DNA of 64,000 bases from Chiloscyllium plagiosum (lineage: Eukaryota): contig NC_057719.1 of the NCBI RefSeq assembly GCF_004010195.1, forward strand, positions 8,455,604 to 8,519,603. Direction: 5' to 3'. The translations under genes were made by a program, and so were the position numbers. The notes below the pieces were generated by a model. That model searched no databases. It was not told the DNA's origin and saw only the letters and a program-made list of their open reading frames with translations. Every line of letters starts with the position of its first letter. The stretch's first letter is position 1. Positions 1 through 64,000 of the stretch are shown piece after piece.

Positions 1-220
1 GAGTGGAGTGGGGATGGCCCGGAGTGGAGTGGGGATGGCCTGGAGTGGAGTGAGGATGGCCTGGAGTGGAGTGGGGGGGGGGGGGCCCGGAGTGGAGTGG
101 GTATGGATCGGAGTGGAGTGGGGATGGATCAGATTGGAGTGGGGATGGCCCGGAATGGAGTGGGGACTACCCAGAGCGGAGTGAGGATGGCCTGTGGCAG
201 AGTGGGGATGGCCAGTGACC
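1..220. repeat. G-rich ~21-22 bp minisatellite
   Basis: About 10 decaying copies of ggagtggagtggggatggcc(c/t); runs off the window start. Confidence 0.9.
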
Positions 221-299
221 CGGAGCAGGGACAACAGCCAGTGACCTGGAGGGAAGATGTCCACTAATTGGGAACTGGTGGATCTCAGTCTGATCACAT

Positions 300-770
300 G
301 GAAGCCCTTACAGAAAGTCTGTAATGTCTGTCTTTTTAGCTTTATTTTCCTAACTTAGAGTATGTATATCTGCAATGTGGTATAACTTGTTTTCTTTATT
401 TTCTCTATTTTTTTGCAATAACATTTATACCGAGGTACCTTGTACCTAAGATGGCACCCTGTGTTGGCGACAGTGTACACCTTTTCCTGTATAATCATTT
501 CTTCCAAAACGTGATGGTTGCGTTCTTACGCAACCCTGTGTTACAGAAAAATTGTGCTTTAGAAACAGCGGTTAAGTGTTGGCAATGTAATCACGTTACA
601 GCCACAACATGCTTTAAAAGTTCATACTTTAGAAGCAGCATCCCCAATTCATCAATCACGTTATAGCGAATTTGTGTTCACGAAACATGCGTTCTGGCAG
701 AATGACCTGTATTGCTATTGTTCTGTAACTTGAGTACATGGGACAATAAAGCTCATTCTAATTCTAATTC
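300..770 (+). mobile_element. 3' end of an unassigned non-LTR retroelement-like repeat (interrupted by a MITE)
   Basis: ...gtacctaagatgg...ttgagtacatg.gacaataaa then attcta repeats; homologous copies at ~44954-45215 and ~53375-53550. Confidence 0.6.
492..709. mobile_element. Tc1/mariner-pogo (Tigger-like) MITE
   Basis: ~220 bp ending gcagaatgacctg, TA on both sides (490-491, 710-711), interrupts the preceding repeat; related copies at 36864-37092 and 57279-57497. Confidence 0.65.
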
Positions 771-1984
771 ATGAGAATTACATATCCTAATGTTTTGTAG
801 CCCCAGTGAGGAGCTGGAATGAATTAAGGGGAGAACATGCAGCACCAGCTTATCCCTGGTGCTCTGGCTGCGCAGCATGGCTGATCTGAGCTCCCTTGTT
901 CCCCTCTGTCTAGTTTTGCGCTCAGCTCAGAACTGCACAAAATCAAAGAAGTTACTTCCAAATTGAGAAAAAAAAAACCCTGCATTTACTTTAGGTCGAA
1001 TTATGCTGGGTTGGGGAGTAAATTAATATTCTAAAATGAACTTATTTATAATTGAGGCAAATGAGGCATAATTGGCCTAATTTATTAATCTCTCACCCAT
1101 ACATATCAATATTAATTACGTGTGGCTTTGCTCTGCATGTGGCACTGATTTATGGCATCAAAGGAGAATTGTTTCGGAGTACTTAGCATACTTTGGCCAT
1201 GATTTGCACTGATTCCCATCTAATCCTGCATTAGAAGCAGGATGTATGCATTAATACCCAAGGAGATAATCAGCTATTAAATCAATGAGAAAAAAAACCA
1301 GGACAGCATGAGATAAACCCTGTTACTGCATTGACATTTTTTTTTGTCATGTTAAGTATGACTTTATTAAGGTTTCATTTAACTTGCATTGAAATTCTTT
1401 AGGCTTTATGAATTTGGGTTCATAAAGTTGAGGGAAAGGCAAAATCTGCCTTAAGACTTGAGTTTCCTTATAACACTGTTTACTATATATTAATACAGAA
1501 TACATCTATACATGGTATTACCAGGCTCAAATCTTACTGTTACATTACGGAAAAATTATTCCATAAACTCTCCTGCCTCACACTAATCAATCGACTCCAC
1601 ATGCTTCCTTGCATTTATTTCTAACATCTGTAGGGCTAGATTTCAGGCTTCTCTTTCTCACCATGTGATTATCACTCCTTTTCCTAACTCCGCCCACATT
1701 TTATTATTTACACCCAGTGGTGAGCAGCTCTGTGACATCATTGCAAAGATGTTCGAGGGTCCTACAGTTCTTATGTGGCAAGAACTCACCACTGATCTTC
1801 CCTTCAGGTTCAGGTACATTCTATTCGGCCCATTTAGACTGTGTCGGTGATTTTCTTTAACTGTCTGTTGTGTAACCTCACTCTTGTCATGCATTGTGCC
1901 TCTCTTTGGCAAGTGACAAATTCTTTTTCCTGGAGTGAAAGAAATAATGAACTCTGCTTTAGTATTAGATTTTGCGATATTGAA

Positions 1985-2170
1985 TAAGAAGGAAGAAGAA
2001 CCTTGCATTTCTATCACACCTCAAAGTGTCCAAAAATGCTTCTACAGCCAAAGATGACCTTTTGAAGCTTACTCACTATTGACCTTCAGGAAATTCAGCA
2101 GCCATTTTGTTTACAAGCTTCCACAGGCTGCAATGTGACGATAGACTTGGCCAGGTCACATCAGATCAGT
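1985..2170 (-). mobile_element. Old Deu-domain-type SINE fragment (SacSINE1/AmnSINE-like)
   Basis: Degenerate match from memory to ...ttggctgc...cattacaacagtgactacacttcaaaag...ctatataaatgcaag; related pieces at ~15770-15815+16320-16500, ~32315-32630, ~58135-58260. Confidence 0.5.
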
Positions 2171-3110
2171 CATAGAGTCAGAGAGATGTACAGCATGGAA
2201 ACAGACCCTTCGGTCCAACCCATCCGTGCCGACCAGACATCCCAACCCAAGCTAGTCCCACCTGTCAGCACCAGGCCCATATCCCTCCAAACCCTTCCTA
2301 TTCATATACCCATCCAAATGTCTCTTAAATGTTGCAATTGTACCAACCACCACCACTTCCTCTGGCAGTTCATTCCATACCTATACCACCATCTGTGTGA
2401 AAAAGCTGACTCTTAGGTCTCTTTTATATCTTTCCCCTCTCACCCTAAACCTATGCCCTCTAGTTCTGGACTCCCCAACCCCAGGGAAAAGACTTTGCCT
2501 ATTTACCCTATCCATGCCCCAACAGTGTCCGAACCAATGTCCTGTACAGCCACAACATGAATTCCCAACTCCTGTACTCAATACTCTGGCCAATAAAGGA
2601 AAGAATACCACACACCTTCTTCACTATCCTATCTACCTGTGACTCTACTTTCAACGAGCGATGAACCTGCACTCCAAGATCTCTTTGTTCAGCAACACTC
2701 CCTAGGACCTTACCATTAAGTGTATAAGTCCTGCTGAGATTTGCTTTCCCAAAATGCAGCACCTCGCATTTATCTGAATTAAACTCCATCTGCCATTTCT
2801 CAGCCCATTGGCTCGTCTGGTCAAGATCCTGTTGTAACCTGACGTAACCTTCTTCACTGTCCACTACACCTCCAATTTTGGTGTCATCTGCAAACTTACT
2901 AACTGTACCTCTTATGCTCGCATCCAAATCATTTATATAAATGACAAAAAGTAGAGGGCCCAGCACCAATCCTTGTGGCACTCCACTGGTCACAGGCCTC
3001 CAGTCTGAAAAACAACCCTCCACCACCACCCTCTGTCTTCTACCTTTGAGCCAGTTCTGTATCCAAATGGCTCGTTCTCCTTGTATTCCATGAGATCTAA
3101 CCTTATTAGT
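2171..3110 (-). mobile_element. CR1-clade (HER1-like) LINE, 5'-truncated, RT fragment with internal deletion
   Basis: ORF 2508-3230 contains GVPQGLVLGPLLFVIYINDLD...SKFADDTKIGG...WAEKWQMEFN; 3' tail ctctatgac repeats at ~2171. Confidence 0.92.
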
Positions 3111-3118
3111 CAAATCAG

Positions 3119-3425
3119 CCTCAGGGTCCTGGGTTCGATTCCAGTCTCGAGTGACTGTGCAGACTTTGCACATTCTCCTCATGTCTGTGTGGGTTTCCTT
3201 CGGGTGCTGCAGTTTCTTCCCACATTCCAAAGATGTGCAGGTTAGTGAGGATTGGCCATATTGCTAAATTGCCCATAGTGTTCAGGGATGTGTAGGCTAG
3301 GTGGGTTGGCATGGGAAATGCAGGGTTACGGGTATAGGGTGGGTCTGAGTGTGTTGCATTTCAGAGGATTGTGTGGATTTGATGGGCCGAATGGCCTCCT
3401 TCCACACTGTAGGGATTCTATGATA
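3119..3425 (+). mobile_element. HE1-type (V-SINE) tRNA-derived SINE, 5'-truncated
   Basis: B-box ggttcgattcc, core tttgcacattctcc...gggtttcct...ccaaagatgtgcagg, CR1-like tail gggccgaatggcct...gattctatga. Confidence 0.85.
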
Positions 3426-3680
3426 ATTCAGAAGTAAGATACATCACAATAGATGTGGGAAATACTCCACAGGTTTAGAAGCATCTGTAGAGAAAGAGTT
3501 CACATTTCAGGACAATGGCCTTTTAACACAATTGAGGATTACTCCTCTGTTCTTCAGATAGCACGAATAGTACTTACGTTTACCTGAGAGCATTGAAGAG
3601 GTATTGGCTTAACATTTCATCCTAAGGACAGATAACATTAGTAAATAGGTAAAACAAATGGTTATGTGGTAGTACAGAAC

Positions 3681-3883
3681 TTGAGTATTGCTGAAAAAGG
3701 ACACATTTTATCAAAGCTTTTTTTATCTTGCACTTAACAGGATATTCTGCAAGAGTATAAATGCAAAGGGTTAAACCAACATTATTGGTGTAGTTTTTGC
3801 CTTGAATTTTTATTCTTGTGAAATGTCCTGATGAGTGCAAGATGAAAAACTTTTGACAAAATCTTTTCTTCAGCAATACTCAA
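3681..3883. mobile_element. Palindromic element carrying a hammerhead-like motif (family E)
   Basis: Termini ttgagtattgctgaa / ttcagcaatactcaa; imperfect inverted arms ~70 bp; related copies at ~23990-24050 and ~33915-33975. Confidence 0.7.
3824..3858 (+). ncRNA. Minimal type-I hammerhead ribozyme-like motif (family E, degenerate)
   Basis: UGUC-CUGAUGA-GUGCAAGAU-GAAA-AACUUUU-GACA; stem I UGUC/GACA; the sister copy at 24005-24034 has GAAAAGCUUC with palindromic AAGCUU. Confidence 0.5.
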
Positions 3884-4069
3884 ATTGGTTAAAGGCAATA
3901 ATAATGTTCACTTTCTTCTGTACCAGAGCAACACATAATTAAGATGGACCTTTGTTCATATAACACATACGTTTTTAAACTATATTCGCTATCTGCACTC
4001 ATTGGTGTTAGATACCACCAGGATTTGACAATCTCTTCACCCATTTCTGAAATTATATGCAAGAGTACA

Positions 4070-4672
4070 TTGAGTTTTGAAATTAGGAGAACATGTTGCG
4101 GCTGTACAGGACATTGGTTAGGCCACCTTTGGAATACTGTATGTAATTCTGGTCTCTGTGGCATAGGAAGGATGTTGTGAAATTTGAAAGGGTTGAGAAA
4201 ACATTTACAAGGATGTTGTCAGGATTGGAGGGTTTGAGCTTAGGGAGAGGCTGAATAGGCTGGGACTGTTTTCTCTGGAAGCTGAGGGGTCACTTTACAG
4301 AGATTTATTAAATCATGAGAAGCATGGATAGGGTGAATAGACAAGGTCTTTACCCCAGGTGGGGGACGAGGGGGTGTCTAAAACAAGAGGGCATTGGTTT
4401 AAAGTGGGAGGGGAAAGATTTAAAAGGGGCCTAAGAGTCAATATTTTCACTCAGGGAGTAGTGCGTGCATGGATGAGCTGCCAAAGGAAGTGGTGAAGGC
4501 TGGTACAATTACAGCACGTAAAAGGCATCTGGATGGGTATACGAACAGAAAGGGTTTAGCGGAATATGAGCCAAGTGCTGGCAGATGGGACTAGATTATT
4601 TTAGGATATATGGTCAGCATGGATAAGTTGGATCAAAGGGTCTGTTTCCATGCTGTACATCTCTATGATTCT
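4070..4672 (+). mobile_element. CR1/HER1-like LINE 3' fragment
   Basis: Degenerate C-terminal ORF2 (LVRP.LEY..FWS...RLNRLGLFSLE) and tail ctgtacatctctatgattcta. Confidence 0.85.
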
Positions 4673-5544
4673 ACTTAGACAACTAAACATAGATAATAAA
4701 TGATAGCAATTCCAGAAAAATATTTTTAAAAATGCACAATATGCATATTTTAAGAAACCAAAGGAACAAAATGAATACTTCATTTTTTAAAAAAAAAGTC
4801 ATTCTATCCTTTTAGGATTTTTAATAAATCATTTAACTTATTTGATTTTGAAGGATGAGGGAACACATATTCTGCAGTCTGTTTCTCCTCGTGATGATTT
4901 CTATATGGTTGGGGATATATACAGTCCGGGGCTCCACAGGGGACTCATTGATACATGTCTTGGATATTGTGTCACCATGGAAACTGGGCCAAGCCACAGG
5001 CAGCTGCAAACTTGCATTAAGGTCATTTTCTTGTGCTAGCATTGAGCGATAGGGACAGAGTAACTTGGAAATCGAGAATCACTGGAAGATTATATTGGCT
5101 AAATGCAAGAGAGGCTGCTTTCATATGCACAAAGAGTTCGGTGTTTGAAGTGGTTAAATCTCTTTCATGGTGATGGCTGTGCATTTATGAGAAGGACTCA
5201 TTTAATATCTTTGCCATTTTATAAGATCAGTCTGCATAAAAATTTCCTTTTACAATGGCAACTGACCCAAACCGCTCCTATTCTTAGACTTTTAATTATG
5301 TTAATCACACTGCTCGGGTGTGTTATGATATACCTCCAGGGCTGGACCGACTTGAACCAGGCCCTATGTTCTTAGATTTTTGCATGTTAAAAATCCTGTA
5401 AGAATGATAAGTTTTTAACAGCCTAATTTTAGAATCTTGTGGCACAATGGTAGTGTCCCTACTTTGGGGCCAGAAGGTCTTCATTCAAGTCTAACCAGCT
5501 TCAAGGGTATGACATAACATGCCTGAAGAGGTTTATTCTTGCTA

Positions 5545-6245
5545 AGATTCTTGGTAGTGTAGATGAGCAGAGAGATCTCGGTGTCCATGTACATAGATCC
5601 CTGAAAGTTGCCACCCAGGTTGATATGATTGTTAAGAAGGTGGACAGCGTGTTTGCTTTTATCAGTAGGGGGATTGCGTTTCGGAGCCATGAGGTCATGT
5701 TACTGCTGTACAAAACGCTGTTTTGTGTACAGTTCTGGTCACTGCATTATAGGAAGGATGTGGAAGCTTTGGAAAGGGTGCAGAGGAGATTAACCAGGAT
5801 GTTGCCTGGTACGGAGGGAATGTCTTATGAGGAAAGGCTAAGGGATTTGAGGCTGTTTTCATTAGTGAGAAGTTAAGAGGTGATTTAATAGAGGCATACA
5901 AGATGATCAGATGATTAGATAGGGTGGGCAGTGAGACCATTTTTCCTAGGATGATGACATCTCCTTGTATGAGGGGGGCATAGCTGCAAATTGAGGAGTG
6001 ATAGATTTAAGATGGATGTCAGAGGCAGGTTTTTTACTTAGAGAGTGGTAAGGGCATGGAATGCCCTGCCTGCCAATCTAGTTAATTCAGCCACATTAGG
6101 GGCATTTAAACAGTCCTTGGATAAGCACATGGATGATGATGGGATAGTGTAGGGGGATAGGCTTAGATTAGTTCACAGGTCGGCACAGCATCAAGGAATG
6201 AAGGGTCTGTTCTGCGCTGTATTGTTCTATGTTCTATGTTCTAAT
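5545..6245 (+). mobile_element. CR1-clade LINE 3' fragment (ttctatg-tail subfamily)
   Basis: RDLGVHVHRSLK...VQFWSLHYRKDVEALERVQRRLTRMLPG; tail ttctatgttctatgttcta. Confidence 0.85.
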
Positions 6246-6279
6246 CGCAGTCTAGGAAGATTTAATTGAACTTTATTGT

Positions 6280-6600
6280 GGTAGGGAGTTATAGCATTTC
6301 TAGTCAATGTTGGGGAAGTTAAATTCCTCCATAATGACCACCCTGTTCCTTTCACTCCTACCCAGAAATGATTTGCCGATCCTCTCCTCCACATCCCTGG
6401 AACTTTGCGGAGGCCTATAAAAAACTCCCAGCAGTGTGGCCTCTCTTCTCTTGTTCCTAACCTCAGTAGGCGAGAGCTCGTCAAAAGTTCTTTCAGCCAC
6501 CATTATACTGTCCTTGACTAACAAAGCCCCACCTCCCCCTCTTTTACCACCTTCCTTGATCTTGGTGTAACATCTAAACACTGGAACCTGTAATATCCAT
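6280..6600 (-). mobile_element. CR1 ORF2 AP-endonuclease fragment
   Basis: REGGKRGGG-like and LLGVFYRPP...VVIMEEFNFPNID segments in minus-strand ORF 6300-6608. Confidence 0.8.
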
Positions 6601-8112
6601 TGAAGCATTGTTGTTGGGTAAGAGAGTCAAAAGATATGAAATTAGTCCCATTACTCCAGGAAACTGAACCATTCCCTCCTAGACCATCTTTCTTGCCTCC
6701 TGGTTAGTGTTCTTGACTTGCAAGACTATTTCTTGAGTAACACCATAAAAAATAGGAACAGGATTAGGCCATTCAGCCCCTCGAGCCTGCTCCGCCATCC
6801 AATAGGATCATAGCTGAACCGACATTCCTCATCTCCACTTTCCTGCCCTTTACCCATAATCCTTTATTCCCGGACTGATCAAAGACTCTACCTCAGCCTT
6901 AAACATATTCTGCCCTCTCACTCCCTGTGGCAAGGAGTTCCAAAGACTCACAACCCTCTGAGGGAAGAAACACTCACCTCAGTCTTATATTACTGCCCCT
7001 TTATTGTGAGATGATGGCAAAGGGGAAATCAGGGAAGTAACTTAGTTAAGGAGGTAGATGTTAATCACTGAATCATACCATACAACATTTGGTTGCATGT
7101 TGGTTGCACTTTCAGCACTCTTAGCACAGTTTCAGATCCAAAATGGTGCTCATGCCATAGGTGCATGCCTCTTGTGTGAGTTGTTCTGAACACACTTTCC
7201 TTGGTTATTGGTCCAGTTGCTGACAATCCAAGTCTGAATGATGCGAGGCCTTTTACACTTGGATGTGGACTGCTTCAGTATGTGAGGAGTCGCAAACGGT
7301 GCCGAACATTGCGCAATCATTGGCACTTCTGACCTTGTGATGGAGGGAGGGTCATGGATGAAGCGGCTGAAAATGGTTGGGCCCAGGAAACTACCATGAG
7401 GATCTCGTGCGCAGATGTCCCTCTCCATACCTCGTGACCTACAGCATGAATTCAGCTCACCACCTCATTCCCCATAGCCCACACTACCACAAAACAGCAA
7501 GTGTTATTTAATGGCAGTATCAATCATTTTCAGGATGGTTTTTGGTTGAATGCTTCCACAAATGAGGAACATTAGTCATGCGGAGAGTTAGGGCCCTTTA
7601 CAGGATAAATGCTGAAAAGCTGTCTCTCCTTGTGGGAGAGTCTAGGACCAGAGGGCATTAAATCAGAATAAGGGGTCACCCAGTTAAGGCAGAAATGAGG
7701 AGAATTTATTTTTTCTCACAGACGATGGTGAATCTGTGGAGATCTTTACCACTGAAGTGGCCAAGGCTGAGTTATTACCTATACTTAAGGCTGAGATAAA
7801 CAGATTTCTAATCATTAAGGGAATCAAGGGTTGGGGGAAAATGCAGGAAAGTGGAGTTGAAGGTTATCAGCTGAGCCATGATCTCAATAAATGGCAAAGC
7901 AGACTTGATTGGCCTACTCCTGTTCCTACACCTTATGGATCTATGGATTAATTGGAGAGGCTAAGGGGTGTTCTCCTTTGGAAAGGGAAGTGAGGGTGGG
8001 GAGGTAATTCTATGAAATGTATTCAAAATCAGGAGATGTCTGGACAGAGTCGCAAGAGAGAAACTGTTCCCCACTGGGGGATGGATGGAGAATGAGAAGA
8101 CCCAAATTTAAG

Positions 8113-8303
8113 CCATGATGGAGGTGCTGGTGTTGGACTGGGATGGACAAAGTCAGAAGTCACATGACACCATCTTATGGTCCAACAGGTTTATTTGAAA
8201 TTTATTTCGAAGCAGTGCTCCTTCATCGTTTCATCTGACGAAGGAGCAGCACGCTCAAAGCTTGTGATTGCAAATAAACCTGTTGGACTACTGACTTCGT
8301 CCT
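8113..8303. mobile_element. Palindromic hammerhead-bearing element (family B) with 10-bp TSD
   Basis: Inverted arms gtccaacaggtttatttg (8180-8197) / caaataaacctgttggac (8271-8288); CUGACGA-AGGAGC...GCUC-AAAGCUU at 8235-8263; flanked by caaatttaag at 8103-8112 and 8304-8313 inside an old LINE 3' end. Confidence 0.75.
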
Positions 8304-8729
8304 CAAATTTAAGATCGCTGGTCAAAAGAGAGCACCAGAGACCTGAAGAGAAACGTTTCCGAGCTGGCGAGTAGTTGGGATCTGCAAAGTGTTCCCTGAG
8401 GGTGTGATGGAAACAGGAACAATCACACCTTTCAATTAGAAATCGGATCAATACCTGACGAGGAAACAATTGCAGGATGATGGTGGCGAAGGGTGTGGAG
8501 TGACACCAACTGAAGCTCTTCCAGACGTATGATGGCCTGAATGGCCTCCTTTGTGTTGATAACTCTCTGATTTCTACTGACTGTTACGAAGTTAGTAAGA
8601 GTGTGTGGAGACTTTTATTGCTAATTCAAGCTCTTGAAGCCTACAGGGAGAGCTGTGGTACATAGTGAAGGCCTCAGTTTTTGATGTAAAGGATCTGCTC
8701 AGATCACATTGGCTTTCAGTCCAGTGAGA

Positions 8730-9040
8730 TTAGCACTGCTGCTTCACAGCGCCAGCGACCCCGGTTCAATTCCGGCCTTGGGCGACTGTATGGCATTTGC
8801 ATATCCCCCCCATCACTGTGTGGGTTTCCTCCGAGTGCTCTAGTTTCCTCCCACAATCTAAAGATGTGTAGGTTAGGTGAATTGGCCAAACTAAATTGCT
8901 CGTAGTGTTCAGTAATGTGTAGATTAGGTGCATTAATCAGAGAGAAATGGGTCTGGGTGGGTTACTCTTTGGAGGGTCGGTGTGGACTTGTTGGGCCGAA
9001 GGGCCTGTTTCCACACTGTCGGGATTCTATGATTCTATGA
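8730..9040 (+). mobile_element. HE1-type SINE
   Basis: ttagcactgctg...ggttcaattcc...gggccgaagggcctgtttccacactg...gattctatga. Confidence 0.9.
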
Positions 9041-9549
9041 ACAATGATCTGTGTCCTTCGGTTATCTTCCCTCTTGTCAGACATGGGACTCAGGATAGTC
9101 CAGCCTCAATAGCCTGAATGGCTTTTCTTCAGCTCTGCATCCTCCTTGATCTGACAAAGTGTTGATGTAAAATGGAAAGGAATGACTTGCCAGGTGGCTG
9201 TAACAGATAGGGTCGAAGGAGTGTGACAAACAAGCATTAAGGGATTAATGGATTAAAATGAAGATCAGAGTATAGGACATGTTGTATCTAACTAAGCTTA
9301 TCACACAACCATTCACACTGTGAAAAGGTTAACATTAATGCAAATTACGTTCATGTTAATGGTCATGAGCTTTCTCAGATTTGCATTAATATCTGACTTT
9401 AAAGTGCACTTTTACAGTGACATTTAATGAGTTAGGTTGCTCCAGAAGTTTGCATTCAGTAATAATGACCAGCCGCTGTATTATTAACTCTAGAATTCTC
9501 TCCTTTGGGATTCTACATCCCTCTGTCTCAAAATCACTCCCTAAGGATA

Positions 9550-9985
9550 TCTACAGTGTGGAAGCAGACAATTCAGCCCATCAACCCTCTGAACAGCAGC
9601 CCACCCAGATTCTTCCCCCCCCCCACCCCCCATCACCCATTCCTGTAACCCTGTATTTCCCATGCTAACCCACCTAGCCTGCACATCCCACAATTTAGCA
9701 TGGCCAATCTACCCTAACCTGCATACCTTTAGACTGTGGGAGGAAACTGGAGCATCCGTATTTCCCATGCTAACCCACCTAGCCTGCACATCCCACAACA
9801 ATTTAGCATGGCCAATCTACCCTAACCTGCATACCTTTAGACTGTGGGAGGAAACTGGAGCATCCAGAAGAAACCCACGCAGGCATGGGGAGAATGTGCA
9901 GACTCCACACAGCCAGTTGGCGGATTCAAACCTGGGTGCCTGGCACCGTGAGGCAGCAGTGCTAACCATCGCGCCACCGTGCCAC
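9550..9985 (-). mobile_element. HE1-type SINE with internal tandem duplication
   Basis: Reverse-complement HE1 motifs; 9653-9757 repeated at 9758-9865. Confidence 0.88.
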
Positions 9986-10438
9986 ATCTTCATGCTGCTC
10001 AGGATCACATTTTGTCTGACTACTGCATGAATTAAAGGAGAAGGAGATAGAAACTGAGGCATAGAAAAGGGTGTGCCCATTAGATATTTTCAAAGCTCTA
10101 TGGAAGTTTCATTAACCATGCATAACTGCCCCTGAGCAGTTGATAGTGAGCTGCCTTCTTCAATACTACAGAGCAACTTGCTCCAACATTTCGGACAGCA
10201 GTTGCGAGTCAATCACATTGCTGTGGGTCTGGAGTCTCATTTAGGCCAGACCAGGTGAGGATGGTAGAATCCCTTCCCTAGAAACAGATGGACATAGAAC
10301 ATAGAAAATTCAGTATAGAACAGGCAATGCAGCCCACGATGTTGTGCCAAGGATTAATCCTAATCTAAACGAAAATAACCTAACCTACGCACCCCTCAAT
10401 TCACTGCTGTCCATGTGCATGCCCAGCAGTCACTTAAG

Positions 10439-10846
10439 GAGGTAAAAACAATGACTGCAGATGCTGGAAACCAGATTCTGGATTAGTGGTGCTGGAAGAG
10501 CACAGCAATTCAGGCAGCATCCGAGGAGCTTCGAAATCGACGACTGGGCACCTCCTAGCAGAGCGCTTCAGGGAACATCTCCGAGACACCCGCACCAATC
10601 AAACACACCGCCCCGTGGCTCAACATTTCAACTCCCCCTCCCACTCTGCCGAGGATATGGAGGTGCTGGGCCTCCTTCACCTCCGCTCCCTCACCACTAG
10701 ACGCATGGAAGAAGAACCCTCTAGCTTATCTCTCCACGCTTCAGGCTCTCTGCCTTTATTCCTGATGAAGGGCTTTTGCCCGAAACGTCGATTTCGAAGC
10801 TCCTCGGATGCTGCCTGAACTGCTGTGCTCTTCCAGCACCACTGAT
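10439..10846 (+). mobile_element. Penelope-like element remnant (family A): inverted pLTR piece + GIY-YIG C-terminal fragment + pLTR
   Basis: LAERFREHLRDTRTNQTHRPVAQHFNSPSHSAEDMEVLGLLH...TRRMEEE (R..EH and E motifs of PLE GIY-YIG nucleases); 10480-10542 inverted relative to 10786-10850; 16-bp direct repeat ccagcagtcacttaag at 10423-10438 and 10847-10862 inside a CR1 3' end. Confidence 0.85.
10758..10793 (+). ncRNA. Minimal type-I hammerhead ribozyme (family A, intact core)
   Basis: AUUC-CUGAUGA-A-GGGC(UUUU)GCCC-GAAAC-GUC-GAUU; predicted cleavage after 10789; stem III reduced to palindrome ACGU. Confidence 0.75.
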
Positions 10847-12399
10847 CCAGCAGTCACTTAAGTCTACCAAATGGCTCTGCTTCCACCACCACCGCTGGCA
10901 GCACGTTCCATGCATTCACAACTCTCTGCGTAAGAGTTTTATAACCATTGAATAAATGCCTGTTTCTACACTGTAAGGATTCTTCTATTCTCCCACTTGA
11001 TAGTTTTGTAGCTAGCTGTCTGTTCAAGAAATGTCTTAATTGATTAAATTTAACTTTTGCCTGTTCATGTTTATCATGAGGCACGTTATAAGTTCAAAAG
11101 ATCACAAAGCCTGGGTGAGTTAATGCACGAGGAGCTCGATCTTACTGTCAAAATCTGGGTTCGAATTTAATTGTGATAGGATGCAATAAATCTGTCCTCA
11201 TCCTGCTGAGAGCTAGGGATTTTCTGGGTTTGAGATTCTTTCTGTCCTAATGCCAATGGGTAAGAGTTCTCTCAGAGAGAGGCCAGCATGGCTTATGTGG
11301 GAGTAGCAAATATATCAATGTATATTGATGGAGTGGAAGACAGTCTTCTGTATGGAGGAATAGTTTATGGTGAGTATATCACAGAGAATGGGGAATCTCT
11401 GCCTCATTTAAGGGGGTGCGGGGAATAGGTTACAGACATTTCACTCAGCACACAACCATTGCTGGAAAAGCACAGACGGTTAGACACCATCAGAGGAGCA
11501 GGCAAGTCACCATTTTGGCCCAAAATCCTTTTTCAGTCCTGAAGCATTGACTTTCCTGTTCCTCAGATGCTGTCTGACCTGCTGTGCTCTTCCAGCTTCA
11601 CATCTATTAACCTAGGCTTCCAGCATCTGCAGTCCTCACTGTGTCCTGCAACTGCTGCTGGCCTAGGAATGCTTTAACTGATTTACCATTGGAGAGAGGG
11701 TCTGTTCCTTGGAAGAAACTTTGCTCACTTTCATGAGCAGGGAAAGGGGATTCAGCATAAAGAAATTTCCAGGCAAAGAAAGATCAAGCTGTGTTGAGTT
11801 TGCCTCCCACCATTCTCATCATCCCTGTGATGAAAGGTACAAACTCTTTTATATTTCAGTTTTGGATTTGAGACGTATAAGTGGGACCATCGAATCCCTA
11901 CAATGTGGAAGCAGGCCACACTTGATTCCACACTGGCCCTCTGAAGAGCATCCCACCCCCTCCCTGTAACCCTGCAGTTCCCAAGTCTACACCACCTAGC
12001 CTGCACATTCCTGGATACTACAGACAATTTAGCATAGCCAATCTATCTAACCTGCACACCTTTGGACTGTGGGGACGAACTAGGACACCCAGAGGAAACC
12101 CAGACAGACATGGGGAGAACGTGCAAACTCCACACAGACAGGCACCCAAGGGTGGAATTGTACCTGGTGCTATGAGACACCATGCCACCCCATCATCAGC
12201 TCGTTATTTGCAACTTTTGCTGTTTTCTTTCTTTCTGGGCATTGCAGACCGCAGTTGTTAGATAATGAGAATGCATACATCAATGATATGATTATATGTG
12301 ATAAATATAAATCCCTTCAGTTATGAGAGAGAGTCCTGTCAGACTTAAAGCATTAAATCTGTATCTTTCAACTCTCCACAAATGCTGCCAAACTTGGAA

Positions 12400-13030
12400 T
12401 TCTGCAGCGAGTAACTGACCTCCTGACTCCCCAAAGCCAGTCCACCATCTACAAGTGTGTGATGGAATACTCCCCACTTGCCCTGGATGGGTGCAGCTCC
12501 AACAACACTCAAGAAGTTTGACACCATCCAGGACAAAGCAGTCCCTCGGTTCCAAAGCCAGAGCCACTTCCATCCAGAAGGGCAAGAGTAGCAGATTCAA
12601 GGCAGCAGTACCAACCACAAGCACCCCCACCAAGTCACTCACCTCCCTGACCATCAGTGTCTAAGTTCTGGAATTCCCTCCTTAACAGCCTTCTGGATCT
12701 ACCTCCACTAAATAGCCTGCAGCTCACTATCACCTTCTCAAGGGCAATAAATGTTAGCAAAGTTTGAGAAGATTTGTAGCCCAGGTTCAGGTTCTGGATG
12801 TAGGTTTGCTCGCTGAGCTGAAAGGTTTGCTTTCAGATGTTTTGTCACCCTACGAGGTGACATCATCAGTGAGCCTCCGGATGAAGCACTGGTGGTGTGG
12901 CCCGCTTTCTATTTCTGTGTTTGGGTGTCCTTGGGTTGGTGATGTCATTTCCTGTGGTGACATCAATTCCTGTGGTACCAGGCAATAAATTTGGCCCAGC
13001 CAGTGACGCCCATGTCCTGAGAATGAAAAA
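12400..13030 (+). mobile_element. CR1/L2-superclade LINE 3' end interrupted by a minus-strand Penelope-like pLTR (~12760-12975)
   Basis: Frame-broken VMEYSPLA.W..AAPTTLKKFDTIQDKA; tail gggcaataaat...ccagccagtgacgccc; insert carries CUGAUGA-UGUCACC(UCGUAG)GGUGAC-AAAACAUC on minus. Same LINE at ~20900-21360(-), ~34205-34520(-), ~7150-7430(-). Confidence 0.65.
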
Positions 13031-14775
13031 TAAAACTGCCATGTTTCTCCAGAATGTTGGGTTTTTTTCAATCTCCAGTATCTTGCTTATATCTTACTGG
13101 ATTTTTAAAATATGAATTCGTCAGATGCAGGGCGTCAACTTCTAAGCTATTATTTAGTGTCCACCTGCAGGGGTATCTGAGGTGCTGATAGCTGTGTGCC
13201 TTACACAAGGAGAAAGCAGATACTGGAGATCAGAGTCCAAACATATGGCCTGGAAAAGCACAGCCAGTCAAGCAGCATCCAAGGAGCAGGTGAGTCGACG
13301 TTTTGAGTATAAGCTCTTCATCAGGAATGTCCTTATATCAGGCTGACTCAGAGGGCAGTTAAGAGTCAACCACATTGCTGTGATTCTGTAGGCCAGACTA
13401 GGTAAGGACAGCAGATCATCGACCCTGAAGGACGTTTGTAAGCCAGGTGTAATTTTACAACAATCTGTTGATTCCATTTTAGCAAAACATATTTTCGAAG
13501 GATGAGGAGGGATCTGATTGATAGGCCTGGATAGAGTAGGCATGGAGAACCAGTAGGAGAGACAAGGACACCAGGGCACAGCTTCAGAGTGAAGGGATGA
13601 CCCTTCAGAACTGAAATAAGGAAGAATTTCTTCAAGCAGAGGATGGTGAATCTGTGGGACTCATTACCATAGGGGGCTGCGGCTGAATCATTGTACATAT
13701 TTAAGACAGGGGTATACAGATACGGGGTGGGGGTGGTTTCAAAGGTTATGGGGATAAAGCAGGAGAATGGGGTTGAGAAACGTATCAGCCATGATCGAAT
13801 GGCAGAGCAGACTTGATGGGCCCAATGGCCTAATTCTGCTCCTGCAACATATGGACTGATTACAGATTTATTAATTAATTCTTTGACGTTTCCTGGTGGG
13901 ATTTAGACTCATGTCTGGAGCAATAATCCAGACCTCTGGAGTAAGGGTCTGATTGCACAGAAATGTAAGTCGCTGATCTCTCCTTTCAAACTGGGGCATG
14001 GCTTTGTCCCTGCTGCTGAACACTGTTTCTACATTCTCCTGCCTCTGCGACCAGTCGCTTACATCTCAAGTTGCTTTTGATCTGTTTCCCCTGAGTGTCT
14101 CAGCCCCAAGGGCTTCAATCATTTCTTTCTGCTAATGTCTGTGCTTGTAACCTCTCGAAGATCTTGGATTCAATTCAAGTTTCATCTTCAAGATAACTGA
14201 GGCTGGTAATTGTATTCTTCAAGTGAAATTTCTCAGAAGTGATTAGATTTGAACAGCCTTGTGCAATTTCTGCAACTTTGAATCGGAGTAGAAGTTTATA
14301 TCTGTTATGAAAAAAAAATCATCTTTGTTTAGCTAAAGGATTGAGATTACATGCTCCAGACTGAGGATTGCAGAACTTTACAGCACGGAGAGACTTTGAC
14401 AGAGGAGATTTTGTGTCGAGACCGAAGCCCTTTGCTACTAGTCTGTGCCCTCTGACTGCACACTTTTGGTTAAGCTTGCTATATTCCTCCAGCCTCCTGC
14501 TTGTCTACTTTCAATTCCAGAATCTGCAGTTCTTTTTCCTCTTTTGGGTCAAATAAACTCAGTAGATAATTTCTAATCAGTCTGTTCAGAGATGTTATTA
14601 CGCAATCCTTGAGCAGGTAGGATTTGAAACTGGGCGTCCTGTCTGAGAGCTGGGGTCATTACCACTGTGAGAGTCCTGGTAAACTAGGAGAGATATTTTC
14701 TAATCAACCTGTTCAGAGATGCTATTACACACCTCCAGAGCAGGTGGGACTTGAACTGGGGTCTCCTGATCCAGA

Positions 14776-14896
14776 TGGAGGGTCTATGCCCGAAATGTCG
14801 ATTCTCCTGCTCCTCGGATGCTGCCTGACCTGCTGTGCTTTTCCAGCACCACACTCTCGACTCTGATCTCCAGCATCTGCAGTCCTCACTTTCTCC
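14776..14896 (+). mobile_element. Family A pLTR fragment with 14-bp TSD, inserted into a short tRNA-derived element
   Basis: gcccgaaatgtcgattctcctgctcctcggatgctgcc...ccagcatctgcagtcctcactttctcc flanked by tctcctgatccaga at 14762-14775 and 14897-14910. Confidence 0.8.
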
Positions 14897-15135
14897 TCTC
14901 CTGATCCAGAGGCAGAAACATTACCACTGTGGCACAAGACCCTCACAGTTACCTCGGTAAAGCTGGTAATTGTGTAATTGTTTTCAGGAGCAAAATTTAA
15001 AAGAGCTTATTGGTTGTCTCATATAAAGCAAATAAGGACAGGGGATGGGATTTGTTAGTTCAGGTGGCTAGTGTCTGGTTGAGGATAATTCCAATAGTTA
15101 TCGATTCCCATTCCTGGGGAGGTTGACTTCTTCAC

Positions 15136-16315
15136 AGAATCCCGAGAGTGTGGAAGCAGGGGCCGTTCAGCCCATTGAGTCCACACCGACCCTCTGACGA
15201 GCAGCCCACCCAGACCTACCCCTGTATTTCCCATGGCCAATCCACCTGACCTGCACATCTTTGGACTGTGAGAGGAAACCGGAGCACCCAGAGGAAACCC
15301 ACACTAACACAAGGAGAACGTGCAAACTCCACACAGACAGTGACCTGAGGGTGGAAGTGCACCGGGGCCCCTGGCACCATGTGCACCCTGTGAGGCACCA
15401 TGCCATCCTTAGAGTTGGGATCTACATCCTTACTTTGCCCCTGAGAATAGAAGTTTATTTTTTCCCCTTTTCTCTGGTTAACTGTTATTGGTTTTTAAAT
15501 CTTTCCTAATCCTCTGGTTTATCATTCAGTGCAGTGTCCCTTGCTGTCCCACTTTGGGTGTTGTTATCTAAAGAGCTACCATGCAATGCTGTGGTATCCT
15601 TTTGTTTTGTCAGCTTACCATTCCCCTCTCCCACACCATTCCCACTCTATTTCATTTAAAACCCCCTCTACATCCCTAGTCCTGACTTTCCCAGGTGCTG
15701 GACCCAGCACAGTTCAAGTGAAGCCCATTCCATTTCTCTTCCACCTTGCTGTACATTTGGAGGTGCCTTTTCTCAGATGAGCTATTAAACTGAGGCACTA
15801 TCTGCTCTCTGTGGTAGATCATAGAATCCATTCAGTGTGGAAACAGGCCATTTGGCCCAACAGGTCCACACCGACCCTCCAAAAAGTAACCCACCCAAAC
15901 CCATTCCTGTACCCTGTTACATTTCCCCTGACTAATGCACCTAACCTACATATCATTGAACACTAAGGGTAAGTTAGCATGGCCAATTCACCTAACCTGC
16001 ACATCTTTGGACTTTGGGAGGAAACCAGAGCAGGGAATCCATGCAGACACGTGGAGATTGCACAAACTCCATGCAGACAGTCACCCAAGACTGGGACTGA
16101 ACAGAGGTCCCTGGCACTGTGAGACAGCAGTGCTAACCACTGAGCCACCGTACTGCCCTCTGGTTTCCTTTCACAGTCCAAAGATGTGATGGCTAGGTGG
16201 ATTGGCCATGGGAATACAGGGGTAGGGAGATGGGTCTGGGTGCGATGTTCCTCAGAGGGTCAATGTGGACTTGATGGGCTGAATGGCCTGCTTCTACACT
16301 GTTGGGATTCTGTGA
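15136..16315. mobile_element. Cluster of HE1-type SINEs (~15136-15408 minus, ~15820-16155 minus, ~16160-16315 plus partial)
   Basis: HE1 core and tail motifs in each segment. Confidence 0.85.
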
Positions 16316-16519
16316 TTAAAAGATGCACAAGATCCTGTGGTATTATAGTGAGGAACAGCAGGTGAGTTCTCTCTGGCACCCTGGTCCTTTATATCCCACA
16401 TTCAATGTCACAAAAACCATCTTGCCATCAGTGCATTGTTATTTGTGGGATCTTACTGTGCTGCTGCATTCATGGCTGTACAACAATGGTTACCCTACAA
16501 AAGTAGTTCAAATGAAAGC

Positions 16520-16748
16520 AAAGCACTGTGGATGTCCAAGATCTGAAAAATAAACAAAGAATGCTGGAGAAACTCAGGAGGTCTGGCAGCATCTGTGGAG
16601 AGAGAAACAGCGTTATCACTACAAGCCCGAGAGAACTTCTTTGGATGGAGGAAGAGCCATACCAGACTCAAAATGTTAACTATGTTTCTCTCTCCACAGA
16701 CACTGCCAGACCGACTGAGCTGCTCCAGCATCTTCTGTTCTTATTTTA
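16520..16748. mobile_element. Palindromic family C Penelope-like pLTR element (degenerate)
   Basis: gaatgctggagaaactcag...tctggcagcatctgtggagagagaaaca versus tgtttctctctccacagacactgccagac...gagctgctccagcatc. Confidence 0.7.
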
Positions 16749-17039
16749 AGAACATTTTGTACGAAGCACTTTGATAGGTCCTGGGGATGTAAGAACATTA
16801 GAACATAAGAAATAGGAGAAGGAGTAGGCCATCTAGCCCCTTTAGCCTGCTCCACCATTCAATAAGATCCTAAGACCATAAGACATAGGAGCAGGAAGCA
16901 GGCCATTCACCCACCCACTTACCATAACTCTTAATTCCTTCACTGTTCAAAAATCTATCTTTGCCTTAAAAATGCAAGGTATGCCCTTTATTATCTATAA
17001 ATCTGGAGGTTAAAGGATGAGCGAAACATGGTAAGATTA

Positions 17040-18790
17040 TAATCACTACAGAAGCCGTACTGAGCAAATTGGAGGTTGATAAGTTTCTGAGTCCCATCAA
17101 TCTGTTTCAATGGTTTTAATAGAGGTGGCTAATGAGGTGGATGCAATGGTGTTAATTTTCACAAGATTCTGGAAAGTTTCCATTGAAGTAGGCAATGACA
17201 AAAAATAACCCCTCCATTCAAGAAGGAAGGCAAGTAGAAAACAGAAACTGGTAGATTCAGTTAGTTTGACATCTGTCGTGAGGCTCCTGTTAAAATCATC
17301 ACGAAGGAAGTTATAACTGGGCACTTAAAAAAACGCAAGGTAATAAATAAGAGTCAGCACGGATTGTCAAAGGGAAATTCTGTTGAATCAATCTATTCAA
17401 ATTCTTTGAAGGTGTAATAGAATGTGTTGATGTGCTGTCCTTGGATTTCTAGAAGGCATTTGACAAAGAGCTGCATAAAAGGTAACTTCACAAACTGGGA
17501 ACTCAGCATAGGGGGGGGTATTATAACAGAATGGATCGAAGATTGGCTGGCTGGCAGAAAATAGAGAGTATGCAGCAATCAGTTGTTTTCTGATTGATTG
17601 AATAAGATAAATGGAGTTCCACAGGGGCCTGTGCCAGACCCTCAATCCTTTTACACTCTACATCAATGACTTCAATGAGGGGACTGAAGGTAAGTTTGCT
17701 GATGACACAAAGGCAAGTAGGAACACATGACCATGACCAGTCATGATTTCATTCATTGGTGGAAGAGCCTTGAGGGGCTGAATGTCCACTCCTGTCCCTT
17801 AGTTCCTATCGAAGTATGTTGTGAAGATGAAACAGCAAGAATGCAGAGTGATATGTACAGGTTGAATGTGTGGGCAAAAATCTGGGAATATAATGTGGAA
17901 AAATGCTGTTCACTCTGGCAGGAAGAATAAAAAAGCAGATTATTCCTTGAGTGAACAATGGATGTAGAATCTCACAGTGCAGAAGGATCTAGGTGTTCTG
18001 GTGCATGTGTCACAGAAAGTTAATGTGCATGTACAGCGGATAATGAGAAAATCAAATACGGTGATATAGGAGGAATTTAATATAAAAAAAAGGAATTGAG
18101 GGAGGGAGGGGTCACTGGACCCAAAATATAAATTCTGTTATTGCTCCACAGACACTGCCAGATCTGTTGAGCTTTTCCGGCAATTTTTGGTTTTGTTTCT
18201 GATTTCCAGCATCTGCAGTTCTTTTAGTTTTAATTTTGTAAAAATAAGAATATTATGCTTCAGTTGTGCTTTAGGGCATTGGTTAGACCACATCGTGAAA
18301 ACTGTGTGCTGTTTTAGTCTCCTTATTTAAATACAGATGTAAATGCATTGGAGACTGTTCCAAGGAACTTTATGAGATTCATACCTGGAATGAGTGGGTT
18401 GACTTTGAAGAATAGGTTGGTAGGACTGGGCTTGCTTCCACTGGAGTTGAGAAGAGTTTGGGGTGATTTGATTAAAGTGTATAGAATTCTGAATGGTCTT
18501 CAAAGGGTGCTAGAGAAAGGACGTTTACTCTTCTGGCTGACTTTATAAATAGCAGACTCTGTGATAAAATTACACGAGGAGATGAGGAGAATTACATGAG
18601 GTTTCTGTGTCGTTGGAACTCTCTGCAAGGCACTGGAAGCAGGGTCTTTGAATATTTTTAGCGGATAGATTCTTGTTAGTTCGGGGATAGATGGGAATGT
18701 GGAATTTGGAACACTAACACATTAGTCATAATCTTAGTGAATTGCTGAGCAGGCTTGGAATGGCGAATGACCCACTTCCACTCCTGACAT
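17040..18790 (+). mobile_element. Old CR1-clade LINE ORF2 (RT and C-terminus), heavily decayed and interrupted
   Basis: Remnants SQHG..KGNSC, LDF.KAFDK, GVPQG, YINDF, KFADDTK, LELRRVWGDLIKVYRILNG. Confidence 0.75.
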
Positions 18791-18965
18791 GAATGCTCAT
18801 AATCTCTTCCTTTTCACCTGTTCTTTTCTGCAGTGTGGTTCGGTAAGCATTCACAGTCAGCACCAATAAACTATGAAGGCATTAAAGTTCATCTGTCTGC
18901 CCTCACCCACCACACATTTAGACTTTCAAATTCAGTCACTCCTCCTCAAACATTTCCTCTTAAGG

Positions 18966-19940
18966 GTACACCCACCTACACACACACACACACACACACA
19001 CACATCCACATACACACACACACACCCACACACACACACACACACACCCACACACACACCCACATACACACACACACACACATCCACACNNNNNNNNNNN
19101 NNNNNNNNNNNNNNNNNNNNNNNNNNNNNNNNNNNNNNNNNNNNNNNNNNNNNNNNNNNNNNNNNNNNNNNNNNNNNNNNNNNNNNNNNNNNNNNNNNNN
19201 NNNNNNNNNNNNNNNNNNNNNNNNNNNNNNNNNNNNNNNNNNNNNNNNNNNNNNNNNNNNNNNNNNNNNNNNNNNNNNNNNNNNNNNNNNNNNNNNNNNN
19301 NNNNNNNNNNNNNNNNNNNNNNNNNNNNNNNNNNNNNNNNNNNNNNNNNNNNNNNNNNNNNNNNNNNNNNNNNNNNNNNNNNNNNNNNNNNNNNNNNNNN
19401 NNNNNNNNNNNNNNNNNNNNNNNNNNNNNNNNNNNNNNNNNNNNNNNNNNNNNNNNNNNNNNNNNNNNNNNNNNNNNNNNNNNNNNNNNNNNNNNNNNNN
19501 NNNNNNNNNNNNNNNNNNNNNNNNNNNNNNNNNNNNNNNNNNNNNNNNNNNNNNNNNNNNNNNNNNNNNNNNNNNNNNNNNNNNNNNNNNNNNNNNNNNN
19601 NNNNNNNNNNNNNNNNNNNNNNNNNNNNNNNNNNNNNNNNNNNNNNNNNNNNNNNNNNNNNNNNNNNNNNNNNNNNNNNNNNNNNNNNNNNNNNNNNNNN
19701 NNNNNNNNNNNNNNNNNNNNNNNNNNNNNNNNNNNNNNNNNNNNNNNNNNNNNNNNNNNNNNNNNNNNNNNNNNNNNNNNNNNNNNNTCTCTCTCTCTCC
19801 TCCTGTCCTACACACACACACACACACATACAGACACACCGATGTAGACAGATACAGATACACACACACATACAGACACACAGACACACCGACACAGACA
19901 GATACACACACAGACACACACACAGACACACAAACACACT
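18966..19940. repeat. (CA)n-rich microsatellite spanning an assembly gap (N 19090-19788)
   Basis: Seen directly. Confidence 0.97.
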
Positions 19941-20095
19941 TCTAAATATCTAAATTCATTCACACAGGTACAAACTGTCATTCATAGTGTTTGTAATGTG
20001 CATGTATATTTCAGAACTACGTGGAACATTGGTATATATGGAATAGTTTGAAAACTTTCTGGATTGAAAGTGGTTTTATCAAGGAAGTAAGTCAA

Positions 20096-20262
20096 TCACT
20101 ATAAATGCCAGAGGAAAGATCACAGAAGCGCTTCACAGGAGGCTCCCAAGCACTGAGGATGTCACCTAGACAGGGGACGAAACGTCTGCAACACAAATTC
20201 CCAGCTCGGCGAACAGAACCACAACAACGAGCACCCGAGCTACAAATCTTCTCACAGACTTT
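20096..20262 (+). mobile_element. Solo pLTR of a Penelope-like element (family D) with 12-bp TSD
   Basis: Near-identical to 26343-26472; flanked by gaagtaagtcaa at 20084-20095 and 20263-20274. Confidence 0.85.
20150..20189 (+). ncRNA. Minimal type-I hammerhead ribozyme (family D, intact core)
   Basis: GCA-CUGAGGA-U-GUCACCU(AGAC)AGGGGAC-GAAAC-GUC-UGC; stem I GCA/UGC; copies at 26396-26435(+) and 25772-25811(-) have GUU at the cleavage site. Confidence 0.75.
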
Positions 20263-21734
20263 GAAGTAAGTCAACAGTTTAACAAGTGTTTAAGTCACCT
20301 GTTGTCTACTGAAAAATCATGTGACATTGAAGAAAAGCAAGCAAATATTTCAAGGAGATAAAAGATGGAGTTAATGGTGTTAAATACGAGAAGATCTGTT
20401 TTTAAAAAGACTAGCAAGTTTTTCTGCTGATGTTTGCCAACCAGTTGTGCACTTGGTTTTCAGTTTTATGCTGTGATGTAAGTATGTGATTTATAATAAT
20501 TAAGATAATTTATTTTAGAGTTTGGACTTTGAACGAGTGCCTCGTGAGCTTTAGTCTGTGTGTATGATGTCTTTAATGTCCGGCAATGTCCATGAATGGG
20601 TTTGCATCCATGATACACTGACTGGTGTAGATGAGAACACCTCACTGAGTTTAAATAAAAACAACGTACCAACGATGCTGGAGATCTGAAAGAAAAACAG
20701 AAAATGCTGGAGAAACTTTGCATCTGTGGAGAGATAAGCAGAATTAACATTTTAAGTTCAATGTCACTGCCTTTGGAACTTGCTGAGTACAAGGAAGGAA
20801 AATGAGAACATTTAAGAAAAAATATTAAAAATATTAAAAACCTGATAACTATCTCAGGACAGAGTAATCGTGAACAAATGAGAAAGTGCCAGAAAGATTT
20901 TTGTTTTCTTCACTGGCTGGGCAAGCATTTTTTGCCAGTTTCTAATTGCCCCTTGAGAAGGTGAGGGTGAGCTGCCTTCTTGAAACACTAATTGTAGGTA
21001 GACCCAACATTCCCTTTGGGAGGGAATTCCAGAAGTTTGACTCAATGACTGTGAAGAAACTGCGATATATTTCCAAGTCAGGATGGTGAGTGGCTTGGAG
21101 GGGAACTTGAAAGTGCTGGTGTTCCCATGTAGCTGCTGCCTTTGTCCTTCTCGGTGGAAATGGTCGTGGGTTTGGAACGTGCTGTTTGAGGATCTTTGGT
21201 GAATTTCTGCAGTGCATCTGGTAGATAGTACACACTGGTGCTACTGAGCATTGGTGGTGAAGGGAGTAGATGCTTGTGCCTTATCCTGCTTCTTGAGTGT
21301 TGCTGGAGCTGCACCCATCTAGGCAAGTGGGAAGTAGTCCAAGACACTCCTGACTTGCTTATATCCTTAAAGGCCTTGTGCATTTTGGAAGAGGCTTGAA
21401 AGGCAGTTTGGTTGCAACAAATATGGTAGCAGTTGCATTTGACAATGCTGTAACTGTATGGGATACATTTCCTAATGTGGGCTGGTTAGGAAATTAATTA
21501 ATCCTTCATCATTAATGTCATTTGGCTCAGGTCAAGATTTGCTTTCTGCCTGGGATTGATTAAAGAACCTGGGGTACATAAACCCAAACTACCCTCACAG
21601 TAATAACAGAATCCAAACTGATGGGGGAAACATCACACAGAGACACCTTTGAGTTGGTGCTCAAGGCGTTTGCGAAATCTCATTCAGCTATCGGAATGGA
21701 AATCCATTGACATTACTTGCTCTCTGTAGTTGAT

Positions 21735-22150
21735 TTTCAGAAACAAAAACTGAAATCACTGGAAAAACTTAGCAAATCTTCAGAACTGTTCTGAAGAAGG
21801 ATCACTAGGCCTGTAATGAGTTAAAAAATCACACAACACCAGGTTTATTTGGAAGCATTAGCTTTCAGGGCACTGCTCCTTCATCAAGTGGACATCAGGT
21901 AGAGTGGGTTTCGCTTCGGCGGGTCGGTGTGGACTTGTTGGGCCGATGGGCCTGTTTCCACACTGTAATGTAATCTAATCTAATCATTAGCTTTCAGGGC
22001 ACTGCTCCTTCATCAAGTGGACATCAGGTAGACCTGTAATATTGAGTCTGATTTCCCTTCACAGATGCTGCCGGACTTGCTAAGTTTCTTCCAACAATTT
22101 CTGTTTTCATTTCAAGTTTCCAGCATCCACAGTTCTTTGGGATTTTTGGA
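21735..22150. mobile_element. Nested insertion: family C element > family B pLTR > truncated HE1 tail
   Basis: cctgtaat repeated at ~21810 and ~22033; 48-bp direct repeat 21856-21903 / 21985-22032 flanking HE1 tail 21904-21984. Confidence 0.75.
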
Positions 22151-25100
22151 CAGCTAACTTTTGACTGCCTGTTGAAATGGCTCATTCACTGAGGGCCAGA
22201 GCTCAACCTCTCAAGGGCGATAAATGTTGCCAGTCTGACCCAGCAACATTGCAGGAATCGAATAAGTGAAACACAGCACTCAGGCCCTCGGGGGAAGGAG
22301 TGTGACAGGCAGGCTGAGGAGATGTTCAGGAGAGCCGGACAAAATTGAAGCTCGAAGAGAAAGAAAGAGAGATTTCAGAAAGCATTAGGAGGCTGTAATA
22401 TTAAAGGGTTGAGGTGACATTGTGTGTCAGAGTGTGAGACTTGATAGTTAATGATTATCTGCCCAGGGACAAACGTTACGACCTGCAAGACATTGTGACA
22501 TATACTTTCATTTTATGTTTCGAGCATTTACTCACATTACGATGATGGAGTGTCAGACTGAAACGATGCCCGGTGTACAGCGTTTGGCAGAAAGCCGTGA
22601 GACCAGAGTTAGCGGGAAGGAGGAGTGTGAGGTAGTGATGGAGAGAGAGGCTAACATTCCAGAATTTCACAGGAATTAAGGATAATTTTTTTAAAAAACC
22701 AATTGATTGGATTTGTTGTGCATTTTGTTTGAAAGTTTTATAAGACACAAAAATATAATTAGATTAGACCATAAGACATAGGAGCAGAAGGAGGCCAATC
22801 AGCCCATCGAGTCTGCTCCACTTCTTAATAAGATCACGGCTGATTGGATAATCCTCAACTCCACATTCCAGTCCTTTTCCCCATAACCCGCGATTCCCTT
22901 CCTGATTAAAGGTTTGTCCATCTCAGCCTGGAAAATACTTAATGACTCAACCTCAACAGCCCTCTGTGGTAAAGCATTCCACAGATTCACTGAGAGAATA
23001 AAATCCTCCTCATCTCCGTCTGAAGTATGTGACCCCATGTGGGATTCTTCCACAAGGGCAAGCACCCGTTCTGCATCTACCCTATCACGTTCCACGTGAT
23101 CCTTGTTTCTTTGTTGTTTTTAAATCATTCCCGGGATGAGGGTGTCACTGGCCGATCCCTATTTATTGCCCATCCCTAATTACTCAGAGGCCAGTTCACA
23201 GTCAATCACATTGTTGTGGGTGGAGTCACAGCCACATCATAATGGGACTTATCAACTTACTGAAGCCTCCCTGTGTCTGACCCTATCATAAAGCAGTGCC
23301 TATTTTCCAACTGGAGTCACTGAGCAACACTTCTAGTGTGCCTTATAATTTGCCTCCCTTGTCTAACACTGCTACCATCAGTCACTGAGACCCATGCATC
23401 TCTTCCCAAAACAGGCACTGACCCTGGGACCATCAGTGTTGGATGACCAGTTCCCAGTTACATGGAACACACGCACAGAGCCAGCAAGGTTCCTGGATCT
23501 CCTTTACCGTTCTAACTTCCCTCTCTCAAATTGTTTATGTGCCATTATTACTTATTTTTTAATTGAAATCAAATGTACAAAAAGTAAAACAAAATTCCTC
23601 TTGTGAAACCTTTCGCAACAATGGGAGAAGGACAGAGGTGGCAGATTCAGGAGCAAGTTCCTCTACAAGGTGCACACCATCCTGACTCGGAAGTACACAA
23701 CCTCTGGAGAATGTAGCAGTTAATGATGATTGACTGTTAACTGCCAAGCTTTGAACCCATGCAGGTAGATTTGATTTGTCAGGACACTGGTGGGAGAAGT
23801 AGACCAGCGAATGGCAATCCCCGATTTAGTTGAAATGAAACGTGTACATATCCTTTCTGTTCACAAAGAGCTGGGTATTAATGATTGTGCTCTCCGTGGA
23901 AACACGTCGACCAATTGAAAGCCCAGCTAACCAATCAGCGCTTTCCTTCATACAGTTTAAATGCTGGCTTCCCCCCCCACCCCCGATTTGGAATTCTTGT
24001 GATTCGTCCTGAAAAGTGCAAGATGAAAAGCTTCAAAATAAAACTTTTTTTTCAAGAAAAGGAAAGTTCCTGAATACTGTCCCTCACCACCTCCGTTCCC
24101 TTTAATTTCTGCAGCTACTGGGTGGAGTTCCGAGATCTGTGCATGACAACAACTGAAGAAACTGGAAGTGGATGTGTTGGCATGGCAACCGCTGTATACA
24201 GCCCCTCGGGTGGCCGCTCAGCTTAGGGAGAACATTGCTCAGCACCAGTCAACCTCCTCCAGCCCCCACCCACCCCAACGTCAACCCTCGGTGAGAGAAT
24301 GGTGTGGGGCTCTCTCACTCAGAAAGCTATTTCCCTTGGGTCTTCCTTCCAGAAGAACAGAAAGCTCCTTGCACATAACTGAAGGTGACTGGACAACAGT
24401 TAATAAAGCACATGGCATTCTCAGCCTCAGTAGGAGCAAGAGGTGATGTTGAATTTGTAGCAGACCCTGGTTAGACCTCAGCTGGAGTATTGTGTACAGT
24501 TGTGGGCACCACCTTATCGGAAAGACATGAATGCATTGGAGAGAGTGCAGAGGTGGGTTTAGTGGAATGGTACCAGGGATGAGAACCTTCAGCAGTGAGG
24601 TTAGATTGACGAAGTCATGGCTGCAGAGCTTCTCCTACCATTCCTATTTTCATGAAGGGTTACAGAAGGAAGGCGGGTGGATGACGTAGAGACACAGATT
24701 AGCCATGATCTAACTGAATATAGGAACAAACTTGAGGGGTTGAATGGCCTCCTCTGGTGCCTCATTCCCCTTAGAAGTGTTTGGTAAAAATAAAAACAAC
24801 CTTTTATTTTCAGATTAAGCCCTTTGCATTCAGTTTAATATGGAAAGGGAAGCAAAGTTAGAGTGACAATGTTGCATTAGGTTCGACTGTGAAAGGACCC
24901 CCATAACTCATAGCCACCACATTCACAAGTGATTTATGACAAGCTTTCAGATGAATGAAGCTCTGTCAGTGAAGTGCCATCAATGATGAGATATTTATTC
25001 AACAGGGAGTTCATTTTGCACTTCAAGTGCATTCTGAAAGGCATCTTGTAGATTGGACCGTGCACAGATAATTCACTGTGGTGAGCTGCGATCATTTTCG

Positions 25101-25736
25101 GTGGGCTGCTGAAATGATTATCGCTATCAACGGAATAATTAATGGCTTCTCTGTTTACGAGGTAAGAGCAAGCTCTGCAAGAAATCCACTGCGTGAATGA
25201 AAAGACTTTGGTGGCTATGAGCAGCAAGAGGAAATTTCCCTCATCCCTCACCCACCCCCTGAAATTAGGTTGAGGTTCAAATTCTACCTCATGCTACCTG
25301 TCCATTAAAAATCCAATGACAGTAGCAATCAAAGGTTGTAATTTCAGTTATCAGCTTCAGAAAGGAACATCTACCATGAAGCAGGGATAAGGCACTTGTT
25401 TCTAGGTATATTATTATGCCCCAGTTCAGGTACTTAATTGCAGTTAGTAGCCCCAAGCCACCTCCACCCATCAATGTTGAAACGGGATAAAGGACATTAA
25501 AAACTTTTGGGAATCTCAAAGTTACAGTTGGTAGATTTGAGCATTTCTAGGGCATGTCGATATAAAAAAGGTGGTGTTGGTTGTTTTGAAAAGCGTTAAG
25601 TTAGACAAGTCCCCAGGACCTGATGCAATCTATCCCGGAATGCTGAGGGAGGAAATTGTTGGCGCCTTGTGTAAAATCTTTGTATCCTCTTTAGTCACCG
25701 GAGAGGTCCCAGAGGACTGGAGATGTTTCTCCTTTG

Positions 25737-26472
25737 CTGTGGTTCTGTTCGCCGAGCTGGAAGTTTTTGTTGCAAACGTTTCGTCCCCTGTCTAGGTGAC
25801 ATCCTCAGTGCTTGGGAGCCTCCTGTGAAGCGCTTCTGTGGTGTTTCCTCCGGCATTTATAGTGGCCTGTCCCTGCCGCTTCCGGTTGTCAGTTTCAGCT
25901 TTGTTTAGGAAAAGCAGGAGGCGTAATCTGGGAAATTACAGGCTGGTGAAATTATTAGCTGTCTTCCTGTTTGTCCTATATAGTGTTTTGTGCAGTCCTT
26001 GCATGGATTTTGTACACTACATTAGTTTTGCTCATGCTGGGTATCGGACAACCCAGGACAAACAGGAAGACAGCTAACAATCCGCATCCATGAACATCAA
26101 CTAGCCACGAAACGCCACGACCAGCTATCCTTAGTAGCCACACACGCAGACGACAAGCAACATGAATTCGACTGGGACAACACTACCATTATAGGGCAAG
26201 CCAAACAAAGAACAGCCAGGGAATTCGTAGAAGCATGGCACTCATCCACAAACTCCATCAACAAACACATTGACCTGGACCCAATATACCGGCCACTACA
26301 GCGGACAGCTGAAACTGACAACCGGAAGCGGCAGGGACAGGCCACTATAAATGCCAGAGGAAACACCACAGAAGCGCTTCACAGGAGGCTCCCAAGCACT
26401 GAGGATGTCACCTAGACAGGGGACGAAACGTTTGCAACAAAAATTTCCAGCTCGGCGAACAGAACCACAACA
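25737..26472. mobile_element. Penelope-like element (Poseidon-like, family D): GIY-YIG endonuclease 3' region with inverted pLTRs, inside a CR1 fragment
   Basis: Plus frame from ~26056: GQTGRQLTIRIHEHQLATKRHDQLSLVATHADDKQHEFDWDNTTIIGQAKQRTAREFVEAWHSSTNSINKHIDLDPIYRPL...; minus ~25957-26040: NVVYKI-CKDCTKHYIGQTGRQL; pLTR copies 25737-25898(-) and ~26309-26472(+). Confidence 0.88.
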
Positions 26473-27548
26473 GTTAACATATATGTTATCTTGGAGAAAG
26501 TGAGGATTGCAGGTGCTGCAGCGTCAGAGTCAAAAAGTGAGGTGCTGGAAAAGCACAGCAGGTCAGGCAGCACCCAAGGAGCAGGAGAGTCGACATTTCA
26601 GGCATAAGCCCTTCATCAGGAATGTTCAATTCCCAGTCAGGGAATAGCATTTCTGAGTGTGTATGTTATCTTGTTAGGTAGTTCGATAGGTTTATGTTCA
26701 GCTAATTTTGAATATTCTTAGTTCATCTGTATTTTAACTGGAGTGAGAGTAAAGGATGGAGAAAGTGTGGACTGAGGATGCTGGAGATCAGAGTCAAGAG
26801 TGTGGTGCTGGAAAAGCACAGCAGGTCAGGCAGCTTCCTCAGATATTGCCTGACCAGCTGTGCTTTTCCAGCACCACACTCTCAACTGAGAGTGTAGGAT
26901 GTTTTGCTTCAAGTCTGGCAGTTTGACCAATCAAATTGCATCCAGAACACAATGCCTTACACTTGCCTTCAAACTAAGAAAATGTTAGGTCTAGGTTATC
27001 TTCTTAATATATTTTGAGGAGGTTTGGGACATATCTGGTCCATAACGAGATGTATAAAATTGTGAGGGGCACAGACAGGGTAGACAGGAAGAAACCTTTC
27101 CCACTGCAGTCTGCAGTCATTGTTTTTACCTTGTAAAGGATCAATGACCAGGGGCCGTGAGGAGAAATGTTTTCACTCAGAGGACGGTGGGAATCTGGAA
27201 CTCGCTGTCTGGAAGGGTGGGAGAGGCAGAAACCCTCATCACATTGAAGAAGGATTTAGATGTGCACTGGTAATGCCAAGGCTTGCAAGGGGATGGGTGA
27301 AGTGCTGGAAAATTAGGTTAGAATAGTTAGGTGGTTGCTTTTAACAGTGCAGACTCGATGGGCTGAAAGGCCTTTACCTGTGCTGTTGATCTCTATGACA
27401 CGATGACTACAATCATGTACAAAATTGGATAACATATCATGTGTATGAACTTGGTCTGAAAGGTGGAAGGAGCATTGTTGGATAGAGGTAGGAGGGTGTG
27501 AATGTGTGACCTTTTTTACTGGAGAACTATTAGCTGTAAAAATGTTAT

Positions 27549-27774
27549 TTTCTGGATTAGAGTGGGGCTGGAAAAGCACAGCAGTTCAGGCAGGATCCGA
27601 GGAGCAGGAAAATCGACGTTTTGGGCAAAAGCCCTTCATCTATTCCTGATGAAGGGCTTTTGCCCGAAATGTCGATTTTCCTGCTCCTTGGATTCTGCCT
27701 GAACTGCTGTGCTTTTCCAGCACCACTCTAATCCAGAATCTGGATTCCAGCATCTGCAGTCATTGTTTTTACCT
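27549..27774. mobile_element. Hairpin-shaped family A pLTR dimer with 14-bp TSD
   Basis: ~90-bp near-perfect inverted arms meeting at cccttcatc-tattcct-gatgaaggg; TSD tgtaaaaatgttat at 27535-27548 and 27775-27788; hammerhead core CUGAUGA 27646-27652, GAAA 27666-27669. Confidence 0.9.
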
Positions 27775-28088
27775 TGTAAAAATGTTATAAAATCATTGCT
27801 TTGTATCAGATCGGAGAATTGTGTGTAGTCATTGATGGCTTCACATCCCATGCATGAATGAAAATATCATTTAGACAAAGAAGCCTAAGTCTCATTTTGT
27901 CTTTAAGGGATCAAAAGGTTAAAAATGTTTCCTTTCAATGTTGACCCTACTCTGAATCCCAGCAGACAGGGTCACTGGGATAGGTCCCTTGTTCCAACTT
28001 GCTTCCAGCAAAATAAAACAGGAGCAGTAACAGACTTCCCCATGAGTCACCCAGGAGTCCTTCCCAAGAGCTGGATGATGTGGCCTTT

Positions 28089-28445
28089 GGAGAAATTGAG
28101 GACTGCAGGTGCTGGAGAGTCACAGTCAAAAAGTGAGGTGCTGGAAAATCACAGCCGGTCAGGCAGCATCCGAGGAGCAGGAGACTTGACATTTTGAGCA
28201 TATGCCCTTCATCAGGAATGCGGGAAGGCCCATGGAGCCTGAGAGATAAATGGGAGGTGGGGTGGGGCTGTTGGGAAGGTAGCTGGGAATGCAATAGGTA
28301 GATGAAAGTGGGTGGGGTGGGGTGGTGATGGTGATAGTTTGGAGAGGAGGATGGAGCAGATAGGTAGGAAGGACGATGGACAGGTAGAACAGTTCAAGAG
28401 GGCAGTGCCGAGTTAGAGGGCTGGATCTGGGATAAGGTGGGGGGA
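28089..28445 (-). mobile_element. Family A Penelope-like 3' end with longer internal non-coding segment
   Basis: pLTR motif cccttcatcaggaat at ~28205-28219 followed by a purine-rich tract also present at ~48030-48270. Confidence 0.75.
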
Positions 28446-29449
28446 GGGGTCTGGCAAATTTACTTGGTAGCCATTTCCCTAGCTCCAGGATTACTCACCT
28501 TCAAAGGAACTTCCGTGGTACTGACTCAGGACTCTGCTGCTCCATGAGGCCCTTTAGAATGTTGAGGGGCTCAATTTCTGTGGTGGCCCAGTTGCAGAGC
28601 TGGCAACGGAGGATGGCAGATGCCGAAAGCACAGGGAGGACATGTCACTATGGTCCTACAGGCCAGGGGCTGACCACAAAATGACAAGATGTCATCATAG
28701 AGAGGACTTGCAACAAATGGAGATCTGTCCCATGGAGATTCTGGGCCTGAATAACACCAACCAGACCACCAATCCATTCCTCACAGAATTACATCTACCG
28801 GCTCACTACCATCTCCTTTGTAGAAATGGAATTGATAATCTCATGAACCTGGGATAAATGGCTTATTTTATGAGAACAGGGTAGGCCAAATCAAATGCGA
28901 GATGATATTATTGAAAAGCATTAGTTACTGAGGGAACTGGATGAAGTGGTCACCTGGATTTTGTTTCCTTTAGTGAGGGGGACCAGCACTAGGGGACACA
29001 GTTCAAAGAATAAAAGGTAAGCCTTTGTGAGACAGCAATAGAGTTTTCTCTTAGAGGCTGGCTAGAGTGAAGGAAGTAGAGGTTTAAAATGATTCAAAAC
29101 TGAGACAGATTTTTTGATAGACCAAGGAGTCAAGGCTGATGCAGAGCAGACAGGAAAATAGACAATAATCAAATCAGCCATGATCCCTTTGAATGGCAGA
29201 GGAGATTAAAAGGACCAAATGATGTACTCCTGTTCCTAAATCCTACGTTCCTATGAATCTGGGTTATTTTACTCTTCACCGGCGTTTTTCTCTAACATTA
29301 ATCTCCCTTTCTTGGTCTATCCAAAATTCAACCCATAATTGTTTCATTGCTCTGAGTGAGATATGCATTGCACAGCAGACTTATTCACACACTTGCCTTA
29401 TTTAAATCAGTTCAGGCAGTTCACTAAATTATAAATACTTTCCCCGTTT

Positions 29450-29805
29450 TGGGGCAGCATGGTGGCTCAGTGGTTAGCACTGCTGCCTCACAGTGCCACA
29501 GACCTTTCAATTGCCCCCCTCAGGCAACTGTCTGTATCAAATCTGCACATTCTCTCCTGTGTCTGCTTGGGTTTCCTTCAGATGCTCTGGTTTCTTCCCA
29601 AAGTCTGAAGAGGTGCAGGTTAGTTGGACTGGCTATGATGAATTGCCCCATAGTGTCTAGTGATGGGCAGGCTGGGTGGACTGGCCATGGGAAATGTAGA
29701 GTTACAGGGATGGGGTGGGTCTGGCTGGGATGCTCTTCAGAGGGTTGGCATGAACTTGATGGGCTGAATGGCCTGCTTCCACACTGTAGGGATTCTATGA
29801 TTCTG
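29450..29805 (+). mobile_element. HE1-type SINE, full length
   Basis: gggcagcatggtggctcagtggttagcactgctgcctcacag...gattctatgattct. Confidence 0.9.
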
Positions 29806-29914
29806 TAACCACGGGAGTGCCAGAGGTTCTGTTTACTCTCTGAGAGCTTGCTCTGAGGGAGCTGGATCAGTGAGTGAAGGATTCTTCACCTTTCTGAAGA
29901 AAAACAAATCAGGA

Positions 29915-30660
29915 GATTCAGTTCCAGGCAGTGGACCGTGGAGGGGGTTGTAGTGGCCGACTGCCTGCCCCTCTTCTGTGGTTACATCCGAGCCCGGGTG
30001 TCCTTGGAAAAGGAGTACGTGGTGTCCACCAACTCCCTCGAGCTGTTCAGGGAGAGGTGGGTGCCGCAAGGAGTGGAGTGTTTTATTTCCCCCTCCAACT
30101 CTATTTTGATTTAATCCCTACCCTCCCCTTCACTGTTTGATCACACAGCACTGCCCTTTGATGTGAAGGGCACTGCTTGTCACTGGCCACTCGGGTGTTT
30201 CCTTTCTTCCTGGTGGTGGAACATACATAAAGATTTACACACTTGATTGCTCTTCACTATGTCTGACACCTGCACACACACAACATAGGTGCTGAGGAAA
30301 AAATAAGCACTATCACTGTTAGGTGGTAGTGTGGGGGAAAATTTAATAAGAAAAACAAAAGAAAAAAAACCCTGAAAATTCAGTTCCAGACAGTGCGCTG
30401 TGGTGGGGGGGGGTTGTTAGGGCCGATTGCCTGCCCCTCTTCTGTGGTTATGCTCAAGCCCGCGTGTCCCTGGAGAAGGAACACGTGGCATCCACCAACA
30501 CACTTGAGCTGTTCAGGGAGAGGTGGGCACTGCAGGGAGTGGAGTGTTTTACTCTATTTTGATTTAATCCCTGCCCTCCCCTTTACTGTTCGATCGCACA
30601 ACATCGCTCTTTGTTGATGTCACTGGCCACTTGGATGTTTCCTTTCTTCCTGGTGATGGG
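29915..30660 (+). mobile_element. Two tandem Tx1/L1-clade 3' ends
   Basis: RQWTVEGVVVADCLPLFCGYIRARVSLEKEYVVSTNSLELFRERWVPQGVECFISPSNSILI* resembles Tx1-type ORF2 C-termini (from memory); second copy from ~30378; older copy at ~56400-56620. Confidence 0.65.
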
Positions 30661-33017
30661 ATGTCAATGTAGAAAACAACTAAGGCTATTTTCATTAATA
30701 TTTCCCTCATTTTCAAACTGCATGAGGAAGTTAATCTCTCAAATGACTTTGGTTTTATTACACTTGCTGGAATCTTTTAATTAATTTTACAGTAACTGAA
30801 TTTAGAACGTTGTTCACTGTGTCCTGCACATGGGTGCTGGGCAGTAGTGCGGTGGAGAAAAGAGAAGAAGAAAAGGACAGAAGCATCAGACATGTCTGTG
30901 CTCTCTGAGAGCTGGCTCTGAGGGAGCTGGGTCAGTGTCGCGGACTCCCCATTTATGTCAGGTGACTGACTCTGAGCTGGCTGGGCCACAGTCACTGGGT
31001 TCCTGCTGTTGTTGGTTTCTGTTGGGTGAAAAAAAATAAACAGGAGATTCAGAGAGTCTCCTCATTCTAAGGACTGGCTCTGAGTTGGCTGGTCAGAACC
31101 CGTGTGCTGTGCGTAGGCAAATAAAGGGTGACTTGGTGACTGGATACCAGCCTTTGTGCAGTGATTTCACAGACTGTTCCATCCAACCAGTCCACGTTGA
31201 CCAAGTTTCCCAAGTTAAACCAGTGCCACATGCCTGTGTTTGTCCCATATCCCTCCAATCCTTTCCTAATCATGAACTTATCCAAGTAATGTTTAAGTGT
31301 TGCAACTGTACCTGCGTCCACCACTTCCTCTAGCAGTTCATTCCACATACGGACCACTGTCTGTGGTAAAAGAGTTGACCCATGACTTTTTAAAAACTTC
31401 CTCCTCTCACCTTAAAAATATGCCAAAAAACAAAAGAAATGAAAAACAACAAACAGGAGATTCAAAAAATCTCCCTAGTCTAGGGGAAAGATTTAAAAGG
31501 GACTTAAGGGGCAACTTTTTCATGCAGAGGGTGGTGTGTGTATGGAATGAGCTGCCAGAGGAAGTGGTGGAGGCTGGTACAATTACAACATTTAAAAGGC
31601 ATCAGGATGAGTATGTGAATAGGAAGAATTTAGAGGGATATGGGCCAAATGCTGACAAATGGGACTAGATTAATTTAGGATATCTGGTCGGCATGGATGA
31701 GTTGGACTAAAGGGTCTGTTTCATTGCTGTCCATCTCTAAGACTCTCTAACTCTATGACTGGCTGTGAGCGGGCTGATCGGAGCCCACTTACTGTGCACG
31801 TGTAAATAAAGGGTGACTTGGTGAGGGGATACTGGCTGCTGTGAAATTATTTCAGAATCTTTACCTAGTTTGGCCTGAGGGTGACAAGCCTGATTCTGAA
31901 CTGCTCTCTGGACTGACTTTACCAAAGCCACACAAATTACTATGAGGTGTCTCAAGAAGAGAATTACCTTTCCAAAAGAATTAAGAGTACACAATCACTA
32001 AAGGCTTTAGCATGAAACCCATATTCTGACAATGATTTTTCTTTAAACTACACGATGATCTCCAGGTGCCTGACAACTAAGGCTATTTTCATTAATATTT
32101 CCCTCATTTTCAAACTACATGAAGAAGTTAATCTCTCAAATGACTTTGGTTTTATTAAACTTGCTGGAATCTTTTAATTAATTTTACAGTAACTGAATTT
32201 AGAAATTAATTTACTCTCAATGATATTTTGCAGAATACAATTTTCAGGGCTTCATTGAAGGTCTAAATCTGATAAAGGTTTCCTTGAACAGAGCTTTAAT
32301 GTCAGACTGTTACAGTGGGTAACCATTGCACCCTCTTAGTTGGTTTCGAACCCAGATTAAGAAACTTAAGCACATTACCCAGATGGGAACTGCCAGTGTT
32401 GGACTGAGGGAGCTCTGCATTGTGTAAGCGCCTAGTGCCCTATTTCCAAGAATTCTTGGCTAATACATCCCCCTCGACCACCATTGCTGAAAAACAATAT
32501 GTGATATCTTCACACTTCTATTTGTGAAAGCTTGCTGTGTGAAGATTGGCTGCTGTTTCTCCCACATTATAACACACCTGATCGATTGCAAATTGCCTTT
32601 AGACATGCTGAAGATGCTATAGAAGGGTAAGAGGTGAGAAATTTGTTTACCCTGACTTCTGGGCATGGGGAATTGTGACTTACTCAGCGCCTGCCATTGC
32701 TGAGAAGGATGAAGGATGTAAAATTGATGGACGCACATCCTCCAATGCAGTGCTCCGAACTTTGGCACACTCTGAATATTGTTGGACAGCTCTTCACAAA
32801 GCAGACTAACCCGGCAATTTTAGCTACTGATCCATAGGCTGCAGGCAACAAAATGCTTCTTAAAGGTAGTCTCTCCCTTAAAAGGGGAGATGAGCACAAG
32901 AACAATAGGTGTAATGGAAGAGAGGTGGTAGTGAGGTACCAGATTGCTGCCTGAAGCAACATTCTCCTCATAATATCTCCTGGTTTCTCTCCTTTGGAAA
33001 AGGTAGACAATTTAGAA

Positions 33018-33520
33018 GGGCTGAATCTTATGTCTTTTTTTGGTTAAGTCTGAGTTGCATTGAAGCTTTGGGAAGGTTTGTCCCTGAGAGGCCTAGTGAG
33101 TTTCCTCAACTTATCTTACCAAACTTGCCATATTAATAACCCACCTCCCCCATCTTACCATGTGGTGATTCTGGAATAACTTACCAGTGAGTGGATATCC
33201 TGGAATTCACCGGTATTCCATTGCCCCTTGTCCTCTTTGTAGAGCCAGACAAGTGCTGCCAGTCCAGAGCTGCCCTGCACAGACCCTGACATTTACCCTG
33301 GATGTGGCAGACAGGGGGCATTCGGTGTCCTGCTGTACTGGGCAGTGACTTGGATGTTCTGGTGGGTGAGACATCCTTTTTCTCCAGAACTGGCAGTGCA
33401 GGTCCAATACCAGACCATGCCCACCTGGTCCATGGTTACCACCCGAGTCAGTGCAGTCTTATCTGTATGGTGGAATGCCCAGCAATGCAGGAAGAAAGTC
33501 ACCATCTTCTCTCTGAAACT
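33018..33520 (+). mobile_element. Possible PIF/Harbinger transposon remnant (Myb/SANT-like ORF)
   Basis: Frame-shifted ..SDLDVLV.. and TMPTWSMVTTRVSAVLSVWWNAQQCRKKV resemble the trihelix W..VA..V.A......QCRKK pattern; begins gggctgaatctt. Confidence 0.45.
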
Positions 33521-36009
33521 CTGTCTCTCCTTCTGTACCCACTCTCACCAAGACTCATGCTTTCCCCTCTCTCTCTTTATTGCCTGCAACACCTTCCCTC
33601 ATTCGCCCTCACCCAACCCAACTCCTCTCTGCACTGCCAACTCACTCACTTGGGACAACTACCAACAGTAACAGCCATTTCACTCCATTTCATCTCCTTC
33701 CATATCTCCCTGTCTCTCATTCCAGGAGGAAAACAGCCCTCGATAGGACAGAAAGAGCCACCAAAATTGTGGGCTATTAATGCTGGAAAATGCAGCAGCT
33801 AATTTGCACATTGCAAACTCCCATCAACAGCAATATGCTGGGGGAAAAAGGAAGTTTAATTTTGTGTTTCACGTGTTTTGGAAATTAAATTTACATTCGA
33901 AGGTGTAGCTGGAAGAAAAGTCACTTTTGTCAAATCTTTTCATCTTGCAATCAACAGGACAACACACAAGAATATCAATGCAAAGCTTAAAGAACATGTA
34001 GGTTAAACGAGAGGATGGTGCTGATTGGTTGGTAAGGTGTCTCTGGTTGGTACAGGTGTTGCTACGGAGCATTGGGCAATCAAAATTGATCAGAACAGGG
34101 AAGCAGCACTCCCATTGGTGCACCTGGATGTTAGCTACTCTTATTGTTACAACTGTATAGAATGTCAGTTAGGCCATGGCTAGAGTATTGTGAGCAGTTT
34201 TTTTAATAATTCATTTGTGGGTCATGGGCATCACTGGCTGGCCAGTATTGAAGCCCAACCCGATTTGCTCTTGAGAAGATGGTGGTGAGCTGCCTTCTTG
34301 AATTGCTGCAGCCCACTTGCTGCGGATTGACCCACAATGCCGGTAGGGAGGGAATTCCAGGATTTTGATCCAATGACTGTGAAGGATCGGTGGTATATTT
34401 CCAAGTCAGCGTGATGACTGGCTTGGAGGGGAACTTGCGGGTGATGGTGTTCCCAAGTACCTGCTGTCCTTCTCCTTCTAGATGGAAGTGGTCATGGGTT
34501 TGGAAGGTGCTGTCTAAGGGATATGATAGCACTGGAGAGGCTGCAGAGGGAGATTTACCAGTCTGGTGTCTGGCCTGGAGAGTTTCAATAATGAAGAGAA
34601 ATTGGACAGACTTGGAATTGCTTCCTCAGACAGAGGAGATTGAGAGGGGACATGACTGAGATGTATAAAATTAAAGTAGGCATAGACAACACCTTGAGTG
34701 AAACATTTCCCTTGAGTGAAAGGATCAATGACTGGGGCCCTTAGATTTAAGTGAAGGAGAAACTCTTTTCACCCAGAGGATGGTGGGAATCTGGATTCAC
34801 TGCCTGGAGCAGAAACCCTCATAACATTTTAGAATTATTTTGATGTGCACTTGCAGTGCCCCAGGCATAGAAGGCTATGGGTGAAGTGCTGGATAATGGG
34901 TTTAGTCATGCAGTCATAGAGATGTACAGCATGGAAACAGACCCTTTGGTCCATGCCGACTAGATATCCCAACCCAATGTAGTCCCACCTGCCAGCACCC
35001 GGCCCATATCCCTCCAAACACTTCCTATTCATGGACCCATCCAAATGCCTCTTAAATGTTGCAATTGTACCAGCCTCCACCACATCCTCTTGCAGCGCAT
35101 TCCATATCGGATTCTGTGCTGTGAACTTTGCCCAAACAGGTTCCTCCAAGATCAGTGTGAATTTCACTGCTTGTTAATTTTCCCAGAGGCACTCAGATAT
35201 CCAGCGATATGTGAATTCAAACATCAAAAGCAGTAACTGTAATAGAATAGTTCAGTGATTGATTTTGACTGGTGCAGATGCAATGGGCCGAAGGGCCTTT
35301 CTGTTCTGTCGATTGACTTGATGACTCTATGACTCCCATCGACTCGATAATGGGATTGAATCGTACTTAAAATTATTAGTTGATGTCATGATCAGCTGTC
35401 AGGATTTCAAAATACTGTGGAGATTTTTAACTTGTAATTTTAAAACGTGTCAACTTGTAAAATTTTAAAAAGTCTGTGACGGTACTGTAGCTTTAAGAGA
35501 GATGTGCTCTGTACTGTTTCTCTCGAAGAGACGTGTGGCCACAGTGGTAGTGAATGTCTGCTTCAGAAGCAGTGGGTAAACCGTATAGGCTCTAAGTTAT
35601 TTATTAATCAGACTGGGTGGAGACAGGCTCACACTGACCCAGGTTTTTAGTTTTGCTTTCAGTCAAGGTTTTTTGGAATTGAAGCTGCTAGATATTGCTC
35701 TCTCTCTCTCTCTGCAGCAAAAAGCATCAGTTCTCTCTCTGCTGCTCGATTGTTTCTTTCAGTGTTCACTTTCCCTAGACTGGAGGAGATAGCACATGAG
35801 GAAAATCTGTTTTACTGAATTTGCTTTTGCTAACGGTGCGTTGCTGGGATGCTACTATGTTGAAACACTTGGTGATAAGTAAATAATATTATTTTATTAA
35901 ATATTACAATAGAGTTACGCCAATCCTTCTTTTTTGTTTGTATTTTGAGTGCATTGTAAGAACAAAGTGTATTTTGCTGAAAGCCTAGTAGTTCAATCAA
36001 TCGAATCAC

Positions 36010-36540
36010 ATCTGGAATATTCTGTGCAATTCTGGTCTCCTTCCTATTGGAAGGATGTTGTAAAACCTGAAAATGTTCAGAAAAGATTTACAAGGGTGTT
36101 GCCAGGGTTGGAGGGTTTGAGCCATAGAGAGAGGCTTAATAGGCTGGGGTTGTTTTTCCTGAAACATCAGAGGCTGAGGGGTGACCTTATAGAGATTTGC
36201 AAAATCATGAGGGGCATGGATAGGATAAATAGAAAAAGTATTTTCCCTGGGTTGGGCGAGTCCAGAGCTCGAGGGCATAGGTTTAAGATGGGAGGGGAAA
36301 GATATAAAAGGCACCTAAAGGGCAACATTTTCACGCAGCGGGTGATGTGTGTATGGAATGAGCTGCAAGAGGAAGTGGTGGAGGCTGGTACAATTACAAC
36401 ATTTAAAAGGCATCTGGATGGGTATATGAATAGAAACGGTTTGGAGGGATATGGGTCAAGTGCTGGCAAATGGGATTAGATTAGGTTAGGATATCTGGTC
36501 AGCATGGACCAATTGGACCGAAGGGTCTGTTTCTGTGCTC
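36010..36540 (+). mobile_element. CR1/HER1-like LINE 3' fragment
   Basis: HLEYSVQFWSPSYWKDVVK...RLNRLGLF...RGDLIE...TFKRHLDGYMNRNGLEGYG. Similar fragments at ~31170-31420(-), 31478-31760(+), 34910-35110(-), 39650-40117(+), 54240-54785(+), 54826-55217(-), 55540-55795(+), 58440-59630(+, interrupted). Confidence 0.9.
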
Positions 36541-36863
36541 TAATTCCCCATGACACGATGGAATGCAGTGCCTTCCACTTGCTGTTAAAAAAAATATAAA
36601 GTTAGGAGCTGAGCTACTTCCTTGATATATTTTGATATATTTTGGTCTGATCCCATAACAGACTGACACATCCAAAGATGGCTGTGGATATAAATTAAGT
36701 GGCTGCCTGGAGAGAGAAAAACACCTGCAGAATGTCACGTTTAAAGGTGTGAAGGGCCCTTCAAACAATAACCCTTTAAAGGGGGAAGAGACAAGTCAAA
36801 ACAGACTGAACTGTGAGCTCATTTAGTTAAAAAAAAGCAAAAGGCTTATAATATGGTCTTGTG

Positions 36864-37092
36864 CAGGTCATTCTGGTATAACATGTGTTTCGTCAGCGCA
36901 TATTGACTATGATGCGATTGATGACTTGTAGAAGCTGTTTGGATAATGTGAACTTTTTACTGAACAGACAAAGCAATTTTCTAATAGCGATCTTAGACAG
37001 CATGATTGTCTACAGCGGTTTTCCAGAGCATGATTTTCTATAGCATAAGGTTGCAAAGGAACACAACTATCATGTTATCGCAGGACGACCTG
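36864..37092. mobile_element. Tigger/pogo-like MITE
   Basis: TIRs caggtcattctggtataacatg / catgttatcgcaggacgacctg (18 of 22 complementary). Confidence 0.7.
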
Positions 37093-38085
37093 TGTAAGTA
37101 AGAGATACAATTAGTTTATTTGTTGGACAGTGTTAAACTCCAATGTTTGACTGTTTCCTTCATATGCTAATGCACAGAACTGAACTGTGTTTGTGACTAT
37201 GTAAAGATACAACATTTTTTTATGAATAAAGCATATTTTTGAAATTAAAAAAGCAGGGCTGATAATAAACCTGCTCTACAACAAACCAGCCACTGTGGGT
37301 TACATCCTGAGCCCTACCACAATCTGTTTTTACCTTTGAAAAATATCCAAGGAGAGAGGGTAAAAGGCTAGTTTCAAATGTATTGGAGTGAAATTGAGGT
37401 TCTTATGTGTGTTAGTAGGCTGGCATATGTGTGTAAAGTAGCCTGGGTTTGTGCAGTAGCCTTCTGTAAAGTTCACAGGTGAAGAGCTAACCCTTAGTCA
37501 CTATATGTTGGAGGGTAAGGGACTCTCACTCTGAGTTCTCACAGCTCTCCAGCTAGTCAGACAGAGAGAGAGGACCATACAAAAGACTCTTTGCCACTCT
37601 GACTGTTGGAATTCAGACATTGCAAAAAATGAATCTGAACAACAGAATCACACCCAACCTGCAAAGCTAAGAATCTTGAAGTTCCCTAAACCCCTCCCAA
37701 AGATAACATTTCCACTAACATCCACTGTAATCACCATAATGTTTAGCTACCCACCCGTCATGAACAATTCAGAGACTGATCCATATACTGGTTTTCTAAT
37801 TTTTATCATTTTGGGCTCACCTCTTCTAATCTGTGTTACGTTACTAATCACTTCCAGGTTTGTTAATTAATAAACTCACTCTTTGTTAACTCAAGAAGAC
37901 CTGGTTAAATGGGCTCCTTTTAAAACATAAATTTGTTCAGGTCTGGAAGAAAGGGAAGGCAACCATTTTTAAATGATGTGATAATCTGAGGAAGTGCATG
38001 AATGAAGAAGGGGAGCCAGGTCATCATTCCTCTTCAGGGAACTTAACCTGTTTGTAAATGCAACGATTTGAGGAATGTCATCTTA

Positions 38086-38795
38086 GATTAGATTACTTAC
38101 AGTGTGGAAACAGGCCTTTCGGCCCAACAAGTCCACAGCAAACCGCCGAAGCGCACCCACCCAGACCCATTCCCCTACACTTAACACTACAGGCAATTTA
38201 GCATGGCCAATTCACCTGACCTATACATTTTTGGACTGTGGGAGGAAACCCACACAGAGAAGGGAAGAATGTGCAAACTCCACACAGTCAGTCGCCTGAG
38301 GCGGGAATTGAACCCAGGTCTCTGATGCTGTGAGGTAGCAGTGCTAACCACTGTGCCACCGTGTGGGTCTTAATAATGAAGCTTCTCTAATCTGGATTAT
38401 TTAAAAGGTGGTTCCAGGCAGTCCCTATATTACAAATGGGTTCTTGTCCTGACTACGTCCATAAGTCAATCTGGGTGCAAGTTGGAACACAGTACAGCAT
38501 GAAGTATCAGTGGCTCAGTGGTTAGCACTGCTGCCTCTCAGCGCCAGAGGCCCGGGTTCAATTCCTGCCTCAGGTGACTGCCTACGTGGAGTTTGCACAT
38601 TCTCCCCGTGTCTGCGTGGGTTTCCTCCGGGTGCTCCGGTTTCCTCCCACAGTCCAAAGATGTGCAGGTCAGGTGAATTGGCCATGCTAAATTGCCCAGA
38701 GTGTTAGGTGAAGGGGTAAGTGTATGGGTGGGTTGCGGGTCGGTGTGGACTTGTTGGGCCGAAGGGCCTGTTTCCACACTGTAGGTAATCTATCT
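38086..38795. mobile_element. Two divergently oriented HE1-type SINEs (~38086-38365 minus, ~38510-38795 plus)
   Basis: HE1 motifs with taatc-type tails. Confidence 0.9.
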
Positions 38796-40125
38796 GGGTT
38801 TTGAGAAATATATCAGTCATGACTGAATGGTGCAGCAGACTCGATGGGCAGAATGGTCTAATTCTGCTCCTATCTCTTAAGGTCTTAAGTCAGGATGGTG
38901 AGTGGCTTGAAGGGGAATTTGTAGGTTATGGTGTTCCCATGTACCTGCTGCCCTTGGCCTTTGAGATGCAAGTGGTCATGTATTTGGAAGGTGCAGTCTG
39001 AGGTGAGGTTCTCTCACTGGAGTGAAGAATGAGTGATTGTACATCTTGAAGACTGAGTTGAACAGGATTGTGGTCAATAAGGGACTGAAGGATTATGGGG
39101 GCCAGGAAGCAGAGTGGGGTTGATTGACGATCAGATTACCAATGGTCATTTCGAATGGCACAATAGATTTGTGGAGCCAAATGACCCACTCATGCTTTTA
39201 ACTAATATGCTTCATACCCTCTCCACACTCACCTCCAACAAGTGGGAGGAACAAAGGGACTGCTCACTCGCTAAGATTAAAATCTTCCATTCAGTTGTCT
39301 TTCCTGCTTTCTGCTGGGTATCTAAACCTTCTGAAAGACACCCCCTAACCTGGATCTAGCCCTGAACCCACCTCACTCTCTCCCCTGTCTTCCAACCCAT
39401 GTCCTCCATGAGATCCTTCCCCACTTCTCCATGTCCTTGCCCACCCCACCCTCTCAACTGTGCTCTCCTTGGCCTCATTTTCGCCAAACCCTTGACCATG
39501 CAACTGCCCCACCTGGTCTTCACACTGACTCACTAAGCACAGGGCATTCAAAACCATCTGACCTCAACTTCCTGTTAATCTAATTACTTATACAACTGAA
39601 TGTCTGGACTATGTGAGAATGAAGATACATACTATTCAGTCAGGAAAGATGGGTATTGCTGGGGTTGGAGGGTTTGAGCTATAAGGAGAGGCTGAATAGG
39701 CTGGGGCTGTTTTCCCTGGAGCATCGGACACCGAAGGTTGACCTTATAGAGGTTTATAAAATCATCAGGGGCATGGCTAGGGTGAATAGTCAAGTCTTTT
39801 ACCCAAGGTAGGGGAGTCCAAAACTAGATGGTATAGGTTTAAGGTGAGAGAGGAGGTATTTAAAAAGATTTTTAAGTGCAACTTTTTCAAGCAGAGGGTG
39901 GTACGTGTATGGAATGAGCTGCCAGAGGAAGTGATGGAGGCTAGTACAATTAGAACATTTAAAAGGCATCTGGAAAGGCATATGAATAGGACGGGTTTGG
40001 AGGGATATGGGCCAAATGCTGGCAAATGGGATTATATTAATTTAAGTTATTTGGTCAGCATGGATCAGTTGGACCATGTTCCGTGCTGTACATCTCGATG
40101 ACTCGATGAGTCTATGATCGTATTG

Positions 40126-40281
40126 GGGTTTAGATCAGAGTGGTGCTGGAAAAGCACAGCAGGTCAGGCAGCATCCGAGGAGCAGGAAAATTGACGTTTT
40201 GGGCAAAAGCCCTTCATCAAACTCTGATCTAAAGCCTTGATCTAAACTCTGATTTCTAGCATCTGCAGTCCCCACTTTTTC
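40126..40281. mobile_element. Family A pLTR inverted element with 14-bp TSD
   Basis: ctatgatcgtattg (40112-40125) / ctatgatcatattg (40282-40295). Confidence 0.8.
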
Positions 40282-40939
40282 CTATGATCATATTGAAGTA
40301 CACAGCAGGCTTGAGGAGTCGAATGGTCTGTCCCTGCTCCTAATTCTCATGTTTCCAAACGTCTTAAATGTTTTGACACTCCTTCCCTCTGTTATCTGCT
40401 CAAATCCTCTGAATCTGGTTTCTGTCGCTGTCATTGTCCTAAATCCGCTCGGACCAAATTTGCAGATGCCACCTCCATAAGACCATATGACATAGGGGCA
40501 GAAATTAGGCCATTTGGCCCATTGAGTCTGCTCTGCCATTCAACCATGGCTGATAGGTTTCTCATCCTCAATCTTCCACTTTCGCTTGTCTTGCCATACC
40601 TTTGGTGGATTATTGCTCTTCACTCTCTCCGCAGTCTGTGTCATGTTCAATCTTTTCCACCAGAGACGATGAAAAGGGGCTATCATTTACTCGCGTCTAT
40701 CTAGTAACAGTCAGAGTATCTCTGGCAGCAGCTTTTCCCTGATCTCAGCAATCTTGTTTTCCCATCTTGCCTTCTTCACTTCCACGGTGCATCTTAGCAA
40801 CAGCATTCTCAAACATAGGGCCAATTCCTCAAGAAGCCTGACAACATTGTGGAGGAGGCAAAAGCCTAGTAACATGGCCAATGCACTATTGAATGCACTG
40901 AGATGAGAATGGACTTCAGGTGATCCATTTCAGCAGCGA

Positions 40940-43900
40940 GAGTCGAGAGAGTGCAAGCCGGGGGCAGCCGGGAAGGTAAATTTGAATATAAAATACTTAC
41001 TGCGTGAATCAGCGAAGCCATGGCTGAACAGGAGTGGACACGGACATAGGCACTGTTGGGTAAGTGATCTAATATGTTCAGCAGTGGCTAAGCCTGAAAC
41101 ACTACCTGTGTGGTGTCTCCCACCCATCCTCCGCCTCTAACCAAAGCAAAAGACTCTGTGTAGAAGGTTGGGAAGGTAAGGGTTTTTAAAAATCTCTTTT
41201 GGTAATTTAGAGCAGAGAGGATGGAAGCTAGGGCAGTTGCGTGCTCCTCTTGTAGGATGTGGGAGGTAAGGGTCACCACTAGTGACTTTGCCTGCGAGAA
41301 GTGTACCCAACTCCAGCTCCCCACACTCTGCATTAGGGAACAGGAGCTGGATGAACTTCGGATCATTCAGGAAGCTGAGGAGGTGATAGAGGGGAGTTAT
41401 AGGGAGGTAGTCACTCCAAAGTTACAGGATAAAGGTAGCTGGGTGACTGTCAGGCAAGGGAAAGGCAGACAGTGCTGAGATCCCCTCTGGCCATTCCCCT
41501 CAATAATAAGTATACCATTTTGGATACAATTAGGGTGGTGTGGGTGACCTACCAGGGGAAAGCCACAGCAGCCAGGTTTCTGGCACTGAGCCTGGACCTG
41601 TGGCTCAGAGGGAAGTGGGGAGAATAAGAGAGCGATAGTGGTAGGAGAATCTGTGGTTGCAAACAAGACTCCCGGATGGCATGTTGCCTCCCGAGTGCCA
41701 GGGTCAGGGATGTCTCGGATCGAGTCTACGGGATTCTTAACGGGGAGGGTGAGCAGCCAGAAGTCATGGTACACATTGGTACCAATGACATAGCTAGGAA
41801 AAGGGATGAGGACCTGAAAAGAGATTATAAGGAATTAAGTTGGAAGCTCACAGGCAGGACGAGCAGAGTAGTAATCTCAGGATTGCTGCCAGTACCATGT
41901 GCAAGTGAGGCTGGGGACAGAGAGCGAGTGCAGCTGAACACGTGGCTGCAGGGCAGATGTAGGAGGGAGGGTTTCAGACATATGGATCTTTGGGATACCT
42001 TCTGGGGAAGGTGGGACCTGTACAAGGAGGATGGGTTGTACCTGAACTGGAGGGGCACCAATATCCTGGGCGGGAGGTTTGCTAGAGCTCTTTGGAAGAG
42101 TTTAAACTATTTTGTCGGGGGAATGGGAACAGGAGTTATGGATCAGAGAATGGGGTAGCTGGTGAACAGGTGGATACAGTGCACAGACAGTCTGTGAGGA
42201 AGGATAGACAATTGATAGAGCAAAGTTTCAGTCAGGCACACTTCAACCTATCAGACTATTTTAACGCAAGAAATGTCAGGAATAAGGATGATGAATTATA
42301 GCATTGATCAGTACCTGGAGCTACGATGTTGTGGCCATTACAGAAAATTGAGTATGAAAGGGGCAGGAATGATTTTTGGATGTTCTGGGGTTTAAATGTT
42401 TCAAAAGGAATGGGCGGGGAGGTAAAAGAGGTGGTGGTGTGGCATTGCTAATCAGGGATAGTATCACTGCTACAGAAAGGGGGATCATCGAAGAGGTTTT
42501 GTCTACAGAGTCAGTGTGGGTGGAAGTCAGAAACAGGGAAGGAGCAGTCACTTTATTGGGAGGTTTCTACAGACTGCCCCTGGCCTCCCAACCCCCAGCC
42601 AATAGCAACAAAGACACGGAGGAGCAGATTGGGAGGCAGTTTTTGGAAAGGTGCAGAAGTAACAAGGTTGTTATAGAACATAGAACATAGAAGAATACAG
42701 CGCAGTACAGGCCCTTTGGCCCTCGATGTTGCGCCGATCCAAGCCCACCTAACCTAAACTAACCCACCATCCTCCATATACCTATCCAATGCCCGCTTAA
42801 ATGCCCATAAAGAGGGAGAGTCCACCACTGCTACTGGCAGGGCATTCCATGAACTTACGACACGCTGAGTGAAGAACCTACCCCTAAATTCAGTCCTATA
42901 TCTACCCCCCTTAATTTAAAGCTATGCCCCCTTGTAATACCCGACTCCATAAGCGGGAAAAGGTTCACACTGTCAACCCTATCTAACCCCCTAATCATCT
43001 TGTACACCTCAATCAAGTCACCCCTAAACCTAACTTTCGGAGATCTGTGTACATGGACACCAAGATCCCTCTGCTCATCCACACTACCAAGTATCCGACC
43101 ATTAGCCCAGTACCCCATCTTTTTGGACTTTTTGGACTTTGGAGCACTAGAAGGGGGCATGAAATGTCTTGGTGGGTAGTAGTGAGGAGAACCCCAAGGT
43201 GTTCTACATTTTTGTGAGGAACATTTTTGTGTTGTCATGGGTGACTTCAACTTCCCTAATAATGACTGGAACCTCCTTAGTTCAAATAGTTTGGATGGAG
43301 CAGTTTTTGTCAGGTGTGTCCAAGAAGGGTTCTTGACTGAATATGTTGATAGGCTGCCTAGAGGGGAGGCCATATTGGATTTGGTGCTTGGCAACGAACC
43401 AGATTAGGTGTCAGATCTCTCGATGGGAGACCATTTCGGTGATAGTGATCATAATTCCCCGACCTCATGGAGAGAGATAGGAGCAGATGGCATGGGAAAG
43501 TATTGAATTGGGGGAGGGGGAATTACAATGTTATTAGGCAGGAACTGTCGAGTATAAATTGGGAACAGATACTCTCAGGGAAATGCACAACAGAAATGTG
43601 GAGGATGTTTAGGGAGCACTTGCTGGTAGTGCTGGACAGGTTTGTCCCACTGAGGAAAGGAAGGGATGGTAAGTTGAAAGAACTTTGGATGACAAGGGAT
43701 GTGGAACATCTAGTCAAGAGGAAGAATGAAGCTGACTTAAGGTTCACGAGGTAAGAATCAGACAGGACTTTGGAGGGTTACAAGGTAGCCAGGAAGGAAC
43801 TGAAGAATGGACTTTGGAGCACTAGAAGGGGGCATGAAATGTCTTGGTGGGTAGTAGTGAGGAGAACCCCAAGGTGTTCTACATTTTTGTGAGGAACAAG

Positions 43901-44950
43901 AGGATGGTGAGAGTGAGGATAGGGCCAATCAAGGATAGTGGAGGGAACTTGTGTCTGGAGTCGGAGGAGGTGGAGGAATGAACACTTTGATTCAGTATTC
44001 ATTACTAAGAGGACCTTGTCATTTGTGAGGACAGCATGAAAACAGGCTGATATGCTCAAACAGTTTGATGTCAAGAGGGAGGATTGCTAGAACTTTTGAA
44101 AAACATGAAAATAGATAAGTCTCCTGGGCCAAACAGGATATATCCTAAGTTACTACGGGAAGCAAGAGAAGTGCTTGCTGTGCCTTTGTCAATAATCTTT
44201 GTGTTCTCACTATCCACTGGAGTAGTACCAGATGATTGGAAGGTGGCAAATGTTATCCCCTTGTTCAAAAAAAGGAATAGGGATAATCCTGGGAATTCCA
44301 GACCAGAATACAGAATTGGCTGGCCCATAGAAGACAGAGGGTAGTTCTTGTTGAAAAGTGGAATTTGGTGACCAGTGGTGTTCCACAGGGATTTGTTCTG
44401 AGACCTCTGCTCTTTGTGATTTTTATAAATGACTTGGATGAGAAATTGAAAGGGTCTGTTCGTAAGCTGGCCGATGACATGAAGGTTGGTGGAGTGGTGG
44501 ATAGTGTGGAGCTGAAAATGTGTTGCTGGAAAAGCGCAGCAGGTCAGGCAGCATCCAGGGAACAGGAGAATCGACGTTTCGGGCATAAGCCCTTCTTCCA
44601 CAGCCCTCCATACAGATAGTATAAGTTAGGAAAATAAGAAATAAAGCTAAAAAGATGGATATTACAGTCTTTCTTTCAGGGCCCCCCTGGTACCCAACCA
44701 GTGCCATCTTTGTGGAGGGCTGTTGCAGGTTGCAACCGGACATTGACAGGATGCAGACCTGAGCTGAGAAGTGGTAGATGGAATTCAATCTGAAAAAGTG
44801 TGAGGTGATTAATTTTGATAGGTCCAAATTGAATGCAGAATACAGGGTTAAAGGCAGGATTCTTGGCAGCATGGAGGAACAGGGGGATCTTGGGGTCCAC
44901 ATCCATAGATCCCTCAACGTTGTCACCCAAGTTGACAGGGTTGTTAAGAA
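40940..44950 (+). mobile_element. Near full-length decayed CR1-clade LINE (ORF1 zinc-finger/coiled-coil + SGNH esterase; ORF2 APE + RT), with nested insertions
   Basis: 41221 MEARAVACSSCRMWE...CEKC; 41676 CLPSARVRDV...VHIGTNDI...VVISGLLP...DGLYLNWRG; 42260-43400 YFNARN, RGGKRGGGVALLIR, VMGDFNFP; 44084-44900 DKSPGP, DWKVANVIPLFKK, GVPQGFVL.PLLFVIFINDLD, LADD. Confidence 0.92.
42673..43120 (-). mobile_element. Younger CR1 3' fragment inserted antisense into the large CR1
   Basis: (catagaa)n tail; RGDLIEVYKMIRGLDRVD and EQRDLGVHVHRS on minus; host reads gttgttat | gttgtcatgggtgacttcaac across the insertion. Confidence 0.85.
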
Positions 44951-45444
44951 CAGGGTTGGGTACCAGAGGGGCCCTGAAAGAAAGACTGTAATATCCATCT
45001 TTTTAGCTTTATTTCTTATTTTCCTAACTTATACTATCTGCGTAACTGTAATATAGTGCAACATTTTCTTTATTTTCTCCACTTTTTGTAACTAGATACT
45101 TTGTACCTAAGATGGTGCTTGTGTGTTGCCAATATTGCACACTTTTTTCTGTACTCCTGTTCATTTGTAACTTGAGTATGCGTGACAATAAACCTGATTC
45201 CAATTCGAATTCTAGTCGTCCAGAAGCCCTAGTAAACACTCTCAGTAGCTGGGTTCAAATCTCAGCATGGTAGACAGTGGGAATTTGAAATGGGTGGAAG
45301 GAAGTCTAGAGTTGCGAGTCTAATGCTGACTATTGTTGGGGGAAAAACCCATATGGTTCATTTTGGGTAAGGACATTGTCATCCTTGTCAAGAGTATGGT
45401 GCTGGAAAAGCACAGCAGGTCAGGTAGCATCCGAGGAGCAGGAA

Positions 45445-45480
45445 AATCGACGTTTCAGGCAAAAGCCCTTCATCAGGAAT
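45445..45480 (-). ncRNA. Minimal type-I hammerhead ribozyme (family A, intact core)
   Basis: Minus strand AUUC-CUGAUGA-A-GGGC(UUUU)GCCU-GAAAC-GUC-GAUU. Confidence 0.65.
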
Positions 45481-45909
45481 CCAGTCTGGCCTTCTAGTGA
45501 CTCCAGTCCCACAGCAATGTGCTTGACTCTAAATGCCAGTGATGCTCAAATCCTGCGAATGACTTAAAAATAAAACACACACAGCTATAAATCTCCCGTG
45601 AATGCTTCACTGCCTCAGTTTAGCAGGATGGAAAGTAACATCCTCCAGATCAAGACTATCATTCCTGTTCCTCACCACAAACTTCATTGCCATGGGTTTG
45701 AACCCAGAGAACTGACAGTTTTAGCATTGTACTAATCCCATGTGGATCCTCCTCCCAAGACTTGTCCCCCGCCAGTGAAACCTTCACTCACTTGCTCGTC
45801 ACCTCCAGACCTGACATTTCCAATGCTCTCCTGGTTGACTTTCCTTCTGCACCCTTTCAGAATTGGAACTTAACCAGAACTCTGCAGGCCAGGTCTTGCT
45901 TATGGACAG

Positions 45910-46240
45910 GCATCGTGGCATTGCCACTGGTCTGGACCTCCAGGATTCACAGTTCACTGCTTTATGGACATGTTCCAATCCCACCAACAGCACATGATGA
46001 AATCTGAATTCAATTTTTAAAAAATGCTGGAATGTAAACCCAGCCTAAGAGAGAGCGCGTAACACTTGTTGAGATCTAATTTGCTATGTTAATGCTCATT
46101 AGGGTGGGAAATTTACCATCCTTACTTGGTTTGGCCTACATGTGACTCCATACCCACAACAATATGGTCAACATTTAGCTGCCCTCTGGGTAATTAGGCC
46201 TAGCCAGCGATGTCCTTACCCCATAAATGAATTTTTTAAA
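45910..46240 (+). mobile_element. Second tRNA-derived SINE family (tail shared with the LINE at 12400-13030 / 20900-21360)
   Basis: catccttacttggtttggcctacatgtgactcca..cccacaacaat...ctgccctctgggtaattagg..ctagccagcgatg...atgaat; copies at ~45215-45570(+), 49880-50175(-), 50445-50785(-), 10125-10290(-), 13340-13480(-), 23120-23230(-). Confidence 0.7.
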
Positions 46241-49200
46241 AAATGACGATCCAGTCAGCACTACCCACATCTCATGAATAAAAGAAATCCCATCCATCAC
46301 GCAGATGTAGGTGTCCTGATCTCCCGACATCTCAGAGTTCATGGCTTTCCTGTTTCTTTTTGAAGCCTCCACCAGCCACACAATCATCCTAGTCTTCCCG
46401 GTTTTCCTGATCTTAAATTCCAGCGGCTCCCTCTCTGCCCCACTATTCACAAGTCTGTTTTCACCAATTTCCATTCAGTTGACAGAAATCTTTTCCTTGA
46501 ACATTCCATTACACCGGAGCAGATTAGGCCGTTCGGCCCATCAAGTCCACTCTGCCATTCAATCATTGCCAATATGTTTATAACCCATTCTCCTGCCTTC
46601 GCCCTGTAACCCTTGATCTCTTTACTAATCAAGAAACGAATCCCCTCTACACCTCATTGTCTCCTTTAAGACACTTGTTTAAGCCCACGTGTTTTTTTTA
46701 CTCCTTTTGATAACTCCCCATCTCAGCAATAATTGATATTTTGATTTTCACTGACGTATCTTGACCTGTTTTTCTACATTAAAGGGCTTAGATAAATATG
46801 AGAACCTGGAGTACTAGACCAGCGACATTGCCATGATGCCCCTACATCGCTCTCCTTCTTAAAGTTCACATTCAGTTAACTCCCCCTGCTCTCACCTATT
46901 CCAGTTTTCTTCGGTTTGAAATAATGCGCAACTTTCTTGAGTGCTTGCATCATTTTCTTTCTATCTCCTCCCTTATCCCAGGCTAGCGCATTTGATTGTC
47001 ACAATTCATGGTGAGACATGAAGCAAGATGTAAGCCTTTCTCTACAACATCTGTAATTTGCAACAAATCTACTCACTTTTGCCTAGGTTTCCAGTTGTGT
47101 GCAAAGTCTCTAATGAGACATTTCAATGTCCCAGCCATTTCTCAAACAAGTACAATGCTCTCAGTCAGCAGCTTGAACATCCGTGAGGTACAATACCTTA
47201 TCACTATGATTTGATTTTCTTCTGATTACTGCTTACACATGAGCTAGAGGCACCGTTTTTCAGAGAATTGGCTACTATCACAGGACAAGGAGGTTATCAT
47301 CAGCCATTCAACTCTCCTCTATCACCCCAAACAGATCACAGCTCATCTGTATCTTAACTGTATGTTTCTGCCTTGGTTCTCACAGAATCATAGAATCCCT
47401 ACAGTGTGGAAACTGACCATTTGGCCCAACAAGTCCACACCAACCCTCTGAAGAGTAACCCACCCAGACCCATTCCTCTACCCCTATTACTCTACATTTC
47501 CCCTGACCAATGAACCTAACCTCCATATCCCTGAATACTATGGGCAATTTATCATGATCAATTCACCTAACCTGCAACCCTTTGGACTTTGGGAGGAAAC
47601 CAGAGCACTCAGAAAAAACCCATGCAGACACGGGGAGAATGTGCAAACGCAGCGCGGACAGTCGCCCGAGGCTGGAATTGAACTCGGGTCCCTGCCGCTG
47701 TGAGCCAACTGAGCTACCATGCCGCCTGGCTCTTTAATAACCTTAGTTCACAAAAATCCATCAAGAAACAAGTGGCAATGCTCATATCCAGAAAGCACAG
47801 CATTGGAAAGCCACATCTGATGTTTCTTGCATTAAGGTATAATACTGGACTAATAAATGTGGTCACTCATTAACTGTGTAGTTTAGACTCTGGGAGTCAG
47901 GAATGTGATAGGACTGGAGTAGACCCTACAAGTGTAGCCAAAATGTGTGGCGTTGGAAAAGCACAACAGGTCAGGCAGCATCAGAGAAGCAGGAGAATTG
48001 ACGTTTTGGGCATAAGCCCTTCATCAGGAACGTTGGTGGGAACAGGGATGAGAGATGTATGGGGAGTGGGAGTGGGACTAGGGGGAAGGTAAATGTGAAG
48101 GTGATATTGACCTGTCCGACCTGACCATCTTCCTTCCCACCTATCCACTCCACTCTCCCCTCCGACCTATCAGAATCACCCCCGAACTTCATCCACCTAT
48201 CACCTTCCCAGCTACTTTCCCCCCAGCCCCACTCCCAACGTGTATCTGCCATTCCCCTTCCCCCTCCACATTCCTGATGAAGGGCTTATGCCTGAAGGGC
48301 TGATGAAGGGCTTATGCCTTTCCAGCGCCTCCCTTTTAAGACTCTGTTTCTTCAACATCTCACTTTCTCCAACAAATGGAGCTTCAGACAGAGAAACACT
48401 CATATTCTATAATCCTTCCAGAGGCGCTGGTGAGGAACTCTGCCGTCAGCTTAGCTGGTCGTCCATCGACCTCAAGTGGGTAAAGGGAAGAAATACTCAT
48501 GGGGCAGCAGTGATTTATTTCAGAGGGTTGACAAATTCAGTTTTCTGGTGACTTGCACCCTCGGGAGGCTAGATGGGAGGCATTTTCCTTTAGGTCCAAC
48601 TGACCCCAATGGTTGGACCACGCTTGTCAGGAACTTGGTTGTCTTGAGAATTGCACCAATATCATCCAGCCTCTCAATGGCTTTACGTGTCACATTATCC
48701 CAGAGTTTTGTCAGCCTTTGGAAGCAGTGGCGAGACGTCCGTTCTCAGCCCTGACTTCCTCACTTACAACTCGGCACATAAATTGGTTCCCCCTGGTCAG
48801 AAATGGTGTGAACGAGTGTCACCATTCACAGTACTGCAAATTCTGACTCATCAAAATCAGACCACTATTCCTTCAATTGTCCCTTTGGGGAATTCCAGAT
48901 CATAATAATTGTGCGCATGAGAGTTCTTCTTCTCATCCGTTTTGTGGATTTTTTTTTTGCAAATTATTTTAAATCTGTGCTCTGATTGCTGATGCTTCCG
49001 CTAGTGATTAAAATGCCCCCTTTTTTAAGATCAATCATCACATTTCATATTGTTATTAAACTTCCATTCCACCTTCTCTGGTCATTTCATATGATTGAAG
49101 TCCCTCATTCTTGACACCAAACTTGTAAATTTCATTGGCACATCAGTTTTCTTTTCCTGTTTTAGTCTTCCAAAGGTTTATTGCCCATCCTTAGTTACAG

Positions 49201-49333
49201 AGAGGGCAGTTAATAGACAGCCATATTATAATGGATCTGTAGTCACATGCTGGCCAGACTGGGTAAAGACAGCAGATTTCCTTCTCGACAGGACGACTTT
49301 AATCTGTTTAAAAATTCATCCACAAAATGTGGA

Positions 49334-49869
49334 TGAAATACCTCCTCAGGACCCTGTAGCCCATCACTAAGTCACTCTTTATTTGCATGTGGAGCGTCCT
49401 TGACACTGAACCAGCTTCCTCAGTGCCAGCTATCAGAGTGAACGGAACCTCGGACTCTCCTGTCAGCCAGGGCTCCCTGATTGGACCAGGTTAACAGCCC
49501 CAAACAGGAAACTCATATTCTATGAGGTGGCACAATGGCTCAGCGATTAGCACTGCTATCTCACAGCGCCAGGGATGTGGGTTCAAATCTACGCTCAGGT
49601 GACTGCCTGTGTAGAGTTTGCACATTCTCCCCATGTTTATGTGGTTTTTCTCTCGCAGTCCAAAGACATGCAGGTTAGATGGATTAGCCATGCTAAATTG
49701 TCCATAGTATCCATGGATTTGCAACTTAGATGTGGTTTACAGGGATAGGGTATGAAGGTAGTTATGGCGGGGGATGCTCTTCAGAGGGTTGGTGTTGACT
49801 TGATGGGCTGAATGGCTTGTTTCCACACTGCAGGGATTCTATGAGGTCGATCTGGCTGACCTCATTACA
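49334..49869 (-). mobile_element. Solo LTR (TG...CA) interrupted by an HE1 SINE
   Basis: Minus strand starts tgtaatgaggtcagcc, has aataaagagtgact, ends tatttca; HE1 at ~49525-49845 flanked by attctatgaggt (49517-49528, 49836-49847). Related LTR pieces at ~29805-29890, 30890-30960, 31050-31170, 31755-31855. Confidence 0.7.
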
Positions 49870-50794
49870 ATCTCTGAAGCAGGCATTACTGGCTAGGCCA
49901 GCATTTATTGCCCATCCCTAAGTACTCAGAAGGCAGTTCATCGCTGTGGGTCAGGAATCACATCTAGGCCAGAGCAAGTGAGGATGGCCGATTCCCTTCC
50001 TTAAACAGCCTTTGTAAGCCCAATGATTTATTTTAAAACCCACAATCACCGTGACACTGACATTTTCCTAATTTCAGATTTTGATTGAATTTGATTTCCA
50101 CCATCGTCAATGCTGGGATTTCAGCTATGATCCTCAACATGTTAGCTGAGGCCATGAATCATTCAGTGACATTGCTTCTCACAAAGGCTATTTGCAAGGC
50201 TGTGGTATGATTTTTAAAAGTGTGACGCCCTGAATTAAACAGAATACTCGAGTTGAGGGCCAAAGTGTATCTTGCCTTATATTTTTCATTAGAGCTTTAA
50301 AAACAAACTTCCTTTTTCTAATTCAGGCATGATTGGCAAGACCATCATTTATTGTCCATCTTAGTGGTCCTGATACAACTGAATAACTTTTGTCAGCCAC
50401 CCCTGAGGGCCATAGTTGTAAGCATATATAGACATATTTAACCTTTCTTTTATTCATTCAGGGTATGTAGGCATCACTGACTAGGCCAGCAGTCATCATC
50501 CGTTGCTAATTGCCCAGAGGGCAGTTAAGAGTCAACCATTTCACTATGGGTCTGGAGGCTTGCCCACAAAAGGACGGAAGATTTCCTTTCCTAAAGGGCA
50601 TTAGTGAATCAGATGGCTTTTTCCGACAACAAACAATGGATTCATGGTCACCATTAGATTCTCAATTCCAGATTTTTATTGAATGTATATGACACCATCT
50701 GCCCTGGTGGGTTCAAACCCAGATCCCCAGACCATTACCCGGGAGGAATAGCCTAGCAATAACACCACCAGGATCAACGCCTCTCTACATTCAC

Positions 50795-51427
50795 AGAGAT
50801 GATGCTGTGGCTGTAAGAGGTTATTTGGTCCTTTTTTTTTGAGGAGAGGTTGTAAGGCAGCAGCGTTGAGCAGTCTGGGGTAAGGTAAACAGCTTGGGAG
50901 GCCTCGGGATTTTTTTTACTAGCCCGAATGGGTGTGATCGGCTCTCACAGATCAGGATTTCTGGGTTTTAGTTTTTCAATAGTATTAAAAGCTGCTGGGG
51001 TCTCAACTGATTTGGAGGCTTCAGTGAAAGTCTCCTAGCTGCTTGTCTTTCTGAATTTTCTCTTGATGGTTTTACCTCCTGGATTGGAGAACTGCATGTG
51101 AGAACCTGACTCTGAATTTGCCTTTTTTGCCAAGGGGTGTGTTTATGGGATTGTTACTGTATTGGAACGGTTGATTAGTAATTTTACTGGATCTATTATT
51201 CAGTTAAATTTTCCAATAGAGTTAAGCTATTCTATGTTCCTCTTTCTTTCGTTTGTACTTTAACTATAGTACTTAAATAAATTGTTTTTGCTTAATGTCG
51301 AGTAGTTTGACCAGTCGCATTGCATCTGGAACATGGCACTTCACATTTGCCTTTAAAATAAGAAAAAGTTAGGGTCAGGGCTACCTTCTTAAAATATTTT
51401 GAGGGGGATCTGGTCTGGCCCATAACA
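50795..51427 (+). mobile_element. LTR-like repeat
   Basis: Shares blocks with ~35475-36015 and ~26640-27046; contains aataaa and ends ggtctggcccataaca. Confidence 0.55.
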
Positions 51428-52363
51428 AAATAGAGATGTTAGATGGTAGTGTATTGATAATGCCATTAGCTCGTAATTTAGAGCCCAGCTTTTATCCTTG
51501 GGAAGGGGGCGAGTTCAATTTTCACCAAGGCAGCTGGAGTTATTTAAGTTAAAAATAAAAGAGAATCAGAAATTAAAAGTTTACATTTAATGGTGATCTC
51601 ACTGAACTCTTCAAAATATTGACAAGGTAGATACAGATGAATTATTTCCACTGATTGAGAGTCTAGAACCACGGAGCATAGTCTGAGAATTAGGGTCAGA
51701 GCATTCAGGAGAGATGTTAGGAAGCACTTCCACACACAAAGGTGGGAGAGGTTTGGAACTCTCCTCCACAAACAGAAGTGGATGTTGGCGGAAGAGACGT
51801 CAGTTTTTTTTTAATAATTATCCAATATCGTTTTCCAAATTTGCAACGTTTGATCTCCTAATTTCCTTTACCGAGGGATAATTCCTTCTCAAGATACAAA
51901 AATCTTTTCAAGCACTGACTCACCTGCTGTGTATTTCGCTTGACAGAACCCCAGAGGTGTTCTTCACTTGAACGCTGGGAGATGAAAAGGCTGGGTGGTG
52001 ACTGGGGGAGTCCGGTTAGCTTGGATGGCTGGTTTAGAATGCAGAGTTGGTGCCAACAGCACAGGTTCCATTCCCATACCCTACTGATGGGTCCTGCCTT
52101 CTCAGCCTCACCCTTCACCTGAGACAATGTGACACTTCTCTGTCTCAAATGTGATTGCAACCTGTGGTCCTTTGGGATGAGTACATTTTACCTTTAGAAG
52201 GGAAGTCCAAGCTGGACCTATTCATTTGTACAAAGGAAAATGAATGAGCTCCCATAGAGATAAGTCATATAAGGACAGCAAGTTGTCACATCTCTTGAGA
52301 AAGGTAAGGGCTTGATGGCGATTTTGAGCAATACTGGTTCATCAGAATATGACTAAGACTTAT

Positions 52364-52685
52364 GGGCGGCACGGTGGCACAGTGGTTAGCACTGCTGCCT
52401 CGCAGCGCCAGAGACCCGGGTTCAATTCCCGCCTCAGGCGACTGACTGTGTGGAGTTTGCACGTTCTCCCCGTGTCTGCGTGGGTTTCCTCCGGGTGCTC
52501 CGGTTTCCTCCCACAATCCAAAGATGTGCAGGTCAGGTGAATTGGCCTTGCTAAATTGCCTGTAGTGTTAGGTAAGGGGTAAATGTAGGGTTATGGGTGG
52601 GTTGCGCTTCGGCAGGTCGGTGTGGACTTGTTGGGCCGAAGGGCCTGTTTCCACACCGTAATCTAATCTAATCTAATCTAATCTA
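52364..52685 (+). mobile_element. Young full-length HE1-type SINE
   Basis: A-box tggcacagtgg, B-box ggttcaattcc, CpG-rich, (taatc)n tail; ctaagact at 52353-52360 and 52683-52690. Confidence 0.95.
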
Positions 52686-55600
52686 AGACTCAAACATTTA
52701 AGTTAGGAGGATAGATTACACAGAATACACTGATATATTCTGGAGCATGAATATGAATGATCACCTCACTGAGGTGCTGAACATCATGAAAGGATTCGAT
52801 CAGGAGGAACTACTATCTCTGTGGAGGTGAATCTAGAACAAAGATGTATTAAGATAACAAATTGGGCCGGCCCAGGATAATGTCAGGTAACTGCAGCGGT
52901 TCAAGAAAGCAGCTCACCACCACCTCCTTCATGGCAACTAGGGATGAGCGATAAATACTAATCCAGCCCACATTCTGTGAACAAATTTTTTTTAAAAAGT
53001 GTGTTCTTCATAAGCAGGGAGAGGAAATAAGAAACTTTGCTTCTCCAAAATGCTGAGATGGGGACCAAATTGAAGGTTTCCAAAGTAAGTTTGCTATGTT
53101 TTAACCAGGAATGGGCGTAAACGATTACAGAACTGAATTACCCAGATGGAGCGAGTTTACCCGAGCAGTGCTGATTTAATTCGCTAACCTGAAGAGATTT
53201 GAATGGGCTCTTCCTGTTGCTGTGGTGAAGAAAGAGTTTGAGCCCAATCAAAAAGGAGAGGGTTCATTGGGCTTAAAGATCTTTTATTACAACACTGCAC
53301 TGTGATTTTAAAAATTAGAATTAGGATTAAGATTTTATTGCCACATGTACTCCTAATTTATACTATGATGAACTATAATGTAGAACATGTGGCTTTTTTC
53401 TTTAGTTTAGTCCCTAATCTATTTTAGTATCCAAGATTTGTATCTAGTTACTTTGTACCTAAGATGGTACCACATGTTGGCGACATTGTACACTTTTCAC
53501 TGTACTCCTATACTTGAGTACATGACAATAGGCCTAATTCCCGTTCTAAAGTGTTTCTTTAATGGTGAGCAGTGATGGTGCTGATGGAGGTAGAACCTTG
53601 GCCAAAAACCAAACCATAGGAAGTAGGGGTGACCTCTTTCACTGGGAGATTTGCAATTTTTCCTCCTTTTCAGAAACATTCCCGAAACACTTCAGCCCGA
53701 TTACATTAGAAGCGACGTCGAAGTTCATCCAGCAGCACGGGCCACGGTGTGAGTGTGAGAGGTTTGAGTCCAGGAACTTCATTCACCATCTCATGTTCCT
53801 TGAGATGATGCTGCTCTAAATCTGCCAGCTCCCCTGCATTGTCGAGCAATTATCTTCAGGGACACTGCTTTGAGTAATCCTGCAGAAAAATCCCTGGGGC
53901 ATTAAAAAACAACTTCGACAGTAACTTTTTGCATACTTTTGGTCTTTTGCTGTGAAGGGTACCAGACCTTGAAATTCAAAGTCCTGTGTAGTGGCCAACC
54001 AAGAATTATTGATTTGGAAAATGAGAAGTGCTTTCGCTTCTTGATTGGCTGTGGGGAGGTGATTTGATGTGGGGATTAACGGCAGAAGAGTGAGAATGGG
54101 ATAGTCCGAGGCTGGGCGCCATGCGATGGTACCTTCAGATGCAGACTGAGCTGTGACTCAGTTGGTGGTGGTCTTGCCCGATTCTGAGCCTTGAGGGCTC
54201 AAATTCTACTCGAGGCAAAACTCAAAGCTGATGTTCAAGATTTTTGGAATACTGTGTGCAATTCTTGTCTCCCTAGGAAGGATGTGGTGAAACTTGAAAG
54301 GTTTGAGGAAAGGTTTAGAAGGATGTTGCCAGGGTTGAAGGGTTTGAGCTACAGGGAGACGCTGAATAGGCTGGGGCTGTTTTCCCTGGAACGTCAGAGG
54401 CTGAAGGGTGACCTTACAGAAATTTATAAAATCATGAGGAGCCGGAAAGGGTAAATCAACAAGATCTTTTCCCTGGGGTGGAGGAGTCAAAAACTTGAGG
54501 GCATAGGTTTAAAGCGAGAGGGGAAAGATTTAAAAGGGACCTAAGGGGTAACTTTCATGCACAGAGGGTGGTGTGTGTATGGAATGAGATGCTAAAGGAG
54601 GTGGTGAAGATGGGTACAATTACAACATTTAAAAGGCATCTAGATGGGTACATGAATAGGAAGGCTTTAGAGGGACATGTGCCAAATGCTGGCAAATGGG
54701 ACTAAATTAATTTAGGATATCTGGTAGGCATAAACGAGTTGGACCAAAGGGTCTACTTCCATGCTGTACATCTCTATGACTAGGATCCAAAGGTATAGTC
54801 TCAGAGTGAAGGGACAGCCATTTATAGAGTCATAGTCATAGAGGTGTACAGCATGGAAACAGACCCTTCGGTCCAACCCATCCATGCTGACCAGATGACC
54901 TAACCCAATCTAGTCCTACCTGCCAGCACCCGGTCCATATCCCTCCAAACCCTTCCTATTCATATACCCATCCAAATGCCTCTTAAATGTTGCAATTGTA
55001 CCAGCCTCCACCACTTCCTCTGGCAGCTCATTCCATACACACACCACCCTCTGTGCGAAAAAGTTGCCCATTAGGTCTCTTTTATATCCTTCCCCTCTCA
55101 TCCTAAACCTATGCCCTCTAGTTCTGGACTCCCCGACCCCAGGGAAAAGACTTCGTCTATTCACCCTATCCATGCCCCTCATAATTTTATAAACCTCTAT
55201 AAGGTCACCCCTCAGCATTTAGAGCTAAGATGGAGGAGAATTTCTTCAGCCAGAGAGTGGCGACTCTGTGGGACTCATTGCCACAGAGGGCTGTGGAGGC
55301 CAACTCATTGAGCATCTTTAAGAGAGAGATGGTTAGGTTCTTTATTAGTGAGGGGATCAAGAGTTATAGGGAGAAGGCAGAAGAATGGGGTTTGGAAACA
55401 TATTAGTTATGATCGAATGTTGGAGCAGACTCAATGGGCTGAATGACCTAATCGTGCTCCTGCATCTTATGGCCATATAGTGTTATAATTCCCAGCACTA
55501 GGTGTCCTCTGGTTCAAATGTGAAACATCCCAATAGGGTGAGACTGAACAGGCTGGGGCTGTTTTCCTTGGAGCGTCGGAGGCTGAGGGGTGACCTTATA

Positions 55601-56136
55601 GAGGTTTATAAAATCATGAGGGGCATGGATAGGGTAAATAGACAAGGTCTTTTCCCTGGGGTGGGGGAGTCCAGAAGTAGAGGGATTAGGTTTAGGGTGA
55701 GAGGGAAAAGATTTGAAAGGGACATAATGGGCAATGTTTTCATGCAGAGGGTGGTGCATGTGTGGAATGAGCTGCCAGAGGAGGTGGTGGAGGCCTGTTA
55801 CCAAGAGAAATCACCCTCAACGCGGCGCCTCAGTGATTTCCCACGGACTTTGTAGGGTTTATCATGAATACCTTTGATCTTTCATTGTAAAATATATCCT
55901 CAGCCTCAGCTGGTGCATTAAGAGCAGTAGAGTTTAGCTTGAGTTTGTGGTTTCCTATTGGTTGTTGTGTCCCTTTTATATCTTGCCCTCTCACCCTAAA
56001 CCTATGCCCTCTACTATTGGTCCCACAACCAACATTGTTAACACCAGATCAAAGCAAAATCCTGCAGAGTCTGGAAGTCTGAAGCAATAACAGAGAAACT
56101 CAGCAGATCTGGCAGCATCTGCAGGGAGAGAGACAG

Positions 56137-56174
56137 AGTTAATGTTTCGGGTCCAGTGACCCTTCTTCAGAACT
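56137..56174 (-). ncRNA. Minimal type-I hammerhead ribozyme motif (family C)
   Basis: Minus strand AGUU-CUGAAGA-A-GGGUC(ACUG)GACCC-GAAAC-AUU-AACU; stem I AGUU/AACU, 5-bp stem II; lies in palindromic element ~56045-56245. Confidence 0.65.
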
Positions 56175-57278
56175 GTTCAGAACTCAAGTTCTGCTGAATG
56201 GTCACTGGACTCAAAATATTAATTCGGTTTCTTTCCTCACAGATTATTCTGGCTGGTCACTGAACAGTCTTTAATTTCTGAGGCTGATATACTTTACAAT
56301 GAAAGACTGAAGGTATTTGTGATAAGCCCTACAAAGTCCATGGGCAATCACACCATGCCTGAGGACTGCGTTGAGGGTGGTTTCTCTTGGTAACAGGCAA
56401 TGGCCCAATCAGCTGGATCTCACCGCCCGAGCTCTTTCTGAAGCAGATCCTCTCTAACTCCATGCTCATTTCTTCCAATGCTCTGCCCCTCTTCCATGGT
56501 TACATTCAAGTCAGGCTGTCCGACGAGACGGAGCACTGTGTCCATCAAAGTTCTCACAGCCTTTAGAAAGTGAGGTGGGTACTGTGGGGGAAACAGTGCT
56601 TTATTACCCCCTCATTCTGCTCTTCCTACCTCCCGCTCACTTTTGATGGTTCGCATTGCCCATATTTAATTGGCTTACATGGGCAGTTTTACTGGGGGGG
56701 CGGTTAATAGTTTAAAAAAAAGTCATGATGATTTGTTGGTGGGAAAGTCATCCCATTGTGTGCGACAACATTTCCGGATATTAAAGAAAAGTAAATCAGA
56801 CCTCTGAGGGCTTTGTGATGCAATGGCAATGTCCCTACTCTTCAGCCAGGAGGCCTGGCTTCAAGTCCCACCTACTCCAGTGGTGTGTAACAAAATATCT
56901 AAACAGTTTGGTTAGGAAATAGTATAAAACAGACCCTGAGGGATTCTTGTGGTGTAGTGGCAATGCCTGTACCTCTGGGCTGTGGAGGCCTGAGTTCAAG
57001 TCTCACCTGCTCCAGGAGTGTGTCATAACAGGTTAATTAGTGGACCCCAAATGGCTACACAGACATTTTACTGGTGGAGGTTGATATGTTAAAAACAAAG
57101 TAAACATCACAGTGAATTGGTCGTGGAAGCTAGTCAGTTGTATGTAAGATTACTTCCAGAGGTAAAACATAAAGCAGACCCAGCTCCATTTTGGTTTAGC
57201 CCCTCCCTGCTCTCCCTACCCTGCCCTCAATTTAAATGGGTTGAATTGCTTGACACAGACTTTGAATGTGAAAACCTG

Positions 57279-57497
57279 TAGTCAGTTCTTCTATAACATG
57301 ATAGTTCTGTTCTCGTGCAATCCCGTGTTATAAGAAAATCGCTTAATAGCAATGCCATTTCAACTAATGGGGCCAAAATCGCATTATAACCAATACACAC
57401 TTTAACAGTTCACACTTTAAAAACAGTGTCCCCAATTCATCAAGTGTGTTATAATGAAATAGTGTTAACGAAACGCATGTTATAGCAGAATGACCTG
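57279..57497. mobile_element. Tigger/pogo-like MITE
   Basis: agtcagttcttctataacatg ... catgttatagcagaatgacctg-ta; homologous to 492-709. Confidence 0.7.
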
Positions 57498-58711
57498 TAA
57501 TTGGCGACACTGATGTTTTACTGGTGGTGGTTAATAGCTACAAAAAAGTCATGGTGATTTGGTGATGGGGAAAAGATGTGTATAAAAGCACATCTGGGTA
57601 TGAAAAAGAAGGAAGAGTGGCAATGTGCATACCTCTCGACAAGTCCCACCTGCTCCAGTAGTGTGTAATAATAGCTCTGAACAGGTTGGTTAGTAAATTA
57701 TACAAAGCAGATGCAGTTCCCTCACATTCAATGCTTTGCATTGCCTGTAATGGGTGTTGCATTTAAATTATTCACTTGGAAACGTGGAATAATGCTGGTG
57801 GTGCTCAATAGAAGAAAGAAAAAAAAACACAGTGATTTGGTGATGGGGGAAAAAAAACGTTCAGTTGTACATAAGAGCTCTTCTGGACAAAAAAGGAGAC
57901 CAGATTCAGGGACGGGTCTGTCTATTCCAGGTGGGGATTAGCCTATGCACACCATGAATAGAGGTCCTATTTTGGTGTTCAACAATAAATGATGTTTTTT
58001 ATCATTCTGACTTTCTGACTTATTAGAGTATTCAAAACAAACTGGATCCGAAATGTTAACTGTTTCTCTCTCCACAGATGCCACCAGATGTGCTGAGTTT
58101 CTCCAGTATTATTTGTTTTATTTTTGTATCCTTAGAAGCAGATTATCCAGTCATTATCACACAGGTGTTCAGGGGTGGATGTAGATTGGTTGCAGCATTT
58201 CCTACATGATAACCGTCATGTGTCCTGGGACATGTTATGCTTGTGAAAGGCAAATCTTCTTTTGGCAAGCCAGCATTACGCAATCACATTAAATATTTTG
58301 TTTTGTCAGCAACTCTGCTGGTCTCTCACTTCTTTTAGCTGAGGTTAGCACCCTATATTCAAAGGGCAGGCAGTGTGAAACCCACTTCAGCTTGACCAGC
58401 CCAGCAATACTGTGTGATCTTTCCAGTATTTGAGTTTCTACTGTAGTCCTGGTCGCCCTGTTATATTAAACTGGAGATGGTTCAGAAGAGATTTACCAGG
58501 ATGTTGCAGAGAATGGAGGTATAAAAATAGACTGGATAGGCTGGGGCTTTTTTCACTGCAGCATAGGAGATTTAGAGGTGACCTTACGGAGGTTTATAAA
58601 ATCATAAAGGGTATAGATAAGGTGGATGACAAGGCTCTTTTCCCTAGGGTGGAGGAGTTCAAAACTAGGGGGCTTAATTGTAAGGTGAGAGGAGAAAGAT
58701 TTAAAAAGGAC

Positions 58712-59026
58712 AGATTAGATTAGATTACAATGTGGAAACAGGCTCTACGGCCCAACAAGTCCACACCGACCCACTGAAGCGCAACCCATCCATACCTCTA
58801 CCCCTACATTTACTCCTTACCTAACACTACAGGCAATTTAGCATGGCCAATTCACCTGACCTGCACATCTTTGGACTGTGGGAGGAAATCGGAGCACCCG
58901 GAGGAAACCCACGCAGATATGGGGAGAACGTGCAAACTCCACACAGTGGAGCCTGAGGTGGGAATTGAACCCGGGTCTCTGGCGCTGTGAGGCAGCAGTG
59001 CTAACCACTGTGTCACTGTGCCGCCC
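58712..59026 (-). mobile_element. Young full-length HE1-type SINE inserted into a CR1 fragment
   Basis: (agatt)n tail at 58712, head gggcggc at 59026; another HE1 at ~59208-59470 in the same CR1. Further HE1 copies at ~11890-12190(-) and ~47385-47727(-). Confidence 0.93.
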
Positions 59027-59844
59027 ACGAATATAAACAGAAATACAGCAGGGATCGAAACAGCATTTTAGCGAGCTGCATCGTTGGACTTGATCAGCAG
59101 AAATGGCAGCGGTGGGACCTCAGGGAAAATGTTTTTATACAGAGAGTGATTTATGTGTGGAATGAACTTCCAGAGGAAGCGATAGATGCAGGTGCAGTTA
59201 CAATAATAAAATCCCTACAGTGTGGAAACTGACCCTCCAAAGAGACACCCACCCACACCCATTCCCCTGACTCATGCACCTATCACTCTGGGCAATTTAG
59301 CGTGGCCAATTCACCCTAACCTGCACATCTTTGAACTGTGGGAGGAAACCCACACAGCCATAGGGAGAACATGCAAACTCTACACAGAGAGTCACCTGAG
59401 GCTGGAATCAAACCCAGGTCCCTGGTGCTGTGAGGCAACAGTGCTAATCACTGTGCCACCATCCCGCCCCAACGTTCGAAAGAAATTTGGATAAGTTCAT
59501 GAATAGGAAATGTTTGGAGGGATATGGACCAAATGCAGGGAGGTGGGACTAGTTTAGTTTGGGAAACCTGATTGACATGGACTAGTTGGACCAAGGGGTC
59601 TGTTTCTGTGCTGTATGACTCTATGATTCCCCTGCCCCAGTCGCTGTCATCCACCACTTTTTTGCCTATGATTTTGTAGCTAAGTGCCCAATGATGCTCA
59701 GCTTGTGTTGCCACTGTAGAGATCGCCAATGATTATAGGGGAGGAAGGGAATAAAGAACGTTTGATTGGTAATGTTTTGCCAGAAGAGGTTCTGAATGTT
59801 GAAAAACAGCTTCTGACTCCAGAGGAAAAGGTAGATCAACATTC

Positions 59845-62114
59845 ATCAGCTTTGAGAAGAACATTTTATTGCTAAGCATATTGTTTATATAACAGAAATA
59901 CAACAAAAGCAAAGAAGATGAGAGATGTATGAAGAAACATCACATTAACTCAAAAAACCCAATCAAAATTTTCACATTGATGTGGAACAAAAATAATATA
60001 AAATATGATATAAAGCCCACATACAGATTTTCCAAGTCCAGGTTTTCACGGTAAAAAAGAGTGAAGTAAATACCAAGAAGCAAATCCACAGCACAATCGT
60101 TAACAATAGACATTGAGGTATAAATATTTTTGTGTTTCTTTTATATATTTATTAAGTTGACCAACAAGTGCTTGGATACCCTACAGAACTCACCCGCACT
60201 TTGTGTGAAAGTAGAGTCGCACTCGACAAACAATGTATAGCAAAAGAAACCCCAGGTGGATCGAGAATGCTAACCATGTATTTAATGATGACCACTGTTT
60301 CTAAAGAGAAAATATTCATGCGACTTAGAAATACTAGCGAAGGTGGGGAGGGGGCGGGGAGAGAGACAGAGAGGGAGACAGAGCAGAAATTCTATACCTA
60401 GATGATAACAATTGTGTCAGCTTCTTTACAAAATAAAAAAAAAACATTACACCTTTGCACCAGGGTTCTCATCTAAACCACATTCACCCTCAGGTCTCCA
60501 CGGGAAAGTTATTGCAAAAAAAAACTTTGCAAAAGTTTGGAGCTATACAAATACCCAAAAAGTTTAAACTGAAAATGTATGTACAACAGTTCTAACTACA
60601 AAGTACACAGCTATATAATAATGTAATAAAATTATGTAAACAAATTGTGTTTTTATTCCTTGACACAGTTGTGATGATTTGAATGATTTGAAAATGCATA
60701 CCTTTCAGGTTTGTATTTTTTTAAATATATATTTATATATAATTAGGATGAATGCTTGAGTGACCTTAAACAGCATTTCCCCTTGAAATCCAGTAAAAGT
60801 GATGACAGAGAGAAGGAGAGAGAGAGAGAGACAGACAGACAGATAAAGCACACATTAACCAAACTAAATCAATAAAATTAAAACTCATCATGTTACGTTT
60901 GGCCAGCGAACATACTTCTTTCTCATCAAAACTGAACACCATATTGTATATGATGTGGTTAATTTTATTTTTTCTTTTGAATGTGCATGCACCACAGTCA
61001 TTTACTGAAACTCAGAACCACAGCTATGGTTTTTAATTAGCTGTTTTCTAACTAGCACAGTCTAAGAGTAATATGTTGTACAATTAACAGCTCTTAAACA
61101 GCAAGGTGGTCACCTCAGTTGAAGATTGGCACAGACCTGTTTGATCTGTGTATGTCTCCCGCTTTTGTCTCTGTTCTTCATCTGTCTCTTGTTTGTTCAA
61201 TGTTCATATACCTAAGTACAACTTTTATTGCGGACAGCAAATCATAAGGAGGACACCACAATTTGAGATGTAGAAACGATACAAAGTTGAACGGCCAAAA
61301 GTCCCGTTTTCCAAGAGGAGGAGGAGGCAATAGAGGGAGTGGGGCTGGTGGGGGAGGCTTGGGGGGGGAGACAGAATCTGACCGTAGACATACACGCACA
61401 CACGCGCACACACACACACATACACACAGCCAACAATCCCCACATCTCCCCTCTTTCCCAACCTCCACCTCCACCCCCCCAAACCCACACATAACTCCAT
61501 CTCTCCCAAGGTCCACATAATTAGCTGGTCACTATCTACACATAGGTCGCAATTACATGCTCCACACGGCAAAGAGCAAGAAAAGGTGTTTTTTTTTCAA
61601 AATAAAAAGACAAAATTCAGTACACAGCTTTTACAACCAGATCAAAAGAAGAATCTCGAGAAAATGTGAAATGTCACAAAGTCTTAACAGTCGCATCCAG
61701 GATTAAAAACCGAGGAGGCCGTGGATGTATTCTCTAGCTGGAGGTTCATTCACCAGAATACAACACTCTGCTCTCTGTGACAGCTCCGTGTGTGTGCATG
61801 TGTGTGTCTGTGTGTGTTTATTGTCTTAAAGCAGGTACAGCATCACTCTGCAAGTTCATTGTCTTTTTGTTTGACACAGTGCATATCCAAGTTGTATTTG
61901 GAGTTTGTACTTTCATTTCCCCAAAAGAGTTTATCTTTTCATTTATTGTGTGTTTAAAATCTAAGTTGAGTGGCAGATTTGCACTGTCAGAATTCACATA
62001 TATATATATATATTTCTGTATAATATATATTTTTGATTGTGTCTCCTTTTTTGTGTCATATTGTTGTTCAATTCTCCTTCCCCTCTTTTGTTAGTTTGTT
62101 TTCTTTTGTCCGCT
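59845..62114 (-). other. NRXN3: NRXN3 3'UTR (probable extent)
   Basis: AT-rich, interspersed-repeat-free sequence after the stop codon, ending near an AATAAA at 59865-59870 followed by U/GU-rich sequence; dense TE content resumes at about 59630. 3' end is inferred. Confidence 0.65.
59865..59870 (-). promoter_or_regulatory. Candidate distal polyadenylation signal of NRXN3
   Basis: Plus-strand tttatt = AATAAA on minus; downstream on minus lies tgttcttctcaaagctgatgaatgttgatctaccttttcct (U/GU-rich). Other AATAAA at 60652-60657, 60964-60969, 61224-61229. Confidence 0.5.
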
Positions 62115-63037
62115 CTACACATAATACTCTTTATCCTTGTTTTTGTGCTTCTTACTGCTGCCTTTAGCGCTCTGCTGTTTCTCCTTGACAACAGAGCCGT
62201 TGGTCTGTGCGGAGTTGCTGATATAATTGCGAGTCTCGTCCACCCGGTAGGAGCCTTCATCTCTGTTGCGGTACTTGTACATGGCATAGAGGAGGATCAG
62301 GATGCAGAGAGCTGCTGCCGCCACAATCCCCACCACCATCCCGGTCGTGCTGCTGGATTCCCGCACCACCTCTGAGGCCCCAGGGCCCCGGCGCACTCCC
62401 GGCTCCGTGGGGTTGGCTGTGGGTACATTACGGAACATGGGTGAGGTGACTAGGGGACTCTTCAGCTTTGTACTGTCTACCTCGTACGCGGTGGGCAGGG
62501 GAACCAACACCAAGCCGGGGTAGGGCTTCTGCTCACGCGTGTTCAACTTGCCCGCGGGCACTTTGGGCAACTTTCCGGGTGGCGCGGAGACTGCGGAACT
62601 GAGCAGCTCAGGGGGAGAGGCCGTGGTAGCAGTCCTACCGGATTCAGACGCTTTGCTAGGTCTAAAGTCCTTGTACTCCCACTTGGGTGCGTGCGCTTTG
62701 TAGCCACCTTCAAAGGCCGATGTGGACAAGGTCTTATCTGTTACCAAGGACAAGGTGGTGTGAAAATCTTCATCATCAGTAGGGGGTAGATTAGAGTCAA
62801 GTGCCTCCCCTGAGCCATAACCAGATATCACCAAGCCAGCATCACAATCACCGTGGTCCTGCTCCGACAGGCAAGGTAACCCCACCTCAGGGATCATGGA
62901 CAGGGAATCTTTGGTGTTCTCAATAATGGTGAGAAGGGGACGGAAGGTAGGGAGGAGGGAGATGAAGGGTGCACGAGTGGCGAGAGGAGGGATTGCTAAG
63001 GCCTCTTCTGTCACTACAGGGAAAACTAATTCACCTC
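62115..63037 (-). CDS. NRXN3: Neurexin-3 terminal coding exon (longest splice-site-5 form): stalk insert, transmembrane helix, cytoplasmic tail with PDZ-binding motif
   Basis: Minus-strand frame reads GGELVFPVV...GYGSGE...[12 protein letters not shown]...[81 protein letters not shown]...[12 protein letters not shown] (stop 62115-62117). TM and EYYV tail are neurexin hallmarks; the [10 protein letters not shown] / ANPTEPG / VDETRNY segments match paralog NRXN3 from memory. Acceptor cttctttctccttcaatcctag|GA at 63037, phase 1. Confidence 0.95.
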
Positions 63038-64000
63038 CTAGGATTGAAGGAGAAAGAAGCAAGTTAGAGACGAGAGACATGCTCGATCTTCCACACATAC
63101 GCACGTTTCTCTCCGGCCAAAGTAAAACCAAACCAAAGTCACACCACACAGAGATGCAATAGCTGAAAGGAAAGCACAGCCCTTAAACTTCCTCAGAGCA
63201 CAGCAAATCAAAAGTAAAAAAACTTGACACTAAACATTACAGTTTAAACATCAAGATTCAACACACACTTAACATAAGCAGTTATAGAGGAAAATGAATC
63301 AGAGTTTTTTTTATTATAAATGAAATTAACACACACACACACTAAAAAAAAAGCAATCCGGCCTACAGTACATCCAAGAAAGAAGAGAGGATATATATAT
63401 ATATACACACATATATATATATATGGTTTTATATATATACATTTACAGAAAAAATATATACCATGTAATTCTTCATCAACTTACATCAACAAATTGCCCG
63501 CATGATTTTGGCATGAAGAAAGAATTTATAAAAAAGAAAGTTGTGTAAGATGCTTTTGGACAAGATTTCTATATTGTTGTTGTGTTTGTACTTAGCAAAA
63601 AAAGTTGCTCGTTGACAAAATGATCACAAGGGGAGGCAACATCACATATACATCCACACCACACAACATGAAAAGTAACTCTGTACTAATAGATTATTCT
63701 TTACTGCTGTCGTCCGTTTTTAAAATATTTTAGGTATTACAAAAAAAAGACTGTACATTGTTTAATCTCGAACATCTCTTTTTGCTTGTTAAATATCTAC
63801 AAATCTAACACTTTCCTTTATTTTTCAAAATCTTTTACGCTGATATATATTTTCCTTTTTAAATTAAATCCTCTTTTGTTTTTAAATGTCTTTTCCTATT
63901 CTGACTTTGAAAGACTGGACGACTGATACTGTACATTTTTGTCAACGCTGCTAAAAGTTTTGGGGGGAGGTGGGGAGGTGGTGGAGGAGATGAAGGAGTG

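What the first reader, a model, noticed from the sequence alone, without database searches (positions are those of the whole stretch)
3681..56245. At least five families of minimal hammerhead ribozyme motifs dispersed through the window
Seen: the cores CUGANGA and GAAA recur with different, family-specific flanking helices. A: GGGC(UUUU)GCCC, GAAACGUC (10758-10793, 27642-27677, 45445-45480, ~10 more decayed loci). B: GGAGC(..)GCUCC-type, GAAAGCUA (8232-8266, 21856-21890, both decayed). C: AGUU/AACU + GGGUC(ACUG)GACCC (56137-56174). D: GCA/UGC + GUCACCU(AGAC)AGGGGAC (20150-20189, 26396-26435, 25772-25811). E: UGUC/GACA + GAAAAGCUUC (3824-3858, 24005-24034). In each, stem III is reduced to a palindrome (ACGU, AGCU, AAGCUU). 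Established: Penelope-like elements and retrozymes carry minimal type-I hammerheads that need dimerisation via palindromic stem III. Inference: roughly 25-30 loci in 60 kb imply a very large and probably unannotated ribozyme-bearing repeat population in this shark; B, C and E have no coding partner in this window.
Basis: partly seen in the sequence, partly recalled or inferred. Interest (0 to 1): 0.82.

Follow-up and report, generated by a model that had tools for sequence, protein, structure and literature searches.

The report
Penelope retroelement tails carrying minimal hammerheads
The recurring motifs are the worn tail ends of Penelope-like jumping genes that litter this shark-type genome, each carrying the small hammerhead RNA motif already described for such elements and predicted to cut RNA only when two copies pair, so the catch is real but of a known kind.

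Summary
Five are fully intact (10762+, 20153+, 26399+, 45476-, 25808-), against none in 200 shuffles.

Families A, B, C and D meet the published definition of the minimal hammerhead of Penelope-like elements (PLEs):
- both catalytic boxes;
- an unpaired base before helix II;
- a G10.1-C11.1 pair;
- a palindromic stem III (ACGU or AGCU);
- compensatory changes between families.

Family E keeps the boxes, helix I and a palindromic stem III, but helix II is only two pairs, so it is a hammerhead-like core only.

All five families lie 0-600 nt downstream of reverse-transcriptase/GIY-YIG open reading frames. They show shared 3' ends, ragged 5' ends, target-site duplications and head-to-head fold-backs, as PLE insertions do.

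Exact-match copy numbers in the genome are very high: A 17,044; A2 6,484; D 8,312; D2 1,695; the B tail 9,564.

Self-cleavage was not tested. Neither RNA reads nor the 5' ends of genomic copies mark the predicted cut site.

This is a new host for a known kind. Earlier reports of this scan reached the same reading on other pieces of this genome.

The parts
10758..10793 (+). Family A minimal hammerhead, intact (AUUC CUGAUGA A GGGC UUUU GCCC GAAA CGUC / GAUU). The predicted cut is after 10789.
   Evidence: passes the descriptor; 45.4 bits
10543..10716 (+). Remnant of a PLE GIY-YIG endonuclease reading frame directly upstream of the A motif. The open frame 10438-10818 runs on through the hammerhead.
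   Evidence: (88% identity to P0001 residues 371-428)
45445..45480 (-). Family A hammerhead, intact (G.U at 10.1-11.1)
   Evidence: 43.6 bits
27642..27677 (+). Family A: both boxes intact, stem III ACGU decayed to AUGU. It is the right arm of a head-to-head fold-back.
   Evidence: the hairpin appears as a sub-threshold 'mir-3158' match
27611..27644 (-). Family A: left arm of the fold-back, 5' part of the core lost, G12 changed to A
26588..26623 (-). Family A (UUAU loop): boxes intact, stem III decayed by CpG loss
47996..48031 (-). Family A, G12 changed to A
13293..13328 (-). Family A, decayed
14768..14803 (+). Family A, decayed core. The insertion has a 12-nt target-site duplication.
28184..28219 (-). 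Family A, decayed. This copy extends about 190 nt upstream.
40189..40223 (-). Family A, decayed (C3 lost, G12 changed to A)
44573..44598 (-). Family A/A2, partial (5' box lost)
48270..48305 (+). Family A, rearranged 5' halves without GAAAC
20149..20190 (+). Family D hammerhead, intact (GCA CUGAGGA U GUCACCU AGAC AGGGGAC GAAA CGUC / UGC). The predicted cut is after 20186.
   Evidence: 59.7 bits
26395..26436 (+). Family D hammerhead, intact (GUU site)
26029..26412 (+). C-terminal 128 residues of the family D RT/GIY-YIG reading frame. Its TAG stop lies in loop 2 of the hammerhead.
   Evidence: 87% identity to P0002 residues 336-463
25771..25812 (-). Family D hammerhead, intact. It belongs to the inverted, 5'-truncated partner of the copy at 26395. 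The arms 25735-25900 and 26307-26472 are 98% complementary.
   Evidence: (I11)
12832..12873 (-). D3-type hammerhead, decayed (G12 changed to A, ACGU to ACAU). Helix I is UCA/UGA and helix II is fully paired.
56137..56174 (-). Family C hammerhead: boxes and helices intact, stem III ACGU decayed to ACAU
   Evidence: 42.1 bits
18106..18222 (+). Family C tail with a decayed 3' half of the motif
58041..58123 (+). Family C tail carrying only the 3' half of the motif
8232..8266 (+). Family B, decayed (G12 lost). It lies head-to-head with 8183-8227.
8183..8227 (-). Family B, decayed inverted partner
21856..21890 (-). Family B, decayed (C3 changed to U, helix II damaged)
21988..22020 (-). Duplicate of the same B copy, made by a SINE insertion with a duplication of about 45 nt
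3824..3858 (+). Family E hammerhead-like core: boxes and helix I present, helix II only G.U plus U-A, stem III palindrome lost in this copy
3678..3766 (-). Family E, decayed head-to-head partner
24005..24034 (+). Family E, decayed (CUGAAAA)
33925..33961 (-). Family E, decayed (CUGUUGA)

Best explanation
The roughly 30 motifs are copies of the 3' tails of several lineages of Penelope-like retrotransposons (PLEs). Each carries that lineage's minimal type-I hammerhead, which is predicted from published work, and not tested here, to self-cleave only when two copies pair through the palindromic stem III.

Shown here:
- The motifs belong to at least seven abundant sequence families: A, A2, C, B, D, D2/D3 and E.
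- Each family has a shared 3' end and ragged 5' ends. Family A copies have target-site duplications. Many copies have an inverted, 5'-truncated partner placed head to head.
- Longer copies carry a reverse-transcriptase/GIY-YIG reading frame upstream on the same strand. In family D that frame ends with a stop codon inside loop 2 of the hammerhead.
- Between families, helices I and II change by compensatory substitutions, while the catalytic boxes, the unpaired base after A9 and the stem III palindrome stay fixed. That pattern indicates selection on the RNA fold in the master elements.

Inferred:
- In transcribed, tandemly arranged master elements the ribozyme would process multimeric RNA, or serve another role tied to the RNA.
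- The copies in this window are dead-on-arrival, mostly decayed insertions with no role of their own.
- Family E is the tail of an old PLE lineage. It keeps the boxes, helix I and a 1-bp stem III capped by AGCU, but has only a 2-bp helix II. It is likely a weakened or non-canonical derivative.
For: Motif anatomy and chance:
- Searches give the sequences and the box count against shuffles.
- 5 intact motifs against 0 in 200 shuffles.
- 17 covariance-model hits.

Genome abundance, with a reversed-pattern control of 0 each time:
- A 17,044; D 8,312; C 256; B tail 9,564; A2 6,484; D2 1,695.

Covariation across 10 family representatives:
- 90.7% of cells are paired, against 69.4 +/- 3.2 in shuffles (0 of 500 reach it) and 22-41% when partners are slid.
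- 6 of 13 pairs change on both sides.
- Example: the third pair of helix I is G-C (3 rows), U-A (3 rows) and C-G (2 rows).

Link to PLEs:
- Window residues 10543-10716 are 88% identical to the LYIGET...EH region of P0001. P0001 scores 21.7 bits for GIY-YIG against a 22.6 cut-off, plus weak RVT_1.
- At least 11 of 30 family A loci have P0001-like frames upstream on the same strand.
- Family D: the frame is 87-91% identical to P0002, whose precomputed domains are RVT_1 and PF26215. It reads VVYKIPCKDC..YIGQTGR, and its stop lies in loop 2.
- Family B: 6 of 19 longer loci have P0001-like residues 245-466 upstream on the same strand.
- Family E: the read-through of L158 aligns to P0015 residues 489-603 (33% identity, E 5e-16). 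P0015 scores 34.8 bits for RVT_1 and 19.7 bits for GIY-YIG.

Insertion style:
- Shared 3' ends and variable 5' ends.
- Target-site duplications of 8 nt or more in 10 of 41 family A copies, against 3 of 38 controls.
- Minus/plus pairs 70-1100 nt apart.

Literature:
- Min-HHR definition, inverted pairs and low in vitro activity as dimers: PMC4209133 (parts 1-2 of 4 read).
- 5' truncation, pseudo-LTRs and inverted copies: PMC8557442 (passages).
- Review of the dimer model: PMC6765202 (passages).
Against: - No cleavage was tested.
- Rfam's hammerhead families do not match, even at E<=10.
- RNA reads from one poly(A) single-cell run cover family A on both strands with no pile-up of read starts or ends at the predicted site.
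- Of 106 tail-anchored family A copies, none begins at the predicted cleavage product's first base (+28), and only 3 begin within 3 nt of it. The same holds for B, with 0 of 121 at +29.
- In the published Anolis PLE, ribozyme mutants inserted normally in vitro, and no reads ended at the cut site (PMC11167929, passages).
- Helix I is short: 3 bp in B and D, and 3 of 4 with a U.U mismatch in A.
- The double-hammerhead fold is not the predicted minimum-energy dimer.
- Pfam GIY-YIG scores are all just below the curated cut-off, except for the distant relative P0014.
- Nine of the ten rows in the covariation alignment were picked with a descriptor that demands pairing. This inflates the percentage paired.
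- No full-length tandem master element was seen. In many loci the upstream stretch reads N.
Confidence: 0.9

Rival explanations
1. The short units (hammerhead plus a tail of about 100 nt, with their own target-site duplications) are a separate non-autonomous element. It would be a dispersed SINE-like or retrozyme-like parasite of PLEs, copied in trans from its own short RNA. They would then not be simple 5'-truncated PLE insertions.
For: - Tail-anchored family A copies start at -4 to -1 relative to C3 in 32 of 106 cases. Family B copies start at -4 to -2 in 22 of 121 cases.
- 10 of 41 such A copies have flanking direct repeats of 8-16 nt, against 3 of 38 controls.
- A 2026 preprint argues that animal retrozymes derive from PLE pseudo-LTRs (10.64898/2026.07.22.740005; abstract and two passages seen).
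Against: - The short and long copies share the same tails and 3' ends at over 90% identity.
- 5' ends are spread continuously from -300 to +90.
- No tandem arrays contain the motifs.
- For B the direct-repeat test equals its control, 4 of 31 against 4 of 30.
- Part of the peak at -4 may be where homology between subfamilies ends, not where copies end.
- Overlapping loci were not de-duplicated.
Confidence: 0.2
2. The motifs are chance look-alikes or generic hairpins (microRNA-like or MITE-like inverted repeats) and not ribozyme motifs.
For: - Rfam in E-value mode reports only sub-threshold microRNA-type hairpins at 27584-27704 and 26796-26888, and no hammerhead family.
- Many copies form long fold-backs.
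Against: - 0 descriptor hits in 200 shuffles, against 5 observed.
- 0 hits in 1000 shuffles even with helix II relaxed to 2 bp.
- Compensatory changes occur between families.
- RT/GIY-YIG frames lie upstream.
- The fold-back arms are unequal and share 3' ends, unlike terminal inverted repeats.
Confidence: 0.02
3. Some copies have been taken over by the host as working intronic or UTR ribozymes, like the conserved hammerheads of amniote introns.
For: - Five copies in the window are still intact.
- RNA reads cover the family on both strands.
Against: - The intact copies belong to the youngest, most numerous families, so being intact is explained by age.
- No read ends mark the cut site.
- No orthologous conservation could be tested, because no relative's genome is held.
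Confidence: 0.03

Closest known systems
Minimal hammerheads (min-HHR) in the pseudo-LTRs of metazoan Penelope-like elements (Cervera and De la Pena 2014, PMC4209133)
   Same: - CUGANGA and GAAA boxes, and an unpaired base between A9 and 10.1.
- A G10.1-C11.1 pair and a palindromic 15.2-16.2 pair with no loop 3.
- Helix I of 3-4 bp and helix II of 4-7 bp.
- Several consensus families per genome, with covariation between them.
- Mostly solitary truncated copies, some in opposite-strand pairs 100-700 bp apart.
   Different: - The host is a shark-type genome, which that paper does not list in the parts read.
- Copy number is several-fold above its 'remarkable' cases (about 4,000 in coelacanth, about 9,000 in Xenopus): at least 33,791 exact matches to five patterns here.
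- In family D the reading frame's stop codon sits inside loop 2.
Canonical endonuclease-bearing PLEs (Penelope/Poseidon, Neptune, Nematis clades; Craig et al. 2021, PMC8557442) and the Anolis element PAc (Frangieh et al. 2024, PMC11167929)
   Same: - An RT followed by a C-terminal GIY-YIG domain.
- Heavy 5' truncation and an inverted 5'-truncated neighbour.
- A hammerhead next to the reading-frame boundary, and a 3' end about 80-110 nt beyond the cut site. PAc starts reverse transcription 111-118 nt into the next unit.
- No sign that cleaved RNA is the template.
   Different: - Clade membership was not determined.
- No full-length or tandem unit was examined.
- In PAc the hammerhead overlaps the start of the reading frame. 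In family D here it overlaps the end.
'HHR_core' motifs of Naiad PLEs (Craig et al. 2021, methods passage)
   Same: Family E has both catalytic boxes at the right spacing but does not fit the stem-loop descriptor for helix II.
   Different: Family E also keeps a 4-bp helix I and a 1-bp stem III capped by the palindrome AGCU. It sits behind a C-terminal GIY-YIG frame, not an N-terminal one.
Non-LTR retrozymes of animals (Cervera and De la Pena 2020, PMC7229834, search listing only; Li et al. 2026 preprint)
   Same: Type-I hammerheads with a short palindromic stem III. A proposed PLE origin.
   Different: Retrozymes are tandem arrays that give circular RNAs. The copies here are dispersed single units or fold-backs, with no array.

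Membership tests
PLE minimal hammerhead (min-HHR) | Conserved boxes CUGANGA and GAAA at hammerhead spacing | tested here: met
   Both boxes are intact in 10762+, 45476-, 27646+, 26619-, 20153+, 26399+, 25808-, 56170- and E 3828+. They are lost or mutated in the other loci.
PLE minimal hammerhead (min-HHR) | Unpaired nucleotide between A9 and 10.1 | tested here: met
   It is A in families A, A2, B and C, and U in D, D2 and D3. Family E has no clear equivalent.
PLE minimal hammerhead (min-HHR) | G10.1-C11.1 pair and a helix II of 4 bp or more | tested here: met
   - A-D: the 10.1-11.1 pair is G-C in 7 of 10 rows and G-U in 3.
- Helix II is 4 bp (A), 5 bp (B, C) and 7 bp (D, with one A.G mismatch).
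- Family E does not meet this: only G.U plus U-A.
PLE minimal hammerhead (min-HHR) | Palindromic 15.2-16.2 with no helix III hairpin, which forces a dimer | tested here: met
   - ACGU in A, C and D; AGCU in B.
- E has A-[AGCU]-U.
- Several window copies lost it through CpG decay.
PLE minimal hammerhead (min-HHR) | Helix I of about 4-5 bp closing the junction | tested here: inconclusive
   - 4 of 4 pairs in A2, C and E; 3 of 4 with a U.U mismatch in A; only 3 bp in B, D and D2.
- The pairs that exist do covary.
PLE minimal hammerhead (min-HHR) | Compensatory changes between consensus families | tested here: met
   6 of 13 pairs change on both sides. The covariation score is 0.564 against 0.202 +/- 0.041 in shuffles (0 of 500 reach it). 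Caveat: the rows were chosen with a pairing descriptor.
PLE minimal hammerhead (min-HHR) | Location in the repeat or UTR flanking a PLE reading frame | tested here: met
   - A. D. B. E: (weaker: one read-through copy plus one tblastn hit).
- C: only through homology of its tail to family A and one weak hit (L065).
PLE minimal hammerhead (min-HHR) | Self-cleavage at the H17 site, as a dimer | not testable with these tools
   Indirect looks found no mark of cleavage: read ends and the 5' ends of genomic copies.
Endonuclease-bearing Penelope-like element | Reverse transcriptase fused to a C-terminal GIY-YIG endonuclease | tested here: inconclusive
   - RVT_1 passes the cut-off in P0012 (35.3 bits) and P0015 (34.8 bits).
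- GIY-YIG stays just under the 22.6-bit cut-off in P0001 (21.7), P0015 (19.7) and L048 (16.2).
- The relative P0014 passes, at 28.8 bits.
- The motif IYCI..C..C..LYIGETGR...EH is visible in the sequence.
Endonuclease-bearing Penelope-like element | 5'-truncated insertions with an adjacent inverted 5'-truncated copy, and pseudo-LTR tandems | tested here: met
   Truncation and inverted partners are seen. Tandem pseudo-LTR units were not looked for.
Rfam hammerhead families (type I, II, III, HH9, HH10; family names recalled, not returned by any search) | Match to the curated covariance models | tested here: not met
   No hit at the gathering score or at E<=10. This would be expected if those models include a helix III hairpin, which these motifs lack; that point is recalled, not checked.
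Non-LTR retrozyme | Head-to-tail tandem array of short units, each with a hammerhead | tested here: not met
   none of the 9 tandem-repeat rows is an array of hammerhead units. The B pair results from a SINE insertion.

The most novel reading that the evidence does not exclude
The 'hammerhead plus tail' units of about 135 nt that begin exactly at the ribozyme's 5' edge are a distinct lineage, mobilised in trans. The 5' end of their RNA is set at that edge and not at the canonical cut site. In these sharks the hammerhead would then act as a 5'-terminal structural or recognition module of a dispersed PLE parasite, not as a cutter.
Probability: 0.12. Interest if true: 0.55.

Novelty: new member of a known kind. 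Interest (0 to 1): 0.25.

Why it matters
It adds a cartilaginous-fish genome to the hosts of PLE minimal hammerheads, with tens of thousands of perfectly preserved motifs. That is several times the highest counts reported in the 2014 survey. The set of families shows clear compensatory changes.

Such a genome is a good natural data set for two open questions: what the PLE hammerhead is for, and why neither published RNA data nor the genomic copies here record its cleavage.

For annotation, these tails should be masked as PLE. Fragments of the PLE reading frame already sit inside database protein models of related sharks that bear host-gene names.

It does not reveal a new kind of system.

Tried and rejected
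1. Rfam, at gathering and E-value thresholds: no hammerhead family matched. The sub-threshold microRNA-like hits are PLE fold-backs.
2. A fuzzy regex search timed out. It was replaced by blastn.
3. Pfam on 181 stop-to-stop frames of the window (31 of 120 aa or more and 150 of the 184 shorter ones of 75 aa or more): no GIY-YIG hit, and only two RVT_1 hits, both belonging to other elements. The remaining 34 frames, all beyond about 52.6 kb, were not scanned.
4. Pfam on frameshifted pieces of PLE frames: nothing above the cut-off.
5. MITE or DNA-transposon reading of the fold-backs: rejected because the arms are unequal, the 3' ends are shared and RT/GIY-YIG frames are present.
6. A reading frame starting at the AUG inside CUGAUGA, as in the Anolis element: in family A it stops after 17 codons.
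7. Nearest-neighbour energies of the double-hammerhead fold: feasible at -10 to -18 kcal/mol, but never the minimum-energy dimer. Not discriminating.
8. Sequencing runs: no RNA holder is listed.
9. One raw-read poly(A) single-cell RNA run laid on 10440-10900: reads on both strands and no place where molecules begin or end. A library of this kind is a poor test of a 5'-OH end. A second run gave 0 reads.
11. A 'fossil' test for cleaved templates, using the 5' ends of tail-anchored copies: no peak at the cut site.
12. Target-site duplications for B copies that start at the ribozyme edge: no better than control.
13. Literature on shark hammerheads: full-text searches for 'hammerhead ribozyme' / 'Penelope-like' / 'shark' and 'Penelope' / 'shark' / 'transposable elements' / 'Chiloscyllium' listed no paper on the subject among those shown. 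One 2026 preprint includes a single Chondrichthyes genome in a retrozyme survey. Its supplements are closed and may name the species and families.


Full report
**Observation**

The window is G000:C10:8455604-8519603 in a 3.56-Gb genome. A3, C and D3 lie on the minus strand, and the predicted cut sites after 10789 and 20186 are correctly placed.

Four independent counts bear on chance and on the total:
- The bare box pattern CTGANGA-N8-30-GAAA occurs 15 times. Shuffles give 6.15 +/- 2.37, and 0 of 100 reach 15.
- My RNAmotif-like descriptor asks for: boxes; an optional unpaired base; helix II of at least 4 bp; a palindromic stem III followed by U and H; and helix I at 3 of 4 pairs or better. 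It finds five intact motifs (10762+, 20153+, 26399+, 45476-, 25808-). It finds none in 200 dinucleotide shuffles and none in the reversed sequence.
- A covariance model built from ten natural representatives of A, C and D finds 17 loci at E<=1. Four of them are training rows.
- B and E add four loci each, and A and C add several fragments.

Most copies are worn: G12 changed to A, CpG decay of ACGU to AUGU or ACAU, or loss of the 5' box.

**The families**

- A: AUUC-CUGAUGA-A-GGGC-UUUU-GCCC-GAAA-CGUC/GAUU.
- A2: a sister family found in the fetched loci. It has a CUGU loop and a perfect helix I, AUUC/GAAU.
- C: AGUU-CUGAAGA-A-GGGUC-ACUG-GACCC-GAAA-CGUU/AACU. Its tail is visibly homologous to that of A.
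- B: sampled through its tail only, so without bias towards the motif. Most of the 30 sampled copies read CAC-CUGAUGA-A-GGAGC-AGC-GCUCC-GAAA-GCUA/GUG.
- D: GCA-CUGAGGA-U-GUCACCU-AGAC-AGGGGAC-GAAA-CGUC/UGC.
- D2: CCA...GUUACCU-AGCC-AGGUAAU...UGG. D3: UCA.../UGA.
- E: the majority of 37 copies read UGUC-CUGAUGA-GUGCAAGAU-GAAA-AGCU-UU/GACA.

Exact-pattern counts in the genome, with a reversed-pattern control of 0 each time:

| Family | Exact matches |
|---|---|
| A | 17,044 |
| A2 | 6,484 |
| D | 8,312 |
| D2 | 1,695 |
| C | 256 |
| B tail | 9,564 |

**RNA-level constraint**

I aligned ten family representatives and counted the hammerhead pairs.
- 90.7% of cells are standard pairs. Shuffles give 69.4 +/- 3.2 (0 of 500 reach the observed value), and slid partners give 22-41%.
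- Six of 13 pairs change on both sides.
- Examples: the third pair of helix I is G-C, C-G or U-A; the first pair is A-U, C-G, U-A or G-U; helix II positions 2 to 4 each show three or four pair types.
- The boxes, the unpaired base and the stem III palindrome do not vary.

One caveat applies. Nine of the ten rows came from a descriptor that demands pairing, so the percentage paired is inflated. Five of the sequence types (A, A2, C, D, D2) were each counted in the genome at hundreds to thousands of exact copies, so for these the compensatory differences are between real lineages.

**What the repeats are**

- Copies of each family share a 3' end about 60-140 nt beyond the start of the motif and have ragged 5' ends.
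- Direct repeats of 9-13 nt were seen by eye flanking A copies. By count, 10 of 41 A copies have repeats of 8 nt or more, against 3 of 38 controls.
- Minus/plus pairs 70-1100 nt apart are common. In the window they are 25771-25812 / 26395-26436, 27611-27644 / 27642-27677, 8183-8227 / 8232-8266 and 3678-3766 / 3824-3858.

Longer copies carry a reading frame upstream on the same strand.
- Family A: window 10543-10716 is 88% identical to residues 371-428 of P0001. P0001 is a 486-residue protein that its source labels Chiloscyllium punctatum. It holds FTCTSTNIIYCICCSRCGLLYIGETGRLLAERFREH, and scores GIY-YIG 21.7 bits against a 22.6 cut-off, with weak RVT_1. At least 11 of 30 A loci show such remnants.
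- Family D: the frame reads VVYKIPCKDCTKHYIGQTGRQL.... It is 87-91% identical to P0002, whose precomputed domains are RVT_1 and PF26215. It ends ...LPSTEDVT followed by TAG, and that TAG lies in loop 2 of the hammerhead.
- Family B: 6 of 19 longer copies have P0001-like residues 245-466 upstream, ending about 580 nt before the motif.
- Family E: copies are only 68-74% alike. One copy, read through its stops as X, aligns to residues 489-603 of P0015 (33% identity, E 5e-16). P0015 scores RVT_1 34.8 bits and GIY-YIG 19.7 bits.

An RT with a C-terminal GIY-YIG nuclease, heavy 5' truncation and an inverted truncated neighbour are the published hallmarks of endonuclease-bearing Penelope-like elements (PMC8557442, passages). 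A hammerhead in their flanking repeat is the rule (PMC4209133, parts 1-2 of 4 read).

**Family E**

Its majority sequence passes a relaxed descriptor: helix I 4 of 4, a palindromic stem III, and helix II of at least 2 bp. That descriptor found nothing in 1000 shuffles of the window. The arrangement is therefore not chance.

Helix II, however, is only G.U plus U-A, so E fails the min-HHR definition. It resembles the 'HHR_core' class that Craig et al. describe for elements whose boxes do not fit the stem descriptors. Only 3 of 37 sampled copies pass the relaxed descriptor, and no window copy does.

**How it likely works**

Shown: these are PLE tails, and selection acted on the hammerhead fold in the master lineages.

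Inferred from the literature: the motif cleaves as a dimer through the stem III palindrome. It does so weakly in vitro, and it may process multimeric transcripts of tandem elements (PMC4209133; PMC6765202, passages).

Evidence here does not show cleavage:
- One raw-read poly(A) single-cell RNA run covers family A on both strands with no pile-up of ends.
- No tail-anchored copy begins at the expected first base of a cleaved RNA: 0 of 106 for A and 0 of 121 for B.

This agrees with the Anolis element. There, ribozyme mutants inserted normally, and no reads ended at the cut site (PMC11167929, passages). Reverse transcription there starts 111-118 nt into the next unit, which fits the tail of about 80-110 nt seen here after the cut site.

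**Unexplained**

The 5' ends of tail-anchored copies pile up at the ribozyme's 5' edge. They fall at -4 to -1 in 32 of 106 A copies and at -4 to -2 in 22 of 121 B copies. For A this is partly backed by target-site duplications. It could reflect a real RNA 5' end, a preferred stop or template switch, or the point where homology between subfamilies ends. Overlapping loci were not de-duplicated.

**Verdict**

It is a new host, with a very large population, for a known kind of element. Earlier reports of this scan on other pieces of the same genome reached the same reading.

Noticed in passing
window 26395-26436 with 26029-26412; also L048 and L033: In family D the RT/GIY-YIG reading frame runs into the hammerhead. 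Its last six codons (STEDVT) cover the 5' strand of helix I, the CUGAGGA box and the 5' strand of helix II. The TAG stop lies in loop 2. The database protein P0002 ends at the same residue.
   Followed up: yes
held loci L001-L170 and the window (families A and B): The 5' ends of tail-anchored copies cluster 1-4 nt upstream of CUGANGA: 32 of 106 for A and 22 of 121 for B. None starts at the predicted cleavage product's first base. 10 of 41 such A copies have direct repeats of 8 nt or more, against 3 of 38 controls.
   Followed up: partly
window 21856-22032 (minus strand): A SINE-like fragment with a LINE-type tail sits inside a family B copy. It is flanked by a duplication of about 45 nt that includes the whole decayed hammerhead.
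   Followed up: partly
proteins P0003 and P0013: Database proteins that their sources label MAP3K7 isoform X3 and 5'-nucleotidase domain-containing protein 1 isoform X3 of Chiloscyllium punctatum contain the family D endonuclease segment, at 92% and 89% identity. PLE fragments may be included in host gene models.
   Followed up: no
window 27584-27704 and 26796-26888: The sub-threshold Rfam microRNA-type matches (mir-3158, mir-9186 and others) are long hairpins formed by head-to-head PLE tails.
   Followed up: partly
window 18978-19082 and 19809-19939, around the N run 19090-19787: An (AC)n-type microsatellite flanks the only N run of the window. The family D copy at 20094-20271 begins about 155 nt after it. 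PLEs are reported to favour microsatellites (PMC8557442, passage).
   Followed up: no
window 41628-42158 (+) and 44287-44616 (+); 2511-3263 (-): Remnants of other retroelements: a GDSL-esterase/OSK-like frame with an RVT_1 frame downstream on the same strand, likely one LINE, and a separate RVT_1 frame on the minus strand.
   Followed up: no
window 62115-63182 (-): A 355-residue open frame with a Pfam Syndecan domain hit (28.1 bits against a 25.2 cut-off). It is probably a host exon.
   Followed up: no
loci L001-L030 and others: In 11 of 30 family A loci, 330-1450 nt upstream of the motif read N (withheld). A full-length element could therefore not be examined.
   Followed up: no
window 9653-9865, 38294-38363, 58951-59020 and others: There are many copies of a SINE whose sequence looks tRNA-related by eye, and of a repeat ending ...GGGCCTGTTTCCACACTGTA. 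Both are unrelated to the hammerhead families.
   Followed up: no
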